From: Oculina patagonica
Lineage: Eukaryota
Length of the DNA stretch: 64,000 bases
Direction: 5' to 3'
Assembly (NCBI RefSeq): GCF_052425735.1
Contig: NC_135762.1
Location: forward strand, 12,834,001 to 12,898,000
The notes beneath the pieces were generated by a model. That model saw only the letters and a program-made list of their open reading frames with translations. It was not told where the DNA came from and searched no databases. Below, in pieces: positions 1 through 64,000 of the stretch (positions within the stretch are counted from its first letter, which is position 1; the number at the start of each line of letters is the position of its first letter). The translations under genes and the position numbers were made by a program.

Positions 1-225
1 CCCTGCAGGCGCGTCTGTTGGAGGGACTGGGGCATTCAGAAGCAAATTCAATTTTATAATGTTTTTAGCCACAACGTCCAACTGTCCAGAACAAGGTTGG
101 CCACTACTTCCAAATGAAAAAGCCACTACTTCCAAATGTCCAGAACAAGGTTGACCAAAGTTTGGTTCCTGACGCGCGCGGTGGCCGTTAACTGTAACTG
201 TAATTTTCTTCCTTTTTTTTTCAAG

Positions 226-3200
226 GTAGTAGAGTTTGCAGAGTATGGAAATCTTGTCGAGTCATTTGCATATCACTCTGTGGAGCGACTGTGTGAATTT
301 ACAATCCAGGTTGCGACTGCTTTGGAATACCTAGAAAGTATGAAGGTCATTCACCAGTCGGTCAAGACTTTTAATTGCTTAGTTACTGCAGATTTCAAGG
401 TAAGCTCTCCTGGTGAACTGTCTGGTTAATTGACTACACTTTGCAGCTACTTATAATCATTATTTAATCCTATTTTATATAGCCTCCCACGCAGTCGTTC
501 TTAGGGAGTGAAACACGATCGCCCCTAAGAACGACTGCGTGGGAGGCTAATTTTATACTGTTTGTTGTAACTACTGTTGTGGTGGGCTTTTGACAAAGAT
601 AAAAAGAACCCGAATTTTTCTCTTTGTCTCATGGTCGTGACAACAGAAGTTGCAATTTTTTCTCCATATTTTAATTTGTTGACATATGTTTTATATTGGG
701 ATGTCAAGCGGACAACTATATACTGGTTTTGCAACACCCCCTTCGGGGTATACCATGGAATATCTCACTTATCGCTTGTAATTTCTCGGTATACACACGA
801 GCCTTTTATACCATGCCATAGAAAATACGGTGGCCAACACAATCATACGCGCAGACATATGCGCAGACTTCATTTTGAAAGGCGTTTAACTTGCTTTCTA
901 TTGTTTATTTTTATTTATTGAAAATTCTGACACAGAATACAAGAAAATAGATGTCAAATAATGTTATTATAGTCAAATGCTCGAAACATTCTAGCATTCA
1001 AGACTTCTCGATGTTTGGTAAATTCGCGGCTTTCAACTAAAGATGTTGTTGCTCTTTAATGCCACCCATTCACGTTTCTGAAACTTGTCAAGGAGTCAGC
1101 CTTTATCTCCAGAATGAAATGGCAAAGGTGGTTATCCAATTCTGCAAAAGGAATTTCGGTCAGACGTCTTTTGAAGTTTTCTCTGAACAAGTTGGAGCTT
1201 GATTGAACTTGACAAACTTGCTGCCATCCTAATTAATTTTCTTTACGTTTTTGGGTTTCTTTGCTCTTCAACAGAAACTTTTTGATCAGTCAGCAGTGTT
1301 TTGCTGTTTAGATCTTTATTTTCCGCTGCGTTTTTTTCCTCAAAAGTGAAGCCGAGAGAGTCATTTGGTTCTGACATGACTCAAACAACACTTGGAAGAA
1401 ACTGAAAGTGACACCTTACTAAATTTTCACAGGAATAGGATCGTAGCGCACGATGGGAAGGTTGGGTGTAATCTCGTCGATTATTAACAACTAGCAATTT
1501 TATATTGCAATTCCTGCGTTTTGATTGGTTAACAGGCAATGAATGGTATATGAGCTCATATACCATTGACCACAAATATAGTCAGTAGCCAAAACGCGTC
1601 AACAAAACTGCTGGGGAGCTCAAATATTGCAGTTGAATGAATAATAATAAACTCCAATTTACATTCTTGATTATATATTTGATTCTTTTGACAGTTGAAG
1701 CTTGCAGGCATTGGAGCTTGTCGGTTTGAGAGCGACATAAGAATGTTAGTGTGTCTCACTTGTACTTAGTACGGATAACTTACTTGATTTTATGTTGCTG
1801 TTAGGGTGGGATTGCTAGCCCTTATTTCCCAACCTCCTTCTTTTTTCATTCATTTCATTGAGTGTCTCCCGTGGATGCCTTCAGGTGGTTTTTTATTCTT
1901 CTATTCCACAATCATTAGTGTGAAGAATAACACTGGACTGTTAAATGGAAAGCTGGACATTCTTTCTTGCTACTTAAGGCTGTTCCTTGAGCTGTTGCCC
2001 CTAAAAAATACCTTTTCAATACCTAGCGGCTGGCTGCTTACATTGGATCTCTCAATTCGTCAAAAGCTAAATATTCAGTGGAATGAGTAGATGGACGCTC
2101 TATACTCTATTGTTTGATCAGTAAACTTAACTTTCTGTTACGCTTTGTCGTTTGAATTTTTGTCTTATTAACTTTGCAGGGAAAAGCAAGTTCCCAGTGT
2201 GCTGCAGAAGGATCTGGTTTACATGTTTGCTAAGCTTTTCTCTAGTGCATTTGCCAGTTATTTTCGAAATAGCAAAGACAGTTTGAAAATTATGGTGAGT
2301 TAGTTGATTATTTTATTTGCTTTCTAATTCTTTTTTCTCGCGTCAAAATTAGTTATGGGCCCTGATAACATGGACCCTAGTCAGCCTCCACCATTTTCGA
2401 TGCCATCGAAATTTTGAAAACTGTACGGCAAAGCGAAATCGTATTGCATTGCTGTAAGTTGTGTTACTGGAAGTCTGTTTGAGTATATTCGGCAGTTTCA
2501 CAGTGATTTCTTTCGTTTACACACGCTCCGCGAAAAATATAATACCAAAATTGCTGTATGTAGACAAAAACAAAGGCGTGGCAGAATGCTGCATGCTGGC
2601 ATGCTGAGATTACGTGCCAGTCGCATATCATTTGCAAAGTAATAATTTGTTCATGAACGGGTGAAGGGTTTATTCCTGTAGAGTAACAAACAAGGGTAAT
2701 ATGACCAGTAATAACAAATTGATTCTTTTTTAAGGAAACTGTTAACTGCGTAGGGTGGAAAATGAAAGATTTAGCTGGTTAATCAACTAGAGGTAAAAAG
2801 GGAAGAGAATCGGACACCATTGGGGGAGACCATAAGTAGCCTGTCAACTGGCTTGTGGCAACTGAATTGTTTATGTTATATTTCTACCAAAACGTTTCAT
2901 TACAGTACTGTAATCCAGGTAGTGTTCGAAGGAGGCTAGTAGACGGTAAGTATCGATATCTATTAGCTACATTAACAGATGCGTTGTGGCAAGTTACAAT
3001 GCAATGATTCCATCAATAAGTTTTCGCTTGCATGGTTTGGTCAAAATAGTATACGTGGGAAACCATCATCGAGAATCCTCTCTTCAGAATATTGACGCCT
3101 CAGTAGAGAAACGCGTAAGATGTAAAACGCCAAAACCATTCCATTCATTAAAAAAATTGCTACATTTAGAGAGGAAGCCACATCAGCGCTAGCTGGTTTT

Positions 3201-6200
3201 CATGTGGGTCCTCTGTCCAGGTCGAATTGGAATTTGGAAATGTTGGTTTTTCAGGAGGGAGGAAACCGGAGAACCCGGAGAAAAACCCTCGGGGCAAGGC
3301 GAGAACCAACAACAAACTCAACCCACATATGGCACCGGGCCGGAATCGAACCCGGGCCACATTGGTGGTAGGCGAGCACTCTCACCACTGAGCCATCCCT
3401 GCTCCCCTTGGTCGGTTAAAGTTTTCGGTGATTTTTATTGGTGTTGGGCATGTGACATGCACAACCAATGAAAATCACCGAATACTTTAACCGACCAATT
3501 AATGAATGGAATGGTTATAGCGTTTTACATCTAAAAAAATTGCTTTTTCTTGGGTGTCACAGCAGCGGTCTGCCAAAAGTTATATCACGTGACCTATTTT
3601 TATAAAATCAACAAGAAACGGCAAACTACGTACAGCGCAAGAAACAAAGTAAAAAGCAAAACACACCTGGATAGTAAGAAAGGACAAATGCAAAGTATAA
3701 CTGGAAGAGAAGAATTACATTTAATGATTAAAAGAAAATTAGAAACAGAAATGCCTATTACTCTTTGCAATAATAGCAACTAGACAGACATTGACCCCGA
3801 GGATAGACCTTGCTGGCACGAGTATCGTATATCATGCGAATGTCACGCTGCAATACAACGCAACTTTTTTGTTGAGCAACAAAAGAAGTTTCAATGAAGT
3901 TACCTTTATGTTTAATGAATTAATAAAAAATAGAGATGATTAAAGGCTTCTAAGAATAACCAAGTGACACGGGGCACAAAGCCCAAAGGGCTTTTGATTA
4001 TTGTTTACTTTCACTCTTCTGGCTCCTCACCTTTTGTACGATCCAGACAGTCTGACAACTTTGACAGTTTGCTTGCTTTAATAAAATACTGCATTTCGAA
4101 ATCAATTGCCTCCCCTACCATGGGTTTTCTCGGTTTCCTTTAATTTTGTTTATTTTATTTCGTTGTTAGTTTGTTTGTCTATTTTTTTGTCTATTTAAGA
4201 AAACTGCAAAACCACAAGATGTAGTATATGGTTACCTTTGTCCCTCCCATTTTTGTGACGTATTTAATCGGTGTTTGCAAACGGATCCAGATGAAAGACC
4301 TTCCTTTTCTGATGTCAGGCGGTCTCTTATTGCACAGGTTAGATTATTGGTTAACGTGTGTATCGATATGTAACTGAACACCCCACACCCTCCCCCACAA
4401 GGTTTTTCACACTTGATTCCTGCACAAAGAAACGTCACACCGCGTGAGGGAGGTACAGGGGAAATGTGGACTCCTAAGTTCTCGGTACGAAAAGATTGGA
4501 GTACAAGTTTCTCTTGAAAATTGAGATGACTTTCTACAGTATGTGGCCAAATTGTAGGGAAATGCGACCTGAAATTCGAAACCCTTTAGTCGAACCACTT
4601 CTAAATTTTTCTTTTATTAGAACTTTTCAAGGAGTCTCTTTCACTTATAAGTACAGCTAGTTACACTATAGTATTTGATGCTCTCTGGACACAAAATGTT
4701 TCTTTATAAGAGGGAAACACTCTTGAGCAGTTGCCAGAAGCCATTATACATTAAAGAAAATCAGGTTGAAAACAAAAAATTCAATGGCTTGTTTCGCCTC
4801 TAATTATTAAAGATAATTTGTCATGTATTGACTTTAATTTATTGTAGCATTTGTTTTCTTACAGGAGCAACCTTTAAAGGTGAGGGTTACCAGCAGCTTC
4901 AATGCAGAGTCAAAAGGGTTTCTAAGCTGTGAAGCTGGAGATCTTATAACTCTTATTTCCAAGGACCGTCACAGGTACGTTATTAAATAGATTTAGCCAA
5001 GCCTAAAAGCGTAGCTCCCCGGTAATTTACATTGCCCTTTATTTAAATGTCTGAATTCACTGACCATAGGCATAAAAAAATTGGTCTTGAGCTCGCGATC
5101 CAATATAAACCTTTTTCCTGTCAGCGGACAATTTTATAAAAACACGTTACCTCGATGAGTTATGCACCTGAGCCCGCTATATGGTCACGCGATACTGGTC
5201 AGCGGACACCTTGTGTTGACAGCTGTCAACTGACCATAACGTGGATGTCCAGCATCAAAGAGGTTATAGGTTAACCTATTTCTGAAGTGGGCAACGTACG
5301 AATGGACGGACGTACGCGCCCGCGAGCCATGTCACTAGCCGTGATGACCATAAAAACTGAAGTTTATGGTTTTCCTATTTCTTTGGATTTTCTATGGGTA
5401 TGGGGCTCTGCTCTAAGGTCCTTCGGGCCGCTGTGGAGCTCGCTATAATAAAAGAATACAGTCAACTCTCTCTTAACGGACACCTTTATAAGACGGACAC
5501 CTCCATAAGACGGACACCTGGTTATGGTCCCTGCCGTTTTTCAGTCATTTTACTGTAAGAAAACTCTCTGTAAGACGGACACCTCTCTAAGACGGACAAC
5601 GGACACTTTGAAACCGCCAACGGACAGGCACTTAAAGTTTTTTTTTTCGTGAATAATACTTCAAAACTTGTTATCGACATATAGCATAGCAGGTCAGCGC
5701 CTTTAGAATACCTAGTTTACCAAAAACAATCCGCTAAAACGCATTACTTCTCTGCTTATACTTGAAGATTTAGTTTTCTACTTACAGTATCACCGTTTGT
5801 TATTAACAAACAAGTCAAATCTCTGATATTATTTTTGTTCCACTTTATAGGTCTTGCTAACGTAAGTGACTAAAACAGACGTGTATTCGTTGTGCATGGC
5901 CGTTTAGCTTTATGGTCTTAAAATTTCTGGTGTCACGTTACCTCGACTCTCTATAAGGCGGACACCTCTATAAGACGGACAGTTGGGGCTGGTCCTGACG
6001 GTGTCCGTCTTAGAGAGAGTTGACTGTTGTTCAGAAATTGTTAAAACCACCACTGACTATTTCATAATTTCTGTCGACATTTTTGGAAGGGAATAGAAGA
6101 AAGGAAAGCTGTTGTAGTTGTTGTTTTCAGTTTACTGCATAGAAGACAAAATTGCTAGATGGTGATTGGCCTTAGAATGCGGATATGTTTTGTTTCACTT

Positions 6201-9200
6201 CACATTGCGCTAGTTTAATTAAATATCACTTGAGGACTTAATTCACATGTGAAATTACAAGATAAAACGTGACATTTGGCATTTGGTATGGAGTTAACAT
6301 GAAATTCATTCAAATGCCAAAAAAGGAAATAAATATTCCATATGGATTGAGTGATTTACAGAGGGAAAACATCTCCATCATTGAAATATGGTTCGCAATG
6401 CTTGCTACATATTTTAAGGTTCATTCGAAAAGAAAACTGGTTTATCTGTGGGAACATTCAAATGGTGTAAGAGGAAAGTCATGGTTTCCATTCCTACCGA
6501 GATAGAATACCGGCAGAAGTATTGAGAAGTAATTAAGAAGACTGTCAGACTTTGACGTGTGCTTCAGGTTACACATGTCACTTCTATTAGTGACCTAACG
6601 TGCCTACTCAAAAACGCAATTAAGCAAATGCTCAAGCTTCTTGAAGTACACGAAGCTTGATCTTACCAGGTGTTTTCTATGTGCGTACAACTTGAATCTA
6701 CCTATCATACTACAGAAGCAAAATGAAACAAGCCTGATATGTTTACTTGCAGGGGCGACAAAAATGCGTGGCTAGGTGAAACAAAAGATCGAAAAATTGG
6801 ATTTTTCAATAGCGAGCATGTAGAGGAAGTTTTGGAGGAGAATGTTGATGGTATGAGTAAACATTTGATCCGTAGATGGTTAAAGCTGCACTGCCTAGTT
6901 TTTAAACAAGAAAAAAAATCTTATTTATTTTGGTTTTCAGATTCAGTTATACCACCGGAGATCCGTGCACGAGGCCCGAAAGCCGAACTTGCTTTCCAAA
7001 ATGCCCTGCGGAATGGAAAAGTGAAAGTGTACCGTGGTCGCATTATGTTTCTTGGACAGGCCCGAGCAGGGAAAACGAGCCTGAAGAAATCACTTCTTGG
7101 CATCCCGTTTAACCCTGAAGAAGAGAGTACCGTGGGAGTCGAAGTTGACCCATCCAAGTGTGAAGTGCATGTTGACCAAGTTAGCAACTGGCAGCGCACG
7201 GAACAAAGAAAGCTTGATGTCTCTGAGTTTGCTGACGACATAGCAAGGATAATCGCTAAAGACTTAACAGAAACAGGGGTGGACCAAAAGGACGTCGATG
7301 ACGTGGATTTTGGCGTTGAGGAGGTAACAGGTTAACTTCTACAGACACTTGTTAACTCTACGGAAATGGCGTTTACTAGAAACCTTTTTCAGGTCGTTTT
7401 TTGTTTCGTCTGTGACGGCGAGGGTGAGAGGGGGAGGGAGGGGGTTCCTAAGGATATTGAAGCTTGGTGTCGAAACGTAGAAAATCTTTAGCATGTCCAA
7501 AAAAAAAAGATGGTTCCATTGAGGCCTGCGACACGATATAATGGCGTCATGAGGTGAGAATGGCGTCATTATTAATTTTCCGAACAACCGCCATCTTGGA
7601 CATGCAGTCTTGACTTCTTCTTGACTTTCTAGGCAATATCAAGTTCGTTCTAAAAATGTCAAAAGTACGGTTGTAAAGACTTCTAGTGGCAGCAAAAGTT
7701 TGATAAAGCAACACATTCTGTAATTTTGCTAATTATTTCTTTTTCTGCTTGTATTACCACATTAGGGGAACGGGGATGAGGTGGATGCTGGCGGTCCAAA
7801 GGAATTAGAGGACTCACCGGACATAGCCAAGCCAATACAGGAGACAGAACAGGAGAACGAGGCATCAGCTGGAGACCCTAGCACCATTGAGCTAGAGAGA
7901 AGTAAACCGGCAGATCCAGATATTCAACTGGGTATTGATACCACTGCAGCTTTACCTAATGACGTCACAGATTTGGTTGTGCAATACTTGCAAAATCTAA
8001 AATTAGAGGAAAGCATCAAAACAAAAGAAGCCATTTTAACTCTTTGGGATTTTGCCGGGCAGCACCTTTATTATGCATCCCATTCTGTTTTCCTCTCCCC
8101 ACGAGCTATCTACGCCTTGGTGTATAACCTTAGCAAAGATCTGAATGCTCCAGCAGAACCTTGTGTCAGACAGGGCATTCACGATATTGTCCTGGAAAAC
8201 CCAAACAATGAGACCAATTTGGAGAGTTTGTTGACCTGGCTGGCCTCTCTTCACAGTATTCGGCCAATAACAGATGAGGCTGTTAGTGATCAGGAAGGGA
8301 AACTAGCGTACCTCCGTCCTCCAGTGTTTATTGTAGGTACTAATGCAGATAAACATTTTGAAGATGTTAAGAAAATGGAAAAGTGCATCCAGAAGAGTAT
8401 CTCAGGAAAGACGTACGAGAAGCATGTGATCAGACCACTCTTTGCTGTTGACAACACAAGATCGTTTGGTGATGAAGGGGTTCAATCGCTGCAGAAAAGG
8501 GTCATGGAGGTGTTGAAACAAGAGCCGTACATGGGTGAAGAGGTGCCAATAAGGTACTTTGCTTTAGATCCCAATTAATAAGTAAAAAGAACGACAGTTA
8601 AAAAAGGTCAATAAGATAGATCATTGTTGTATCAAAAAGAAAAACCCATCACCTACTTGAGTCTTTATTCGCATTGACGTTTTCAACAATTTTCTCGAAA
8701 AGTTGCATTAACTTCCAGTGATTGTTGATCTGTCTAAGCGCTACCACAAATAAAAGCAACTGATGAAAAGAACTCATGCAAATGACGCGAGCCTTGATTG
8801 ACGTTGCAGCCTAGAAGAACTTTAGAGAAAATCTGTAAAGTGCACTGTAATAAAAATCATTAAGCAAAGAAAAAACGTTAACCCCATCCCAACCCACCCA
8901 GGCCACTTTTCACTGAAACCATAAACAGCCTAGTCACAATGGCTTTTTTTGTTACGGTAAATCGTAACCAAACGTAGAAAGGAGAGTGAGTGTTGGTATA
9001 CCACATCAAAGCCAATCACACTCCACAAATTAAGTTTTTGGTTGAAAGGGGGCAACAGAAAACATGTGCAGTTTGTCTTTCCTCAGGTGGTTTACCTTCG
9101 AGAAAGTCGTCGACGCTTTAATAGCAAAGGAAACCTATCATATGAATCTTGATCAGCTCCTAGTTGTCACAAGACAAGTTTGCCGCATAGACGAGAAGGA

Positions 9201-12200
9201 AGAATTGAATGCCATGTTGAATTTTTACCATGACCTCGGGGTGATAGTAAAGCATGGCCACACTGTTGTGCTGCAGGCTCAGTGGTTGATTGACCTTTTC
9301 AAACAACTCATAACCGTGCGACCTTTTGACGAAGTGGTAAGCAGAGATGGTGATTTACGTTATTACACCAGTGCTCCACATTACTTTGTGCGTGGTCGTA
9401 TAAACGTCGTTGCTAGTTTTGTGTTTACTTTTACCAGTGAAAGATGCAACACCACACAAACCATCATGTCTACGTCCAAACGTCCTAAAGGATTCCTGAG
9501 TTATCCCTAAACTCAGAAGATTTTGAAATCAGACTGGTGATTTGGAACCTAACCTAATTCCCAGCTTTTTGAATACACCATCAAGAATCTAACTAGAACT
9601 TCACATTTCCATAGTACGACAATTTTACTTGGCTCGTTCCCACCTTTTCCATGCCCCTTAACGACTTGATTACCACTCGGTGTTAGATGACTTGGTTTGT
9701 AAAAACCAAAAATGTGGATGTGCCACTGTTAATTCCTGTTTATTTATTGTATTTATTACCGTTTTATAGCAATATTTTTCCTCTTATATCTCAATTAAGA
9801 ATCCTCTGTACTCAGAATGCTGGCTGGAACTCGAGAAAAGTGGTATCCTCAGGATGACTCTCGTCGATCACGTTTTCGCAGATTACATCCAGAAAGGCCT
9901 TTCCAAGGAGGACGTTTTGGATATGATGGAGCTTTATGGGTTAATCGCCAAATTTTCCTTTGTACCAGCAGTTGGCGAGCAGGAACAAAGATACTTTGTA
10001 CCCGCCCAGCTTCGATCATCCCCTTCAGGTCTGTGTGAGATAACGCCCTCTAACAGCGATCCTTGCCCCCTGTATCTGCACTTCCTCGATGGATTTGTCC
10101 CTCATGGGCTATTTCCTCAGCTGCTGTCAAGAAGTATTCTCTGGTGTTCTGAACGCGGTCCCAAACAAGCTCCTAATCTGTACCACAATGGGGCAAGGCT
10201 TTTCATCGGAAAGCAGACCATTTACAATCTGATTCTTATCTGCAGAAAGAGATTCATCAAGATCATTTTGAAGGAAAGAAGACCTTCTTCAGCACCTCCA
10301 GTAACTGCATCATCGGAAATGGGACGTGACGTTCGCCTATTCTTGGAAGATACTTTGCTTGACTTGTCACAGGAGTTGTCCTGGCTATGCAATCTCCGAT
10401 ATGAATTGTGTGTTGCTTGCACCAGTTGTTTAAAGGAGGAGTGCATCAAGCACGGAGAAGTTTGCTGCGCTCACGATGACTGTCTACATCTTCTCCGAGT
10501 GCTTCCTGAAGAACAGCTGATTTGCCCGAAGAGCTTTAGCGATGATACAGTTGAAGTTCTTGGCTTGGAGAAATGGTTCCAGGGCCATAAAACGAAGGTA
10601 CTAATTCTTTCAAATTTTCTTTAACTTAAGTTGTAAACGATTATGTAAGGTGAAGGGTAAAGTCTGTGTTTGAACCTAGTGGTCCATCAGGTCAGAGCTT
10701 ATCGCGGTTTCCGTAGCATTAAAAGACTAGCAGTATTCTTAATCCTCTCTGGACGAGATACTAGTCCATCGCAGGGTTACCCCCCAGCATCACATTCGCC
10801 GGTACTCATTTATACAAGTCGGTGGAGAGAGGGCATTATGAGAGTAAGGTGTCTTACCCAAGGACACAACGATTATTTAGTTCAGTGCAGTTTAATCCTG
10901 AATTTCCCCCAGTATCGTTTGGTAGAGATGAGGTTTTTTTTTATTTCCATCAACAGTCTTGGTATCCTCAGTGGCTGGTCTTGCAAGACATGCTATACTT
11001 CAAATCTAAATATTTTACATCTTTGACCTAAACATTCAACAGCCGTCGTTTTAATAAGCTTTTTTTTTTTTACTTTCTCCTTTCTCAAAATAGATTAATG
11101 AAGAACAGAGAGTGGCTTTTTTGGCCCCTGAAGGTAAGAACAGCGGGTGCTCTATTTTAAACATATATTTCGGTTCTTCTCAATCCATGAGAGATAATCA
11201 AGGCGGTATCAAAACCAAGCAAATTTGGAGTAATTGCAAGGTCGTGCGCGATTGATCAATGTTGTCATCAAAACAAAGTTCTGTTTAGCTAAAGTAAGAA
11301 CTAACTAAGAAGAAGAATCAGCGAAAGAGGAATAGACAAATGGAAACAAATAACGGCTGCGAAGGAGTCTACAAAACCTCCTATTGCCAAATAATCGTTC
11401 GCAGGCTTCATGCTTGTATAGAACTACGTGAACATTAATTGTTAAGCTGACGGCTCTAAGAGATATTCTCCAACGAAAAATGATTGTTTTTATTCCGGTT
11501 CGCAGTTTGCGCAAGCATGAATTTTACTAACTTCAGGTGTATCTAATTTTTAAAGGGGCTATGTCTCGGGGATTTCGCAGATTTTCGGTCTAAACTGTTC
11601 CGAAATTAGTGGTAGGCATCTTAACCCATGAAGAACATCTTATTACGGAAGAAATAACCTTGATTTGTGAATATAATTCAAGCTACGGCCTTAATTATCG
11701 ATTTTTTGAAGACGCGTGGAAACAACTTGAAAAGTTAAGCCTTAATTTGCAATCTACTTCCATCCGTGCCATCCGCTGCCAAAGATGCTTATTAACACTC
11801 TCAGTGCTCTAATATAGCGATTTTTAATAAAAATGGTCTATTATCTTTAGGTTTCCTGCAAAATAAATATAAATTTTGCCTGTTTAAAAATCTGGTAAAA
11901 TCCGTGACAAAGCCCCTCTAAGGCATCCATGTCAAAACAGTATCTTCACTAAATAATGCTGAGCTAAAGGAATCTTTGCAAGCTTAAGGAATCTTTTATT
12001 GTTTTTGTTACAACTTTCATAGCTTTGGATCAAGCTTTATCATCCAAAACTGGCACTCCGTCAACAGATGATCTTCTCCTCCTTGCCTTTGAGCTGGGCA
12101 CCTCATGGAAGATGCTTGGTCGAACCCTGGCTCTTCCTGAGCCAGTTCTGGAGCAGATTGAAGTGGATAACTCTTACCTATCTGAGAGATGCTATGGTGT

Positions 12201-14442
12201 GTTAAGACGGTGGACAGAAGTTTTTGGGTCAGCGGCAACGTACGAGTCACTGGCGCGAGCATTGCAGCATCCCATTGTGGGAAGAGCAGAACTCGCTGTC
12301 AAGTACTGTGATGTTTGCGGAGATCCATATCAAGGTAGATAGTTAAAAACTCCAGCGGACCTTAGGATTCTGACGAAAAGGGTTCAACAAATGATTAACA
12401 ATTTCATCTTAATGAATGCCCTTTACCCTGTTTTCTTATATAGCTAGCTTCACCAAACCCTTTGCTGAGATTGGTCATCCGTGCGGGCAGGGTGGTGGAA
12501 TTGCCTCCTGTGTCCCGCAGTAAAAATGTTGGTCTTTAAGCCATAAAATAAATTATTTACTGGCCTTTTTCTTTTCTTTTTTGCATAATTATGGACCTCA
12601 TCGATGCATCGATTAATTAGTACGCAAAAAAAGAACTTTCCCAAACCCGACCATCTTGATTTCACAAGGTTGGTCAATAACCTTATATCTGATGCAGTTT
12701 TAGATGTGGACACCGCACCTATCCCTTCTAAGACTGCTGATGTTTGCGGTTCGAGTTGCCCAGTTTTCCTGTCATACCAGTGGGATTTACAAGACACAGT
12801 GAAGAGACTGAAAAGCAGGATGGAAGAGAGTGGGATTCAATGTTGGATGGACATCGGACAAATGGGCGGTGGCGATGCTCTGTTTGCAAAGATAGATGCC
12901 GGTATTCGAGCGTGCAAGGTCAGATAAACTATTATGTAATCCTGACCATTCTTTCTTTGTTTCTTTTGGAAATCATAGTTCGATTTTGCCCTACAGTGAG
13001 CAGAAGGAAATGTGTCTTTTGTGATTGGTAATTGACGTTTTTCCCACTGGTTAAAGGGATCAGAAACCAAGAAAACCCAGTGTACCTGTGGTTTTATTGA
13101 ACCGGCTAACAGTTACATTGCAATCACGATATAACGACATTTGGCAGCTAAACAAATCTAACGAGTAAAAGGGACTATGTCACGGAAATCTCGCAGATTT
13201 TTGGTCTAAACTGTTCTGAAATTAGTGGTAGGCAACTTAACCCATAAAAAACAATATCTTTGAACATCTAAAGAAAGATATTACCTTCATTTGTGGATAG
13301 AAATCAAGCTACGGCTATAAATATCGATTTCTTGAAGATGCGCGGAAACAAATTGAAAACGTTTGCCTAACGTTTTCAAATTGCAATCCGTTTCCATCCG
13401 CACAATCCCCAGCTAATAATGCTAGTAAACAGTTTCAGTACTCTAATATAGCAATTTTGAATAAAAATGGACTATTATTTTTAGGTTTTCTGCGTCACAA
13501 ATATAAATTTTGGCTGTTCAAAAATCTGGTAAAATCCGTGACATAGTCTAAATATAGCTCTTTAAATATAGCTCTTTAACGAAATTGATATAACGAACGC
13601 CCTTGTTTTACACACCTCCCGTATTAACGAACCGTCTGGTGTAACGAAACTGGGGCCCGTTTCTCGAAAGACCCGGAATTTTTTCGGGTCCGCAAAGCCA
13701 TTGTAGTTACTGCATCTTAAAAACAGAGAAGTGTATGGGCCTGACAGTTTGTAGGAAGGGAACCCCTTTTCACATTGAAATATCATGGAATAAAATGGAA
13801 TAAAACAGCTCTGTGATCATAAAGTTTGAGATATTATCATGGCTTTCCGGGTGCGAAAACTTTTCGGGACCTTCGAGAAACGGGTCTCTGCTGACATATC
13901 AACTTTCTTTCCGATAGAACGAACTTCGTGATCTCAAAACTCCTGGTATAACGGACTTCCCGATAGACCGAACACCCTTGTAAAACTTACTAACAGATTT
14001 ATCAAACTACTGATATCTTCTAGATTCCCAGTATAATCTCCCGGTATAATCCAACTTCTATTAAAACAAAATTAAAACTAAATGCAAACAGTTGTATTCA
14101 ACTGGTTCCTTTATTTCTATAAGATAACCCGTTAGAACGAATACCTTTTGGACACATTGCAATTCTTTCTTCTTTTTTGTCCTGGCATAGGTCTTCGTTT
14201 GTTGCGTAACAGAAAAATACTGCCAATCAGACGCCTGCCAAGGAGAGGCCACCTTAGCTCATAGCTTAAAGAAACCCGTCATCCCTCTGTTGTTTGAAGA
14301 CATTTCCTGGCCTCCAGAAGGTCAACTCGCCTTGATCTTTACCAAGCTTCTTTACATCAAGATGACCGAGAAATATGGCACCATTCCCGATGCGGAGTTC
14401 CAGCAGCTTATGAGAAAAGTGGAAGAGTTTGTGAAACCCTGA
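226..14442 (+). CDS. ROCO-family gene copy A (5' exons outside window): pseudokinase C-lobe, SH3, Roc, COR, death domain, TIR
   Basis: Hand-spliced GT-AG exons with consistent phases: 226-399, 1695-1744, 2180-2294, 4200-4337, 4865-4974, 6753-6850, 6941-7323, 7766-8553, 9087-9336, 9800-10597, 11094-11133, 12023-12334, 12704-12918, 14191-14442 (TGA). Motifs: Roc P-loop GQARAGKT, STVGVEV, LWDFAGQ, VGTNAD; death domain LGTSWKMLGRTL; TIR VFLSY...CWMD...SDACQGEATLA...WPP. Confidence 0.9.
480..549. mobile_element. 70-bp palindromic MITE (hAT-like)
   Basis: TAGCCTCCCACGCAGTCGTTCTTAGGG...CCCTAAGAACGACTGCGTGGGAGGCTA, with an 8-bp TSD ATTTTATA at 472-479 and 550-557. Confidence 0.8.
3118..3532. mobile_element. 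Hairpin MITE interrupted by a SINE
   Basis: Outer inverted arms (agatgtaaaacgc..cattaa / ttaatg..gcgttttacatct) and inner inverted arms at ~3408-3440 / 3465-3498. Confidence 0.6.
3165..3406 (-). mobile_element. tRNA-derived SINE
   Basis: The minus strand has an A box TGGCTCAGTGG, a B box GGTTCGATTCC and a GGGTTTTTCTCCGGGTTCTCCGGTTTCCTCCC central domain typical of invertebrate SINE2 families. Confidence 0.8.
5459..6026. mobile_element. Tc1/mariner-type MITE
   Basis: TIRs CAGTCAACTCTCTCT...AGAGAGAGTTGACTG, TA at the left flank, and reiterated subterminal AAGACGGACACCT motifs. Confidence 0.75.
10645..10870 (-). mobile_element. 5'-truncated SINE (paralogous copy at ~42175-42400)
   Basis: SINE body/tail (..CCATCGCAGGGTTACCCCCCAGCAT..CATTTATAC..CCCAAGGACACAAC), nearly identical in the same intron of both gene copies. 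Confidence 0.6.
11554..11917. mobile_element. TTAA-targeting (Kolobok-like) MITE, copy A only
   Basis: TTAA|AGGGGCTATGTC...GACAAAGCCCCT|CTAA. The empty site TTTTAAGGC is at ~43141 in copy B. A related element lies at ~13170-13550. Confidence 0.65.
13170..13550. mobile_element. Second member of the same Kolobok-like MITE family, copy A only
   Basis: AGGGACTATGTCACGG...CCGTGACATAGTC. The body aligns with 11554-11917 and is absent from the copy B intron. Confidence 0.6.
13653..13887. mobile_element. PIF/Harbinger-like MITE, copy A only
   Basis: GGGCCCGTTTCTCGAA...TTCGAGAAACGGGTC with 3-bp CTG flanks. Confidence 0.6.
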
Positions 14443-14899
14443 GATTTGTTCGGTATCCAGCCTAAGAGGTTCCCCAGATGTGAACTACATGAAACGATGG
14501 TTGTTTTATACGGAATGGCAACGATCAACCATTGCGTGGAGTGTCCTCATGCACGTAATCTGAATTATTTTCTTATGCGAACATTAACTATCGTTTACGT
14601 TTGGAAACTCTAGTATGACTACTGCAAAAACACCTTGTAGACAGCATTCGGAGAAACGGACATCCATTGCACATGGCTGAGTAGCCTTGCTCATCTTCCC
14701 AGCTGATCCCAGGTGTTTAAAGGACGGATAGCACTACCTGCCTGATAAATCACTGTCCAGTGGATAGCGTGGTTATTTTTGTCGACACTTATCCACTGGA
14801 TAGCGACTCCCGATTGATCGCGTTATCCACCGTTTGATCATCAGGGCAATGGGAGTGCATTTTTAGCCAATAAAAAAGTAGACAATTGTTTGTAAATGA

Positions 14900-15165
14900 C
14901 AGGCGTGTTGGCCTTATGATGAGTGCACTGGACTCCGGTCTCGAGCCCTGGTGAAGGTCACTGCGCTGTATTCTTCGGAAAGATACTTTACTCGAATGTT
15001 GCCATTCTTCAGCTCGGATTATATATGAGTGTGGAATATCATCCTATCTACATGTAGGGGATAAGGAGGAATAGAAGTACTTCTTGTCGCTTCATACTAC
15101 TACAACCATAGATAAGCGCCAGCGTGATGGGCCACTAGTTCGAACGTAGACGTTAAACCTTTCAA
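14900..15165 (+). mobile_element. Degenerate tRNA-derived SINE (paralogue at ~45487-45750; a related copy at ~24355-24570)
   Basis: The GGTGGCCTAGTGGTTAGTGCACTGGACTCC head is best preserved in the 45487 copy. It is followed by a GGGCCACTAGGCTCG..AGAC tail. Confidence 0.55.
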
Positions 15166-16669
15166 GTTCGACATTTTCATGACGCGCCTTGCCCGCTTCC
15201 AAGGATAAGATCTGAAATGGTGTGAAACGTGCCTTAAATTAGTGAATAATGATAGTGATTGCACACATCTTTATATAATAACAGCAGTGTATCTAAATAT
15301 TTCTATACACTGTTCGAAATAGAAAAATTCTAAACAGCGTTTGACTGTATATTTTTGACGGCAAATACTATATTTTATATTTTTATTTTTTATTTTTATT
15401 TAATTTCATTGTATTTTTAGCTCCCCGGCTACGTTTTTTGTTCCTTTTGGAGGGAGGAGGGTAAGGGGCGGGAATAACGATTAAGAAATTCATTTGAAGT
15501 AAAACATTTTCGCGCCCTTTTCTTTATTCTCTGTCAGAATTATTTATAGCGACAATCTAATCTTAAAATAACAGGGTAGATACAAGCTGACAAACTGCAT
15601 GAAATAATCCTGAGTAAAATAAACCAAACAGCCTTGTTGCAGTTTTATTAACATTAAATAGAAAAAAGAAATCTCGATCTCTGATACACACATCTGAATC
15701 ACAATTAACGTAATCATAATATATTAATACTCTTTATTGTGGTGTGACACTTTCGATAGTCTCTTCGAACTACTCTACAATCTCTAGAAGCACTGTTGAC
15801 AAAAAAAAGAAGAAGAAAAGGTTGCTACAAAAAAGCGAGTCGCTAGAAGAGAAAGGGAATAGAGTATATTTCAGCCTTGGTATGATAATATGAACTTATA
15901 TGATTAAAAATAATAGATTAAAATCATTAATTAATAAATAATCTATTAATTAAAAAGATATATTTTTAGATAAAACGGCTTCACTGTTTTTATTTGTTTC
16001 AACATCTATTCCATGGAACAATTAGTTGGAACAGTTGAATCTGTAATTGACAATCCTCGAATCCTTCTCTGATCAAACTTGTCAAATTTGACCAATTTCC
16101 ATGTTCACATGATAAGCGAATTTAACAAGATTAACGAGACTCAGGTGGAAAAATCATGGACCTTACGACTTAATTTATGACTACGTAGTCAAGTATTAAG
16201 CAGTCAAATCAATTTTAACGATTTTGACCAATTTTTAATTATCGCATAAGGATTAGCAAAAAGCATTCGGACGCGATTCCTTTTTCATGATAGGTAAAAC
16301 AATTTTCATGATCTTGCGTGAAAAATAGATCTTAACCGCAGCTATGCGTTAAAAATCGATAAAATCATGAAAATTGATTATGTCGATTGATACATTTTGA
16401 GGGGGTGAATAGCTTTGTGGAACAACGGATTTAAGAATGAGCCCGGATTGCGGTTTTTTGAGATAAACTGAGCAAATCGCGGATAAGCTGAGAATTTTTG
16501 CGCGGATCCCGGACTCTTCATGCGAGGAAGCTCTGATCGTGGATACTAGTAAAAGGAAGTTCGGATCACTTTGGTCGATCTTCGAGCAAATGAATATGTT
16601 GACCCGTTTGTTCTTAAAAACTGGTGGGTCAGCAGATAGCCGCAGGTTTTGACTCCTGTATGTATGAAA

Positions 16670-18152
16670 ACTTCAACTGCATATCGTAAACATCACAGCT
16701 GTGAAACTACCTTGATCACCCTGGTCGAGGCATGGAAGAGGGCAAGGGACGAGAATCTTGTTGTTAACATTCTTTCCACTGACATGTAAAAGGCGTTTGA
16801 CTCCCTACACCCACCACTGCTGTTAAGTCCTGGACGGACTTATACAACTCCTGAAAAGCTACCTTAGTGACAGATACAATCGTGTCAAAATGGGCAACCA
16901 AGTCAGTTCGAACAGGTTGGTGAATCGAGGCTGTCCCCAGGGCTCTGCCCTGGGGCCGTTACTATGGAACATTTTTCAGAACGACCTTCCCTTGTGCATA
17001 GCAACCAGACCATCTATGTACGCTGACGATCATCAAATTTACCACAGTGGTCACGATCTAGTGGAGGTTACATCCAAGCTTAGTGAAAGTGCGGATCAGG
17101 CAACAAAGTGGTACGAGTCAAACTTGCTGGCCGGAAACCTAAAGAAATATCAGACGTTGAACATCGGCTGCAGCAAGACAACTGACTCAGGCACTAGTGC
17201 AGTGATCTAAACTAACAATCAGAAAATTGAGACCGCTGATACTCTTAAACTTTTAGGGGTAACTATTGACTCCAGACTGAATTTTTCGGAACACGTTAGC
17301 TCAGCCTGCATAAAGGCAAGTCAGAGAATCGGCGTACTAATGCGACTAAGGAACTTAATCCCCACTAAGGCCAAACTTCAGTTATACAAGTCAGCTGTAC
17401 TTTTACTTTCACTTTATCCAAGTTGCCATTTCACTTTACATTTATCCACATCTATCATTTAGACATATTTGAGCCTGCAGTGGGCAGGACATGAGTCACA
17501 CATGAGAACCTAGTATATGACCTTGCTCACAACGAGTCTCCCATAGCTCAGTGGTTAGAGCGTCCAACCGGTATTCTGGAAGGTCTTGGGTTCGACTCTC
17601 GTTAATTGGGGGAACTCGGAAAAATCTTTTTTCCGAGTATTCAACTTGAGAACGCTTATTCATTTACTTGTACTGTCACACCTTACTTATTGTCACCTAG
17701 TGTGGCACTTTTGCAGAGCTAGCGATGCACGCAAACTTGAACGACTACAGGAAAGGGGCTTGAGGGCCGTTTACAAGAACAAGCATGCTGGTTATACTGA
17801 GCTACTGGAGAGAGCCAAGTTGCCAACACTAGCAAACAGGCGTTTACAGGACATATGTATTCTCATGTATAAAGTTAAACATAGATTATGTCCTAATAGC
17901 ATCTGTAACATTTTTAACGAGCATACTTCCACATATAACCTGAGGCAATCAGATTTTTCTACTTCTAGATACAACACTGTTACTTATTGAAAGCACTCTT
18001 TGCATTATGTAGGATCCAAACTATGGGGCAAACTTTCTACGGCTGACAGATCAGCCAAGACACTGCAGGCTTTTACAAACTGTATTCGAAAAAGGGATAT
18101 AACTCGCTTAATGGACACCGGCTGTAAGGGCTGCATCCTATGCTGCACATAA
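16670..18152 (+). pseudogene. 5'-truncated, decayed non-LTR retrotransposon (CR1/L2-group) reverse transcriptase
   Basis: STAYRKHHSCETTL, DM*KAFDSL, GCPQGSALGPLLWNIF and YADD motifs, with in-frame stops. It is interrupted by a SINE and absent from the paralogous segment near 47750. Confidence 0.88.
17400..17670 (+). mobile_element. tRNA-head repeat inserted in the LINE
   Basis: A box TAGCTCAGTGGTTAGAGC and B box GGTTCGACTC. Same family as 63140-63330. Confidence 0.65.
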
Positions 18153-18160
18153 TGCCTCTC

Positions 18161-19387
18161 GAGAGGGTCCTGAAGGGGTAAAATGGGAACTGGGATTTGC
18201 CTATTTTGACTGGGATTTGCCTATTTTTTCACTGGGAAAATGGGATTTAGGTCACTGGGACTGGGATTCAGAAACAAAAAATGGGAATGGGAAGCGTGTC
18301 AGTACATGACTAAACCAGCATATTTTTGCGCTCTATAATGTTATGTTCTTAAAGTCCGGCACTGAATAGTTAAAACGCTGAAAACAAAACGACCGCACTG
18401 CACGAGTGTCCATCAAGTCTCGATTAATTTTTGTGTAAGTGAAGAAGTTACTCAGCGGAACAGCTATGACTGAGGATCGGCACAAATGGAATATTTAAAA
18501 GAAGTGACAGCAAGTTGTGTCAGTCAGGGTAGTGGTAGGTATGGGATAAAAACTTGATAGCTTTAGTTAAAGCTACAAAAAATTTCTATTATTCTCTTAT
18601 TATTATTATTCTATTATTAACTAGCAGATCATGATTTTGGGTAGTCCAGTCCGTGAACTATCCCTTCTGCGACCCAGGTGCGAAAAGAAAGTCCAGGATA
18701 ACTTGCATGTGCATGCTTTTAAAAACAAACCAATGAAAAAGGACAGAGACGTGTGGTGTTTCTTACATGTAACGTGTGCGTTAGGGTAAAAATAGTTTGC
18801 TAAAATGAAAAATTCAACTATGCGACTAAAGCGCGCGATCTGCAAGAAAAAATATTGTAACCTTTGTCTTAAGCCGTAATTAAATAAATATGTACTAAAT
18901 CCACAAATACTAAATTTTTGAATTTCTCATCTGTGCGCGTGCGTGTCCAAAGGTGCTGTGGAATATGGTTTATATAACCAGATTGATTGCAAGGCTGGTA
19001 CTACGGGAGGAAGGCAAGATTTATTGGCCAATATTTCAACTAGCAGAGCTAGTTTTTTTCAGGGCCAGTACTATAATCTAAGGAAAATAACGTCTCTAAA
19101 ATTTGAATTCCAGTGCAAGTAGCTCTGGACTCGCTCTTCCTGCGCCTGGGTTCAATCCCTATATAGGGCACCGAAGGGAAAGTTCAGGGAGTGTACTACA
19201 TTTAGGACAATAAAAATCCACACAGATATAATGTGCTTGAGACCAGATTTGCCGCACACTGGGAATTTCACTGCTGGGACTGGGATTTAGACAAAAAATA
19301 GGCTGGGAAATGGGATTTGGGCAAAATTTGGGCTGGGAAATGGGATTTGGTACCCCCCCCCCCCCCCCCCCCCTTCAGGACCCTCTC
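18161..19387. mobile_element. Non-autonomous DNA transposon in the LINE 3' end
   Basis: TIR GAGAGGGTCCTGAAGGG...CCCTTCAGGACCCTCTC, subterminal (TGGGATTT/CTGGGAAA) repeats, and TC on both flanks. Confidence 0.7.
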
Positions 19388-19571
19388 TCGAGTCAAGTCA
19401 TTTTTTTTAACAATTAGATAAAGATTTTATCGTAGATTATAATAAATTTTTTATATGACTTGTATATATTTTTATTGTATTTATAATATTAGTATTAGTG
19501 TAGTTTTTAGTTTTTAGCAGTGTCCCCTAATTAGTATGGGTGTTTTTTTCCCAGGCTATAAGGTTTTTTTG

Positions 19572-19737
19572 NNNNNNNNNNNNNNNNNNNNNNNNNNNNN
19601 NNNNNNNNNNNNNNNNNNNNNNNNNNNNNNNNNNNNNNNNNNNNNNNNNNNNNNNNNNNNNNNNNNNNNNNNNNNNNNNNNNNNNNNNNNNNNNNNNNNN
19701 NNNNNNNNNNNNNNNNNNNNNNNNNNNNNNNNNNNNN
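19572..19737. other. Assembly gap (N run)
   Basis: Run of n characters. Confidence 1.
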
Positions 19738-22669
19738 TGATAAATATCATTATAAAATATGGATTTACAGTGTTTGGCACCGATTCTGAGACTAACACTT
19801 CGTTAATGCAGTTCAGCATTTATACGATTTTTGCGATGTTCGGTTCCTTTGCCTCAATTTTCGCGGAGTTCGAATTAAGGTCCTGCGAACATAAGTGTAA
19901 GATGTATTCAACAATGTGTTGGTGTTTGATTTGGTACATTAAAAAGAATTCATTGCATCCAATACAAAGCAGAAACTGGTAATTAATGTCAGTAGAGACT
20001 TGTCAATAAAGGGACACGTTTAATGCAATTCAAGTATACATGTAAGAGAAAATTGAGGTTCGATGTGCCATTTTCCCCATAGCCCTTTCGTTTCTCTTAG
20101 CCGTCTGGGCCTTGGCACGTGAAAACGAAGGGCGCTGGAGACACAGGATTTCCAGTCCTAGATTCTAGGACTTCCGGTCTTCATGTATGCCGTCACGATG
20201 TTTCAAAAAGATGTATGAGAGAGTCGTTGCGCTTTTGACTTCCTTTTAGGAATTCTTTGTTCCAAACAGCCAATCAAAAAAAAAAAAATCGAATTTATTC
20301 AAAAATCTTAATGTCCCCAGAGCCCTTCGTTTTATCGTGCCAAGGCCTAGTCTAAGGGCTATGGGGACGAGAATGCGAAGTGCAAGTTGGGCAACCTCGT
20401 TCCAGGGCTTTCTCGTCAGTGGTTAAGCTTAAAGACTCTGGGGACAAGATTGCGCACTTTGCTCTATATCGTGGCACCAGATCCTTCTTTGGGTTGATCT
20501 ATGAAATTAGGGACTGACCATTATTTTTTTGGAGGGGGGGCGGGATGAAAAATATTGAAAAAAATTGTTTGTAGGGCCTAAAAAGACAAAATAAATTGTC
20601 TGCAAACACGATATGTATAACAAAAAATAGTTAGAATTTCGAAAAAAAATGTTTGCAGAGGTGCATAAACTAAAAGAAAATTTTGCAGAGGAAAATTTTT
20701 CATCCCCCCTCCAAGAAAATTATGGTCCGTCCCTTAGCAGAGATTTTGGTTGCAGGTCCCTGCCTAAACATTCGCTTTGTTTTTTCTCATTGGCTTTAGT
20801 TTGAACTAAAGTTTTTGATGTGAATGATATTTTGTGGTAATTAATAGAGGATGCTTACCATCTGTAGGAAAATCCAGTTAGTGTGACCGAATATACCGAC
20901 CAACGGGATGAGATGGCGCTTACAATTAAACGATCATCAGGCCTTCCGTTCGATCTGGTGCGAGATTCGATGTTCTTTTTCTAGTGGGGAGGGGGGGGGG
21001 GGGGTGTCTCGCTTTGATTTTCGAATCTGTTATCTGAACCGTTGGCTGTATTGATAATGACGAAGTGAAGGGGTCGAATTTCAGGTGGGAAACGAGCGAT
21101 TTTCGGGCGGTTGCAGTTGAATTTGAAAGCCAGTTGACATTTAACAAAGAAAGGAACTAGATATCTGCGGTACCGCTGATCTTGATTTGAAGCGTTTATG
21201 TCCATTCTTCGAGAATACTTTGGCCTTCAAACGATCGACAAGCGTTCGCTATCTCAGTCTCCAGCCTTGTCTTTTTTCATAGTGAAACACCACCAGCCAG
21301 CGCTACTCCGATAACGGTCCCTGTGGGGAGAGGCTCGAGTTTGTCGCCTTTTTCATACCTAACTAGGGGATGGAGAGTGCTTATTGATCTTACGAGCTCA
21401 ACACGAAATTGAGAAACAATACCCATTGTTTGTTCGGTTTAGAGATTAGCCAAAAACTAAAATCTCCTAGCAACGGCAGAAGTTTTTCCTACCCAGTGTT
21501 TTCTTATTTCGTACCGTAACTTATAAAATGCAAATTAGTTTAGCATCCAGGACTTTTCGTCTGGAAAAAAGCTTGGTTACCCAAGTGTTGTGGAACCGTC
21601 TTTTCCAACCGCGGAAGAGTAAACATTTTTGATAGAACATGGAGAAATCCACTTATCCTGTAGCTCTCATGCTTTACGCTGTTCGATTCGATGATGCAAG
21701 TAGTTGTGTGTCACTCCGATAAATCAATACCAAAACAACAACAACAAAAATATTATGACATCTCATACTGAAGGTAGGTTGAATTAGTATTATCAATAAT
21801 CATGAATTCTATAGAATACAGGGCTACTATTTTTGTATTAAGCTAACATAAAATAAGAATAGGCTTACTTATTGCGTTATGCCTCGTTCTACAAAAGGAT
21901 TCCGACACATAAGCCCACACAAAAGAGGTGGATAAAGGGGTTACGCATTCCTCTGTGAGCAAATGGTTCGAACCAAAGCTAAATTAAGAACGTCGACTGG
22001 AGCGGAAGTCATAAAGAAGACTGAAGATGACTTCCGCTCATGTTGTCGAAACCTCAATCACCAACAACATTTCTGTTTAGAACTACTCTCACCCGGAAGA
22101 TCCTATGGCGTACGATCCCCGCCAAAATTCATTGTTTGGATTTTAACTTCGTCATAATTTTAAATTTTCAACTTCGACAATTGAATTTTACATCTCAATT
22201 GAAAATTTTACACCCTTCTTTTAGATTTCACATTATTGGAGATGTGTTGTACACTTATCTTTCCGTTTTCAAACTCAACGTTTGTATTTGACCTTGCTCG
22301 CTGCACATTTTTAACTCACGTAGAAAATTTTCAACTCGACTTTTTAATTTTTGTTTACGCTTCAGTGATCATTGGTCGAGACAATAAGCCTTTGTCGGGG
22401 AGGGAGAGGAGGGGATAGTCCTCCTCCCCAGGCTCATTCGGTTAGATTCCTGTCAGGATGGTGATTATAGAAAAATGTTGCTTCGATTGGAGCATTTAAA
22501 TCATACTCTTATAAATTCTGGGGAATTTCCTAATTCCTGATCAGGATATCAGGTGAGTTATTAGGTTCTTGGTCTTGTCACAGTTTTCACTAGTTTGTGA
22601 TAGAAAAAAATATATGGTTTTTTCTGATATTTGTAGCCTCCAAAGACTTAAATCAGGTAAATACTACTA

Positions 22670-23478
22670 CAGTCGAACCTCGATTATCCGGACCTCAATT
22701 ATCCGGATTTCTTGATTATCCGGACTTTTTCTCTGGTCCCAATTTTTTTATGAATATTAATTAGTCACATTCAAGACCAGATATAACTAAGTTCTACGAC
22801 GATTTTAACATTATCTCAAGGTGGTTTACCTGTCAAAAAACATTATAAAACCTCTGATGATGCAGTTTCCAATCGAACAACATTTCATACTTTGGCAGAC
22901 AACTTCCTTATTCAGTTTCCACTAGCCATAAAAACATTCACACAAATAAATTTGCTTTCTGTCTTTGCTTACTTGTATTATACTGAAGTTTACAAGGAAA
23001 AATGGCAAAATGCAGAATGTTTAAATCCTTCTACGAAGTGAAAAACATAGTGAAAGTTCGATCGGTCGACACCGCATGTTAGCATCAAGTCTAGTCACCA
23101 GGCCCATCACGAAAAGACGCAAGGAATGCCTGGAGGTTCAAAATTGTTTGCGAACGAATCGGTGTGGTTTCGGTGCCTTTTTCGGAGAAAAACTGTCTCA
23201 AAATGATCAATGTCTTCAGAATTTTTGTTTGTGAGGATGGTTAACAGCTGATTTATCGCTATTATGAAGCAATTTTTCTTTTTTTCCCTGTTTAAAGTGG
23301 AAAAATTTGACGAAGATGCGCAAGTTTGCAAACTTTGCGGATCCGCACCACCGCATCCTGTCAGATGCCCTCGTTTGTTTTTTTGGCTCATTAATATTCA
23401 TACTTTCGATTATCCGGACTCTCGATTATCCGGACTAATTAGCCTTCCCAAGAAGTCCGGATAATTGAGGTTCGACTG
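22670..23478. mobile_element. Tc1/mariner/pogo-type MITE
   Basis: TA|CAGTCGAACCTCGATTATCCGGAC...GTCCGGATAATTGAGGTTCGACTG|TA with internal TTATCCGGA repeats. Confidence 0.85.
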
Positions 23479-25083
23479 TACAACATCTTGCACCATGGAT
23501 GTTTATCACACATACATGTACTTTATAGTAATTTTTCTGGAGTCAATTGTTTCCAATGAGTTTTTCTACTACATTTTAAACTACATTTTACACTTTGATG
23601 TCCACCATGCTGGTCTTGTAAAGGTATGACAGCAACGTATATAAAATGGCCTCTGCAAACATATTTAACAAACTACAGATGGCGACCTTTGTGTCCAGTG
23701 AATGAACAGTCTCTCCTGTATGTAGCAACGCTCGATTGCTGTGCACTTGATAAACATGCTATGGCGGATTCTATACCAACCACGATGGAATCAGGCAATT
23801 CCCAGAATTTATAAGAATACGATATAAATGCTCCAATCGAAGCAACATTCTACTATAATCACCGTCCTGGCAGGAAACTAGCCGAAAAAAGCCTGGGGAG
23901 CAGCCAAAGGTACACTTTAGTTGCAAGCAGAGAACAGCATTGGCAAAAGATGATAGCAAACTGACTCAATAACTTGTCACCAAAGTTGTAAGTCAAATGT
24001 TTCAATAAATTATAAGTCTGTAATGATTATTGCAAAGTAAAAAAGTCGAGGTTTGAAGTTAAATGCCTAGGATTGTATTGGGTGTGAGACCAATTCATGA
24101 ATTGCAAAGTTATATATTTTAGGCCCTGTCCACACTGAAGTGATAAAAAAATGCTCATCATTTTCATCAAAATGGAGACTTAAATGTGTTTTCAAAATTT
24201 ATCATATCCCTGTGGATGATAGGGAGAAATACATCATCCCAAATTGCATTAGTGTGGACAGAGTTTTGGGTCTGTAAACATTTTTATTTTTGGTGCACGC
24301 GTTGGCCGGGAACAACTAATGTGCATGCAAATGTGCAATTCTCGAGTCTCATATGGGAGGCATGGTGGCCCATTAGTAAGCATGTTGGACTTCAGATTGA
24401 ATGACCCAGGTTCAAGCCCTGGTCAGGGTTATTGCATTTGTGTTCGTGGGTGGCGGTGGCAGTGGAGGTGGTGGTGGGTGGTAGTGGTAGTATTTCAAAG
24501 TATCCATGGGTACCAGGGAATTGAATGCTGGGGTGTAACCATGAGATGAACTAGCATCCCGTCCAGGAAAGTGTGCAGGAACCTTTAGGATTATTGTAGA
24601 AGGGCCTGACCCTGCCTGCAAAGTTCTTTCTGGACCTTTCAATTAAGGACCCTTCAGGGCCCAGTGTCAAGGCCCTACAACTCCTACTGGTTCCTTCAAA
24701 GAAGACTGACCTTAAAGTATCTTTGCAGGGACTTAATTGGCAGGGACCTTAAGATTTTTGTACTATCCCGGCCACAAGATCTCTGAGGATATTAATCCTT
24801 AAAGATTCACATCAAGACCAACAAAGATTGTGATGTAAGCTTATACATTTGTATCTTCAAAGTTATTGACGAATTTTGGAAGATTTTTTAGCAGGGTAGA
24901 CATCTATGACATGTTGTTATGATCTGTATATTGAGCAGAAATCGTTCTTTGTACATTGTGCACCACCACCTCCAAACAAAAAAAAACTTAACGCTTCCAG
25001 TTTTAATCTGTTTAGGTACTCATTTTAAGGGATCATTGTCATTGCCACTTGACGTAGCATACTCACTCTTTTATAGCTGAGCA

Positions 25084-28000
25084 ATGAAGGCTATTGACAC
25101 ATTCTTCAAGAGGAGACCCGTGAGGCTACAAGAAGCTGGGTCAGCTGAAACTAAAATCAAGTCCAGTCATGATGCAACCAAGGTTAGTTTGGTTATTGGT
25201 GGGTTGTCAAATTCGTTTGTGACTCAAACTAAGATTTTTAATCCATCAACATGTCTGAATACATGTATTCTTGCTAATGTTCAATCATTGGAAAGATAAA
25301 TACATGTACCAGAAATTGATCTTGAGATGTGGTCCTCTCAGGTTTTAATATAAATGTATTCTAAAAACAAACTTGCACAAGTTCTGCTAGTGTAATTTGA
25401 TGTATTTTACTTTTAGGATTTTGCAGCTAAATTCACTGACCTGGACAAGCTGTACTTGGCTTTGGCTGAAGTTGGTAAAGGTTACCACTTTGGTACATTT
25501 TGCTACAGTCTCAACATTACCAGCTTGAGTGCTTTAGAGAATTATAATAGTAAAGACAGCACCGTATTGGTTCCTGATGAAATCGATAGGATAAAAAAGA
25601 AACTTAAAAGATCACGCTTCAATTTTGAAGACCTTGCTCAGGTAGGTACCAAATGAATGCAAAATAAATGTGTGATCACATGTGTAATCACACATTACTT
25701 TTTGCATAGGAACTGTAGGTGAACAAGTAAAAAGATCATTATATTTAGTTAATACCAAGGCAAAGTACATGTACTTTTTACATAACGATGCTTATCCTCG
25801 GTGTAAAGACCAGTGACCTAAAACAAAGGACTACTAAGACAACAAAGAACCTTGAAACAATATAGATCAGGGAAACGGAAGCTCCAAAACAAAGAAAAAA
25901 TTTACAAGTTCTTTTTACATAGTTAAACCCCATAATTATTGTGCATTAATTTCAATCACATGCAATCAACTGAGGCGCAAAGAATGATTTGGCTCAATAT
26001 TGTCTACCAAAAATATTCCTGTGGCCATTTTCTTCCTAAGGGTACCTACATGTATTACTTTCCTTTTGGAAGTTGACGAGAAGTCTTTGGACGATTTCCA
26101 ACTTGACTCGAAGTTTTCCGAAGAATTCCGAAGTTGACTCAACACTTACGAAGATTTCCAAAGGTGATCCAAGACTTGTTGAGTTGAAACAAATTCTTCC
26201 GAAGATTTCCCCGGGTTGGCCTGAAAACTAAGCAAGGTTTTTGGAGTTTACTCGAAGTATTCTAAAGACGAACTAAGAAGCAGTAACATTTACTGTTCCA
26301 AACGGTCTTGAATGATATAAAGTATGGCTATATATTTGTAATTTTGTTGAGTATACTGTATTAAAAAAATCTCACGACCTTCTCTAACAATTCGTGATTA
26401 ATAGGTATGAGTGATGTTGTGAAAGTTCTCAAGATTACACGAGCCTTTGCACAATTAATTTCAAACACGACAGCTATAATCATTTCTTCAGCACACGGTA
26501 CATTACTTCTCAGTCGTTTTCTGATTCGTGGAGGCATCGAGGTCGAATTGTAAGGGCGCTGGGCTTGAAATTTAGAGATCATGGGATAAATTATGTTTTG
26601 TCCAGTTAGTTGGTGTTGTTCTCGGTAGTCCTTGTATCACCCATAAATGTAATAAAAACCATAAATGTAATACCAACCATAAATGTAATAAAAATGGACC
26701 ATAAATGTAATACTAACCATAAATGTAATAACTTTTAACCACAAATGTAATAAATCCACTAACCATAAATGTAATGAAATTTGCCCATAAATGTAATAAA
26801 CTGAACAACCATAAATGTAATAAGGCTTAACCATAAATGTAATAAACTGGCTACGACTTCCAAGTAAGGGGCCACAAGTGATAATATAAATGAGACAGGC
26901 CTAACGCGACTCCCGCTGGTTGCTGAATGTTACCCTTCGATCTGTAAACGGAGGATTTAATTAACGCTCTCTTGAGCCATTTCAATGATGAACTTTATGC
27001 CATTGTGTTTGCTAGCTCTGTGGCATATTCGTTAGGTTTATTGGCTCCTGTTTGTTCAGAGATTCTTAATAGCCTTTAAAGGAATGTTGTAGTCTACAGT
27101 AGCATCGGATCAGTAGATTTCTAACTGTCAACAGTGGCAGTTAGTTCGTATGATAACGTTTCGTTACCACGGTTGTGAGGGTCTAAGATCCGATTCTTTT
27201 AAAGGCTTATGCAGTCTCTAAGCATTGCGAGCGATGGTTTCTTTGATGTTAAGCTCCCCTTAGTTTGAGTGGTTGTGATTTGTGCTCTGGGAGCTATAAC
27301 ACTTTACCTCCATTGTTTTTTATCTGTTTTGTTGGTTACTTGCATCCAGCAAATAAATTCAATCTATAGCAGTTTAATCACTGCATTTGAAGTCTCTAGG
27401 ATGCTGCAACGATGTCTCTTGGCAAATGCTTTATCTTAAGCAAGACTCGAGTTTCGGTCCTTCAGTGGACCTCATCAGTTGCTCCTTTATGTTGAAGTCT
27501 CATCGAATGATTTGAAATCATTCGATTTGCCTTTTTTGTACTTATGTATCTGCAGGATCGAAAATTCTGTTTTTTGATTGGCCCACTTAACTGGACCAAT
27601 TGTGTTAATGTAGTTTCGATCCGTGCTTAAGTGTGTTTGTTTAGAAGGCTTTTTTTTTTTCGTATTTTTGACCGTTAAAGGTCAGTTCTGATGCTAAAAA
27701 GTGGTTCTTATTTAGCCGTGCGAGAGTAATGTTCCAGTTAATGAAGAAAGGCTTCATTTGGTATATAATGCACAGCGTTCGTTTGACTATAGCATAGATT
27801 TTTTGCGATCAAGATAATCTCGTGCAACACAGCGGAACGGAGCACTGTCAAAAAAAGGTCACAAGCGATAATATAAAATGAGACAGGCCTAACGCGACTC
27901 TCGCTGGTTGCTGAATGTTTGTTTCTTAAAGGGGTCACAAAGAGCTTGAGCCAGGCCTTTAGGGGTATAATCGAATAGTCAATTTCTCGAAAAGTTTGTG

Positions 28001-30250
28001 GCCCCTTACTTGGAAGTCGTAGCCAGTTTATTACATTTATGGTTAAGCCTTATTACATTTATGGTTGTTCAGTTTATTACATTTATGGGCAAATTTCATT
28101 ACATTTATGGTTAGTGGATTTATTACATTTGTGGTTAAAAGTTATTACATTTATGGTTAGTATTACATTTATGGTCAATTTTTATTACATTTATGGTTGG
28201 TATTACATTTATGGTTTTTATTACATTTATGGGTGATACAGTTGTTTTAATTTCTTTTTTTTTTTTTTCATTTTTTTTTTTATTGCAACACAAAGAACAC
28301 TACTTACAAAACAAAAACATACACTAGTTACAATACTACTTACAAAACAATACTTAAACTACACTACTTACTATACAATACTTTCATAAACTACAGTTTT
28401 TTCACTACTTTTATACAGGTTTTTTTGTACATTATTTGCTTTATAATACAAGCTTACACATTAGTAACAATACACAACAATACAGAAATAACAAAAATAT
28501 CCTGAGTTTAATTCCTAGTTCCGTTTTACACACTGTCAGGAGGGGCAGACCAGTTAAAATTGGTCTGCCTCCTGACAGTTGGAACATTTACCATGTTTAG
28601 ATTATTTACATTATGTGTTTCTGTCAATGTTTGTGTATGAATGTTGGTCCTGAAAAGTCCCATTCGGGGAGTGGTCAATTAAGATATAGTATTTCAAAAA
28701 TAGATGAGAACTTTAAATGAAGCGAGCCAAATGTGTAGAAAAGAAGTGAGAAAGTAATGGTCTCTCATTTTATCTTTTTCAGAAATACAAGCAAACTAAT
28801 ATTGTTAAAGAGTGTAAAGTCAAACGCATACCAATGATCCCAAAGAAAGATGTAACTGTGACGAGGAACATAGCACTAGGAGAAAACCCAGCGACAGGAT
28901 ATGTGTGTGAAGCCCAGTGGACTAAACCTGATGACACTAAGGTTGGTCTCTACAGTCATTTTGCACTTGAATAGCATTATTTGTTTGCATTTGTTTTATT
29001 TGTTTTTTTTTTTATTTTCAGGAAAAAGTGTGTCTTAGATATGAAGTAGGTGATAGAGAAGAATTCCTACATGAGGCAGAAATGGCAAATCTACTTTGTC
29101 ACCAAAACGTCCTTGCTATCCATGGCGTGGTCATTGCCAGTTCGTATGCACCTATGTTGGCTTTAGTAAGTTATTAATTAAGCTACTTGTTAACCTCGCC
29201 TTCATTCCTTATCTCCGTTAGTGGAGTCATTAATTAATCACTTGGAAGAATTGTCATGATAGAATTAGAATGTATGACTTCGGTCATATTATCGAATGCC
29301 GGAATACCTGGAACAAGTCAAGAAGAAACATTGTTAACAGTAGAGGGTGGATATGCTTGCGTATGGTGGGATTTTCTGAAAAACGTTGCTCGGGTTTAAG
29401 ATTTAATGTAATAACGTCAACTTTAACTTCAGTTCCTGCACAAAATGCACCAGATTACAGCTTTTTCCACTTAATAGATTATTTGCAACAAATTTGGGAT
29501 GTGTGCTTCGGTTCTTGCATTTCATCCTTATTCTTGACTTTTTGTGGGCTCGTTTTTTTTTAGACTATTTTGCTTGTTAAAGTAAAATAGTAAGAATAAA
29601 CTCTCAAGGGAATGTTTTAATTTCTCAAGGGAATACTTTTCGCTGTTGGTGATAAAAACGTTACTCAAAGGAATGCGAACACTTCCGATCCCGAACTATT
29701 ATCTATTGAAAGCGAGATGTATAAATAAAGTTCGTTTTTTCTTGTTTGAGGAATCATTGTTTATAATAATTTCCCTATGTTGTTACCCACAATTATTTCC
29801 CCTTTTTACGTCTTCTTATATTTCTTTCCATGTTTCACGCAAAATAGTTGGTAGATCTCCAATAGATCTTTGAACATGGGATCACGGAAGTAATAAAAGC
29901 TCAAGCGCAGTTTTAGGTACTTGATGGTAAACAGCCTGTGAACAAGATCTTTAGCTCACTCAGGTCGCATCATTACTTTTCGAGCTTAACCTCCAAGGAA
30001 ATTTTTCATAGAATGAAATAAATATGAAGGTAGCTACATGTCACACATTAACAAAGGAAGCGATTATAGCCATCAAATGAAAGTATAATAACTACGTCAA
30101 AGGCGATAAAAAGTAAATAAGTATCGCTAAATAAGTAAGTATATATTGCTTTTGTGTATGGAACTAATTGTGACATCATAGAGATAAATGAATCTTTATT
30201 CAATCAATCAATCAGTCAATCAATCGATTGATTCATCCATCCATCCATCC

Positions 30251-30290
<40 letters not shown>

Positions 30291-33200
30291 ATGAATCGAT
30301 GGTGTGAATCGATAAATCACCGGATCCTCATTTGTCCCAGTAATATTACAGAGGTTCTATATTGTCCCATATGAATTGAGAACTCCCAACAAACCCGTTC
30401 GGGCTCTCAATTTTTGCCCATTCAGCTTAAATAACTGCATGCATGGTGTATGTTCTTTTTCTTCATTGTCAAGGTGGTGGAGTTTGCGAAGCATGGACAT
30501 GTTATAGAATTAGAGCAACATCACACTGTTGAAAGACTATGGAAATATACAATCCAAGCTGCTACTGCTTTGGAACACCTAGAACAGAAGAAAGTCATTC
30601 ACAAGTCCGTCGAAGGGTTTAACTGGTTCGTTGTTGCAGATTACCAGGTAAGTTCAACTTGAGATCTGTTTCGTAGACTCACCATGTTGTTTGCCGCCGG
30701 TAAAACACAACAGTCGGTACCCAGCCGGTAAGATGAGTCAAAATAGAAATGACGAGTAAAAACGTACACCGATACTAGGTACTTCAGTAAAATAAGGTCC
30801 ATTAAGAGATCAGTTATCTCATTTTTCTTTTTTCCAAAATGCTGTCTTTCTACCGATTTTTTCATCATTCGTACAGAGCCTGTTATACCGGTTTTGTGGA
30901 GTTCAAATTTGGTGAGATATTTGCAGTCAGTTCGCGCGTCATTTGTACTTTCTGAAGCAGAATTGAACAACAACAACAACAACAGTAATGATAATTTCGT
31001 GCAAAGGAACTTTAAAGTGACGTTCATGAAATGTAACTTGCGTTCCTAAAATGCAAAAAGGTATAATCTGAAATTTTATTATCTTTTTATCGCCAGTTGA
31101 AGCTTGGAGGCCTTGCATATTGTGGATTTGAGAGTCAAGTGTTAGTATGTCGTTTTTTTATTTATTTTATGTATTTATTTATTGTTTTTTTATGTTGATG
31201 ATACATTGTACATGTAATCTTGATGCCAGCGCCCACGCGGGTATGTCTGCCAACCTTTACTATCTCTCCTGGCCTTGTGCCACAGCTAATTCTTTTATCG
31301 AATGTTGGTTTTTCTAGCTTGGTTTATTTTATCTGGGTATGAATCTTAGCCCTTGCCCAACTCTCTTGTCATTCTCATCTCTGCTAGTGAACTGATTTGC
31401 GCCAAGATTGAGTGAGCGACTTGACTTGGGTAATTTCTATTTTAGTCAAATTTATGTGAGATGAACACTGAACTGTTAAATCGAGGGACGTTCTTTCCTG
31501 TTACGTAGCGCTGTTTCTTGAGCATTTAGGTCACTTAAAGGAAATCGCTAGCCGGCTTAAGTATTGCTACAACCAACAGCGATCAACCTTTTGAAACTGT
31601 GCTGGCGTTGATGCTGTTGTGATGACTTTGCTTGCTAGATTTTGAAAAAAAGCCAACATGGCGGCACGTTCTGCAATTGGGCTCCTCAACATGTAATTTT
31701 TTACCAGTTATCGACGAGTTTGAAGAAGGTCATGATGCCTACCTGGCAACTAATGATATTCGCCCCACAATGACTGAAACTCTGAAGAATTACTAGCGCC
31801 AGAAGAGGCCACTGGTCAACGAATATTTGCCTTCAGAGTGAAGTAATTATGTGATGCTATTTGTTCACTGGGCTGCTTGGGGCCGAGTTCTAGCATAGTG
31901 TGCAATACTGCAATACAAATTACAGAGTGTCGAAGATAGGAGGAGCCAAGTCCCTTTTTTAGTACACCTTGGTGTTTAACTTTGCAGGGGAAACCAAGAT
32001 GCCCATTACATGAAGAAGGTCGTGGTTTACCAGTTTGCCAAACTATTTGCTGGCACATTTGCCAATTATTTACGACAGCGTGCAGACGTTTCATCAATTC
32101 GGGTGAGTTATGATTGTGATGTTTATGATTACGATGTCGATGATGATGATTATGATTTATTATTTTATTAATCATATCTATAACAAATTTCTCGATTTTG
32201 ATTGGTTCTACGCACACCTACTTGTCGTGTAATTGGCGCGTGATCATGTCAGTATCCAATTACAGGTATCTAATTTGAACAACTTCAAATTAGATACCTG
32301 TAATTGGACAGCTACGCCATTCGCTCGTCAATCACGCGCATATAAATGGTTCTTTCTTGCCATTTTCCCACTGTTTGTACAACCAGTTGACTTTACCATT
32401 GCCTTTTTCACACTTAAAAATAGTCTCAAAGACTTCCTAACCTCGAATTTTGTTATTTATACGATTAATTAGTAATTGGACCTCGTGTCGTGTAATTCAG
32501 AGAGTAATCGTGCTCGTAATTTCAAATCGACCTCGCGCGCTCGGCCGATTTTAAAATTACTCGCCCGATTACTCCCTGAATTATACTCCACTCCGTTCAA
32601 TTACTTTTACTTATTTTTGCATATATCAATGCTGGGTGTTCCCCTTGCAAACGCGTTATGTCGCAAACAGAATGGGTTTTGGTAAGAATCCTGGTAACGT
32701 GCTTGCTGTGTGTGAAAACAAAAATTAATCAATAATATTCTGTGGATAGCCCTACGAAGAATGTAGGGGACCGCGTAAGCAAACTGAAGAAGGTCAAGAC
32801 CATATCGCAAATTTCTGTTCTTCACCTTCTAAAGAAAATTATGCACGAGGTAAAAAAAAGCAATGTTCGTAACCAGAACGATCATACAAAACAACTCTTT
32901 GTTTGCTTGAAGAAACGGAGATCAATAAATCTTTCATTTGAGCTAAATGACAACCTCTAACACATCTTTTATCGTTTTTTATTTCATATTTTATAAAAAA
33001 GAGACATGTTTGTAAATGGCAAATGAGTTTGTAGCAATAAGTACGTCCTCCCTCCCGCACGCACACACACACACACATGCGCGACCAAAATGATTTCAGT
33101 AACTACTGCCAATCCACGGAGAGGATTCGTATTGACGTTTTTTAGTGTTCTGAAGGGATTGTTAGAAGATAATTGATGTAATAAAAGGTCATAGAAATCC

Positions 33201-36200
33201 ATTGGCCACATGAAGAGATACGTTATCGCAGATTGAGCATGTTATATTTTTCGCTCGTTCGAAACTCATTCATTTTCACTTGCTCTTTCTTTTAGGCAGC
33301 TTCAAAATCACAAGATGAAGTACCGGTTTTTGGTTCCCTTTGTCCTACGCATTTTTACGACGTATTCAGGCGTTGTTTGCAAATGAATCCAGATGAAAGG
33401 CCCTCGTTTTCGGAAATCAGGCGATCTCTTGTTGCAGAGGTAAAATTGCTTTTATGTTATCATTAAGATTTATGGTGTCAACGCTAAATGTATATATCTG
33501 AACGAATTCGCAGCAACCTGGCCGCAAAGTTTTCGCTTGCGAGTTCAAGCCCATCTAGCAGCCTTAACTTGTTGGGAAGGGGGGGGGGGGGGGGGGGGAG
33601 AGGGGGAGGGGGTGCTTAATGTCAGGAATGGTGTGGTGGTCTTGCCCTGGGTCTGGAGTATCCGCTGGTGCCTAGCCGTCAAAAGCTGGGGAAAAGGGAA
33701 GATGCCACTTTAGACTACTGGACCTAGCTAGGCTTGGGCTTGGGCTCTATTGAGCATGTCTGTGTTAATTTTGAATGCCTTGTGTTGATTGTGAATATTT
33801 TGAATAACATTGCTAGGGGGTTCCCTGTATAGAAGTCACCCTGCTGTTGTAGCAGGTGTTACCTGGGCTCATGACGTCCCAATCTCTAGCCAGAGGGGAA
33901 GTCAAAGGACTTGTAGCAGTCTGGAGTATTTTGGGAGATGGGTGTCCAGGTTCTTGAAATATTACTCAGATATATATTGCTAATAACAACACGTACGAAG
34001 GAGTCATTTACCGGTTAACCCAGTACAAAACAGAGTAAGGCTCGCTGCGGTATAAGGAGAGGGAAAATAGGCTCTCAACTCTTAAAATCCACAAGTTAAG
34101 AGACTGGAATTGTGCAGAATGGTTTTTGCGTATTTGTTGCCAAATGGTAGGGAAAGTCTTCAGAAATACGTCCTGAAATAAAACAACAACAACAAAAGTA
34201 CACCTTTATGTTCCCTTTAGTGTCTGGGTCCGATTGCTTAAAGTATCTTAAGATTAAGTTGGATTAGCCTGTGTACAGCCGTCACGCTCCCCTTAAAAAA
34301 ATTCTCTTTCGCGATTATTTTGAGTGAAGGGGAATTTGGTGCAACCATTCCCTGTGTTCCCCAAGGTCGCCTTGCACACTATTGGGAATAAATCAGCCAA
34401 AGGTGGATTGAAGTGTATGGGAAACAATGCTGAAAAAATCATTAGAAACCCCGAGATCAGTTGAGTACAGAAAAGTATCATACAATTTAAGTCTGTTGTC
34501 AGAAACCATTTTTGGAGGAAGGTAACGTTACATAACGTAATGAATTTATTGTCAATGGCTGGTTTTGCGTCTTATTCAAGAGTAATCGAAATTTAATAAA
34601 GTAGTGTGTTCAGCCTCAGTTATTCTAGTGTTCCTTTTATAACAGGAGCAACCTTTGAAAGTGAGGGTTGTTAGCAGCTTCAGTGCCGCGTCAGAAGGGT
34701 TTCTAAGCTGTGATGCTGGAGAGCTTATAACTGTTATCTCCAAGGACCGTCATAGGTACGTTATGAAAGAATGATTGTTAAGAAAGTATGACTACGTATC
34801 GCGGAATATTATATAAACGCTTCATAGTCTCAGTGGACACTTAAGGACGCCTAAGGAGGGAAAAGTGGCGAAAGATAAAAGTTTTTTTCCGCGTGTATCG
34901 CAAGGATTTCACACGGCATTACATGTACTGCATGGTGATTGGCTTACGCAGACGGTATTTTTAGTGCAGAATGCACTATTGTGATGGTTTGGTGGGCTGT
35001 CGTCTGCTAAACCCCTAAAGCTTTAAAGCGCTAAAGCACTATAGTGTAAACTTTTGATCGCCAATTAATTAATTAATGTCAACTAATTAATTATTCCTTG
35101 TGGAGGGGGTGGCGGTGGGGAGCACCTGACCATACACCCCAGGTAAACTCGTGGAACATATCTACGTTACTTTCATATGAAGATTTCAAGGGTATATATT
35201 TGTTTCAGAAAACTCTTTGTTCTCTTTGTGGTGCTATTTTTTCTAGAGGAAAGTACTTTGCGCCAAACGCATGCGCAGATTAGTCTATTTACGATACTTA
35301 TAATTGAAGAGCTCAAAGGTCTATATTTGTTTAGAAAGCACTATACTCTCCTTGTGGTACTATTTTTTCTGGAACAAAATACTTTGGCTAAACGCATGCT
35401 CAGATTAATATGCGTCACGAACATCGCATGTTTCTTCCTGCGGAAGGATTCCTGTGGACTCAGTGGCGCAAAGTAAAAACCGCAAATTAATTGAATTAGA
35501 CACTAATGCGCTTACGGCAGTTCATGTGAAATAATTCTTGATATGGCAACGCTGTGATCTAGCATCTACAGTGTAGTATGATTCAGAAAAACCATTTCTT
35601 GCATTAATCGATAATATCTGATCTGTGTTTTAATCGATGTTGCCCTGTTTGCAGAAAATAAATCAGGTTACCATGTCAACACGCTACGTACGTTTTTGAC
35701 AAAAACAAAAGAATCATGTTACACATGTTTTCTACAAAAACAAAAGTATCATGTTACAAAAGTATCTCGTTTGCTGTTTCAATATCAAACTGAAATTCAA
35801 ACTAACGAAAATTAAAGTATCAGGGACGTGTTTAGAAATCTTGTATCAAATCCTCACGATGTGTGCTTTTCAATGCGGTAGGATTCTTGTAGAATCCGCG
35901 GCATTAATTTAATTAGACTTTTAGGCATCACAGCGGTCTAAGTGAAAAACAAAAGTATGATGTTACATCCGTCACTTCCTTTCCTTTGATTTGTTCTCCA
36001 TCGCTTAAACTAACTTCTATATTATTTTGTAAAACCTTTGCCTGAGAGGGGCTTCGTGTGGAAGCGAGACAACTCTCTAGTGTTCGAACACGCTTTCGTG
36101 ATGGTTCCGACATTTCTTGAAAGAAATCTTCACACTTCGTGCTTCTCAGCTTCGTGCTTGAGTAAGCATGTGACATGTTCACCAGACCGTGGTGAGAGCA

Positions 36201-39200
36201 TGACCTGGCGCACAACATGCTTTAGCGACAATTTCGGAGAAAAGCCGCAATTTCGAACATTTTATGCTTTGTAATTCATAATTTGTGCTCTGCTCGTTGA
36301 TTTGCCATATTGCATTCTGCACTTCCCTTTGAGTCTCTGAGTTATTTAAGTTCACGTCGTCTTGGTTGAAATAAACATCACTTTTCCTCACTGGACACCG
36401 AGTCTCAAAGTTGTTGTGTACCAAATCCAATAACATCAGCTACTCTGCAAGATCGATTGGACACTGTTTACGACTTTCGTTTTAGGATTTCGGAATTCTG
36501 GGCGTCGGCAAGCAACTCAGACGATTAAAATTCAGTCCTTTTGAGTATTATCTGTCAAGAAAACGTTTTCAGTGAATTGCACTAATTATATGCCCTTTTG
36601 CTGTATTAGCACGGTAAGATTCTTTTCGGTATGCTTCGCGGTCATGGTTCGCAGGCGCATACGCTCTACGACGTAAGGTAAAGGTTAATGTAGGTTTACA
36701 TCTTGGATATTGGACATCCATACTATGGTCAAAACAAGAAATACGCTGACCAGTATCATATAGCCATATAGTCAATCTCATATAGTCACGGGCTCAGGTG
36801 TGAAACTCATCGAAGTTGCGTGTTTTTGAAGTTGACCGTTGACCAGGTAATGGTTTTCCATTGGATCGCTGGCTCAAGCCGATTCGCTCAAGTTCGTTTC
36901 GTTTAAGTCGGGCAACGTAAATAATCTGAGAGCTCCGCTTTTAGCCTTGGCTTAATCTATTTAATACTCTGTTGTCCTATTCCCATTAATGTACGGTACT
37001 TAATGTACAAGCAAAGGATCACGTCGATGAAATGACACAAGATTGGTCAATTTCTGATATACTTACTTGCAGGGATGACAAGAATGCCTGGTTTGGTGAA
37101 ACAGAAGACCGAAAAATTGGATTTTTCAAGAGCGAGCATGTAGAGGAACTACTGGACGAGAATATTGATGGTAGGTGCAGGGCAATAGAGTACCTTTTCT
37201 CTCGAGATGGTTAAAACTGCACTGTTAAGTTTTTACGACCAGGTAAATATCCTTAATTATTTTGGTTTTCAGATACAGCTATACCACCAGAGATTCGTGC
37301 ACGAGGCCCCAGAGCCGAACTTGCTTTTCAAAATGCCCTGCGGAATGGAAAAGTGAACGTGTACCGTGGTCGCATTATGTTTCTTGGGCAGGCCCGTGCA
37401 GGGAAAACGAGCCTGAAGAAATCACTTCTTGGCATCCCGTTCAACCCTGAAGAAGAGAGTACCGTAGGAGTCGAAGTTGACCCATCCAAGTGTGAAGTGG
37501 ATGTTGAACAAGTTAGCAACTGGCAGCGCACGAAACAAAGGAAGCTTGATGTCTCTGAGTTTGCTGACGACATAGCAAGGATAATCGCTAAAGACTTAAC
37601 AGAAACAAGTTTAGTCGAAAAAAGCATCGATGACGCTGATTCGAACTTGGAGCAGGTAATAAGTTAGCTTCTAATGCCACTTTTAAACTCCATGGAAACA
37701 GTTTTTAACCTCATTCAGACAGGTATTTTTATGGGGGGGGAAGGGCTTTTTCACAACCAGGGGGTCAGGCGATTTTTGCCCACCACATGTACGTACCTCT
37801 ATGGGTATTGAAGCTATGATGATAGGGGTGTATAGTATCTCCAAAACAAACTGGTCGGTTGACATGATGACGTTTTGATGTCGTCATGGCTTTTGAACAG
37901 CCGCCATCTTGGACGGCATGCAAATCTGATGTTCTTGACTTTTTGAAATTAGAAAACGACTTAAAGTAAGACAAATTTGGAGAACATGCCTGTTAAAACG
38001 TAATTTTTTTGATAATATCAAGTTCGGTTTAAAAGATAATGTCAAAAGTACACTTGTAAGGTCTTTTAATACAAAAAAAGGTTTACACTCCTTATAAAAG
38101 CGTGAACACTAAAAAATATGTCTGGAATGTTTGTGTTTAGCCAATCACATGCGAGAACTTCAGACCGCAGAAACCACAAACAGTAAATGGGTTTCCATCG
38201 GTCACGGAGCAACTTTAGTTCTTATTTTGTTTCAGGATACACGCTCTGTCTTTTTTAAGAATTTAAAGAACTGCTATTCTTTCGTATCGAGGGCCACATC
38301 CAGAACATGGTTTCAGGGATTTTTGAAAGAAAAAAAGGACGGTTTCTCTAGCGACGATATACGACATGGTTTAGTGCATGCAGTATGTTGTAGACATGTC
38401 TAGACATAAGATGTAAACGCGATAAACCGAATATAAAATACAAAATTGTGGAGTTTTCGTTACTGATTGTAAATCTTTTCGGTAGAACAAGGGATTCGAT
38501 TTATTTCGGCAAACGATTTCAACCCTTAGGCAATTAGAGGTTCCGTGATCGTAAGACTGCAAACTGCAAAGGCTCCAACGAAAATTATTCAAAATGTTGG
38601 CGTGATTGGTGCAAAATAAACACCTCAATCGCTCAATCGTTTGATTTTCGCTTTTCCTTCCCGCTATCGTTTCGCTGTTATCGAAAAAACAAACCTTCCT
38701 TCTATCAGTGTTTAGGTCTGCTACAATAGTTGGGGTGAGATAAAAACCGGAAAATGCAAGCTTATCTCAGTACAAATTGTAACATGCCATCAGGCGAACG
38801 GTAACTGCAGATACGAATTCGTTACAATTTTTGAAAATTGGCGGCAACTGGGGCAAATCGTAGCGTCGGGCGCATCGGTTTTTCAATTTTTTCTATAAAA
38901 AAATCACTCAAACCTATTCTTCAGTGGAGCAGTGAATGTTCTCAAAAAGGAAGGAATTACAATTAGTGTGTTTACTTGTAAATTGGAGCGAAACGAGAAC
39001 CAAATATTGTTCCGTGACCGATGGAAACCCATGTGGTTTCTGCGGTCTGAAGTTCTCGCATGTGATTGGTTAAAAGACAAAGAACATTCCAGACATATTT
39101 TAAGTGTTCACGGTTTAATAAGAAGCGGTGTAAATGAGCAACACGTTCTGTAACAGTTTTGCTTATTGTCTCTTTTACTTCCTATATTTCCAATTAGGGG

Positions 39201-42200
39201 AACAGGGATGAGGTGGATGCTGGCGGTCCGAAGGAATTAGAGATTTCACTGGACATAGCCAAGCCAATACAAGAAACAAAACAGGAGAATGAGGCATCAG
39301 TTGGAGACCCTACCGCCACTGCGCTAGTAAGAAGCGAACCAGCAGAGCTAGATATTCAACTGGGTATTGATACCACTGCAGTTTTGCCGAATGACGTCAC
39401 AGATTTGGTTGTGCAATACTTGCAAGATCTGAAGTTGGAGGACAACATAAGAACAAAGGAAGCAATTTTAACTCTGTGGGATTTTGCCGGGCAGCACCTT
39501 TATTATGCATCCCATTCTGTTTTCCTCTCCCCACGAGCTATCTACGCCTTGGTGTATAACCTTAGCAGAGATCTGAATGCTCCAGCAGAACCTTGTGTCA
39601 GACAGGGCATTCACGACATTGTTCTGGAAAATCCAAACAGTGAGACCAATTTAGAGAGTTTGTTGACCTGGTTGGCCTCTGTTCACAGTATTCGGCCAAT
39701 AACGGATGAGGCTGCTAGTCATCAGGAAGGGAAACTAGCTTACCTCCGTCCTCCAGTGTTTATTGTAGGTACTAATGCAGATAAACCTTTTGAAGATATC
39801 AAGAAAATGGAAAAGTGCATTCAGAAGAGTATTACGGGAAAGGCGTACGAGAAGCATGTAATTAGGCCATTCTTTGCTGTTGATAACACAAGATCGTTTA
39901 GTGACGATGGGGTTCAAGCACTTCAGAAAAGGGTCATGGAGGTGTTGAAACAGGAGCCGTACATGGGTGAAGAGGTGCCAATAAGGTACTTTGCTTTAGA
40001 TTCCAATTCCAGGTGTCAAATAGTAACAAGAACGTCAGTTGAATAAGTCGATAAAAAAATTAAATGCTTAAGAAAAACCATTGCCAACTTGTGTCTGTTT
40101 GCGTTTCAACAACTTTCTCGTTAACTCCCTGTAGTCCTTGAACTGTCTAACTGAAAAACAGAAGTCGTCAAAATGACCTGACCCTTGATTGACTTGCTAC
40201 CTAGAATGCAAAGATGTGAAAGTGATTTGTTATTATAACATGTACAATTATTCAGCTCAAAAGTCTTTTCAAAAGGGCAAGCAGCAAACGAGTGTATTTT
40301 TTTGTTTGTTTTCCTTAGGTGGTTTACCTTCGAAAAAGTCGTCGAGGCTTTAGTAGCAAAGGAAACCTATCACATGGATCTTGATCAGCTCCTAGCTGTC
40401 ACAAGACGAGTCTGCCGCATAGACGACGGGGAAGAATTAACAGCCATGTTGAATTTTTATCATGATCTCGGAGTGATCGTAAAGCATGGCCATACTGTTG
40501 TGCTGCAGGCTCAATTGTTGATTGACCTTTTCAAACAACTCATTACTGTGCGACCCTTTGATGAGGTGGTAAGCAGAGATTTCCCTATGAACTCTATATT
40601 ACTTCTGGGCTCGGAAGAACTTGCCATATGATTACTCATAAAGTTCAGTGTCATTTTGGCCAGGCCTAAATCCCAGCTTTTTTATAGACCATCGGGAATC
40701 TTAAAACGAAATTTTCATACAGCAACATTTTCACCTTTCTCCTTCCATTCTCTCCTATTTAATTTCATTTGTCCAAAACGGGACGTCACTCTACATAAAA
40801 GCAACATTGCCTATCTTTAAGCACAGTGTAGGCTCTAGTTTACTCAAATGTGCACTAAATTCTTACGAAAATGCCTCTGAAAGACTTGATTCCCACTCGG
40901 TTACAAGGCGGAGGTATACTTGAAGGCCGTTTATCCACCGCTTAATATCGAATATCTCGTTCGCCTTTCAAGCAATCCAAACGAATCTACAGTGTATTTT
41001 TTTTTGCGGTGTTTTGAATATTTTTGGCGATATTTGGGAGGAAACAGTTTTTCTCAAAGGACTAGTAAAATATAGAGAAATAAGAAATATTCAAGATTAT
41101 ATGTGATTTGAAAATTAGAATTTGAAGTTAAAAATTAGTTAGTGGACACCCAACCAGTCCCCTGACAACCTGGAGCGCTCTTGGTGGTGTTCTTTATTGT
41201 ATCCCTTTTTCAAAACCTCTTAAAATTTCATTCAAATTCACTTTTACCCCCGCCTCAAGTGAGGTGGCCCATGAAAACAAAAAACTCACTCTACGGTACT
41301 TTTCTTGTCATATCTTTATTCAGAATCCTCTGTACTCAGAATGCTGGCTGGAACTCGAAGAAAGTGGTATTCTCAGGATGACTCTTGTCGATCACGTTTT
41401 CGCAGATTTCATTCAGAAAGGTCTTTCTAAGGAGGACGTTTTGGATACGATGGAGCTCTATGGGTTAATCGCCAAATTTTCCTTTGTTCCCGCGGTTGGC
41501 GAGCAGGAACAAAGATATTTTGTGCCTGCCCAGCTTCGATCATCCCCTTCAGGTCTGTGCGAGATAAAGCCCTCTAACAGCGATCCATGCCCACTGTATC
41601 TCCATTTCCTCGATGGATTTGTCCCTCATGGACTATTTCCTCAGCTGCTGTCAAGAAGTATACGCTGGTGTTCTGAACGCGGTCCCAAACAAGCTCCTAA
41701 TTTATACCAAAATGGGGCAAGGCTTTTCATTGGCAAGCAGACCATTTACAATCTGATTCTTATCTGCAGAAAGAGATTCATCAAGATCATTTTGAAGCAA
41801 AGACGTCCTTCTTCAGCACCTCCATTAACTGCATCAGTGGAAATGGCACGCGACGTTCGCCTCTTTCTGGAAGATACCCTACAAGACTTGTCACACGAGT
41901 TGTCCTGGTTACGTAACCTCCGGTATGAACTGTGTGTTGCTTGCACCAGTTGTTTAAAGGAAAGTAAAGAGTGCATCAAGCACAGAGAAGTCTGCTGTGC
42001 TCACGATGACTGTCTACATCTTCTCCGTGTGCTTCCTGAAGAACAGCTGATATGCCCGAAGAGCTTTAGCGATGATACAGTTGAAGTTCGTGGATTGGAG
42101 AAATGGTTCCAGGGCCATAAAACGGAGGTACTAATTCTTTCAAATTTTCTTTAACTTAAGTTGTAAATCATTATGTAAGGTGAAGGGTAAAGTCTGTGTT

Positions 42201-45046
42201 TGAACCTAGTGGTCCATCAGGACAGAGCTTATCGCGGTTTCCGTAGCATTAAAAGACTAGCAGTATTCTTAATCCTCTCTGGACGAGATACTAGTCCATC
42301 GCAGGGTTACCCCCCAGCATCACATTCGCCGGTACTCATTTATACACCTGGGTGGAGAGAGGGCATTATGAGAGTAAAGTACCTTGCCCAGGGACACAAC
42401 GATTATTCAGTTGCAGTTTAATCCTGAATTTCACCCAGTATCGTCTGGTAGAGATGAGTTTTTTTTTTTATTTCCATCAACATTCTTGGTATCCTCAGTG
42501 CTTGGTCTTGCAGGACATGCTATATTTCAAGTCTAATTATTTAACATCTTTGTCTAAACCTTAACATTCAACAGCTGTCTTTTCAAGCTATTTTTTTTAT
42601 TTACTTTCTCTTTTTTTAACATAGATTGAAGAACAGAGAGTGGCTTTTCTGGCTCCTGAAGGTAAGAACAATGTGTTCTTGTTAATCATAAGAGCATGTG
42701 ATCTATGAGCAATATACAATGCGGCCCCTATACTTGGAAAATTTGGAGTAATTGCAAAATATCATCCGCGATGTATCAGCATGGTCATCAAAATCAAGTT
42801 CACGCTACTTTTTTACGTAGTTATAAATGCGTTATTGGCTCTGTCGAGCTATACTAAGAACTAACTAAGAAGAAGAATCAAAGAAAGAGGAATAAAACAA
42901 TGGAAACAAGTTATTTCAGCGAAGCGTCGCGTGACGACCCAAAAGTGGCTGCGTAGGAGACTACAGGACCTCCCATTGGCAAATAATCGTTCGCATGCTT
43001 CATGCTTGTATAGGACTAAGTGAACGTCAGTTGTTCAGCTGACAGCTGTAAGAGAGATTCTCCAACGAAAAATGTTTGCTTTTGTTCCGGTTTGCAGTTT
43101 GAGTAAGTTTTAAATTCTACTAAATTTAGGTCTATCTAATTTTTAAGGCGCCCATTTCAACAATGCACCGTTACTGAATATACCTTAAGGAGTCTTTGTA
43201 ATGTACAGGATTGATCATGTCAACAATTGTTATTGTTGCAGCTTCCATAGCTTTGGAACAACCACCATCCAAATCCGGCACACCTTCAACCGACGATCTT
43301 CTCCTTCTTGCCTTTGAGCTGGGCACCTCATGGAAGATGCTTGGCCGAACCCTGGCTCTTCCTGAGCCAGTGCTGGAGCAGATTGAAGTGGATAACCCTC
43401 ACCTATCTGAGAGATGCTATGGCGTGTTAAGACGGTGGACAGAAGTTTTTGGGTCAGCGGCAACTTACGAGTCACTGGCGCGAGCATTGCAGCATCCCAT
43501 TGTGGGAAAAGGAGAACTTGCTGTCAAGTACTGTGACGTTTGCAGAGATGCATATCAAGGTAGATAGTTAAAAACTCCAGCCGACCTTAGAATTCTGATG
43601 AAAAGGGTTCAACAAATGATTACCAATTTTCATCATAATCGATGCCTTTACCCTGTTTTCTAATACCCGAGCAGGCAGGATAGTGGGATTGCCTCCTGTG
43701 TCCCGCAGTAAAAATGTTGGTCTTAAAGCCATATAATAAATTCTTTACTGACCTTGCTCTTTTTCTTTATGGCATAATTATGAAACTCATCTTAGATCTA
43801 CATCTCGATCCATTAACACGCAAAAAAGAACTTTGCCTAAATCCAAACATCTTGATTTAGCAAGCTTGGTCAATAACCCTTATATTTGATACAATTTTAG
43901 ATGTGGACACCGCACCCATCCCCTCTCAGACAGCTGATGTTTCCGGCTCGAGTTGCCCAGTTTTCCTGTCGTATCAGTGGGATTTACAAGACACAGTGAA
44001 AAGACTGAAAAGCAGGATGCAAGAGAGTGGGATTCAATGTTGGATGGACATCGGACAGATGGGCGGTGGCGATGCTCTGTTTGCAAAGATAGATGCCGGT
44101 ATTCGAGCGTGCAAGGTCAGATAAATTATTTTGTAACCCTGGCCCCTCGTTCTTTGTTTCTTTCTTCTTTGTTTTCGAAATCATAGTACGATTTCGCCCT
44201 ACAGTGAGCAGAAGCAAATGTGTCTTGTGATTGATAATTGAACGTTGTTCCCTCTGGTAAAAGAGATCAGAAACCAAGAAAACCCGGTGTACCTGTAGTT
44301 TTATTGGACCGGCTAACAGTAACATTGCAATCACGATATAACGACACTTGGGAACTAAACAAACCTAATGATTTAAGAGATATTACGTCATATGAACTCT
44401 TTAACGAAGATAGTATTAAGAACGTCGTTGTTTTACACACCTGCTACATTAATGAATCACCAGATACAACGAACCTGCTGAAAAATCAACTTCTTTTGCG
44501 ATAGAACGAACTTCGTGATCTCAAATCTCCTGGTATGACAGACTTCCCTCTATAACGAACATCCATGTATAACTAACTGGCAGATTTATCAAACCTTCGG
44601 GTATCACTAGATTTCCGGTGTAATCTCCCGGTAATCTAACTACTGATAAAACAAGATAAAAACTAAATGCAAATAGTTATATTCGACGGTTCTTTTTCAT
44701 TTCTATAAGGAAGCCCGTTAGAACGAACTCCAACTTACAGCGAACATACTGTTTGAACAAATAACAATTCTTTCTCCTTTTTGTCCTGGCATAGGTCTTC
44801 GTTTGTTGCGTAACAGAAAAATACTGCCAATCAGACGCCTGCCAAGGAGAGGCCACCTTAGCTCATAGCTTAAAGAAACCCGTCATCCCTCTGTTGTTTG
44901 AAGACATTTCCTGGCCTCCAGAAGGTCAACTCGCCTTGATCTTTACCAAGCTTCTTTACATCAAGATAACCGAGAAACACGGCACCATTCCTGATGCAGA
45001 GTTCCAACAGTTGATGAGAAAAGTGGAAGAGTTTGTGAAACCTTGA
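25084..45046 (+). CDS. ROCO-family gene copy B, apparently complete (1449 aa): SAM-like, ACK-type pseudokinase, SH3, Roc, COR, death domain, TIR
   Basis: 18 coding exons: 25084-25182, 25417-25641, 28783-28941, 29022-29165, 30474-30647, 31097-31140, 31988-32102, 33296-33439, 34646-34755, 37073-37170, 37273-37655, 39198-39985, 40319-40568, 41324-42127, 42625-42661, 43251-43559, 43901-44115, 44795-45046. They sum to 4350 nt with no internal stop. Intron phases match copy A and exon lengths match or differ by 1-2 codons. The start exon is the least certain. Confidence 0.87.
26633..28240. mobile_element. Foldback-type element with ~245-bp TIRs built of tandem ACCATAAATGTAAT motifs (intronic)
   Basis: Arms 26633-26877 and 27996-28240 are near-perfect reverse complements with TGT...ACA ends. 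There is no coding capacity inside. Confidence 0.8.
30198..30288. repeat. (TCAA)n/(TCCA)n compound microsatellite
   Basis: Direct reading. Confidence 0.9.
38086..39130. mobile_element. MITE with ~120-bp imperfect TIRs, copy B only
   Basis: TA|CAC...GTG|TA. The arms 38086-~38208 and ~39012-39130 are reverse complements. This accounts for the intron being ~1.1 kb longer than in copy A. Confidence 0.7.
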
Positions 45047-46868
45047 GATTTGCTAGGTATCCGGCTTTAGAGGTGCCTCAGATGTGAACTAAATCAACGG
45101 TTGTTTTAGTCAGAATGGCAACGATCAACCATTGTGTGGAGTGTCCTCACGTAATCTGAGTTCTTTTCTTATTGAGTATTAGCTATTGTTCACATTTGGG
45201 AACTCCAGTATGACTGCTGTACCTTGTAGACAGCATTCGAAAAATCGAACCTCCACTGCACGTGACTGAGTAGCCTTGCTCACATTGCCAGCTGGTACCG
45301 GTTGTTCAAAGAATGGTTAACGCTTCCCGCTGAATAAATCACTATCCAGTGGATAGCGTTGCATGTTTTGACAACACTAAGCCACTGGATATCGACTAAC
45401 CGATGGATAGCGTTATCTACCCTTCAAAAAAATGGAAAAAAGGATTTTTTAGCCAATAAAAAAGTAGACAGTTGTTTACAAATGAAAGGCGCGGTGGCCT
45501 AGTGGTTAGTGCACTGGACTCCGGGCTGGAGCCCTGGTCAAGGTCACTGCGCTTTGTTCTTCAAAAAGATGTTTAATTCTCATGTTGCCCCTCTTCGCCT
45601 AGGATTATATATGAGTGTGGTCTAACGTCCTATCTACATGTAGGGGATAAGGATGAATAGAAGTACTTCTTGTCGCTTTATACTACTGCAACGGTAGATA
45701 AGCGCCAGGTTGATGGGCCACTAGGCTCGAACGTAGACGTTTTACCTTACAAATAAGTTCGCCATTTTCATGACGCGCCTTGCCCGCTTCCAAGGCTTTG
45801 GACTGGTGTGATGTGCCTTAAACTGGTAAATAATGATAGTGATTGCACCCATCTTTATGGAATAACAGCAGTGTATGTAAAATATTTCTATACACTGTTC
45901 GAAATGGAGAAAATTCTAAACAGCGTCTGTATATTTTTGTCGGCAAAATACCATGTTTTATGTTTTTATTTTTTTAGATTCTTATTTAATTTCTTTGTAT
46001 TTTTTAGCTCCCCTATGGGCTACGTTTTTTGTTCCCTTTGGAGGAGGGAGGGGAAGGGGCGGGAAATATAAATGATTAATGAATTCATTTTAAGTGAGTC
46101 ATTTTCGTGCCCTTTTCTTTGTTTTTTTTTTTTTTTGTCGGCAAAATTACTTATGACGACAATCTAATCTTTAAATAACAGGGTACATACAAGCTGACAA
46201 ACTGCCTGAAATAATCCTGAATTAAATAAACCAGACAGCCTTGTTGCAAATTTATTAACTTTAAAAAGAAAAAAGAAATCTCGATCTCTGATACACACAT
46301 CCGAATCACAAATAACTTAATTTTAAAATTTCATTGCAGTGTGACATTTTCGATAGTCTCTTCGAAGTACTCTACAATCTTTAAAAGCACTTTGTTGACA
46401 AAAAAATGAAAATAAAAAGGTTGTTACAAAAAGCGAGTCGCTCGAAGAAAAAGGGAATAGAGTATATTTCAGCCTTGGTGTGATAATGTGAACTTATATG
46501 ATTAACATAATAGATTAAAATCATTAATTAATAAAGAATCTATTAATTAAAAAATATATTTTTAGATAAAACGGCTTCACTGTTTTCATTTGTTTTAACA
46601 TCTGTTCCTTGGAACAATTAGTTGAAACAGTTGAATCTGTAATTAACAATACTTGAATCCTTCTCTGATCAAACTTGTTAAATTTGACCCGTCCGAATGC
46701 TTTTTGCCAATCACTACGCGATAAAAATTGGTCAAAATCGTAAGAATTGATTTGACTAACATCGATCGTAACGGTCAATCGATATGACCCACTGAAAAAA
46801 AAGGGTATCGATTGTATCGACAACCGAGAAAATCAAGTGCTATTGAGAGGAAAAATGCTTTTACTTTA

Positions 46869-47077
46869 GGCCTGGTTCACACTAGCGACATAACGACATG
46901 GATACAACGACATAAAGAAAAGATCAGTTTTTTTCCTTATATGTCGTAATGTTTATGACGTTATGTTCTTGTTATTTTGTTATGTCGTGTTCTTCACACT
47001 GGTGACTTAAAACATCTACGTAAGGTGTTTTTGTATTTGCGTGACCTTGCCGTTTTGTCGCTAGTTTGAACCAGGCC
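46869..47077. mobile_element. PIF/Harbinger-like MITE
   Basis: TTA|GGCCTGGTTCACACTAGCGACA...TGTCGCTAGTTTGAACCAGGCC|TTA. Confidence 0.75.
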
Positions 47078-47901
47078 TTAACAAATACATCACTGGAACC
47101 AGGGCGCTAAAGGAACCATTTAAAACTTGATTCTGCATTTGTAGGCACCTTTCTGTTTATAACGATGGTTTTGAAACCCTTCTGTCACCTTTTAGACCTT
47201 CAAGAGTCGACCAGAGGAAACAACATGCATGATTTTTAACATTGATTTCGGTTGGGCATTTGCTTGCTATTTTAATTTGTTTCCTTTTTCCCTGTGAGGA
47301 ATAACAGGAAATTACAGGAGAAAGACATACACACGCGTACGTGCCTGGGCGCGTACGCCTTGCATCTCACGTACAGAGTGTTGTGGTTTTGTTCACATAC
47401 ACTGTTTCTTGTTTTGGTACTATGAAGTAATAGATGCTTAATACCTGAACTGAACAACATAGTCGTAAATTAAGTCGTAGGCCATTATTTTCCCACCTGA
47501 GTCTCGTTTATATCTTGTTAGATTCGCTTATCATGTGAACATGGAAATTCGTTTCCTTTTTCATGATAGGTAAAACAATTTTCATGATCTTGCGTGAATA
47601 ATAGATCTTAAACGCAGCTATCCGTTAGAAATCGATAAAATCATGAAAATCGATTATGTGAGGAAGCTCTGATCGTGGATACTAGTAAAACGAAGTTCGG
47701 ATCACTTTGGTCGGTCTTCAAGCAAATGAACATGTTAACCTGTTTGTTCTATTCTGATAAATATCATTATAAAATATGGATTTACAGTGTTCGGCACCGA
47801 TTCTGAGACTAACACTTCGTTAATGCAGTTCAGCATTTATACGATTTTTGCGATGTTTGGTTCCTTTGCCTCTTCAATTTTCGCGGAGTTGGAATTAAGT
47901 T

Positions 47902-48118
47902 AGTAGTAATAAAATAAGAGTTCAGGTTCAGGGATCAGGGGATACAGTGACGTCACAATACCCCCAGGGATTACGTCATCAAAATGATCTAAAAATAGAA
48001 GAAAGACCTCATTGAGGGGGAGGGGGGCGTAGGGGAGTAAATGACGTCATGGTGTTATTTTTAGTCATGGGGAGGTAGATTAAATAATTGATACAGTGAT
48101 GTAATGATTTTATTTTTA
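47902..48118 (+). repeat. Left terminal inverted repeat of the Polinton
   Basis: Reverse complement of 57458-57673 with about 2 substitutions and a 1-nt indel. Confidence 0.95.
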
Positions 48119-48184
48119 ACCACAGCAATCTATGAATTTTTCATTATAAAAGTGGTGATAAACTTGTTTCGCTGTCCAGAAATC

Positions 48185-48637
48185 ATGTCAAACCAAAGTG
48201 AAACTTTGCTTGTGGATGAAATCTGTCTTAGAGCTCATCTCATGAGAAATAAAATAGCGGACATCATACAGGACATTTTTGCGAGGCAGATGAATCATCT
48301 TGTTTATGAAGAGGCTAGAAAATGCTGTGAAGGATGTGAGTTAGACGATCCGAGTCAGCTACATCACGATTGCTTGATGGTTGAAGAAGAGGAAAATTGG
48401 ATCAGATACTACGACCTAGCGAAAGAGCATTTAAATATAGATAAACTATGGACTGCAATTGAAAAAGAGACATTGTCAAAACTAGATTTGTATTTGGAAT
48501 ACTCGTGGTTTAAGTATTTACTTAATCTTTTAAAAGTGGATGAAACGTCTGCCTTTTTGCTGTACAAAGATGCTCAACGGAGAGAATATGAGAGTGGAGA
48601 CGACTGCCTGACACTGGGATGCTATGATTATATGTAA
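48185..48637 (+). CDS. Polinton accessory protein with a CxxC...PSQxxHxC putative metal-binding motif
   Basis: The ORF track starts at 48104, inside the TIR; the likelier ATG is 48185 (MSNQ). It contains CCEGCELDDPSQLHHDCL. An AATAAA follows at ~48725. Confidence 0.65.
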   Translation: MSNQSETLLVDEICLRAHLMRNKIADIIQDIFARQMNHLVYEEARKCCEGCELDDPSQLHHDCLMVEEEENWIRYYDLAKEHLNIDKLWTAIEKETLSKLDLYLEYSWFKYLLNLLKVDETSAFLLYKDAQRREYESGDDCLTLGCYDYM

Positions 48638-49084
48638 TTACTTGAGTTCTACTTACAAAGACATGTACAAGTTTAAGTTATCTCTACCATTATAGTTCAC
48701 TTTTGAGGCAAATTGATTGTTTTCAATAAATAAACCTTATGATATGATGTCTTTTCTTTATTCTACAGATTTACTTCATAAACTGCCAAAAAGCTTTTTG
48801 ATCTTTTGTGGTATAATAACACCCATGGGACCAGTACCCCTCTTTGTTTTGAAGGAGATGCAAATGCCATAAAATGTCCACACGAGTTGCCATTTAAATG
48901 TTTATTTTAATTAAGAAAGTTTTTCAGAGGAAATAAACCGAAGAAAATTACTCAATTTCTTACTTTAATGCACTTGTATTAATATAATAGAGTTGCAGTA
49001 ACATTCCTTCAAACAAAGATTGTAATAACAGACTAAGACGTAGACGGTACGTGTCATAAAACAACAAATATTTATGCATGGACA

Positions 49085-49459
49085 TTACAGAGAAAGCCAC
49101 CGTGGACGTTGAGGTGTTGTTATTTTAGACCGTTTGCTAATCTTCTCTGTTTTTCGAATGTCTTTACTTTTGTTTTTCAATAAATCCCTTGATTTTCTTG
49201 GTGTGGATAACTGGTAGTTAATGCCAGTGTCTTGCTGTTGGGTAGAAGGAGGCATGAAACACGCTTTAAATTTTTGGTTGTTCTCAGTGTTTTGATAGAT
49301 GATTACTTTAACTTTTGGTTGTAATTTTGCTTCTTGTAGCCACTTTCTTCTTTGATTGTGATCCAGCTGATGAACATTAGTAAGATGGTTAGATAATTTC
49401 ACGAGATATTTTGCTCCACATCCTGGGACCGGACAGTCTCGGCAAACTCTTCTAACCAT
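49085..49459 (-). CDS. Small C2H2-type zinc-finger protein with a basic tail
   Basis: CPVPGC-x10-HLTNVH pattern and a Lys/Arg-rich C-terminus. Confidence 0.7.
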   Translation of the reverse strand: MVRRVCRDCPVPGCGAKYLVKLSNHLTNVHQLDHNQRRKWLQEAKLQPKVKVIIYQNTENNQKFKACFMPPSTQQQDTGINYQLSTPRKSRDLLKNKSKDIRKTEKISKRSKITTPQRPRWLSL

Positions 49460-50833
49460 GTTAACGGCATGGAATATTGACGCAAATGACAGAATTTTGT
49501 TAATATCCTTAACTAATATAGACGCTACTGAAGGACAGAAAGGTCAAAATAAGAACAAAAAGGACAAAATAAGGGCAGAAAGGACATAACAAGGACAAAT
49601 AGGGCAAAGGAGACATGCGGGGCATTTTAGCTCTGTGTTTCTCTGCGAACGCGTCTCGCGCGGAGAGAGCGCGCGCGTGTAACATATCTTTTCCCTAAAA
49701 ACATTCTACAAAAGTTCACTTGCTAATGTTAGTGTAATCCATTTTCGAGTATATACACTGAGTTTCAAAATAAATACATGAGGCATGAGCACATATTAGT
49801 TTATGGAGTTTATGCATAATTATGAAACACGATAATGCAGACAGTTTACTGTTGTTATCTTAAAATGAGATCACCGCTAAAAATAGAAATTGACTTTATG
49901 AAGATAAGGTACAGGTGCTTGTTAACATGAGATAAGTTCTAAGTTTAGTTATGATGTAATCTAGCATGTATAAAAGCGCTTCACGCTAGAAACTCTAGCT
50001 ATGTGAAGCAAGCAATAAAGAACTCAGGAAAGAAAACAAAAGCGTGTACTTAACATTCAAAATAAGCGGATGACGATTGGCGTGAGTCCGGCGTGAGTGT
50101 CGAGTGGGCCAACATATGAAAGCTACATGAGGTAAGATCATCATTTTCATACCAATCCACTGTTTCAGTTAACGAATATAGAAAGTTCAGTGAACTCATT
50201 AAGGATCTTAATGGGATTTGAATAGTTTTACTCGATTGGCTAACCAATAACCCTGGGAAAAATTACTGTAAAAGCGTTCTTTGTTTCCAAACAAAGCTTA
50301 TTTCATATCGGTCTGTTTGTAAATGAAAAATTTGAATATTACTTCGCTTAATACTTTTGCTCGCATACTCGGTGTGAAAAAATTATCTTGATATTTTGAG
50401 ATGAGTTTGAGAGAAAGAAAAAGTTTTTTGGTTTGTAAAAAATCTCTCTCTGGAAAGTTTCTTTTATTTTTTTTTCAAGGTAACAATTTGAAGTAATAAA
50501 AACGACTTCTAGAAGAAAAAAAAATCGTGATATTTTTACTAAGATAAAGTTTTTAAGTTAAAAACTTTATATTTTTTGACTCGAAGAAAAAGATCATCTC
50601 AAAATAACTCTCTCCAAAAAATTGATCTTTCTTTTTGTCTAAAGGTGGATTTTAACTTTAAAAAAACTTAGAGAGAGAAAAATGTTTATGATTTTTTTTT
50701 AGCTGGAGATAAAAATGTTAAAACAAAACCGGTGGAAAAAATTATTTATTTGTTTTTTTTCCTTAGATTGGAAATTAAACTATAAATATCCGAACTCCAT
50801 TGAAGTGATTGCAGTTTTCACGGAATTTCAAAC

Positions 50834-51475
50834 GTGATGGACCTCTCTTTCAAAACACCCTGCAATATACTTATAGCGGGCGCTTCTTGCTCGGGTAAAA
50901 CTTTCTTTACAAGACGCCTGCTTCAACATGCAGAGGAAATGTTTGATGAACCATTTCATCGAATTATCTATTCCTATGGTGAATTTCAACCACTGTTCAT
51001 AGAAATGAAACAAGAAAGAGAAAATATACAATTTGTGGAAGGATTCCCTGAAGATATCTACAGTTTATTCGAGAATAAGAAAGGGTTATTAGTTCTCGAT
51101 GATCAGATGTCTGCATTGGCGAATGAACCTCGTATGGTCGATCTAATAACGAAAGGCTGTCATCACAGGGATATTACAACGATATTTATTGTGCAAAATT
51201 TATTCCCTCCTGGAAAACATGCCAGAACAATATCTCTCAATGCTCATTACATAGTCGTGTTTAAAAACCCTAGAGATTCGTTAGGAATCAGCACTTTGGC
51301 GAGACAGGCATTTCCAAATGCGACTAACTATGTCATGGAGAGTTTCAAAGATGCTGTTGAGAAACCGTATTCTTACTTTTTGATAGATTTACATGCGCTC
51401 ACAGCAGAGAACTGTCGCTTGAGGACAATGATTTTCCCCGGGGAACAGCAAATTGCATATGTGAAACGCATATAA
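50834..51475 (+). CDS. A32/FtsK-like DNA packaging ATPase
   Basis: Walker A GASCSGKT, Walker B LLVLDD, and HHRDITTIFIVQNLF / RTISLNAHY typical of Polinton ATPases. A TATAAATA lies upstream at 50781. Confidence 0.93.
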   Translation: MMDLSFKTPCNILIAGASCSGKTFFTRRLLQHAEEMFDEPFHRIIYSYGEFQPLFIEMKQERENIQFVEGFPEDIYSLFENKKGLLVLDDQMSALANEPRMVDLITKGCHHRDITTIFIVQNLFPPGKHARTISLNAHYIVVFKNPRDSLGISTLARQAFPNATNYVMESFKDAVEKPYSYFLIDLHALTAENCRLRTMIFPGEQQIAYVKRI

Positions 51476-51513
51476 GTTTTGTAAACAAACGTTCCTAGTT
51501 AGTTTACTTCACC

Positions 51514-51843
51514 ATGTCGAAGCGTTTAGAGGATAATTTACATTTCCTTCACGTGTTGGCGAAATGTAATAACAAACAACGTCGAGCGTTGATAGAGCAT
51601 GGGGACAACGAATTGGTCAAATGTATTTGTGAAGTGGCACTTAATGTGTTAAAAGGAGAGGTTGAACTAAATGAATTAGAACTGAAACGTCTTCGACGAT
51701 TTAGAGTGCTACTGCGGGAATTGGCTGACAAGAAAACGCCTTTGAAGCGAAAGAAAGAGTATTTAACTCAGCGCGGCGGTAACCTGTTATCATATCTTCT
51801 CCCACCGGCACTGAGTACACTAGCTGCTCTGTTTACAGAATGA
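51514..51843 (+). CDS. Conserved small Polinton virion/core protein
   Basis: CICEVALNVLKG motif and C-terminal QRGG followed by a hydrophobic helix (LLSYLLPPALSTLAALF). It sits directly after the ATPase. Confidence 0.75.
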   Translation: MSKRLEDNLHFLHVLAKCNNKQRRALIEHGDNELVKCICEVALNVLKGEVELNELELKRLRRFRVLLRELADKKTPLKRKKEYLTQRGGNLLSYLLPPALSTLAALFTE

Positions 51844-52655
51844 AACACGCTCGCAAGATGTTATTAGTTCCTGAGGAATTTGTAAAGGCGTTGGAGTTAC
51901 GTAATCAACTACAAACAACACCTCATGTGAATAGTTTAACACAATTACGCGAACAAATGGATGGTGTTTTAGCTGATGAAAAACTACCAGCGGAAATTAA
52001 AACACAGCAGTATGATCAAATGCTTCAGCGCTACTTGAATCTTCAATCTCAGAAAGAAAATGTCGTTCCCACAGTGCGCATTCAGCCATCTGAAGAAGGG
52101 AAGGAAACTTCAAGTTCTAATGAAGTGTTAAATGAATCGGTTCGGGACAATACAACTCCCGCGGGGAAAGAACGAATCACTGAAGCCGATATTTTACAAA
52201 CTGTTCCGAAAACATACAAATCTCAAGCGCAGGGTTTGCTGACTTGGCTCAAACGAAACCCCGAAGAGCTTAGCTGGGATCATAAAGGACAAGTCAGTAT
52301 CGGTGGCAGTCCGATAGCAGGTTCCAGTATCGCTGATTTAGTAAACGACTCGCTTCGCTCGCGTAAGGGATTTAAACCTCTCGGTAGAGAAGCGTTTACC
52401 AAAACGCTAGCAAAAATAAACACTCCCGAGGGTTTTGTCAGAAATGATGACTTGAGAAAACAGATGAATCGTTATAAAATAGAGAAACTGCCTGCTTTGA
52501 CACCACCAGCAGCTCCGGCTTCGAAGGGTGTTAGTCCCTTATTTCCAACACCACCGTCTTCAGCAAAACCGAGAGGAAATATTCCCACCCCGAGACGGAT
52601 GAAAAGAGTCCCCCCAACTGCTAAAAGAGATATAAACTGGATTTCATATGACTGA
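51840..52655 (+). CDS. Conserved Polinton protein of unknown function (271 aa)
   Basis: MKHARKMLLVP start, WDHKGQV..I.GSSIADL core and a terminal W. It overlaps the previous stop (ATGA). Confidence 0.75.
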   Translation: MKHARKMLLVPEEFVKALELRNQLQTTPHVNSLTQLREQMDGVLADEKLPAEIKTQQYDQMLQRYLNLQSQKENVVPTVRIQPSEEGKETSSSNEVLNESVRDNTTPAGKERITEADILQTVPKTYKSQAQGLLTWLKRNPEELSWDHKGQVSIGGSPIAGSSIADLVNDSLRSRKGFKPLGREAFTKTLAKINTPEGFVRNDDLRKQMNRYKIEKLPALTPPAAPASKGVSPLFPTPPSSAKPRGNIPTPRRMKRVPPTAKRDINWISYD

Positions 52656-52699
52656 ACTCACTTTGAAAGCACTGTTTTTATTTTTGTATTAGAGAGTGT

Positions 52700-52770
52700 T
52701 CATACTTTAAATAAAAAAAGATTTAATGCGACACTGAGTGGTTTTCTGTTTGCAATAACATTTATTATTC
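52700..52770. terminator. Convergent polyadenylation region of the two viral gene blocks
   Basis: AATAAA on + at ~52710 and TTTATT (AATAAA on -) at 52761, between convergent stops at 52655 and 52790. Confidence 0.55.
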
Positions 52771-52789
52771 AATCAAAACACTCCCACGC

Positions 52790-53248
52790 TTACGGAAAGA
52801 AGCGTGCCACAAACTTATACACACTCTCATCATTTAATTGTCTATTGTTTGAAAACACTTTCACAATATTGTTCATGCTGACACCTCGCGATCGGTGCAT
52901 CAAATAAAATATACAATACTCTCCGCATACATTAGTGAAGGTACTTTGCAATACATGTGAGTTAAAGGTCCATTCTGAAACCGTATGCTGCAGAAAAGTC
53001 TCAAAGTTCCTACTATAAAAACTAGGTTGATTGCCATAGCTGTCAAAAAATTCGCCACTGTTCGGAGTTGTTAAATAAAAAGCAATCCAGTGTTGTCCAG
53101 GCTTGAAATTCGGGTCAGTATTAGCGATGATTCCGCATGGAAACTTCTCAATTTTTCGCGGTAGTTCATTAGCTGCAAACACACCAGTAAACTTTCCAGC
53201 GGTTATTCTATCAGTGGCGATCACTTCACCTATCATTCTTGTGTTCAT
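52790..53248 (-). CDS. Adenain-like cysteine (maturation) protease
   Basis: Catalytic triad motifs GQHW, FFDSYG and Q....VCGEYC. Confidence 0.92.
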   Translation of the reverse strand: MNTRMIGEVIATDRITAGKFTGVFAANELPRKIEKFPCGIIANTDPNFKPGQHWIAFYLTTPNSGEFFDSYGNQPSFYSRNFETFLQHTVSEWTFNSHVLQSTFTNVCGEYCIFYLMHRSRGVSMNNIVKVFSNNRQLNDESVYKFVARFFP

Positions 53249-53259
53249 ACTCGTTGAAG

Positions 53260-54593
53260 TTAACTTGAAAAGTCGTAAATGACGTGGCGACCTTGATCAG
53301 GCTCTATAAGCGATTCAAACTCACCGTAGACAATCAGGTTTACAGCTGAAGGTAGCCCACGACTGAACTGCATTTCAAGTGTGAGGTTACCTTTATTTCT
53401 TTCGTTAAAGTGATCCGAGGCTGAACAGGCATCGGGGGTTAAATCCAGACAAATAACTCCATATCCTTGATAATAATCATCTCTCGAAATATCATTGCCG
53501 CTATCGTGGTTCAAAATTCCAGTTCCGGTGAACAGCGTGTTATACGCCTCAATGAAATTTCGACCACCCGCAGATGTTAATTTTAAATTAATCGGTTTCA
53601 GTGGTCTTTGCTCACCATCTATTGTGACACTCACTGAGGTCATGTTATAAAGCTGGAAATTGTAAGGGTTTTTTTATAATCTCCGTTGAAAGTTTCACTT
53701 TCCACCAGCCCTAAGACAATCCTCTTCGGAACATTACCATTAAACAAATCACTCTTGTTTATGGAGGGGTTACTCGAGGGGATTGTGAAAGCCTTACACT
53801 CTACCCTCCTAATGGGGTATTTTGCTGTATTTCCACTTTGAAGCTCCTTCGTGTGAGAAAGTTTTATAACGGGACTAATTTTCACTGTTCTTACTTTTAA
53901 CACTGCACTTTGCATCACAATCTTGTAATCCGCAGCCGCTTCACCAGACATAATGCAGAAATTGCTTCGGTTCGGTGAAAGCTTTATGCTGACATCGACT
54001 TGATTTAGAAGCAGTCGATCACTAAAGAAAATATCACAGAACAGAGGGCCTGAGAGATCTACTAACATGCTTTCCTTTGTGAAACTGTAGCGTTTTTTCA
54101 GGCCTTCATTTCCACCTTCAGCCACTGTGGGATCAAGGCTGTTCATTTGACCAGCGGTATCCTTGTAAAAGAGCCCTGCGGTGAGTTGAGATGATTTTGC
54201 CGCTGGACCAAAATTGAGAAGCGTCTCCAAGTAACTTCGATAAGCGTAAGTCCCTGTTGATTGCGTTACTTGTATACCATTTAAAAAAACATCCACTTGT
54301 TTAAAGAGACTTTGCAGGAAATTGTTCACCGGTGCGGTCTTCTCTCCACTTCCAAGATCTGTCCCATTACGTTTTGTGATTTTTACCTTCATCACTAGCA
54401 TTGTCTTTGAAAGATCGAGGTAATCATCTGTTCCCGCGATTTTGAACTCTATGGGGGCGCTGCTGTTTAAACTAGAGATTGGTTGATGATCAATCCACAT
54501 CCCTTTTTTTATTGCAACCTGCGTTGCAGGAGTGGTGAAGAGATCTAACTCACTCTTTGTACAAGGAGTCGATTCAGCATGTACAAAGGCCAT
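53260..54593 (-). CDS. Major capsid protein (double jelly-roll), split by a 1-nt deletion in an A7 run
   Basis: The 317-aa and 127-aa ORFs join into 444 aa if one T is added at 53669-53675 (restores DYKKNPYNFQ). It has the CTKSELDLF N-terminus and DLTPD...GNL.LE..F C-terminal motifs of Polinton MCPs. Confidence 0.9.
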
Positions 54594-54595
54594 AC

Positions 54596-55009
54596 TTAAG
54601 AAAATATATCTTGCACTGTTCTTGATCCTTTCGCTTTCTTTGCTCCACGTTTAATGACCTTCTGCTGTGGTGCTTTCCTTTTTATAGTTTTTCTCCCGGT
54701 CGAGTGTTGTCGCATTCCTCTTCCATTTTGATTCATTGTTTTACGTGCACCTCCCAACCCTTTAATAGTTTGATTCACTCGAGTGTTTAAAGATTCTTGG
54801 AGATTATTACCCGAGGCGATATCTTTTGCAATATCTGCTCCTGTATTAAGCAGTGCCTTTCCCACTGTTTTTGCTCCTTTTTTTAAAAGTGGTATGGCAG
54901 ATCTCGCTAGAGACTTGAAAAAAGACCCTAGTCCATAACCTCTTTGGAATGAGCTTCCGCGAAATACTGGTAAGTCACCTCCGTATTGTTTGTTCATTGT
55001 CCTTCTCAT
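54596..55009 (-). CDS. Basic core/membrane-active virion protein precursor
   Basis: QYGG and QRGYGLGSFFKSLARSAIP amphipathic segment, with an Arg/Lys-rich C-terminus. It lies between penton and MCP. Confidence 0.8.
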   Translation of the reverse strand: MRRTMNKQYGGDLPVFRGSSFQRGYGLGSFFKSLARSAIPLLKKGAKTVGKALLNTGADIAKDIASGNNLQESLNTRVNQTIKGLGGARKTMNQNGRGMRQHSTGRKTIKRKAPQQKVIKRGAKKAKGSRTVQDIFS

Positions 55010-55011
55010 GT

Positions 55012-55788
55012 TTAGCTGAAGTATGGTGATTGACGGAGTCTAAAACTCAATGTGATCACAACTCGTCCACGTTCAAATGATATTTTTCTTCCCACGTCAT
55101 CTCTTATAAGCAGTTCTATCGTCTCAAATTCTTTTGTACCAACCGGAAGATATTGAGGGTTGTCAAAGTTTTTATTGATAATACTCCCATTGTTACCCTC
55201 GGCGGGGACTATACGTAGCAAGGGTGCTCTCACGTCACCAACAATTTGACTATCTACTATATTGGAGTAAATGTATATTGATTGTATCCCATCACTTACA
55301 TCCGAGATGTAGGGGGCCGTTGTAGTTTCCGTTAAGGTAATCTCGCCTCCGAAACCCAGCATCAAACCTAAATTCTCCCCCAAGTGGAGCTTACTTCCAT
55401 TCTCCAAGGTTACAGTGACCCTCTCCGACATGGCATCAAATGAAAGTTGTATGTACACATTTTCTCGTTTTTGACCATTGATTTCTTTCATGATAGCATT
55501 AATCACACTTGGTATGGTGTGATAGTATCCGTCAGGAGGAAGACCCACCAACCAATCGCCCTCATTGGCATCATAGTACATAAAGTTGCTCTTTCCAGAT
55601 TGAATGTTGAACCAGGTGTGTGGAAAGGTGATACTCGCGAGTCCAACCTCCCAATCCCCTTGTAGTATTATAGTCTCTGGAAGTTTAACTCGATACTCAG
55701 TGAGAGTATTATCCGGGTAAATCGACATTGAACTATTGCTGGGGAGGGTCATATAAAACTGCTTTTGCTTAGCCATTGCTCGCATCAA
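55012..55788 (-). CDS. Minor capsid protein (penton, single jelly-roll)
   Basis: FYMTLPSNSS...N...YRVKLP...WEVGL and YIYSNIV...VGDVRAPLLRIV motifs. Confidence 0.9.
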   Translation of the reverse strand: MMRAMAKQKQFYMTLPSNSSMSIYPDNTLTEYRVKLPETIILQGDWEVGLASITFPHTWFNIQSGKSNFMYYDANEGDWLVGLPPDGYYHTIPSVINAIMKEINGQKRENVYIQLSFDAMSERVTVTLENGSKLHLGENLGLMLGFGGEITLTETTTAPYISDVSDGIQSIYIYSNIVDSQIVGDVRAPLLRIVPAEGNNGSIINKNFDNPQYLPVGTKEFETIELLIRDDVGRKISFERGRVVITLSFRLRQSPYFS

Positions 55789-55825
55789 CAGAGTGAATGA
55801 TACAAAAGTTGTTTTTCATATGCTT

Positions 55826-56911
55826 TTATACTTTATTTAAATCCTTACTAGACACGTAGCTATTGTATTTCTCAGGGTATCCAACCCATTTAACAAGATA
55901 TTCAACATGTTTTCCTCGCTTACGTTTACCTAAAATTTTTTCTATTTTATACAAATCATCTGCCTTTTTCACTACTCTTACTAACTCTTTTTCATAAAAC
56001 GTTCCCTCTAGTTCTTCTCCATCAAACTCTTTCAATTTGTAAACAGGAGGGTTTCTCGGTAGTCGTTCTGATATTGTAAAAATCTCAGTGGTCCACGAAG
56101 GAAGGTACCCTTTCTCAAAAGTTCGCTTTGCTTTTGAAATTCGCACTTGTTCTCCAACCTTAAACTTGAAGACTACTTTGGAGGGTTTTTCATCATACAA
56201 AGTATGCCACACCTTACTTTCATTAGCTTTACTTACAAGTACTGGTTTTGTCTTAATACTGCGATGAAAAGAATTATTATAGCTCTGCAAAAGTTTCGGT
56301 AGAACGTCTACATATTTTAATGTATTTTTCCACGTAAAATATTTCCACATTTTTGTTTTCAGCGTTCTGTTATATCTTTCAATAATACTTCCCTTGGTCT
56401 GTGCATTGAACGTTGTAAAGAAAGAAATATTGTTATCCTTTAAAAACTTTTGAAATAACCTATTAGTAAATTCTTTACCCTGATCTGTGTGAAGTTTTAA
56501 AGGTTTTCGCCCTGATTTAAATATCTCCTTAACCGCTTCAACAATCGAGTTTCCTGTTTTGTCTTTCAGAGGTTGTGCCCATGCGAACTTTGAAAAACAG
56601 TCAATAGCTGTTAAAATGTACTTGAAATTGTTATTATATTTCTTAATAGATTGGAGGTCGACCAGATCCATTTCCCATATTTGATCTATTCCTCCCACCA
56701 TAACTCTATTTCGCTTGAAGCGCTTCCGGGCAGGTTTGTGTAGAGTATACACATCCTGGGTGCTCAACCACTCCTGCACTTGTCTTCGTGTTATCTTTGG
56801 TTTTATCTTCTTTGCGTTGCGAAACAATTTCTCTGCACTTCCAAGACTCTCTCCCTCACTGATGTTGTAGTACAACTTTGTCAGTAGTTTGTTGATTTCC
56901 TCCCTCTCCAT
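55826..56911 (-). CDS. Retroviral-type (DDE) integrase with a C-terminal chromodomain
   Basis: WEMDLVD, DCFSK, TDQGKEF and IERYNRTLK. Chromodomain YKIEKIL...YLVKWVGYPEKYNSYV. Uninterrupted 361 aa. Confidence 0.95.
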   Translation of the reverse strand: MEREEINKLLTKLYYNISEGESLGSAEKLFRNAKKIKPKITRRQVQEWLSTQDVYTLHKPARKRFKRNRVMVGGIDQIWEMDLVDLQSIKKYNNNFKYILTAIDCFSKFAWAQPLKDKTGNSIVEAVKEIFKSGRKPLKLHTDQGKEFTNRLFQKFLKDNNISFFTTFNAQTKGSIIERYNRTLKTKMWKYFTWKNTLKYVDVLPKLLQSYNNSFHRSIKTKPVLVSKANESKVWHTLYDEKPSKVVFKFKVGEQVRISKAKRTFEKGYLPSWTTEIFTISERLPRNPPVYKLKEFDGEELEGTFYEKELVRVVKKADDLYKIEKILGKRKRGKHVEYLVKWVGYPEKYNSYVSSKDLNKV

Positions 56912-57102
56912 CCAACTCTGAGTTCTGTATTATAACCTTTCCCCCACAACAAGCTAATACACAGCGAACTTTTCGAAGTAGGTTTTTAAGGGAAAATGAA
57001 GGTGTGGACCCACAGCAGCTCATCTCTTCACTTGGTCATGTAATCGCTATTATGATTAATTCCAGCACAAATCAACTCCATTTTATAAAACTCTGTCTCT
57101 CC

Positions 57103-57417
57103 CTATGAGGTCATATCTATAAATAAACATGCAATCAGAGTCCACAAACTCGGTAGTGCTAGGGGATGTTTGCTTTCTATGAAGGCGAGTAGCATGTTCC
57201 ATTGCTGTCTTTGTAAATTGAAACATTCTGCATAGCGAATGAAAACAAATAAACGCCCCCAGTTCATAACACCATCCGTGATCATTTGCTCATAGACATC
57301 AAAGAGCACCACCAGGGGTTTCTTCACATTAATCGTTTGTTGAAAAAAATGTGGTTGTTGTTTAGCAACCATTCGAAGTATTAACAGATAAAACATTTTC
57401 CGGCGAAATTCTCTCAT
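57103..57417 (-). CDS. Putative viral Bcl-2-like protein (104 aa)
   Basis: EQMITDGVMNWGRLFVF matches the Bcl-2 BH1 signature (ELFxDGxNWGRIVxF). Hydrophobic C-terminal tail. No clear BH2. Confidence 0.6.
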   Translation of the reverse strand: MREFRRKMFYLLILRMVAKQQPHFFQQTINVKKPLVVLFDVYEQMITDGVMNWGRLFVFIRYAECFNLQRQQWNMLLAFIESKHPLALPSLWTLIACLFIDMTS

Positions 57418-57457
57418 GACTTATTTTTATTTACTTTTAATCAAATGACTTTGTTAC

Positions 57458-57673
57458 TAAAAATAAAATCATTACATCACTGTATCAATTATTTAATCTA
57501 CCTCCCCATGACTAAAAATAACACCATTACGTCATTTACTCCCCTACGCCCCCTCCCCCTCAATGAGGTCATTCTTCTATTTTTAGATCATTTTGATGAC
57601 GTAATCCCTGGGGGTATTGTGACGTCACTGTATCCCCTGATCCCTGAACCTGAACTCTTATTTTATTACTACT
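57458..57673 (-). repeat. Right terminal inverted repeat of the Polinton
   Basis: Reverse complement of 47902-48118. Confidence 0.95.
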
Positions 57674-58729
57674 TAAGTTCCTGCGAACATAAGTGTAAGA
57701 TGTATTCAACAATGTGTTGGTGTTTGATTTGGTACATTGAAAAGAATTCATTGCATCCAACACAAAGCAGAAACTGGTAGAGACTTGTCAATAAAGGTAG
57801 ACGTTTAATGCAATTCAAGTATACATGTAAGAGAAAATTGAGGTTCGATGTGCCAGTCTCGTCCCCATAGCCCTTTCGTTTCTCTTAGCCGTCTGGGCCT
57901 TGGCACGAGAAATCGAAGGGCTCTGGAGAGACAGGATTTTCAGTCCTAGATTCTAGGACTTCCGGTCTTCATGTATGCCGTCACGATGTTTCAAAAGGAT
58001 GTATGAGAGAGTCGTTACGCTTTTGACTTCCATTTAGGAATTCTTTGTTCCAAACAGCCAATCAAAATAAATTCGAATTTAGCCCTTCGTTTTATCGTGC
58101 CAAGGCCTAGTCTGCTAAGACAAAAAGGAAAGGGCTATGGGGACGAGAGTGATGTGCAAGTTGGGCAACCTCGTTCCAGGGCTTTCTCGTCAGTGGTTAA
58201 AGCTTAAAGACACTGGGACGAGATTGCGCACTTTGCTCATCGTGGCACCAGATCCTTCTTTGGGTTGATCTATGAAATTAGGGACTGACCATTATTTTTT
58301 TGGAGGGGGGGGGGGGGGAATGAAAAATATTGAAAAAATTGTTTGCAGGGCCTAAAAAGACCAAATAAATTGTCTGCAAACACGATATGTATAACAAAAA
58401 ATAGTTAGAATTTCGAAAAAAAATGTTTGCAGAGGTACATAAACTAAAAAAAAAAGTTTGCAGAGGAAAATTTTTCATCCCCCCTCCCCCCTCCCCCTCC
58501 AAGAAAATAATGGTCCGTCCCTTAGCAGAGATTTTGGTTGCAGGTCCCTGCCTAAACATTCGCTTTGTTTTCCTCATTGGCTTTAGTTTGAACTAAAGTT
58601 GTTGATGTAAATAATATTTTGTGGTAATTAATAGAGGATGCCTACCATCTGTAGGAAAATCCGGTTAGTGTGACCGAATATACCGACCAACGGGATGAGA
58701 TTGCGCTTACAATTAAACTATCAGGCCTT

Positions 58730-59312
58730 TAGGCTCTTACCGAAAGTGCTCGTAAAAAAAGCATTAAATGCTAAAAGAAGTGCTCGTTTTTTGCCGAAAA
58801 AGTGCTAAAATAATGCTAATTTTTTTAAAAAGTGCTCGTGGGTAACATAAAAATGCTCACTTTTTTCCGATTTTTTTAAACATAGAATATTACATTTTTC
58901 AGATTTTCAGTTACATTTTTCAACAATAAAATGTAACGATCAATGTTTGGTGTCAGAATACGCTCTCGAGCTATCTCTGCCCTGGCTGGCTGACTTTCAT
59001 TGTTCCTCGATGACAACGTGGATGACGTCATCTTGAAACGAGTGTGATTGACTGGGTTTCTAGAAGGCAACCACTGACGTATCAAACCTATTCCCCAGGC
59101 CTCCACGGCTCCCTTGACTAAATTGAGGGCTAATGCATCTTTGGACGCCATAAATAAAGTCAGATTGTGCTTTTTAACACATAATTAGACAAATAGTCAG
59201 TCGAAAATCCAAAATAATGCTAGCAGTGCTTTTTGGGATAAAATGTAAAAAAAAAATGCTCGCGAAGCCAAAAAATGCCAAAAAAAGTGCTAGCACTTTC
59301 GGTAAGAGCCTT
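58730..59312. mobile_element. hAT-like MITE, absent from the paralogous segment
   Basis: TAGGCTCTTACCGAAAGTGCT...AGCACTTTCGGTAAGAGCCT with TSD CAGGCCTT (58722-58729, 59313-59320). The empty site is at 20938-20945. Confidence 0.85.
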
Positions 59313-61246
59313 CAGGCCTTCCGTTCGATCTTGCGCGAGATTCAATGTTCTTTTGCTGGGGGGGGGGGGGGGGGGGAAGTGTCTCGCTTTGATTTTCGAA
59401 TCTGTTATCTGAACCGTTGGCTGTATTCATAATGGCGAAGCGAAAGGGTCGAATTTCAGGTGGGAAACGAGCGATTTTCATGCGGTTGCAGTTGAATTTG
59501 AAAGCCAGTTGATATGTAACAAAGAAAGGAACTATCCGCGGTACCGCTGATCTTGATTTGAAGCGTTTATGTCCATTCTTCGAGAATACTTTGGCCTTCA
59601 AACGATCGACGACCGTTCGCTATCCCAGTCTCCAGCCTTGTCTTTTTTCATAGTGAAACACCACCAGCCAGCGCTACTCCGATAACGGTCCCTGTGGGGA
59701 GAGGCTCGAGTTTGTCGCCTTTTTCATACCTAACTAGGGGATCGAGAGTGCTTATTGATCTTACGAGCTCAACACGAAATTGAGAAACAGTACCCATTGT
59801 TTGTTCGGTTTAGTGATTAGCCAAAAACTAAAATATCCTAGCAACGGCAGAAGTTTTTCCTACCCAGTGTTTTCTTATTTCGTACCGTAACTTATAAAAT
59901 GCAAATTAGTTTAGCATCCAGGACTTCTCGTCTGAAAAAAAGCTTGGTTACCCAAGTGTTGGAACAAGTGCTGTGGAACCGTCTTTTAAACATTTTTGAT
60001 AGTACTGTACATGTAGAAATCCACTTATCCTGTAGCTCTCATGCTTTACGCCGTTCGATGATGCAAGTAGTTGTGCGTCACTCCGATAAATCAATACCAA
60101 AACAACAACAACAAAAATATTATGACATCTCGTACTGAAGGTAGGTTGAATTAGTATTATCAATAATCAAGGGCTACTAATTATTTTTGTATTTTAAAAG
60201 CTTACATAAAATAAGAATAAGCCTACTTATTGCGTTATGCCTCGTTCTACAAAAGGATTCCGACATATACGCCTACACAAAGGAGGTGGATAAAGGGGTT
60301 ACGCATTCCTTTGTGAGCAAATGGTTCGAACCAATGCTAAAGAACGTCGACCGGAGCGGAAGTCATAAAGAAGACTGAAGATGACTTCCGCTCAGGTTGC
60401 CAAAACGTCGATCACCAACAACATTTCTGTTAAGAACTTATCTCACCCGGACGATCGCACTTTACGAACAAGTGACCTATATACAAATGTATCTGCCCCG
60501 CTTATAGCTTCGCCTGCTACTAGTAGATACGATCGATCAATAGCAAAGATATTGTTGACGTCACATATTGTTACTAGTAATACGTGACTCGCAGGGCCTC
60601 GCGAAGCTCTGGGTTGGGGAGGGAGGGGGTGTTATAAATAAGGAGTGATAACCGGTTTTAACCGGTAATTTATTATTGTTGCCTAGTAACGGACATGGCC
60701 GCGACACCCTCGTTCCCAGGGTCTACTCCGCTTTGAAAATGGCGGCTCTTTCTGGTTCGTAAAGAGGTATAAAGCGTTGGGAAGCGCAGGCTATTTTCAA
60801 AATCATCGACAAATTATTGGATATTCGCATTTTGGACATTTATTTCAGGGCATTAAAAAAAAAGAAGAACGAACGGCAGGAGGATTCGAACCCTCCGCCC
60901 GCGCGCCCCTGATGGCCATGAAAGGTTTATAGCCTGAATAGGCGTTGAGGGAGTATAATGTGGAAATCAGTGTTATTTTAATCCGAAAAGAAAAACGATA
61001 AAAATGGAAGGCTTAGGATTCGAACCCACAAAAAAAAAAAGAAAAAAAAAAAAAAAAAAAAACCTTAGCCGGATTTGAACCCCCGCCCTCAGTCAAGAAG
61101 ATCTGATTTGAAGTTCGACGCTCACACCATTAGGCCACCAGCGCGCGGCCGTGTGACGTCATTTCCGCCAGACACCAAGCTCACAAATATATATATATAT
61201 ATATATAACAGTAAAATATCAAGAGTTAGTTTATACGGTCATTTAT

Positions 61247-61292
61247 TCGCTACTCTGAGTTTCATGCCTCGTGCGAGGCAATCATCAGGCGA
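61247..61292 (-). ncRNA. Minimal type I hammerhead ribozyme (mirror copy)
   Basis: Reverse complement of 62184-62229. Confidence 0.78.
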
Positions 61293-62183
61293 CTGCCAGA
61301 AAAAACGGTTACATTCAAAGATATTTGAAAATTCAGAACAATACAATACATTGCGTGTCATATGTCACGTCACGCGAGAACTTTATCACTAGTTAAAAAA
61401 CGTTTTTCAGTAAGAATTTCCTAGAATGTCTGCAACACGATACAAGCTCATTTCTGCTGTTCAGAGTTGACATTTCCGGTTTACATAAAATGAAAAATTT
61501 CTCCCACAAACACAAATTACATCTCTTGGTTACATTCGAATAAGACCTAGCCTGTTTAACTTTGCGCCACTTGATGTCATACTTTATTTTCTGATCTTTC
61601 AGGCTCCAGATATACTTACTTAGTTCAGTGGCGTGTTTATACCGCTCATTTCGAAAAGAACATACATGATTACGGTATCTTAATTTAAACGTAGTGTCAC
61701 ATAGCCCGATGTATGTTTCCTTCGTGCAGGCCGAAGTCACTACACCAACCACGAAGGAAACATACATCGGGCTGTGTGACACTACGTTTAAATTAAGATA
61801 CCGTAATCATGTATGTTCTTTTCGAAATGAGCGGTATAAACACGCCACTGAACTAAGTAAGTATATCTGGAGCCTGAAAGATCAGAAAATAAAGTATGAC
61901 ATCAAGTGGCGCAAAGTTAAACAGGCTAGGTCTTATTCGAATGTAACCAAGAGATGTAATTTGTGTTTGTGGGAGAAATTTTTCATTTTATGTAAACCGG
62001 AAATGTCAACTCTGAACAGCAGAAATGAGCTTGTATCGTGTTGCAGACATTCTAGGAAATTCTTACTGAAAAACGTTTTTTAACTAGTGATAAAGTTCTC
62101 GCGTGACGTGACATATGACACGCAATGTATTGTATTGTTCTGAATTTTCAAATATCTTTGAATGTAACCGTTTTTTCTGGCAG

Positions 62184-62229
62184 TCGCCTGATGATTGCCT
62201 CGCACGAGGCATGAAACTCAGAGTAGCGA
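62184..62229 (+). ncRNA. Minimal type I hammerhead ribozyme
   Basis: TCGC-CTGATGA-tTGCCTCGcaCGAGGCAt-GAA-ACTCaGAGT-A-GCGA. It has the conserved core, stem II, a palindromic stem III, a GUA cleavage triplet and stem I TCGC/GCGA. Confidence 0.8.
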
Positions 62230-62334
62230 ATAAATGACCATATAAACTAACTCTTGATATTTTACTGTTATTCACCGCTCTAGTTCAGCTATTGAGCACT
62301 TTGTAGCAGATGAGAATTTCACTCCATTTGTTGG

Positions 62335-62339
<5 letters not shown>

Positions 62340-62409
<70 letters not shown>
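62340..62409. repeat. (TA)n microsatellite
   Basis: Direct reading. A shorter (TA)n lies at 61187-61207 on the other side of the Penelope fragment. Confidence 0.95.
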
Positions 62410-62411
<2 letters not shown>

Positions 62412-63011
62412 CCGTAAACTCCACACGAGATTTCATCCCGCCTGAGCCCTTTGAGGGACAAAATTATACACCTCGCTTCGCGAGGAATTAATGTGCCAAC
62501 CAGAAAACTATTGGCTGGCGAAACAAAGAGTTCTTTTGTTCAAATTGTTTACATTGAAATAACAAAGACAATGTTTGTAAACAAATATCTTCCCTATACT
62601 TGCTCTCTTCTCCGCAGATGCTCTCCGTGCACTTACTTTTTACCTTCCCCCATTTCCTAGCCATACAAAAAATAAAAAAGGCCTCTTCGGAGGAGAGAGC
62701 AATACTTGGCAAATAAATGGAAACATTTCCGTATACTTAATTATGCACACAAATATTGTGCCATGTAATATCATTCACATACGAGTGGGTGTCTGACAAA
62801 TGCAGACTGCAGACTTGAAGACTTTAACTTGGGTTAGCCTGAATAACCTCCGGTTAGCTTGAATAACACTTCGGTTTGCCTAAAAACACTTCGGTTAGCC
62901 TGTTTACTGTTTAGCTCTCAATAATAATGGTATTATCATAATGGTAACATAATACATGTATATACCTTAAGTCTGCAGTTTCCTGGATGCAAATGGCAGA
63001 CACCACACAGA

Positions 63012-63330
63012 ATGGGACAAAGAAAAAAATCTGAGTCCCCGACGGGAATCGGACCCATGGCCTCCCAGATACCGGTTGAGCACTCTAACCAACTGAGCTA
63101 CAAGAGACTCGTGGCGAGCTGGCTGTACATACTTGATGATTTCGACATTGCTGATCCTAGCAGTATGCAGGACGTGTGTCACATATCAACCTAGTAAATC
63201 GCCCAGCTCGCCACAAGTCTCTCGTAGCTCAGTTGGTTAGAGTGCTCAACCGGTATCTGGGAGGCCATGGGTTCGATTCCCGTTGGGGACTCAGAATATT
63301 TATTGGTCCCATGCTTGTGTCATTGTTGAA
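63012..63330. mobile_element. Twin divergent tRNA-like (SINE-type) heads
   Basis: 63012-63122 (minus) and 63203-63312 (plus) are inverted copies. The plus unit has A box TAGCTCAGTTGGTTAGAG and B box GGTTCGATTCC; the minus unit has the same A box and a B box with one mismatch (GGTCCGATTCC). Confidence 0.7.
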
Positions 63331-64000
63331 AAAATTCATCTTCATTATTTAACCTGTTGTAGCCAATTGCACATTCAGTAATGGAACCAAATGTAACTCC
63401 AATCATTCGATTGATTTGGATTGGGTTCGGTAAATCAAACATAATCGAACCCACCCAAATGTTTGGTTAATTCAACACAATGGAATGTTTGAAAATTAAA
63501 CATTTCTTTTATTTAACAGAATTGACCTCTAGACTGATATAACTTTTACCTTGGCCTGCACTTTGTCATTCCAAACCGGCTTCATTTGGTTTCAAACAAT
63601 GCGTTGCTGTCAAAAAAGTTATGTGTATTTAGGCATCTATTTCAAACATGTGCAGGGAAAAGATGTTGCAAGTCAAACTTACAATTATTTTAACATATCA
63701 AAGCGAAGCTTTAACAACTGTGGCTTCAGGACATCTGTGACAACCTTAAGCAACAGTAGTCCCTTGGCAGTATTATGACCTCTCTTGGTTTAAGTTGATT
63801 GACTGAAAAGTGTGTATGTCTTTTAACTAAGCTCACATACTGTAGTTAAAAGAGGGAAATCTCTTCATTTTTTAATTCAGTTCTATTAAAACTACAGTCA
63901 TTATCAATATTAATGCCATTATATTTTTCTACTGAACAAAAGTAAACTTATCGTGATGATTAAGTTTGATTGATTCGATTGAGTCTGGAGATTAAAATGG

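Follow-up and report, generated by a model that had tools for sequence, protein, structure and literature searches.

Tandem pseudokinase-Roc-COR-Death-TIR genes of the coral Oculina patagonica: a recombination hybrid as the main source of a steep divergence gradient between two paralogues

Why should two neighbouring genes differ strongly at one end and hardly at all at the other? The question is raised by two copies (A and B) of a dead-kinase/GTPase/death/TIR receptor gene in a window of 64,000 nucleotides from Oculina patagonica (GCF_052425735.1, contig NC_135762.1, positions 12,834,001 to 12,898,000, forward strand). Their pseudokinase exons share 33 of 58 residues in E4 (226-399 in A vs 30474-30647 in B) and 15 of 38 in E6 (2180-2294 vs 31988-32102), whereas the last TIR exon shares 81 of 83 (14191-14439 vs 44795-45043). 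These counts, made by hand in an earlier note on this DNA, are exact, that of E6 in its correct frame: in A the first base of the exon is the third of a codon begun in the exon before, so that the frame starts at 2181; read from 2180, the exon shows three stops. The note had also reported that introns of the kinase part defy alignment and that downstream DNA aligns closely, and so it is. A-B introns 1-8 are 0% alignable, introns 10-12 align poorly (8-61% covered), and from intron 13, which follows the COR-B exon, as far as intron 15 and through 1.6 kb of 3′ flank, 47-100% of the DNA aligns at identities of 0.76-0.91. The explanation offered was either diversifying selection on a sensor domain, or recurrent crossover or conversion placing old N-terminal modules onto a homogenised signalling part.

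Three genes lie here in tandem on the same (forward) strand, and the third, C, is just outside the window; the sample is three copies from one haplotype. Each copy has 17 exons, all intact, the splice sites of B and C are all GT-AG with an exon structure as in A, and the 17-exon model of A reproduces every residue of the annotated protein P0186 (LOC144655584, Oculina patagonica). The pseudokinase of A is encoded by E4 (HRD-equivalent region, an exact match to P0186, with a B counterpart recognised as Pfam PK_Tyr_Ser-Thr), E5 (1695-1744, degenerate DFG region), E6 (C-lobe) and E7 (4200-4337, end of the kinase fold). The SH3 exons (4865-6850; Pfam SH3_2), E8 (4865-4974) and E9 (6753-6850), are separated by the unalignable intron 8. 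Roc and COR-A (6941-9336; Pfam Roc, COR-A) follow in E10 (6941-7323), E11 (7766-8553) and E12 (9087-9336), COR-B in E13 (9800-10597), then a 40-nt exon, E13b (11094-11133), located through residues 1144-1155 of P0186, Death (Pfam) in E14 (12023-12334), and TIR (Pfam TIR_2) in E15 (12698-12918) and E16 (14191-14442, stop included). The core common to family members of non-kinase type begins at E10, with homology to the NACHT-type protein P0002 from 6937.

It is the comparison of B with C that answers the question. The exons, introns and upstream spacer of B match C until about 100 nt into the COR-B exon; past this switch, B matches A, and continues to do so through the 1.6 kb of 3′ flank and the spacer beyond. 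The C-type front of B consists of a putative first coding exon of 12 codons from ATG, conserved in C (25084-25119), the SAM-like region and pseudokinase (25417-33439; E1 25417-25641, E2 28783-28941, E3 29022-29165, E4 30474-30647, E5 31097-31140, E6 31988-32102, E7 33296-33439), where introns align with C and not with A, and SH3, Roc and COR-A (34646-40568; E8 34646-34755, E9 37073-37170, E10 37273-37655, E11 39198-39985, E12 40319-40568). The junction lies in E13 (41324-42127), and introns are A-type around E13b (42625-42661), the Death exon E14 (43251-43559) and the TIR exons E15 (43901-44115) and E16 (44795-45046). The A-type 3′ flank of B (45047-46689) is 83% identical to that of A (14443-16093). 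Introns 3-12 align between B and C at 0.72-0.95, and from intron 13 onward, flank included, only 0-11% does, intron 14 excepted, which is the reverse of the pattern between A and B. The 80 nt upstream of E13 are 0.975 identical between B and C vs 0.49 between A and B, and the 80 nt downstream 0.97 identical between A and B vs 0.68 between B and C. Recombination was assessed by maximum chi-square and runs tests of our own, in place of GARD/GENECONV: the maximum chi-square, 220, falls between sites 41422 and 41428, and the best estimate of the crossover point is 41422-41438, which corresponds to about 9898-9904 in E13 of A. Quartet-informative sites (BC:AB:AC) run along the gene as 80:4:5, 35:13:11, 9:27:3 and 6:7:6 (heterogeneity chi2 = 82, p = 1e-15).

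A single unequal homologous crossover, or a tandem duplication equivalent to it with breakpoints in frame at homologous sites, made B a hybrid. The partners were an A-type and a C-type gene, exchanging about 100 nt into the COR-B exon and duplicating a unit of about 31.5 kb (the 3′ part of a gene, the spacer and the 5′ part of a gene), so that the front of B is a copy of the front of C, and its back and 3′ flank a copy of those of A. The event is old (in non-coding DNA the two units have diverged by about 15%) and is fixed in the assembly. Because the front of B was copied from C, the A-B comparison of the kinase part measures the much older split between A and C, and the gradient between A and B comes mainly from the hybrid nature of B, the back half of which was copied from A. 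With a probability of roughly 80%, we attribute the whole gradient to three layered causes, namely the hybrid B, a looser constraint on the kinase module and exon-centred conversion. The earlier note's recombination alternative is thereby supported and made concrete, with one crossover directly shown where the note spoke of recurrent ones.

Silent sites have diverged about three times as deeply in the kinase part. Four-fold sites differ between A and B by 0.37 in E1-E7 vs 0.11 in E8-E12, 0.20 in E13 and 0.15 in E13b-E16 (29 of 78 in E1-E7 vs 61 of 416 in E8-E16, or 0.15 overall; Fisher p = 1e-5), and dS is 0.58 [0.44-0.78] in the kinase part vs 0.25 [0.20-0.29] in the rest. The uniform dS by which the note would have recognised simple relaxation is not found, dS being clearly non-uniform along the gene, whilst divergence to the outgroup transcript L038 is uniform (0.47-0.60 in every segment). 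In the N-terminal tree the outgroup falls, weakly, inside the A/(B,C) split (UFBoot 81), and monophyly of A, B and C is not rejected by the AU test on N-terminal data (p = 0.09).

If the whole gene had a single duplication age, the gradient would have to come mainly from diversifying selection on a sensor pseudokinase. Between paralogues, kinase dN/dS does reach 0.46-0.68, more than the 0.25 measured against the outgroup (0.14 for the core), and the B/C stem branch of the N-terminal tree is long. Against this stand an about threefold higher four-fold divergence in the kinase part, and kinase introns and intron flanks at the level of random alignment next to uniform outgroup divergence. Moreover, A-B dN/dS is 0.46 [0.32-0.66] in the kinase part vs 0.19 in the core, and that of A vs B/C, 0.43-0.46, is significantly below 1 (p ~ 1e-5 to 1e-6), which gives no support to pervasive diversifying selection in A-B or A-C and speaks against the note's first alternative as main cause. 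Between B and C, kinase dN/dS is 0.68 [0.40-1.24], indistinguishable from neutrality, and E2 and E6 together hold 24 replacements vs 2 silent changes, a weak excess (one-sided p = 0.049) in exons chosen post hoc among 17, hinting weakly at some positive selection on them. As the main cause, diversifying selection seems improbable. What the kinase module does show is a lower constraint with net purifying selection kept: between A and C, its exons have dS 0.58 and dN 0.251 vs 0.53 and 0.092 in E13, and at a similar silent depth the module takes about 2.7 times more amino-acid changes than the COR-B exon. It is more variable, as the note held, but "hypervariable" is too strong a word.

About as doubtful is that B arose as a full C-like duplicate, later overwritten from A by one long conversion tract from the COR-B exon into the 3′ flank, without crossover. 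Such a tract would likewise turn C-like into A-like sequence inside E13, and smaller conversion-like patches are present. A tract, however, would need a second end, whilst the A-like stretch has none: it runs collinearly from E13 through the 3′ flank and the whole spacer to the C-like upstream region, and this argues for a single tandem duplication with its breakpoints in E13. Collinearity of the A-B with the B-C spacer extends from end to end; in the former, 19738-25393 is the stretch remaining beyond an insertion, in which 19875-22102 matches 57673-60456 and 23900-25393 matches the DNA upstream of C.

A still poorer account has the kinase module simply relaxed or decaying, a dead domain in neutral drift while the rest of the gene is conserved. 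Every catalytic motif is lost, E5-E6 encode a short C-lobe region, and B-C kinase dN/dS does not differ detectably from 1. Reading frames and all splice sites nevertheless remain intact in the three copies, dN/dS is significantly below 1 both against the outgroup and for A vs B/C, and neutral decay would explain neither the higher silent divergence nor the intron pattern. All anthozoan homologues carry the dead motifs (KVCLRY and HEAEM among them), and this conservation across sea anemones and corals means that the pseudokinase was retained over a very long period.

Least credible of all is an assembly artefact (through a chimeric join, the collapse of a repeat or a haplotig placed in tandem), for which the unread gap at 19572-19737, adjoining nested repeats in the A-B spacer, might speak, but non-coding DNA differs by 5-25% between copies, far above allelic divergence, the switch lies within contiguous sequence 22 kb from the gap, words of the B exons occur in independent runs, and one contig of run X1 (putative RNA) shows the B E3-E4 splice (29165 to 30474). 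The gap, 5.1 kb past the stop of A and 5.3 kb before the first coding exon of B, is intergenic and hence crossed by no reading frame, and it is irrelevant to the A-B comparison. Order and orientation across it are consistent, because both sides are collinear with the B-C spacer (16520-16614 with 47656-47750, and 19738-19879 with 47755-47899).

Beyond the hybrid origin of B, the core exons combine low silent divergence with adjoining introns that are unalignable or about 70% identical; E8-E12 differ between A and B by 0.11 at four-fold sites though introns 10-12 barely align. At core exons, intron flanks are 0.64-0.66 identical; the baseline is 0.55, and kinase exons give 0.55-0.57. Patches where B equals C occur inside the A-like part of E13, a runs test gives p = 0.0008 (borderline when limited to E9-E12, p = 0.057), and GC3 is 0.45-0.51 in core exons vs 0.38-0.40 in kinase exons and introns. 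The low silent divergence, mixed site patterns and raised GC3 suggest patchy conversion, to judge by sequence patterns, in which short exon-centred tracts may, in repeated events, have made the Roc/COR-A and Death/TIR exons of A, B and C more alike, whilst the A-type and B/C-type kinase modules would have escaped. The homogenised signalling module of the note thus appears homogenised in patches. Raised GC3 could also come from codon preference in conserved exons, and an older second crossover near intron 8 could be the source of part of the conversion-like pattern.

The idea of old N-terminal modules on a shared signalling part holds at the level of the family, where such modules (NACHT, GT4 glycosyltransferase, HEPN, TPR and kinase) sit on lineage-specific Roc-COR cores: the family-wide Roc-COR tree groups by coral lineage and not by N-terminal type, and a kinase-type clade is rejected by the AU test on these cores (p = 3e-41). 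In an alignment with the NADase TIRs Cat1 and AbTIR, the TIR domain is seen to keep the glutamate. Going by domains only, the pseudokinase-SH3 end is predicted to bind or sense, Roc-COR to act as a GTP-controlled switch, and Death with the bacterial-type TIR and its putative catalytic glutamate to form the output. The note's interpretation as a whole is partly supported.

Among the closest known systems is 'Novel gene 3' (NG3) of sea anemones, encoding kinase-SH3-Roc-COR-Death-TIR proteins, for which architecture only was described and credited to domain shuffling, without a locus-level history (van der Burg et al. 2016, PMC5094078). These proteins have the domain order of the three Oculina copies, with which the members from Calliactis and Nematostella (P0199, P0201) can be aligned over their full length and share the dead kinase motifs. 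The Oculina gene differs in belonging to a stony coral, where it occurs as three tandem copies, one of them a documented hybrid. The NACHT/NB-ARC (NLR-like) repertoires of corals comprise, as far as their summary in PMC4083563 describes them, tandem pairs and triplets, lineage-specific expansion and N-terminal domain shuffling (Hamada et al. 2013). Within that description, the Oculina locus is similar in its tandem triplet, diverse N-terminal modules on a common core and core phylogeny by lineage, and differs in that the core is Roc-COR(-Death-TIR) and not NACHT, that the junction is resolved to a few bases and that silent-site strata are measured.

Classic examples of hybrid genes that arose in tandem arrays by unequal crossing-over are haemoglobin Lepore/anti-Lepore and the opsin hybrids. 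As in B, two diverged tandem paralogues are joined in frame at homologous positions, and the array gains a gene copy together with a duplicated spacer, whereas the Oculina event is old, fixed in the assembly and apparently followed by patchy conversion. Unequal crossover and gene conversion likewise shape plant TIR-NLR and other resistance-gene clusters, in which sensor parts vary and signalling parts are conserved. The Oculina array resembles them as a tandem cluster of mosaic copies in which the putative sensor end varies more and the TIR signalling end is conserved; its variable end, however, is an N-terminal pseudokinase-SH3 with dN/dS below 1, unlike plant LRRs, which are under demonstrated positive selection, its switch domain is Roc-COR and not NB-ARC, and its immune role is putative. 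Recombination hybrids are an ordinary mode of evolution in tandem clusters of immune-type genes, a known process that is cleanly documented here. Among metazoan ROCO proteins, LRRK1/2 and DAPK1 have a Roc GTPase followed by COR together with a kinase-fold domain, and DAPK1 also has Death, all of which the Oculina gene shares; its kinase, in contrast, lies N-terminal to Roc and appears, from its motifs, catalytically dead, and it carries a C-terminal bacterial-type TIR and neither LRR nor ankyrin repeats.

Both spacers have acquired insertions, recorded here without strand. The A-B spacer alone carries 3.1 kb of dispersed repeats (16615-19737), the right edge of which is the assembly gap. The B-C spacer holds a Polinton-like element (47902-57673), delimited by terminal inverted repeats and its flanks; the corresponding empty site is present in the A-B spacer at about 19875-19879, and the element was inserted after the duplication.

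The steep divergence gradient that the earlier note described between two of the tandem paralogues, A and B, from a hypervariable pseudokinase to a near-invariant TIR end, is mainly a product of recombination history, with a less constrained pseudokinase module on top. It resolves into a dated, base-level history: an old split between A and the third copy, C, a single crossover within the COR-B exon, by which a third gene arose, and what seems to be a later, patchy homogenisation. Positive selection is not a necessary inference from a variable sensor end joined to an invariant TIR end.

Self-comparison finds two plus-strand paralogues in the window, A from the window start to ~14440 and B at ~25080-45046, and the neighbouring DNA that we fetched places the start of A ~4.2 kb upstream of the window and C 22 kb downstream of B. 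Models of 17 exons were built for the three genes, guided by blocks of conservation, by splice sites and by an annotated protein, P0186 (LOC144655584 isoform X1), which the model of A reproduces exactly; E1-E7 cover a SAM-like region and the pseudokinase, E8-E9 the SH3 domain, E10-E12 Roc and COR-A, E13 COR-B, E14 Death and E15-E16 TIR, with a small exon, E13b, after E13. The models of B and C have the structure of A, with every intron GT-AG and no stops, and a short putative ATG exon lies upstream in both (25084-25119 in B). That of B is our own, the searches having returned no annotated B protein. The residue counts by which the gradient was first noticed are exact (33/58 identical in E4, 15/38 in E6, 81/83 in E16), as are the borders of A's exon at 2180-2294, which starts mid-codon; the three stops met when it is read from its first base are a phase effect, not the mark of a pseudogene, the true frame being open from 2181. 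An open frame at 10661-10882 (42191-42412 in B) was considered as an exon and rejected as intron, the annotated protein using a 40-nt exon at 11094-11133.

In a three-way alignment by 400-nt windows, B is closest to C (0.91-0.96) up to the start of E13, and from E13 on it is closest to A (0.82-0.95), while C becomes unalignable. The B-C introns can be aligned at 0.72-0.95 from intron 3 to intron 12 and over just 0-11% from intron 13 onward, 3′ flank included and intron 14 excepted; the A-B introns have the reverse pattern on both sides of E13. Much as the earlier note had judged by eye, A-B introns 1-8 give no alignment even with sensitive settings, the alignable DNA of that region being the exons and ~20-85 nt of flank, and intron 13 onward with 1.6 kb of 3′ flank aligns closely, at 0.76-0.91 identity. 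The change is abrupt, identity in the 80 nt upstream of E13 being 0.975 for B-C and 0.49 for A-B, and in the 80 nt downstream 0.68 and 0.97, respectively; in a maximum chi-square scan, the switch point falls at 41422-41428, ~100 nt into E13 (chi2 = 220). The intergenic A-B and B-C spacers are collinear over their entire length, so that a ~31.5 kb unit from E13 of A to E13 of B is tandemly repeated from E13 of B to E13 of C, all three genes being on the same strand, as is expected of tandem paralogues after unequal crossing-over. The nearest relative switches once, at homologous in-frame positions, in the same way in exons, introns and flanks, and the reading frame is intact. B is a crossover hybrid of a C-type front and an A-type back. 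An array of two genes, A-spacer-C, would have undergone unequal recombination within E13, leaving exactly A, the hybrid and C. This is a clean and fresh case of a process already known, in a gene family that is likewise known and whose immune-type function is putative.

A single crossover accounts for the switch in E13, and the exons of the core (E8-E16) seem to have been mixed further. Sites informative in quartets of the three copies and an outgroup support BC:AB:AC as 80:4:5 in E1-E7, 35:13:11 in E8-E12, 9:27:3 in E13 and 6:7:6 in E14-E16 (heterogeneity p = 1e-15), and a runs test on the discordant sites, which is limited to the three copies, gives p = 0.0008 overall and 0.057 in E9-E12. 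At silent sites of E8-E12, A is as near to B and C (0.11-0.17) as these are to each other, despite introns 10-12 of A being hardly alignable with theirs (intron 11 is ~70% identical). Over E14-E16, C is no farther from A and B than these two are from one another, despite its unalignable introns and flank. The intron flanks beside core exons are 0.64-0.66 identical, against a random baseline of 0.55 +/- 0.04 and 0.55-0.57 beside the kinase exons; two patches in which B equals C (41587-41632 and 41866-41930) lie inside the A-like part of E13 of B; and GC3 is 0.45-0.51 in core exons versus 0.38-0.40, the GC of introns, in kinase exons, as would be expected under GC-biased conversion. Taken together, the shifts in quartet support, the mismatch between silent sites and introns, the flanks, the patches and GC3 suggest that gene conversion centred on exons homogenised the core of A, B and C patchily, as far as three sequences allow such a history to be read. 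Part of this pattern might also stem from a second crossover, older and close to intron 8. Of the recombination alternative offered by the earlier note, then, the hybrid and the older front stand as observed, and the homogenised core is what this reading by exon-centred conversion would add.

The age of the segments can be gauged at four-fold-degenerate sites, taken as the neutral yardstick, with transcript L038 (protein P0191) from run ERR9592242 of a related coral as outgroup. L038 is a full-length contig (165-4532) that encodes the nearest non-Oculina homologue, 1455 aa long, with an N-terminal extension of 41 residues similar to the short exon with which B and C begin. A-B divergence at these sites is 0.37 in E1-E7, 0.11 in E8-E12, 0.20 in E13 and 0.15 in E13b-E16 (E1-E7 against E8-E16, Fisher p = 1e-5), and every segment is 0.47-0.60 from the outgroup, which argues that core silent sites are under no special constraint and simply coalesce later. 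That the kinase split between A and B/C is older than the speciation from the ERR9592242 coral is weakly favoured by the tree, and the AU test does not reject a grouping of A, B and C together (p = 0.09).

The other explanation offered, diversifying selection on the pseudokinase, fares worse. By Nei-Gojobori estimates with bootstrap intervals, the A-B kinase exons have dS 0.58 (0.44-0.78) and dN/dS 0.46 (0.32-0.66) and E8-E16 have dS 0.25 (0.20-0.29) and dN/dS 0.19, so the uniform dS that would have pointed to simple relaxation is absent; kinase dN/dS is 0.43 for A-C and 0.68 (0.40-1.24) for B-C, with no pair above 1. The only case above 1 is E2+E6 in B-C, with 24 replacements versus 2 silent changes (p = 0.049), in exons picked post hoc. 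The cleanest comparison of constraint is that of A with C, where E13 appears unconverted: dS is 0.53 and dN 0.092 in E13, and 0.58 and 0.251 in the kinase exons, that is, ~2.7 times more replacements at similar silent depth. Over the longer term, measured against the outgroup, the kinase has a dN/dS of 0.25 and the core one of 0.14. The kinase module is weakly constrained, neither neutral nor globally under positive selection, and diversifying selection is not what the gradient records. To compare paralogues in clusters of this kind is to combine segments of unequal age, and whole-gene trees or dN/dS would mislead.

An import of the front of A from another present-day paralogue is argued against by a genome-wide search for a closer donor of its kinase module, which returned nothing beyond the three copies and one exon of 36% identity, at C5:6859503. 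Nor is the hybrid an allelic or assembly effect: the two ~31.5 kb units differ by ~10-24% in non-coding DNA, which makes the crossover old. The assembly gap (19572-19737) is intergenic, is crossed by no reading frame and lies outside the A-B gene comparison.

The domains found with Pfam are a kinase fold (PK_Tyr_Ser-Thr, E = 8e-24 on P0186), SH3, Roc (52.6 bits, cut-off 27), COR-A, Death (E = 2e-10 on the B exon, 1.6e-8 on P0186) and TIR_2 (E = 5e-21); COR-A, at 28 bits, is under its cut-off of 35.3, but its location is right and consistent across homologues. With a P-loop (GQARAGKTS) in E10 and COR directly after Roc, the three have the domain make-up of ROCO proteins. The kinase region matches the ABL1, ACK1 and RIPK1 kinase domains in the PDB (E ~ 1e-13). 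When the three copies are aligned with every anthozoan homologue, the motifs assigned as VAIK, HRD and DFG read KVCLRY (Lys replaced by Arg), IH(Q/K/R)S and GIG/GLA, the last two without Asp, in each of them; all these kinases are thus predicted to be catalytically dead, that is, pseudokinases. The best solved relatives of the TIR domain are the prokaryotic-type NADases Cat1 and AbTIR, by weak matches (E = 7e-6 to 1e-3), and a Glu aligned with their W-C-x-x-E glutamate is a putative catalytic residue. The kinase-SH3-Roc-COR-Death-TIR architecture is known as 'NG3' in sea anemones (PMC5094078). A, B and C belong with it by domain order and by full-length homology to the proteins of Calliactis polypus (P0199) and Nematostella (P0201), which can be aligned with them over N- and C-terminal parts.

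The cluster is a worked example, for the genomics of coral innate immunity, of the birth and mixing of such genes. The COR-B exon has at least 27 close relatives in the 529-Mb genome, and the pseudokinase exon just its copies in A, B and C and one distant one. Across corals, the fronts joined to a Roc-COR(-Death) core include NACHT, glycosyltransferase, HEPN, TPR, LRR, OTU, Neuralized and kinase-SH3, and homology to the non-kinase members begins at E10; a search for further N-terminal homologues found none new. In a core tree of 42 proteins, the groups follow lineage (Acropora, Montipora, Oculina) rather than front module; a tree constrained to unite the kinase-type cores is worse by 438 log-likelihood units (AU p = 3e-41). 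The kinase-SH3 fronts of those proteins give an ordinary species-like tree. Either cores were homogenised within genomes, or fronts were re-shuffled time and again. For coral NLR-like genes, triplets in tandem and the shuffling of N-terminal domains have been described before (PMC4083563). It is tempting, if rather doubtful, to extend the first option to a cassette shared genome-wide in stony corals, whose Roc-COR(-Death/TIR) core would be kept near-identical per lineage, by ongoing exon-centred conversion and unequal crossover, under far older and very different front modules (pseudokinase-SH3, NACHT, glycosyltransferase, HEPN, TPR and OTU), in genes possibly on different chromosomes; were it true, the hybrid of this cluster would be one example caught in the act. 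Alternatively, each lineage may have assembled these architectures anew, with exons shuffled at the phase-1 intron that precedes E10. Cores that track the coral lineage under older N-terminal modules offer, in any case, a testable lead on the diversification of cnidarian receptors.

Words from B exons are present in several public runs, whose RNA nature is only guessed. Their contigs are short and partly intronic, with one useful splice joint, in run X1, which joins 29165 to 30474 with GT..AG, exactly the modelled intron 3, and lends modest support to B or a close allele being spliced as modelled. Another X1 contig follows E5 of B (31097-31140) to 31123 and continues in sequence unlike both the intron and E6; it may be allelic, derive from a paralogue or reflect alternative splicing.

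The spacers have their own later history. The assembly gap is at the right end of a 3.1 kb insertion, private to the A-B spacer and made of dispersed repeats nested in one another; the DNA that flanks this stretch is collinear with the B-C spacer, where the matching positions, 47750 and 47755, are adjacent. This 3 kb repeat block (16615-19571) holds at least three kinds of repeat, with dozens of copies at 87-98% identity across many chromosomes. In the B-C spacer there is also a Polinton-like element of 9.8 kb (47902-57673), whose empty site is at ~19875-19879 in the A-B spacer: on its left 19738-19879 matches 47755-47899, on its right the match runs from 19875 and from 57673 onward, and a short TTAAG-like duplication is at its ends. 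With the paralogous target uninterrupted, the element inserted later than the segmental duplication.

Intron sizes change fast in the cluster. Intron 2 measures just 80 nt in B (28942-29021), compared with 992 nt for A and 1865 nt for C; intron 10 of B has a ~1.1 kb insertion within 37656-39197 that A and C lack; and C, much longer than B, has ~12 kb of extra intron DNA, to which belong 248-nt inverted repeats, 97% identical and ~4.1 kb apart, in its intron 5 (C5:12915430-12919786; 81430-85786 on the window scale). Inverted repeats of 245 nt in intron 1 of B (26633-26877 and 27996-28240), 99.6% identical and 1.1 kb apart, look like a young non-autonomous DNA transposon, and no ORF of at least 80 aa lies between them. 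One repeat family occurs in intron 8 of A (4981-5288) and, on the opposite strand, in intron 8 of B (36966-36671), with further copies upstream of A and in intron 3 of C; these arose by separate insertion of one element at comparable places in the genes. A ~370-nt direct repeat in introns 13b and 15 of A (11552-11912 and 13168-13546, 79% identity) is probably two copies of one mobile element. Finally, a 94-nt block with 72% A-B identity (1899-1992 and 31435-31523), in an otherwise unalignable intron 5, could be a conserved regulatory element or an alternative micro-exon.

Follow-up and report, generated by a model that had tools for sequence, protein, structure and literature searches.

The window analysed here, 64,000 nt of Oculina patagonica DNA, maps to chromosome C5, and the locus at positions 25084–45046 raises the question of whether one gene joins an ACK/TNK-like SAM, pseudokinase and SH3 module to Roc, COR, Death and TIR domains, where such a module came from and what the product may do. 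A splice model of the forward strand gives 18 exons in a single open frame, with all introns GT..AG. The coding sequence comprises 4347 nt (1448 codons and a stop) and contains no internal stop or frameshift. The original prediction of a 1449-aa product was correct as to the 18-exon frame but not as to the length, in which the stop had been counted; the peptide strings quoted in it all occur in open frames of the + strand, where it had placed them. The encoded domain order is SAM-like, Tyr-kinase-like, SH3, Roc, COR, Death and TIR_2. Pfam was run exon by exon on this gene, and full-length on the paralogues P0256 and P0250, which are 81–88% identical to its product. The exons, with the evidence for each, are as follows.

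25084–25182, + strand: exon 1, N-terminal leader of 33 codons with the start codon, donor in phase 0 (ATG-initiated frame)
25417–25641, + strand: exon 2, SAM-like five-helix domain, LYLALAEV...LNITSLS (AF2, Foldseek)
28783–28941, + strand: exon 3, linker plus N-lobe of the kinase, glycine loop degenerate (collinear with P0151 and P0256)
29022–29165, + strand: exon 4, beta3, alphaC and beta4-5 of the kinase (PK_Tyr_Ser-Thr, 15.4 bits)
30474–30647, + strand: exon 5, hinge to catalytic loop (PK_Tyr_Ser-Thr, 24.3 bits, profile 79–138)
31097–31140, + strand: exon 6, 44-nt micro-exon, phase 2 at its end (splice/frame enumeration)
31988–32102, + strand: exon 7, kinase C-lobe, alphaF region (conserved with paralogue)
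33296–33439, + strand: exon 8, end of kinase domain, CP..Y......PDERPSF (PK_Tyr_Ser-Thr, 22.6 bits, profile 228–258)
34646–34755, + strand: exon 9, first half of SH3, phase 2 at its end (SH3_2, 16.9 bits)
37073–37170, + strand: exon 10, second half of SH3, phase 1 at its end (SH3_2, 15.7 bits)
37273–37655, + strand: exon 11, Roc P-loop (GQARAGKTS) and switch I (Roc, 31.9 bits)
39198–39985, + strand: exon 12, acidic insert, motifs G3 (DFAGQ) and G4 (TNAD) of Roc, beginning of COR-A (Roc, 28.7 bits)
40319–40565, + strand: exon 13, COR-A (16 bits)
41324–42127, + strand: exon 14, remaining COR (COR-B region) and Cys/His-rich tail (similarity to P0151)
42625–42661, + strand: exon 15, linker micro-exon of 37 nt, restoring the frame (splice/frame enumeration)
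43251–43559, + strand: exon 16, Death domain (41 bits)
43901–44115, + strand: exon 17, N-terminal half of TIR_2 (36.5 bits)
44795–45046, + strand: exon 18, C-terminal half of TIR_2, putative catalytic Glu (CQGE) and stop (TIR_2, 30 bits)

Several of the smaller exons are conserved in the paralogues. Exon 1, the leader encoded by which is disordered in the AlphaFold2 (AF2) model, is 73% identical to residues 1–33 of the RefSeq protein P0256. Both micro-exons are matched by P0256 and P0250; exon 6 is 87.5% identical to residues 267–282 of P0256, and the exon 15 peptide matches residues about 1176–1188 of P0250. The product lacks LRR, as had been predicted, and also ankyrin repeats. The gene model encodes neither a signal peptide nor a membrane segment, and the label 'receptor' first given to it is unproven.

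The GTPase region contains intact Roc motifs (P-loop, DxxG and TNAD), and the closest solved structures to Roc-COR are the archaeal and bacterial Roco proteins of M. barkeri and C. tepidum, together with LRRK2. Full-length P0256 and P0250 score 51 bits for Roc and 28–32 bits for COR-A (32.5 on P0256), the latter below the Pfam cut-off of 35.3. Exon 12 has 1148 relatives in a representative library; exon 13 is 67% identical to Nematostella P0151, and exon 14 is 47% identical to the same protein across 270 residues. There is no Pfam match in exon 14, and COR-B is seen, weakly, in the relative P0081 only. Elsewhere, in about 100 anthozoan proteins, this Roc-COR core has heads of NACHT, GT4, LRR-OTU, TPR, HEPN or DED-Macro type, and its tails are Death, TIR or caspase domains.

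Downstream, P0256 and P0250 score 35 bits for Death and 75 bits for TIR_2. Among solved structures, the Death domain is closest to THOC1, RIPK1 and TRADD, and the TIR domain to NADase-type TIRs, namely Cat1, then PdTIR and AbTIR. The glutamate of CQGE aligns with that of CWDE in Cat1, and the animal TIR model PF01582 gives only 16.8 bits. By sequence, the TIR domain is of the bacterial TIR_2 type, with the putative NADase glutamate kept.

The kinase domain was predicted to be dead, and its motifs bear this out across the family. In exon 4, the alphaC Glu is retained while the VAIK Lys is replaced by Arg (VCLRY), which is invariant in all 18 aligned family members. HRD has become HKS in exon 5, with loss of the catalytic Asp, and DFG has become GGL in the exon 6 micro-exon; neither Asp is present in any of the 18. 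The APE motif is absent from the C-lobe in exon 7. Judged on these residues, the domain is catalytically dead. Full-length P0256 and P0250 score 70–85 bits for PK_Tyr and 33.5 bits for SH3_2.

The gene stands between two others in a tandem array of three paralogues, and its upstream neighbour also lies in the window.

1–14439, + strand: gene1, upstream tandem paralogue of the same architecture, 5' end cut by the window (protein identity)

Gene1 is about 100% identical to P0250/KAL9972483.1 and LOC144655584 of Oculina patagonica, and its DNA is 72–90% similar to the present gene, exon by exon. In the paralogue comparison, dN is 0.243 and omega 0.42 in the kinase, as against dN of 0.017–0.061 and omega of 0.11–0.28 in Roc-COR, Death and TIR. 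The head thus diverges 4–14 times faster than the tail, a contrast that may reflect sensor-like evolution but that would be inflated by gene conversion of the 3' half, as is suggested by the higher dS of the kinase part (0.58, versus 0.16–0.31 elsewhere).

From this arrangement we infer a GTPase-gated death/TIR switch, and consider it on balance probable that the product is a cytosolic ROCO protein with an ACK-derived dead module as its input. The dead module would offer a partner or pathogen factor a surface to bind, or lure it as a decoy, and the GTP cycle of Roc-COR would gate dimerization or oligomerization. As output, the Death and TIR domains would cluster, giving a death-fold/TIR assembly like that of MyD88, cleavage of NAD+ or both, and so immune signalling or cell death.

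A rather unlikely alternative, though the best placed, is that the protein is a downstream adaptor and not a sensor, bridging Death and TIR partners as MyD88 does in TLR/IL-1R-like pathways, with a pseudokinase-SH3 head that merely docks to signalling proteins and a Roc-COR that merely tunes availability. ACK proteins are scaffolds with many partners, which would fit a docking role. MyD88 has the same Death-then-TIR order, ROCO proteins of molluscs that bear Death and TIR are filed as MyD88-like, and an adaptor role was put forward by the authors who described the sea-anemone gene Novel Gene 3 (NG3; PMC5094078). However, the TIR domain is of the TIR_2/bacterial NADase type, with its low PF01582 score, and the fast divergence of the head, the tandem array and the free swapping of heads within the family form a pattern typical of sensors rather than of hub adaptors.

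The switch reading takes the head to be ACK-derived, and the likeness to ACK/TNK rests on structure searches and shared introns. The AF2 model of the N-terminal module has a pLDDT of 84.4 and a pTM of 0.81. When it was compared with Swiss-Prot models using Foldseek, the top ten matches were all ACK1, TNK1, SID-3, ARK-1 or Drosophila Ack (E-values 1.6e-23 to 8e-21), aligned from residue ~1 to ~458 across SAM, kinase and SH3. The first match outside this group, Tie2, covers the kinase alone at 8e-16, five orders of magnitude behind. Among solved structures, the best is the Ack1 kinase plus SH3 (4hzs; 1.5e-19, versus 1.9e-15 for MET), and the family profile gives one unbroken alignment with 4hzs that continues through SH3.

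The gene structure agrees. Each of the eight introns in the ACK gene of this coral has a counterpart here, with order and phase kept (0,0,0,2,0,0,2,1), and together they cover the kinase/SH3 boundary, the split within SH3 (exon 9, phase 2) and the position after it (exon 10, phase 1), these two phases being as in coral ACK. Four fall at the identical alignment column, including the phase-0 introns after exons 3, 4 and 8; the other four lie in indel-rich loops and are therefore matched by order and phase, not by exact column. In control genes of the same genome (FAK, Abl-like and Fes-like), most of the ACK intron sites are read straight through. None of the introns is present in the Abl-like and FAK genes at the sites readable there, while intron i4, in the kinase, may also be common to the Fes-like gene.

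The SAM-like domain gives a fainter signal. Exon 2 has no Pfam match, and hhalign finds no match between it and the coral ACK SAM domain. Its modelled fold (pLDDT 84.8) gives weak Foldseek matches, but these are to SAM domains, with ACK1 residues 2–75 at ranks 2, 4, 6 and 7, and in a distant paralogue SAM_TNK scores 19.4 bits. The model hints that exon 2 may encode a SAM domain.

Taken together, these results support descent of the SAM-like/pseudokinase/SH3 module from a gene for an ACK/TNK non-receptor tyrosine kinase. The competing view, that an SH3 domain was joined independently to some generic cytoplasmic tyrosine kinase and that the domain order is convergent, draws on the kinase alone, which in profile searches is not ACK-specific (ABL 104 bits, FAK/PYK2 about 102, ACK1 kinase-only chains <99.5), and on the lack of a significant sequence match for the SAM domain. 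In the maximum-likelihood kinase tree, too, the family is not joined with ACK, forming a long branch that is sister to every tyrosine kinase sampled; yet the AU test does not reject its grouping in one clade with ACK (p-AU 0.168), and the tree is uninformative on this grouping. Against convergence stand the eight shared introns, the ten ACK/TNK structure matches over three domains and SAM_TNK as the best Pfam match of the distant paralogue, and we regard it as improbable.

That the head and the Roc-COR exons belong together is seen in spliced contigs of public sequencing runs, in which kinase, SH3 and Roc exons are joined. The joints run from exon 8, the kinase C-lobe exon, to the first SH3 exon (33437>34644, GT..AG), between the SH3 exons (34752>37070, equivalent to 34755|37073 after a 3-nt shift) and from the second SH3 exon to Roc (37169>37272, GT..AG); runs X1 and X3 both show spliced joints of exon 9. 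A contig from X1 links 32103, at exon 7, to the following exon, and one contig passes from 37656 straight into the exon at 39198 (exon 12). These contigs, from runs whose RNA nature is a guess, are 93–99% alike to the window rather than identical, and a paralogue or sister species may be their source. Collinear full-length proteins occur in at least five anthozoan genera (Oculina, Pocillopora, Nematostella, Calliactis and Actinostola). The open frame, the contigs and these proteins agree with the single gene and domain order originally claimed, and positions 25084–45046 make up a single Oculina patagonica gene that is intact, spliced and protein-coding. A misreading of two adjacent genes (one small, with kinase and SH3, the other with Roc-COR-Death-TIR), or of a decaying pseudogene, might be suspected from the long introns (up to 3.1 kb), the fresh transposon-like inverted repeat in intron 2 and a 323-aa short product recorded for the Pocillopora locus, but is very improbable and already largely refuted by the kinase to SH3 to Roc joints, the intron of just 102 nt between SH3 and Roc, paralogue and orthologue RefSeq models that are full-length across all domains, the uninterrupted 4347 nt and an overall omega of 0.23.

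The architecture had been thought undescribed, and this does not hold. The same domain string is that of NG3, which Poole & Weis are said to have seen first, in part, in 2014. As defined by van der Burg et al. (2016, BMC Genomics 17:850; PMC5094078), NG3 comprises Pkinase_Tyr, SH3, Roc/COR, Death and TIR; it was reported from three actiniarians only (Aiptasia, Calliactis and Nematostella) and held to be lineage-specific, and the paper is silent on pseudokinase status, ACK ancestry and the SAM-like domain. Nematostella LOC5519167 and Calliactis A0A1D8RAC4 are instances of it, and there is whole-length collinearity, at about 50% identity, with P0151 and P0157. The present gene is the scleractinian counterpart of NG3, here in a three-gene tandem array. 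Since the domain string is already catalogued, the novelty lies in the ACK ancestry and the dead kinase. Relatives in Bilateria that pair Neuralized with Roc-COR-Death-TIR are likewise on record. Across many anthozoan RefSeq sets, the architecture is annotated as 'uncharacterized protein'.

Other known systems share parts of this plan. Classical ROCO proteins (LRRK1/2, DAPK1, MFHAS1 and prokaryotic Roco) likewise have a Roc GTPase followed by COR, and DAPK1 also has a kinase N-terminal to Roc and a C-terminal death domain; their kinases are active and of TKL or CaMK type, whereas here the kinase is Tyr-kinase-like and dead, LRR and ankyrin repeats are lacking and a TIR domain is added. ACK/TNK proteins (ACK1/TNK2, TNK1, Drosophila Ack, SID-3 and ARK-1) have the same SAM-like domain, kinase and immediately following SH3, and the predicted fold of the complete module matches. 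Their CRIB, Mig6-homology and UBA tail is replaced here by Roc-COR-Death-TIR, identity to coral ACK is only about 22%, and the catalytic Lys and Asp are lost. Some plant NLRs carry integrated kinase or pseudokinase decoys, and others are pseudokinase-guarded sensors, such as ZAR1-RKS1. By analogy, not homology, these may be likened to the present gene in combining a nucleotide-gated switch, a death/TIR output and a dead copy of a host kinase, although their switch is an NB-ARC ATPase and not a Roc GTPase, and an effector or ligand is for the present gene only conjectural. The bilaterian Neuralized-Roc-COR-Death-TIR proteins (Strigamia, Crassostrea, Aplysia 'ROCO MyD88-like', Priapulus, Argopecten and Owenia) have a homologous Roc-COR core (27–31% identity) and the same Death-TIR_2 tail, but carry a Neuralized homology repeat at the head in place of the ACK-type pseudokinase module.

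The ROCO gene at window 25084-45046 (+ strand) was modelled from GT/AG sites, frame continuity and alignment to relatives. The peptide strings quoted in the original prediction are all present in open frames of the + strand within this interval. In the 18-exon model, 17 of 17 introns are GT..AG, and the coding sequence is 4347 nt (1448 codons and a stop). The frame is kept only with two micro-exons, of 44 and 37 nt, both of which match the corresponding residues of paralogue proteins.

Exons of the ROCO gene (window coordinates, strand)
25084-25182, +, exon 1
25417-25641, +, exon 2
28783-28941, +, exon 3
29022-29165, +, exon 4
30474-30647, +, exon 5
31097-31140, +, exon 6, 44-nt micro-exon
31988-32102, +, exon 7
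33296-33439, +, exon 8
34646-34755, +, exon 9
37073-37170, +, exon 10
37273-37655, +, exon 11
39198-39985, +, exon 12
40319-40565, +, exon 13
41324-42127, +, exon 14
42625-42661, +, exon 15, 37-nt micro-exon
43251-43559, +, exon 16
43901-44115, +, exon 17
44795-45046, +, exon 18

For the joining of the Death exon, a GC donor in exon 14 was rejected because the 37-nt micro-exon matches the paralogue proteins; the alternative acceptors 43209 and 43242 were set aside on the same grounds.

Splice evidence comes from window 31950-37949, for which contigs of four public runs (93-99% alike) were available. Contigs skip from 33437 to 34644 (GT..AG), which links the end of the kinase with the first SH3 exon, and from 37169 to 37272 (GT..AG), which links the second SH3 exon with Roc; the skip from 34752 to 37070 corresponds to the canonical 34755|37073 junction once a shift of three similar letters is allowed for. 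One contig continues past 37656 into letters of the exon at 39198. The fourth run has an unspliced contig, indicating that it is DNA; the runs with spliced contigs are tentatively taken to be RNA, and their contigs may derive from a paralogue or a sister species. What these contigs document is how the family is spliced, not that this particular copy is expressed. The same domain order is found in full-length proteins of Nematostella, Calliactis, Actinostola, Oculina and Pocillopora. With spliced contigs running from kinase through SH3 to Roc, and such proteins in five anthozoan genera, the prediction of one gene encoding a SAM-like, pseudokinase, SH3, Roc, COR, Death and TIR string holds.

The architecture had been thought undescribed, which is not the case. 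The same domain string is that of Novel Gene 3 (NG3), reported from Aiptasia, Calliactis and Nematostella with Pkinase_Tyr, SH3, Roc/COR, Death and TIR domains (van der Burg et al., 2016; PMC5094078), and the kinase-Death-TIR part was seen earlier (Poole & Weis, 2014). The gene encodes the NG3 domains in the published order and aligns collinearly with NG3 proteins from Nematostella and Calliactis. van der Burg et al. also reported Neuralized-headed relatives in Strigamia and Crassostrea, gave a dN/dS of 0.094 for NG3 and suggested MyD88-like signalling; ROCO proteins with Death and TIR were classed as MyD88-like in a survey of Aplysia. The words pseudokinase, inactive, catalytic and Ack are absent from the NG3 paper, and no paper linking the NG3-type family to ACK was found in the literature searched, coverage of which was incomplete. 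The gene thereby adds a scleractinian member, present as a tandem triplicate, to a family already on record. New are the ancestry and catalytic status of its N-terminal module (the head), and the value of the finding lies in evolutionary and mechanistic insight, not in a new class of system.

A genome scan for the pseudokinase-SH3 module identified three tandem copies on chromosome C5, of which the window covers G000:C5:12834001-12898000, plus a distant relative at C5:6.85 Mb.

Tandem copies (chromosome coordinates, strand)
G000:C5:12832264-12848439, +, upstream copy
G000:C5:12859084-12879046, +, middle copy, the gene described here
G000:C5:about 12904734-12925748, +, third copy

The middle copy shares 81-88% identity with the copies on either side. 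Window 1-14439 holds the upstream copy, which matches KAL9972483.1 and LOC144655584 of Oculina patagonica at ~100% identity, and the third, just past the 3' end of the window, is nearest to LOC144655583. The nearest database proteins being paralogues, one of them (P0256) served as a stand-in in structure and profile work. A run of 166 N (window 19572-19737) lies between the two paralogues in the window. The distant member (P0160/P0165 type; L004:1399-1728, equivalent to G000:C5:6853592-6853921) is 6 Mb away; 5 kb downstream of its N-terminal exon is another exon, which resembles a kinase N-lobe. Intron 2 of the gene contains a perfect 245-nt inverted repeat (window 26633-26877 and 27996-28240, 100% complementary, arms 1118 nt apart), which has the appearance of a transposon of the foldback or terminal-inverted-repeat type that inserted very recently. 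In Pocillopora damicornis, the orthologous locus has a 323-aa product (P0266, in the cluster of P0162) named 'high affinity nerve growth factor receptor-like'; this may represent a short isoform comprising nothing but the pseudokinase head, and the receptor name is probably misleading.

The kinase of the head was predicted to be dead, and an alignment of 18 N-terminal modules from anemones and corals bears this out. The VAIK lysine is replaced by an invariant arginine in all 18, and the aspartates of HRD and DFG are absent from every module (HKS and GGL, respectively, in the gene). APE is missing, and the alphaC glutamate and C-lobe core (CP...RPSF) are retained. Single exons of the gene match PK_Tyr_Ser-Thr at 24.3, 22.6 and 15.4 bits (Pfam). 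From the lost motifs, the kinase is predicted to be catalytically dead family-wide.

Regarding the ancestry of the head, sequence scores alone say little on likeness to ACK. The best natural match of the Nematostella module in the PDB is, very narrowly, ACK1, at 39.8 bits, with FAK at 38.3 and CSK at 37.6. A family profile scores ABL (104 bits) and FAK/PYK2 (about 102 bits) above the ACK1 kinase-only chains (under 99.5 bits), and reaches 110.7 bits on the Ack1 kinase+SH3 chain 4hzs because one continuous alignment passes from kinase into SH3. The SH3 lies directly C-terminal to the kinase, as in Ack1 (SH3_2, 33.5 bits in P0256; its halves score 16.9 and 15.7 bits on single exons of the gene).

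Predicted structure is much clearer than sequence in pointing to ACK. With an AF2 model of P0256 residues 1-445 (pLDDT 84.4, pTM 0.81), the ten best Foldseek matches among Swiss-Prot models all belong to ACK/TNK (E 1.6e-23 to 8e-21): ACK1 from four mammals, TNK1 from two, SID-3, ARK-1, and Drosophila Ack and Ack-like. These alignments start near residue 1, end near residue 458 and take in SAM, kinase and SH3; Tie2, ranked next among families (8e-16), aligns over the kinase only. Against the PDB, 4hzs_A is the top match (1.5e-19), with MET at 1.9e-15.

The strongest line for ACK ancestry is gene structure. The coral's own ACK gene was found through SAM_TNK (85 bits, C6:25771148-25771315), and its first eight exons were worked out and compared in a ten-sequence alignment. 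Its eight intron phases (0,0,0,2,0,0,2,1) all recur in the gene in the same order and phase; the gene has a further phase-0 intron ahead of its degenerate DFG. Four of the eight occupy one and the same column in both genes: those preceding beta3 and the hinge, the one within the C-lobe and the one where kinase and SH3 meet. Offsets of 2-23 columns, always in gapped stretches, separate the remaining four, which follow the SAM exon, interrupt the shortened activation loop, split SH3 and follow SH3. Among control genes of the same genome, FAK has no intron at any of four assessable kinase sites and an Abl-like gene has none at three of three readable sites. The latter was picked from a PK_Tyr scan and named by motifs only, and a scan for the Abl marker F_actin_bind gave no match. 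A Fes-like gene has two sites without an intron and one intron in a different phase, and may share one ACK intron (C-lobe, phase 0, within one residue).

The ACK case is weakest at the SAM. No Pfam SAM match was found in the gene or in 16 relatives, and hhalign of the SAM-like domain against the coral ACK SAM gave no match (probability 0.7%). Modelled separately (pLDDT 84.8), the domain has non-significant Foldseek matches (E 0.3-6), nearly all to SAM domains; ACK1 residues 2-75 take ranks 2, 4, 6 and 7. In the N-terminal exon of the distant paralogue L004, SAM_TNK is the best Pfam match at 19.4 bits (E 0.0011), which falls short of the cut-off (25).

The predicted link to ACK is supported on independent grounds by the Foldseek matches and the eight introns; a kinase tree points neither way. 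In this maximum-likelihood tree (36 kinases, LG+C20, sampled from this genome, with control kinases stitched from tblastn pieces and incomplete near junctions), the split from Ser/Thr kinases (97/93) places the family, on a long branch, with the tyrosine kinases, as sister to all those sampled; forcing a family + ACK clade costs 3.97 lnL, and the clade is not rejected (p-AU 0.168). CRIB, Mig6-homology and UBA regions are absent from Pfam scans of P0256 and P0250 (the upstream copy), in which Roc-COR-Death-TIR follows SH3. Genome scans with GTPase_binding (PF09027) and Inhibitor_Mig-6 (PF11555) gave no match, but neither did the controls, and they carry no weight for or against. We interpret the three-domain block as a copy of part of an ACK gene, taken together with its introns, that later diverged strongly. 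On this reading the head is an ACK-derived module, and the protein, lacking catalysis and the CRIB, Mig6 and UBA tail, is not an ACK family member. In this coral, dozens of exons on C1, C3 and C4 match the PK_Tyr profile at 116-187 with identical boundaries, which indicates an apparent large expansion of one tyrosine-kinase family, probably of receptor type.

Downstream of the head, two exons match Roc at 31.9 and 28.7 bits, above the cut-off of 27, and P0256 does so at 51 bits; the model retains GQARAGKTS (P-loop), DFAGQ (DxxG) and TNAD (T/N-x-x-D). COR-A follows at 16 bits on its exon and 28-32.5 bits on paralogues (cut-off 35.3); the region is 47-67% identical to relatives with passing COR-A matches (P0028, 44.6 bits; P0076, 50.9; P0081, 57.8). 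The nearest solved Roc-COR structures are Methanosarcina and Chlorobium Roco proteins and LRRK2. Death scores 41 bits on a single exon, and its nearest solved structures are THOC1, RIPK1 and TRADD. TIR_2 scores 36.5 and 30 bits on single exons; on a full-length paralogue it reaches 74.5 bits, against 16.8 bits for the animal-type PF01582. The nearest solved TIR is Cat1, followed by PdTIR and AbTIR, and CQGE aligns with CWDE of Cat1, placing a putative catalytic residue at the conserved (W/C)xxE glutamate.

The Roc-COR core is common to about 100 or more anthozoan proteins (40-60% identity). Their heads include NACHT, GT4 glycosyltransferase, LRR+OTU, TPR, HEPN_DZIP3 and DED+Macro, and their tails Death, TIR and caspase, with ZU5 also among the recombined domains (examples are P0005, P0024, P0028, P0068, P0076 and P0081). 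Bilaterian proteins combine this core and tail with a Neuralized head. Word-indexed protein searches with P0022 and the head of P0151 (the latter a Nematostella NG3-type protein) as queries returned only 2-4 relatives, the head being too divergent, and the Roc-COR region was used as the query instead. This combinatorial anthozoan repertoire seems little described.

Between this copy and the upstream copy, overall omega is 0.23 and the head is fast-evolving; dS is higher in the head too, so that gene conversion of the tail may add to the head-tail contrast in the values below.

Divergence between this copy and the upstream copy
Kinase: dN 0.243, omega 0.42
SH3: dN 0.093, omega 0.25
Roc: dN 0.061, omega 0.28
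COR: dN 0.037, omega 0.12
Death: dN 0.033, omega 0.18
TIR: dN 0.017, omega 0.11

The Roc-COR GTP cycle gates self-association in other ROCO proteins. Here, the head would act as the input, as a binding surface or decoy; the GTP cycle would gate self-association; and the output would be clustered Death and TIR domains. We consider this overall picture reasonably probable. A plain downstream adaptor is the main, though doubtful, alternative: Death precedes TIR as in MyD88, but the TIR here is of the TIR_2 type, with its low PF01582 score.

Anthozoan immunity is innate only, and the anthozoan Roc-COR set is large and barely studied, with heads and tails swapped in an NLR-like manner. In this gene, such a switch appears to have received a copy of three complete domains, introns included, from a housekeeping gene for a tyrosine kinase; the copy was then inactivated and kept in both anemones and stony corals. 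This raises the hypotheses of a pseudokinase acting as sensor or decoy and of a Roc GTPase gating a Death or NADase-TIR output, which are tractable in a model organism since Nematostella LOC5519167 is the counterpart gene. The answers would bear on the way death-fold and TIR signalling was organised at a time when MyD88-centred pathways were not yet fixed.

ACK-family kinases control endocytosis, and SID-3/TNK2 controls the uptake of dsRNA and viruses. Within the favoured picture of a head acting on a Roc-COR gate, a more speculative and distinctly unlikely version, drawn by analogy, is that the dead ACK module serves as an integrated decoy, such that a pathogen factor aimed at host ACK also binds the pseudokinase copy. 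Binding would then free the Roc-COR switch, and the Death and NADase-TIR outputs would fire. If so, the protein would be an animal, GTPase-based counterpart of the integrated-decoy NLR receptors of plants, kept since the common ancestor of anemones and stony corals and diversifying by tandem duplication.

Follow-up and report, generated by a model that had tools for sequence, protein, structure and literature searches.

A kinase fold predicted to be catalytically dead, conserved in an anthozoan family of ROCO proteins

Gene architecture, copies and transcripts

The window, a stretch of 64,000 nucleotides of the Oculina patagonica genome, contains a gene (copy B) whose domains follow in the order weak SAM_TNK-like domain, pseudokinase, SH3, Roc, COR, Death and TIR, together with the 3' part of a related kinase-like domain (copy A). 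Copy A has the same six kinase exons as copy B, its E1 and E2 lying intact just upstream of the window. P0044 below is an ACK-like active kinase, the best-scoring full-length active kinase among our library matches.

Copy B
25417..25653, + strand: SAM_TNK-like N-terminal domain (weak), open frame, 17 invariant columns with family N-termini
28783..28941, + strand: E1, N-terminal extension, beta1-beta2 and degenerate Gly loop LGENPATG (AG/GT, frame)
29022..29165, + strand: E2, beta3, alphaC and beta4-5 (PF07714 match, profile positions 44-75)
30474..30647, + strand: E3, hinge, alphaD, alphaE and catalytic loop (PF07714 profile 95-135, contig joints)
31097..31140, + strand: E4, LKLGGLAYCGFESQ (joint 30647 to 31097, E4-E5 joint in contigs; MAFFT against P0044)
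31988..32102, + strand: E5, what follows the shortened activation segment, plus alphaF (joints 31140/31988 and 32102/33296)
33296..33439, + strand: E6, alphaG-alphaI (PF07714 profile 228-258; best PDB matches ABL1, PTK7 and ITK)
34643..34771, + strand: SH3, first half, open-frame limits (SH3_2 20.4 bits, profile 2-35)
37065..37211, + strand: SH3, second half, open-frame limits (SH3_2 16.1 bits, profile 31-55)
37257..40043, + strand: Roc GTPase, two exons, 37257-37664 and 39198-40043 (open-frame limits)
40239..42151, + strand: COR region, weak COR-A match and a 340-aa open frame without Pfam match
43202..43564, + strand: Death domain (PF00531, E 2.2e-10)
43861..45043, + strand: TIR, two exons, 43861-44121 and 44795-45043 (TIR_2, E 6.6e-9 and 8e-7)

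Copy A
226..399, + strand: E3, with HQS at 352-360 (PF07714 37.8 bits, cut-off 23.1)
1695..1744, + strand: E4, LKLAGIGACRFESDIR, without the DFG Asp (tblastn, splice sites)
2180..2294, + strand: E5 (conserved with copy B E5, splice sites)
4200..4337, + strand: E6 (conservation with copy B, AG/GT boundaries)

At the N-terminus, four of five family sequences match PF22931, all below the cut-off (best E 0.006) and with no match for the window's own copy, and an hhalign comparison of the SAM-like N-terminus with an ACK-like SAM domain is likewise weak (P 0.004, probability 8%). Each SH3_2 half falls below the cut-off of 21.8 bits singly; jointly they span profile positions 2-55, and the SH3 domain lies directly C-terminal to the kinase. 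The Roc exons exceed the PF08477 cut-off of 27 with 30.9 and 28.7 bits, and the motifs GQARAGKTS, WDFAGQ and TNAD (G1, G3 and G4-like) are intact. The COR-A match is weak (E 0.019; 15.3 bits, the cut-off being 35.3), as it is in L013, a homologue from another assembly in which VCLR, HQS and KLAGIG are likewise followed by Roc and COR frames. The Pfam domain search detected no NB-ARC or NACHT domain.

The kinase exons of copy B were delimited by spliced transcript contigs together with AG/GT boundaries; the domain comprises 260 residues once spliced. PF07714 scores 15.3 bits in E2, 22.9 in E3 and 22.7 in E6 against a cut-off of 23.1, with the order along the profile following the order in the gene. 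E1 is spliced to E2 in contigs, and its alignment partner is the LGDGSFG region of P0044; alphaC in E2, which is joined to E3 by a GT..AG intron (29165 to 30474), aligned with alphaC of ROR2 in a PDB search; and E6 carries CP...RCL...PDERPSF, the tyrosine-kinase subdomain XI signature. By per-exon identity E5 is the least conserved kinase exon, although that of copy B is conserved with 2180-2294 of copy A. An open frame at 32750-32852 (PYEEC...) was rejected as an exon, being used by no contig and not conserved in copy A.

At least three copies (A, B and C) are arrayed in tandem, and a distant copy, D, represents a second subfamily. The earlier note's statement that frames and splice sites are intact in A and B holds, with AG/GT boundaries and open frames in six of six kinase exons in copies A, B and also C. 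All five junctions (E1-E2, E2-E3, E3-E4, E4-E5 and E5-E6) are present in spliced contigs from four public runs, which include both B-type and C-type transcripts. Contigs about 90% alike were considered as orthologues from other species, a reading rejected because paralogue C carries 20 of the 21 variant letters.

Elsewhere, a spliced family fragment (P0043) matches PF07714 at 59.4 bits. A protein homologue search with P0043, covering targets whose length was 0.55-1.75 times that of the query, returned eight D-type fragments and no full-length family protein, and searching 50% representatives with an E3 profile gave nothing beyond fragments of single exons, short spliced pieces and unrelated multi-kinase proteins. 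In a cluster look-up, the single named relative was a 205-aa fragment from Desmophyllum pertusum.

Loss of the catalytic motifs

The earlier note had called the kinase domain catalytically dead in both A and B, and each motif lies where it had placed it: VCLR replaces VAVK at 29028-29039, and HRD is replaced by HKS at 30600-30608 and by HQS at 352-360. Arg stands in for the beta3 Lys in all four copies and in L013; it falls on the Lys position without gaps, 13 residues past a conserved Trp, the same spacing as in ACK. The register of the catalytic loop was confirmed by phmmer searches against PDB chains, which placed HKS, HQS, HRS and HMR all under the HRD of NEK7, MET and ABL1 (HKS of copy B under the NEK7 HRD region, HQS of copy A under MET and ABL1). 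Across 30 family E3 sequences, Asp occurs at the HRD position in none and the His is invariant; entropy is 1.8-3.3 bits in the catalytic loop compared with about 0.2 bits in alphaE.

At the DFG position the family has KLGGLA (B), KLAGIG (A) or KLGGLW, with no Asp whatever the register, and the equivalent in copy B (31100-31117 in E4) has neither Asp nor Phe. Because KIGDFG of P0044 aligns ungapped over both KLGGLA and KLAGIG, the counterparts of DFG in an ungapped alignment are GLA and GIG, as originally proposed. The Gly loop is indeed degenerate, reading LGENPATG in B, WGPHAG in A and LGNNPVTG in C. VCLR, H-x-(S/R) and KLGG/KLAG are common to all four copies, and of the residues of which a pseudokinase lacks at least one (beta3 Lys, HRD Asp and DFG Asp), all three are absent.

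A further claim, that the activation segment and APE region are largely deleted, stands in part. Compared with that of ACK, the segment lacks about 20-24 residues; however, MAFFT aligned a conserved A/G-x-C-x-x-E-S of copies A, B and C (AxCxxES) with the AWCAPES of ACK, and therefore the missing part may be the DFG-to-P+1 loop, with APE persisting. GNQDAHYM of copy B was considered as a remnant of the ACK activation-loop NDDHYVM, which would imply deletion of APE, and was rejected, not being conserved in A or C.

Some catalytic features survive: the alphaC Glu (in FLHEAE) and the Asn of HRDxxxxN are retained in A-C, and a pairing of the beta3 Arg with this Glu of alphaC would still be feasible. 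These residues would suit an atypical active enzyme that binds nucleotide and carries out phosphotransfer or another reaction through relocated residues, in the manner of WNK, CASK or SelO. We regard such an enzyme as highly improbable, since the three canonical residues have been lost along with the Gly loop and a large part of the activation segment, no other stretch of E3 varies as much family-wide as the catalytic loop, and the D subfamily has lost the catalytic-loop Asn. No substitute Lys or Asp is conserved either: the Lys of TKPD is Leu in L013, the Asp of ADYQ is Gly in L013, and the Glu of HKSVE is replaced by Gln in copy C. An alternative exon supplying HRD or DFG, which the earlier note had raised as a way out, was found in none of the six frames of 28000-34600. 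A non-catalytic role of the domain is well supported. The invariant HRD His and the conserved hydrophobic core fit a retained kinase fold, which we infer from sequence conservation, and a hypervariable catalytic loop is what one would expect with catalytic constraint gone.

Selection on the kinase-like domain

Rates were estimated by the NG86 method and are approximate at dS of about 0.6-1.0. For the kinase domain, dN/dS was 0.46 between A and B (95% interval 0.31-0.67), 0.43 between A and C (0.30-0.63) and 0.25 between A and L013 (0.16-0.38), each significantly below 1; between the young copies B and C it was 0.70 (0.41-1.18), not significantly below 1. Relative to the rest of the gene, the kinase part is about twice as relaxed (A-B omega 0.46 vs 0.22) and is the fastest-evolving part, its A-B dN of 0.265 being about five times the 0.054 found downstream. 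This higher divergence is partly an effect of age, because dS is 0.58 in the kinase part vs 0.24, and introns are unalignable only there. In the COR region, A and B are 93% identical in amino acids, with an omega of 0.12.

The doubled omega, the B-C interval spanning 1 and the free variation of the catalytic loop and E5 are what one might see in a neutral relic, a functionless domain kept in frame only since a frameshift would ruin the downstream Roc-COR-Death-TIR part. Frame maintenance alone, however, predicts an omega of about 1, not the observed 0.25-0.46 with upper limits of 0.38-0.67. Moreover, subfamilies only about 40% identical still retain VCLRY, FLHEAE, TIQxAxALExLE, the HRD His and PDERPSF, as does another genome, and the kinase domain of sea anemone members is still detected by Pfam (PMC5094078). 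A relic is accordingly improbable in our estimate. Since the domain is spliced, expressed and kept by selection, it appears to be a genuine pseudokinase and not a decaying one, in agreement with the earlier proposal of a selected pseudokinase, with catalytic residues gone from four paralogues and L013. We therefore favour, at a probability of roughly 70%, a true pseudokinase of tyrosine-kinase type, without phosphotransfer, that selection keeps as the folded N-terminal module of an anthozoan ROCO protein.

The same rates bear on what such a module might do. Between B and C, E1 (the Gly-loop side) and E5 together carry 26 non-synonymous and 2 synonymous changes, an excess with post hoc p values of 0.04 when tested against neutrality and 0.003 when compared with the other exons, while the global test of exon heterogeneity was not significant (p 0.07). 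This excess and the roughly fivefold dN are hints of a sensor role. In one such scheme, which we consider possible though unlikely, the dead kinase would be an integrated decoy that mimics a host kinase targeted by microbial effectors, and binding or modification by an effector would free Roc-COR to signal through Death/TIR; plants offer precedents by analogy in NLRs that have an integrated kinase domain, in tandem kinase proteins and in ZED1/ZRK-ZAR1. The tandem array of copies and the immune-type Death/TIR outputs speak for it as well. Against it, omega is below 1 overall, the exon heterogeneity fails the global test, the excess divergence is in part age, there is no known effector or guardee, and the nearest active relatives do not resolve to one host kinase. 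Slightly more doubtful still is an integrated bait whose diversifying pseudokinase cleft would sense effectors of pathogens or symbionts and fire the Roc-COR-gated Death/TIR output, as an animal counterpart of plant integrated decoys and tandem kinases.

Relation to known proteins and implications

A family with this domain order is known from sea anemones as NG3 ('Novel Gene 3'), reportedly traceable to the earlier Poole & Weis 2014. NG3 has the order Pkinase_Tyr-SH3-Roc-COR-Death-TIR, includes A7RN39_NEMVE and Calliactis polypus KU710368, and is under purifying selection with a whole-gene omega of 0.09-0.11 (van der Burg et al. 2016, PMC5094078). It was not called a pseudokinase there, nor was the catalytic competence of its kinase discussed (PMC5094078). 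The coral genes share the domain order, the anthozoan host and purifying selection with NG3 and are matched by its published description; they differ in forming a tandem array plus a second, distant subfamily. Judged by domain order, the family is anthozoan-wide; its kinase fold is predicted to have been dead since before the paralogues split and is still conserved. The other cnidarian and tyrosine-kinome literature examined makes no mention of this family.

ACK1/TNK2 and TNK1 likewise have a kinase followed directly by SH3 and preceded by a SAM_TNK-type domain (here below cut-off). ACK, however, is catalytically active and carries a CRIB/GTPase-binding region, whereas the coral domain lacks the catalytic residues and, because Roc comes directly after SH3, there appears to be no room for CRIB/GTPase-binding and Mig6-homology regions. 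Assigning the kinase to ACK by sequence was rejected, as the per-exon best matches in the PDB are other kinases (ABL1, MET, EGFR, ROR2, Eph, TrkA and NEK7), ACK1 reaching only 13.6 bits (E3). PTK7/CCK4, ROR, RYK and JAK JH2 are also tyrosine-kinase-type folds without catalytic residues, acting as scaffolds or regulators, and PTK7 is among the top PDB matches for E6; in contrast to the coral domain, with its shortened activation segment and its place in a ROCO protein, they have a full-length segment and lie in receptors or JAKs.

DAPK1 and LRRK1/2 likewise carry a kinase fold and a Roc-COR GTPase on one polypeptide, and in DAPK1 the kinase is N-terminal and the death domain C-terminal. Their kinases are active Ser/Thr enzymes (CAMK, TKL), whereas the coral protein has a tyrosine-kinase-type pseudokinase with SH3 and TIR added. 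With MyD88 the coral gene shares the Death and TIR arrangement. IRAK2 and IRAK3, of the TKL-group IRAKs, combine a death domain with a pseudokinase and serve TIR signalling as scaffolds; in the vertebrate Myddosome MyD88, IRAK2 and IRAK3 are separate proteins, whereas the coral has a single chain with a Roc-COR switch in between.

In plants, ZED1/ZRK-ZAR1, integrated-kinase NLRs and tandem kinase proteins also combine a non-catalytic kinase fold with an immune signalling module, and some plant receptors use a TIR domain as output. The likeness to ZED1/ZRK-ZAR1 drawn in the earlier note holds as a functional analogy and does not extend further: the plant RLCK/TKL pseudokinases are of unrelated origin and ZED1 is a separate protein on an NB-ARC NLR, whereas the coral domain is of animal tyrosine-kinase type, is fused in cis and is paired with a Roc-COR GTPase. 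The coral domain may act as a scaffold or as a decoy, as the earlier note proposed.

On the favoured pseudokinase reading, the domain and the flanking SAM-like and SH3 domains would form a protein-binding, regulatory platform that keeps the apparently competent GTP switch of Roc-COR in check or sets it free, and this switch would in turn govern oligomerisation as well as signal output from the MyD88-like Death-TIR tail.

Work on ROCO proteins, LRRK2 and DAPK1 for example, treats them as kinase-GTPase pairs; here the kinase partner is predicted to be dead, which corrects the automatic 'tyrosine kinase' label on these genes. For cnidarian immunology, our analysis offers the hypothesis that Roc-COR, Death and TIR carry the signal of NG3-type proteins, while the pseudokinase-SH3 head serves as their module for input or regulation. 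If that head were a sensor, it would represent convergence with the integrated-decoy receptors of plants.

Tandem copies and transcribed exons

Self-BLAST shows a tandem duplication in the window, with copy A of the ROCO gene at ~1-22100 and copy B at ~25000-60456. By Pfam searches of open frames, copy B has the order kinase (PF07714), SH3, Roc (two exons), weak COR-A, Death and TIR (two exons), which copy A shares from its third kinase exon on. The Roc motifs of copy B (GQARAGKTS, WDFAGQ and TNAD) look competent as read from the sequence; a long acidic low-complexity insert (39198-39400), conserved between A and B, lies between the P-loop and DxxG exons of the Roc domain. Downstream of the copy A TIR exons, open frames at 16827-17987 hold reverse-transcriptase-like sequence (GCPQGSALGPLLWN...), probably a non-LTR retrotransposon fragment.

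Over 28700-33600, contigs of four public runs align with GT..AG introns spliced out and thus derive from RNA. Together with the splice sites, they define six kinase-domain exons (E1-E6) in copy B, encoding 260 residues, and the limits proposed in the earlier note (28783-33439) are exactly the E1 start and E6 end.

Kinase-domain exons of copy B (spliced contigs and splice sites)
28783-28941, + strand, E1
29022-29165, + strand, E2
30474-30647, + strand, E3
31097-31140, + strand, E4
31988-32102, + strand, E5
33296-33439, + strand, E6

Contigs ~90% alike match paralogue C at 20/21 variant positions, and so represent C-type transcripts with the same junctions as B; B-type contigs (≥99% alike) also occur, at a minimum in runs X1 and X2. 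The open frame 32750-32852, considered as an exon, is not used. Copies A, B and C share the six exons, AG/GT boundaries and open frames, including the two N-lobe exons of A, found intact in the flank just upstream of the window, so the claim that frames and splice sites are intact holds for all three.

The intron upstream of E1 contains a 245-bp inverted repeat (26633-26877 and 27996-28240; 99.6% identical, arms ~1.1 kb apart) that resembles the termini of a small transposon. Two stretches within the kinase introns, 29520-29683 and 32144-32635, have very high summed contig depth in each of the four runs (hundreds to thousands), and are probably abundant repeat families, transcribed or multi-copy.

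Loss of the catalytic motifs

A whole-genome search found two more copies outside the window: C, 43 kb downstream of B (G000:C5:12904701-12922528), and D, on the same chromosome at a distance of 6 Mb (G000:C5:6855500-6862000), which may have a neighbour. Copy D has kinase-like exons with open frames, exact boundaries being fixed for E2 and E3 only; Roc-like sequence lies downstream of them, and a weak fifth E2-like match (G000:C5:6830187-6830324) 28 kb upstream.

Motifs at catalytic positions (beta3; HRD position; DFG equivalent)
Copy A: VCLR; HQS; KLAGIG
Copy B: VCLR; HKS; KLGGLA
Copy C: VCLR; HRS; KLGGLA
Copy D: VCLR; HMR; KLGGLW

The losses first noticed in the earlier note in the Gly loop, VAVK, HRD and DFG were confirmed by alignment. 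In phmmer searches against PDB chains, HKS (B) and HQS (A) fall beneath the HRD of NEK7, MET and ABL1. Set against P0044, a library protein resembling ACK that has SAM_TNK, GTPase-binding and active kinase domains, the spliced domain has Arg for the beta3 Lys, and where P0044 reads KIGDFG, copy A has KLAGIG and copy B KLGGLA; the Gly loop is degenerate in all copies. The Asn of HRDxxxxN and the alphaC Glu (FLHEAE) are retained. Asp stands at the third HRD position in 0/30 family sequences, which carry 17 different triplets there. An atypical enzyme fits the data poorly.

The activation segment, described earlier as largely deleted together with the APE region, is indeed 20-24 residues shorter than that of ACK; the APE region, however, may persist. 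MAFFT places A/G-x-C-x-x-E-S, conserved in A, B and C, on ACK AWCAPES, so what is missing is probably the stretch linking DFG to the P+1 loop, and the APE-like Glu may survive. Alternative exons supplying HRD or DFG were sought in 28000-34600: tblastn with the ACK-like kinase matched only E2, E3 and E6, and the six frames contained no HRD[LIVMF] or xxDFG string, so no hidden exon there restores catalysis.

The A/B/C and D subfamilies share only ~40% identity, and since all four copies have dead motifs, the dead state is older than their split. An E3 profile matched ~30 family fragments among 1.84 billion representative proteins, one from the cold-water coral Desmophyllum pertusum. In the 30-sequence alignment, the HRD His, a regulatory-spine residue, is invariant, and the six catalytic-loop columns have entropies of 1.8-3.3 bits versus ~0.2 bits in alphaE columns, the reverse of the active-kinase pattern; because of the role of this His, the reversed pattern fits a retained fold without catalysis.

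Selection and mosaic divergence

In L013, a homologous locus in another assembly (ENA ERZ25067556, ctg25991, 7861-18794), all six exons are intact and the motifs read VCLR, HQS and KLAGIG; Roc and COR frames follow. The L013 gene is far more compact, its kinase exons spanning 5.4 kb, compared with 4.7 kb in B, ~14 kb in A (whose first two lie upstream of the window) and ~18 kb in C.

dN/dS from three or four sequences (Nei-Gojobori, bootstrap 95% intervals)
Kinase A-B: 0.46 (0.31-0.67)
Kinase A-C: 0.43 (0.30-0.63)
Kinase A-L013: 0.25 (0.16-0.38)
Kinase B-C: 0.70 (0.41-1.18)
SH3-to-TIR part A-B: 0.22 (0.18-0.29)

The kinase domain is under purifying selection, as the earlier note had supposed, yet less constrained than any other part of the gene; a neutral relic fits poorly. 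For the young copies B and C, E1 and E5 show 14 versus 1 and 12 versus 1 non-synonymous versus synonymous changes (pooled, 26 versus 2), and the other exons the usual synonymous excess; with a global heterogeneity test at p 0.07 and post-hoc contrasts at p 0.04 and 0.003, this non-synonymous excess is a hint, not a result.

Comparison of 1-22100 with 28783-60456 places a divergence breakpoint at 4345-4839 (A) and 33447-34620 (B). Kinase exons of A and B are 72-78% identical with unalignable introns, whereas from SH3 on exons and introns are 84-90% identical; A-B dS is 0.58 in the kinase part versus 0.24 downstream. This mosaic suggests gene conversion homogenising the 3' part, or chimeric duplication. 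The extra kinase divergence is partly age.

Relatives and proposed role

Searched against PDB exon by exon, the domain falls among the tyrosine kinases (ABL1, MET, EGFR, ROR2, Eph, TrkA, PTK7 and ITK), and ACK1 does not stand out; the likeness to ACK/TNK is one of architecture, with SH3 directly after the kinase. The N-terminal domain gives SAM_TNK matches below cut-off in 4/5 family members (best E 0.006; hhalign against SAM, P 0.004). By published architecture, the whole domain order is that of sea anemone Novel Gene 3 (NG3), namely Pkinase_Tyr, SH3, Roc, COR, Death and TIR (A7RN39_NEMVE and C. polypus KU710368), whose whole-gene omega is 0.09-0.11 and whose kinase is nowhere discussed in terms of catalytic competence (PMC5094078); a literature search found no paper on the catalytic competence of NG3-type kinase domains.

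The domain is thus shown, at the level of sequence, to be a real, expressed and conserved pseudokinase. A decoy role is possible by analogy with plant ZED1/ZRK and ZAR1, a comparison from the earlier note that stands as analogy and not as homology. The more likely role of the pseudokinase is that of a head module for binding and regulation of the Roc-COR switch, and this switch would in turn gate the MyD88-like Death-TIR tail.

Follow-up and report, generated by a model that had tools for sequence, protein, structure and literature searches.

A multi-copy Polinton family of Oculina patagonica with virion and integrase genes and no polymerase, and a capsid-less polymerase family in the same genome

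Introduction

Polintons are defined by the possession of a polymerase and an integrase. Non-autonomous Polintons were reportedly recognized by Kapitonov and Jurka in 2006. Capsid-less Polintons are also on record (PMC4028283, accessible part), and in the losses described in the accessible part of this literature, either the morphogenesis module is gone or almost the entire gene set. Polinton-like viruses and Tlr1 have a double-jelly-roll (DJR) virion module without a canonical protein-primed family B polymerase (pPolB); according to the accessible part of PMC11071308, the former carry genes for other replication proteins and in most cases have no rve integrase, and Tlr1 has a pPolB-helicase fusion. 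In bidnaviruses, which are bipartite or multipartite and use a polinton-derived pPolB, polymerase and other functions reside on separate TIR-bounded molecules, but these viruses have ssDNA genomes and capsids of the parvovirus type. Their segments end in matching termini (PMC8502044, accessible part).

Here, we describe a Polinton-type element, E, which resembles animal Polintons/Mavericks (polintoviruses and adintoviruses, including the coral polintoviruses of PMC11131425) in its AGT-repeat ends, TIRs, 6-bp TSD, integrase type, and selection on virion genes. Its gene order equals the vertebrate Maverick order ATPase-PM-PZ-protease-MCP-PW-penton-integrase, as given in the accessible part of PMC8097293. 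It differs from these elements in lacking pPolB and terminal protein, in its size of 9.8 kb, in being multi-copy in this form, and in being accompanied by a polymerase-only family.

Results

Architecture and gene content of E. In the window (the whole 64,000-nucleotide stretch analyzed), E occupies 9,772 bp at positions 47902-57673. Its features are as follows.

47896-47901, + strand: left TSD TAAGTT, 6 bp
47902-48118, + strand: left TIR with AGTAGT end, 217 bp; internal motif common to the P family and other satellites
48104-48637, + strand: orf177, Cys/His-rich protein; homologs at the integrase end of a full-length sister family (27-33% aa)
48908-49694, - strand: cassette containing orf124, common to the P family and small satellites (83-88% nt)
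49085-49459, - strand: orf124, small protein whose sequence reads as containing a C2H2-like zinc-finger motif
49697-50617, no strand: non-coding spacer, only in E; free of pPolB remnants and without clear similarity to P or the sister family
50618-50835, + strand: promoter-like block, TATA-like box near 50781; ends two bases before the ATPase start
50837-51475, + strand: A32/FtsK-like packaging ATPase, 212 aa; Pfam match below cut-off plus motifs
51514-51843, + strand: orf109, probably a core protein (PM by position, named from gene order), QRGG protease-type site
51840-52655, + strand: orf271 (PZ by position, inferred from gene order)
52790-53248, - strand: adenain-like cysteine protease, 152 aa; His/Asp/Cys motifs
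53260-54593, - strand: DJR major capsid protein (MCP) gene, two frames in the window copy
54596-55009, - strand: orf137, basic, likely core protein (PW by position, named from gene order), three protease-type sites
55012-55785, - strand: penton, single jelly roll, 257 aa; structure-model match
55826-56911, - strand: rve integrase with C-terminal chromodomain, 361 aa; Pfam plus motifs
57103-57417, - strand: orf104, short putative Bcl-2-like ORF with NWGR motif
57458-57673, - strand: right TIR, aligned to the left TIR
57674-57679, + strand: right TSD TAAGTT, 6 bp

The original prediction of two ends, a TSD, a morphogenesis module, and an intact integrase was borne out. The TIRs are 98.6% identical over 217 aligned bases, the TSD is perfect, and Pfam, motif, and model evidence supports the proteins. 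The integrase matched rve (E 2.9e-17) and chromodomain (E 1.3e-9) and contains the D-D-E motifs, a combination characteristic of Polintons/Mavericks. ATPase and protease were recognized by Pfam matches below the cut-off (Pox_A32, E 0.003; Peptidase_C5, E 0.006), by their catalytic motifs, and by synteny. For the MCP, the structure of P0001, a natural continuous homolog, was modeled with low confidence (pLDDT 53.5), and this model resembled the MCPs of PBCV-1, iridovirus, and mavirus (Foldseek E about 1e-11); the penton model (pLDDT 75) resembled the mavirus penton (E 2e-11). In the window copy and one further copy (C6, see below), the MCP is broken into ORFs of 317 and 127 codons around 53,640-53,670, and in two others (C9 and C1318) it is a single ORF of 444 aa, exactly the length foreseen for the repaired gene. 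The longest ORF of the window copy has 361 aa, also as predicted. The Bcl-2-like ORF at 57103-57417 had previously been overlooked.

None of the 12 ORFs scanned was recognized as a helicase, primase, or other replication gene, and orf124 and orf177 were assigned to no named family in Atlas searches. Unlike Polinton-like viruses and Tlr1 as portrayed in the accessible part of the literature, E combines an rve integrase with no recognized replication protein, and its MCP nests among those of pPolB-bearing animal Polintons.

Absence of the polymerase. A profile built from 82 pPolBs was run against six frames, with stops as X, of the window and C9 copies in full, the main arm of the C1318 copy, and, for C6, the left 5.5 kb. 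The best domain had an E value of 0.8, whereas two of the controls gave E <= 6e-229. The remaining control, an Alpha-class pPolB, was absent among the 18 matches listed by the profile search, and Alpha-type remnants were therefore judged by tblastn, in which the Alpha pPolB query gave a best E value of 0.38. These searches agree with the earlier reading that the free space holds no pPolB remnant, and a hidden pPolB in the spacer was rejected. In comparisons of this spacer with the region following the polymerase in P, the best z score was 3.6, reached in one of eight comparisons. Long ORFs of the sister family were considered as a non-pPolB replicase and dismissed, since they align to pPolB motifs even though Pfam misses them.

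Independent insertions and selection. E is present at four loci of the genome (window, C9, C6, and C1318) at 97-98% identity, each time without pPolB and each time with a different TSD (TAAGTT, AATAAA, GGCACC, and TTAAAG), as expected of a non-autonomous Polinton derivative. One of the four is a snap-back derivative, and each of the four contains a lesion. The alternative that the window copy owes its structure to a unique internal deletion does not hold, because all four independent insertions share the polymerase-free layout. Three other sequencing runs with three organism labels covered 30 of 30 bins of E; one contig from these runs spans 49705-54051, and others span 48607-49111. One polyA run yielded only 16 reads across the 10 kb, most of which came from the multi-copy orf124 cassette.

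The virion genes of E are under purifying selection. Across eight virion-module segments, 57 synonymous differences among the copies stand against 44 non-synonymous ones, for an omega of about 0.26 (neutral share 0.25, p 3e-11). For capsid, penton, ATPase, and protease, the counts are 36 and 29 (p 1e-7), and for the integrase 8 and 9 (p 0.03). The left arm also contains variants. The TIRs of a pair differ by 0-4 substitutions within a copy, which supports the predicted recent integration. Between copies, they differ by 7-13 substitutions in five of six pairs and by 1 in window versus C9; both ends of a copy thus change together.

These data bear on whether E needs a viral polymerase at all. 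An intact integrase and perfect TSDs would suffice for cut-and-paste transposition, or the element might be copied by the host, with the virion genes as passengers or in another function; the helper, moreover, is a candidate only. We consider such movement without a viral polymerase very unlikely, given the selection on capsid, penton, ATPase, and protease genes, the concerted change of both TIRs, and the snap-back derivative, which together point to extrachromosomal strand-displacement copying. Nor was a replication gene recognized among the 12 ORFs, although orf177 and orf124 matched no named family.

Search for a parent element. No MCP of 57% to 98% identity to E was found among the assembly candidates, all 71 of which were scored, and no integrase of 60% to 98% identity among the 113 of 1218 candidates scored; neither did the scored candidates include a closer pPolB-bearing parent. 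pPolB matches as such are abundant in the genome (at least 160, from 76 of 716 candidates scored). The nearest relatives of E (52-57% MCP identity) are 14-17 kb long, and five of these six have pPolB. A check of other capsid-bearing loci for polymerase loss found pPolB in five, and a sixth proved to be an MCP fragment. Among 120 listed homologs, the best non-self full-length MCP was 71% identical, and no parent was among them. Metagenome contigs contained degraded MCP copies about 80% identical to E. Of 23 loci from the metagenome scan, 22 are under 8.1 kb and thus too short for both ends. L075 (71% nt identity to E) is a copy-back form of 6 kb, degraded and lacking both ATPase and pPolB, which says nothing about pPolB in its parent, and in L065 (46% MCP identity) the pPolB end adjoins the ATPase. 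Scans of viral contigs with four queries gave no match.

E might nevertheless be a defective-interfering genome, generated by copy-back or deletion from an extant monopartite Polinton absent from the assembly; that parent would have sustained the population from which the E copies integrated. Copy-back derivatives are frequent in this genome (the C1318 copy, L008-L011, C4:53.47M, and C2:45.6M), and C2:45.6M retains the capsid module with only 26 codons of pPolB. Furthermore, the assembly searches scored top candidates only, and part of the variation could be older than the loss. However, E has no pPolB remnant, short TIRs, a rearranged left arm, and variants in that arm too, its layout recurs in three other runs, and the parent is absent from the genome candidates scored and from the 120 listed MCP homologs. 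We therefore regard this origin as improbable. Four independent polymerase-free insertions, synonymous-skewed coding differences, and no close pPolB-bearing parent among scored candidates instead favor the stable satellite lineage originally proposed.

A complementary polymerase-only family. The prediction also called for pPolB-bearing elements with the terminal 20 bp of E. There was no exact sharer; the closest was a capsid-less family, P, with two insertions in the genome, one with a perfect TSD and one with no matching TSD. P elements are 10.8-11.7 kb long, a size reached with TIRs of 1.9-2.4 kb, and encode pPolB while lacking capsid, ATPase, and integrase genes: searches detected no trace of MCP or integrase, and for ATPase at best one 47-residue match (E 0.02). 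The pPolB exon of 965 aa contains exonuclease, palm, and vOTU motifs, and pN/pS between the two insertions is 0.29. P resembles the capsid-less Polintons, which like E rely on functions in trans, but, compared with those in the accessible part of the literature, it lacks the integrase too.

E and P share the zinc-finger gene cassette (83-86% nt identity). In P, and likewise in the full-length sister family, orf124 is the gene immediately downstream of pPolB; in E it is inverted. A block homologous to the promoter-like block of E precedes orf124 in P. The P cassette is closer to that of palindromic satellites (91-92%) than to that of E (86%). TIR similarity between E and P reached a z score of about 10, versus z <= 0.3 for six of seven full-length Polintons; the full-length C5:24.1M family also has TIR motifs in common (z 5.6). 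The termini of E and P have AGTAGT and the internal motif in common without being identical, and the motif recurs on satellites. E MCP and P pPolB each group with Actinostola proteins and a JGI protein, and the longest contig for both JGI relatives, P0017 and P0138, measures 10,735 nt, an indirect link. A second pairing (418,895 nt; P0070/P0122), of a P-type pPolB with a sister-family MCP, involves one of nine cluster members and was taken as chance or nesting.

Discussion

The explanation that we consider probable is that E is a multi-copy Polinton family with virion and integrase genes and no polymerase, replicated in trans by the terminal protein/pPolB of another Polinton, with the capsid-less P as the leading candidate helper. 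TIR homogenization and selection suggest such replication. Against the explanation stand the lesion in each of the four copies and the few polyA reads, and against P as the helper in particular the abundance of pPolB matches, the TIR motifs of the C5:24.1M family, the closeness of the P cassette to palindromic satellites, the non-identical termini, and the P insertion with no matching TSD. An ancestral monopartite Beta-pPolB Polinton would have lost its polymerase arm by template switching, and the integrase-end terminus, copied together with orf177, would have taken its place. Since pPolB and the terminal protein form one polypeptide, E would need both from its helper, which might prime at the AGTAGT ends, with strand displacement copying through the TIR panhandle. 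E, in turn, would provide capsid, ATPase, protease, and integrase, package and re-integrate itself, and might do the same for P and smaller satellites. Perhaps E and P are halves of one ancestor.

It is tempting to go further and regard E (capsid and integrase) and P (terminal protein/polymerase) as dedicated segments of a bipartite cnidarian polintovirus, a dsDNA virus of the DJR lineage, which are jointly replicated, packaged, and spread and whose dependence is mutual, with no reliance on other Polintons. Their core genes are complementary without overlap, their sizes are alike, and they share cassette, promoter-like block, and TIR motif; both are under selection, their insertion ages overlap by TIR identity (99-100%), and the sister groups of MCP and pPolB are congruent. 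Their termini, however, are only partly matching, unlike those of bidnavirus segments in the accessible part of PMC8502044, and both are integrating dsDNA elements. Cassette and motif also occur on many satellites with other termini, and a cluster of nine pPolBs, 86% identical to P, occurs in other assemblies, whereas the 120 listed MCP homologs include no called full-length one equally close to E, although degraded copies at about 80% occur in metagenome contigs. As many other Polintons and satellites in this genome share these parts, we hold a dedicated pair to be possible but unlikely, and prefer the less specific reading of E as a family dependent on a helper in trans.

In the literature covered, with subscription papers, Repbase, and supplements outside its scope, neither a pPolB-less, capsid-complete animal Polinton family nor a segmented Polinton was described. 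What is new here is the complementary polymerase-only family beside E in one genome. In contrast to the losses described in the accessible part of the literature, E retains its virion module under selection. Surveys demand polymerase and integrase genes 4-40 kb apart (PMC8097293, accessible part) or within 20 kb (PMC11414722), or a 10-kb minimum (PMC11131425), and E- and P-like elements have therefore likely been missed.

Particle formation by animal Polintons and their mutual complementation in trans have long been in question, and selection on capsid genes in an element unable to copy itself provides independent evidence for both. If E and P were a dedicated pair, they would represent a stage in the passage of a dsDNA virus from a monopartite to a segmented genome, hidden from surveys demanding polymerase and integrase on one molecule.

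A compact Polinton-type element with a complete virion module

Element E is bounded by TIRs (98.6% identity over 217 aligned bases, both starting AGTAGT) with TAAGTT at each end, and is occupied by 12 ORFs of 104 to 361 aa, here named by aa count. Its integrase gave rve and chromodomain matches above the Pfam cut-off; those of ATPase and protease were below threshold, with catalytic motifs present. The modelled natural continuous homologue of its MCP (pLDDT 53.5) matched capsids of the double-jelly-roll type, and its modelled penton (pLDDT 75) matched the mavirus penton, each with an E value of about 1e-11. Together, these data bear out the original prediction of a 9.8-kb element with both ends, a TSD, a morphogenesis module and an integrase. 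The genes are ordered ATPase, orf109, orf271, protease, MCP, orf137, penton, integrase, and a figure legend gives the same order of gene names for a vertebrate Maverick (PMC8097293). PM, PZ and PW as names for orf109, orf271 and orf137 are putative, being assigned by position.

Insertions of E and of P, a TIR-bounded pPolB-carrying family of the same genome
Window 47902-57673: E, 9,772 bp, with TIRs; TSD TAAGTT; split MCP
C9:21000822-21010575: E; TSD AATAAA, identical TIRs; orf271 and penton broken
C6:34197863-34216293: E; TSD GGCACC, interrupted by three insertions; split MCP
C1318:13446-25603: E; TSD TTAAAG, snap-back form within another Polinton; truncation
C14:13278909-13290566: P, 11,658 bp; TIRs of 2,356 bp at 99.6%; without matching TSD
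C235:118874-129695: P, 10,822 bp, duplicate of C14:14.35M; TSD CCTAAT

A short ORF at window 57103-57417 is Bcl-2-like (all 60 listed PDB matches were of the Bcl-2 family, E values 0.012-0.12), and its variants (3 synonymous versus 9 non-synonymous) are without sign of selection. Outside E, long open frames at 6727-10621 and 39198-42151, containing similar repeated segments (7766-8575 and 39198-40043), probably belong to paralogous host genes as exons; E is also followed by short inverted-repeat elements (57854-58151 and 58280-58522).

Absence of the polymerase and selection among copies

pPolB, a defining feature of canonical Polintons, is lacking from E. As predicted, no remnant was found in E: seven pPolB sequences as tblastn queries reached an E value of 0.06 at best, and the best domain match of a profile built from 82 Beta-like pPolBs had an E value of 0.8. 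That profile recovered two controls at E values of 6e-229 or lower and missed an Alpha-class control. All 40 candidates among 71 genomic matches were scored, yielding four near-complete loci at 97-98% with four TSDs, the multiple independent insertions of a polymerase-less structure that the prediction had anticipated for a stable lineage. They share the polymerase-free left arm, which rules out an internal deletion unique to the copy at 47902-57673. Every copy carries a lesion.

Distinct variants among the copies numbered 57 synonymous and 44 non-synonymous in virion-module genes (omega about 0.26, p 3e-11, neutral synonymous share 0.25) and 8 and 9 in the integrase (p 0.03). Given this synonymous excess, most divergence therefore arose under selection, prior to insertion. 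Within one copy the two TIRs are 0-4 substitutions apart; between copies, five of six pairs show 7-13 differences. Such concerted change of both ends is what panhandle-type strand-displacement replication, established for adenoviruses, predicts. An older E-type remnant lies at G000:C4:37939209-37940138 (TIR 88%, orf177 49% aa).

The internal 6.2 kb of E was found in 20 of 24 listed sequencing runs, with at least half of its words in 16; runs with E represent ten studies, five organism labels and one coral metagenome. Coverage was detailed for four of the 24. Contig sets of three runs covered 30 of 30 bins of E; no contig in them spanned the whole element, one ran from the spacer (49697-50617; from 49705) through the ATPase into the MCP (54051), and the orf177-orf124 junction was bridged by contigs of two runs. 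All three sets also held a joint 49640/50835 on opposite strands, the arrangement of P and some satellites. The host flank is likewise covered; the runs therefore represent related hosts and do not prove horizontal transfer. The single polyA run had 16 reads on E.

Relatives of E and origin of its left arm

Identity to E drops from 98% to at most 57% for the MCP (71 of 71 genomic candidates scored) and from 98% to 60% for the integrase (best 113 of 1218 candidates scored). The sister family, the nearest full-length relatives (six loci), has the same capsid gene order. In five loci, of 14-17 kb, a whole or broken pPolB lies upstream of orf124 and the ATPase; the sixth keeps 26 pPolB codons. An MCP tree was built from E, five genomic relatives and 109 of 118 database matches of 400-480 aa (115 sequences in all). 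E fell outside the sister family and grouped with proteins of sea anemones and metagenomes in a clade of 18 members (FastTree support 0.93). orf177 is at the integrase end in five of six sister-family loci and at the opposite end in E; locus L075 (71% nt to E) has the integrase-end layout as in E. We infer that a copy-back event replaced the polymerase arm, possibly long ago.

The sister family shows an independent second polymerase loss at G000:C2:45598992-45614530 and C4:53468839-53476818, which have the same termini and only the last 26-28 pPolB codons; one retains the capsid module and integrase. The sister-family pPolB (L021, L028, L023) has a probable intron near motif B, is missed by Pfam PF03175 and carries what we take to be a Vsr-like insertion.

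A complementary polymerase-bearing family

P, discovered via matches to the orf124 cassette of E (48908-49694), has TIRs of 1.9-2.4 kb and complements E in gene content. Its pPolB, Beta-class in the nomenclature of PMC8502044, has N-terminal zinc fingers, vOTU Cys/His, and exonuclease and palm motifs, likely contains one intron, and shows a pN/pS of 0.29 between two insertions; the orf124 that follows is broken in the second. The closest other genomic pPolB is at 60% (best 78 of 676 scored). Database proteins labelled Oculina patagonica are 98-99% identical to this pPolB and to E's MCP, which points to this stony coral or a near relative as the likely host. No trace of MCP or integrase was found in P, and the ATPase query gave one 47-residue match (E value 0.02); its integrase must be borrowed.

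E and P have in common the orf124 cassette (83-86% nt) and the block that precedes the ATPase in E. Their TIRs have a motif in common as well (z about 10, 0 of 200 shuffles); for full-length Polintons, z was at most 0.3 in six of seven, and 5.6 for the C5:24.1M family. Despite these common parts, we consider it rather unlikely that P is the dedicated partner of E. A 16-base TIR motif occurs 41 times in the genome (control 2); all loci were examined, and those that are neither E nor P are mostly fragments or small satellites. The orf124 cassette of P is nearer to palindromic satellites than to E, many full-length Polintons share the six terminal bases and any might act as helper, and the termini of E and P match only in part, in contrast to bidnavirus segments, whose ends match each other (PMC8502044).

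In the pPolB tree (82 sequences), the sister group of P comprises two Actinostola proteins and P0138, and the MCP clade of E includes Actinostola proteins and P0017. For both P0017 and P0138, which are JGI proteins, the longest contig measures 10,735 nt, a coincidence hinting at a monopartite ancestor that joined both modules.

Several of the satellites L008-L013 and L121 (4.7-5.8 kb, AGTAGT ends) are palindromic and have 6-bp TSDs. The orf124 cassette is present in six, and four also have an HNH-like ORF and termini resembling the full-length C5:24.1M family. A further multi-copy family (L119, L126, L127, L128; 5-8.6 kb, perfect TSDs) carries ATPase, 108-aa and 275-aa ORFs without MCP, integrase or pPolB match; L091, L097, L098 and L104 also gave ATPase matches. 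At L060 (G000:C1:45.72M), the orf124 N-terminal domain forms a tandem array in a 357-codon frame.

A probable helper-dependent mode of propagation

Coral elements mostly have PolB and integrase in a survey with a 10-kb minimum (PMC11131425), ten nematode loci with pPolB and TIRs without integrase were interpreted as remnants (PMC11414722), and genomes with virion genes lacking both PolB and integrase are reported (PMC11071296). The literature seen, including PMC4028283, PMC6431247, 10.1101/2023.08.22.554363 and 10.1101/2022.07.12.499685, describes neither an animal Polinton family that has a complete capsid module and an integrase but lacks the polymerase nor a segmented Polinton, although supplements or Repbase entries may contain such. 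In Polintons, the N-terminal domain of pPolB constitutes the terminal protein (PMC11071308). Probably, a helper's terminal protein and polymerase would copy E in trans, its own virion module would build particles and its own integrase would insert it. E is a real element, a variant of Polintons for which we found no earlier description, and probably works like a helper-dependent polintovirus.
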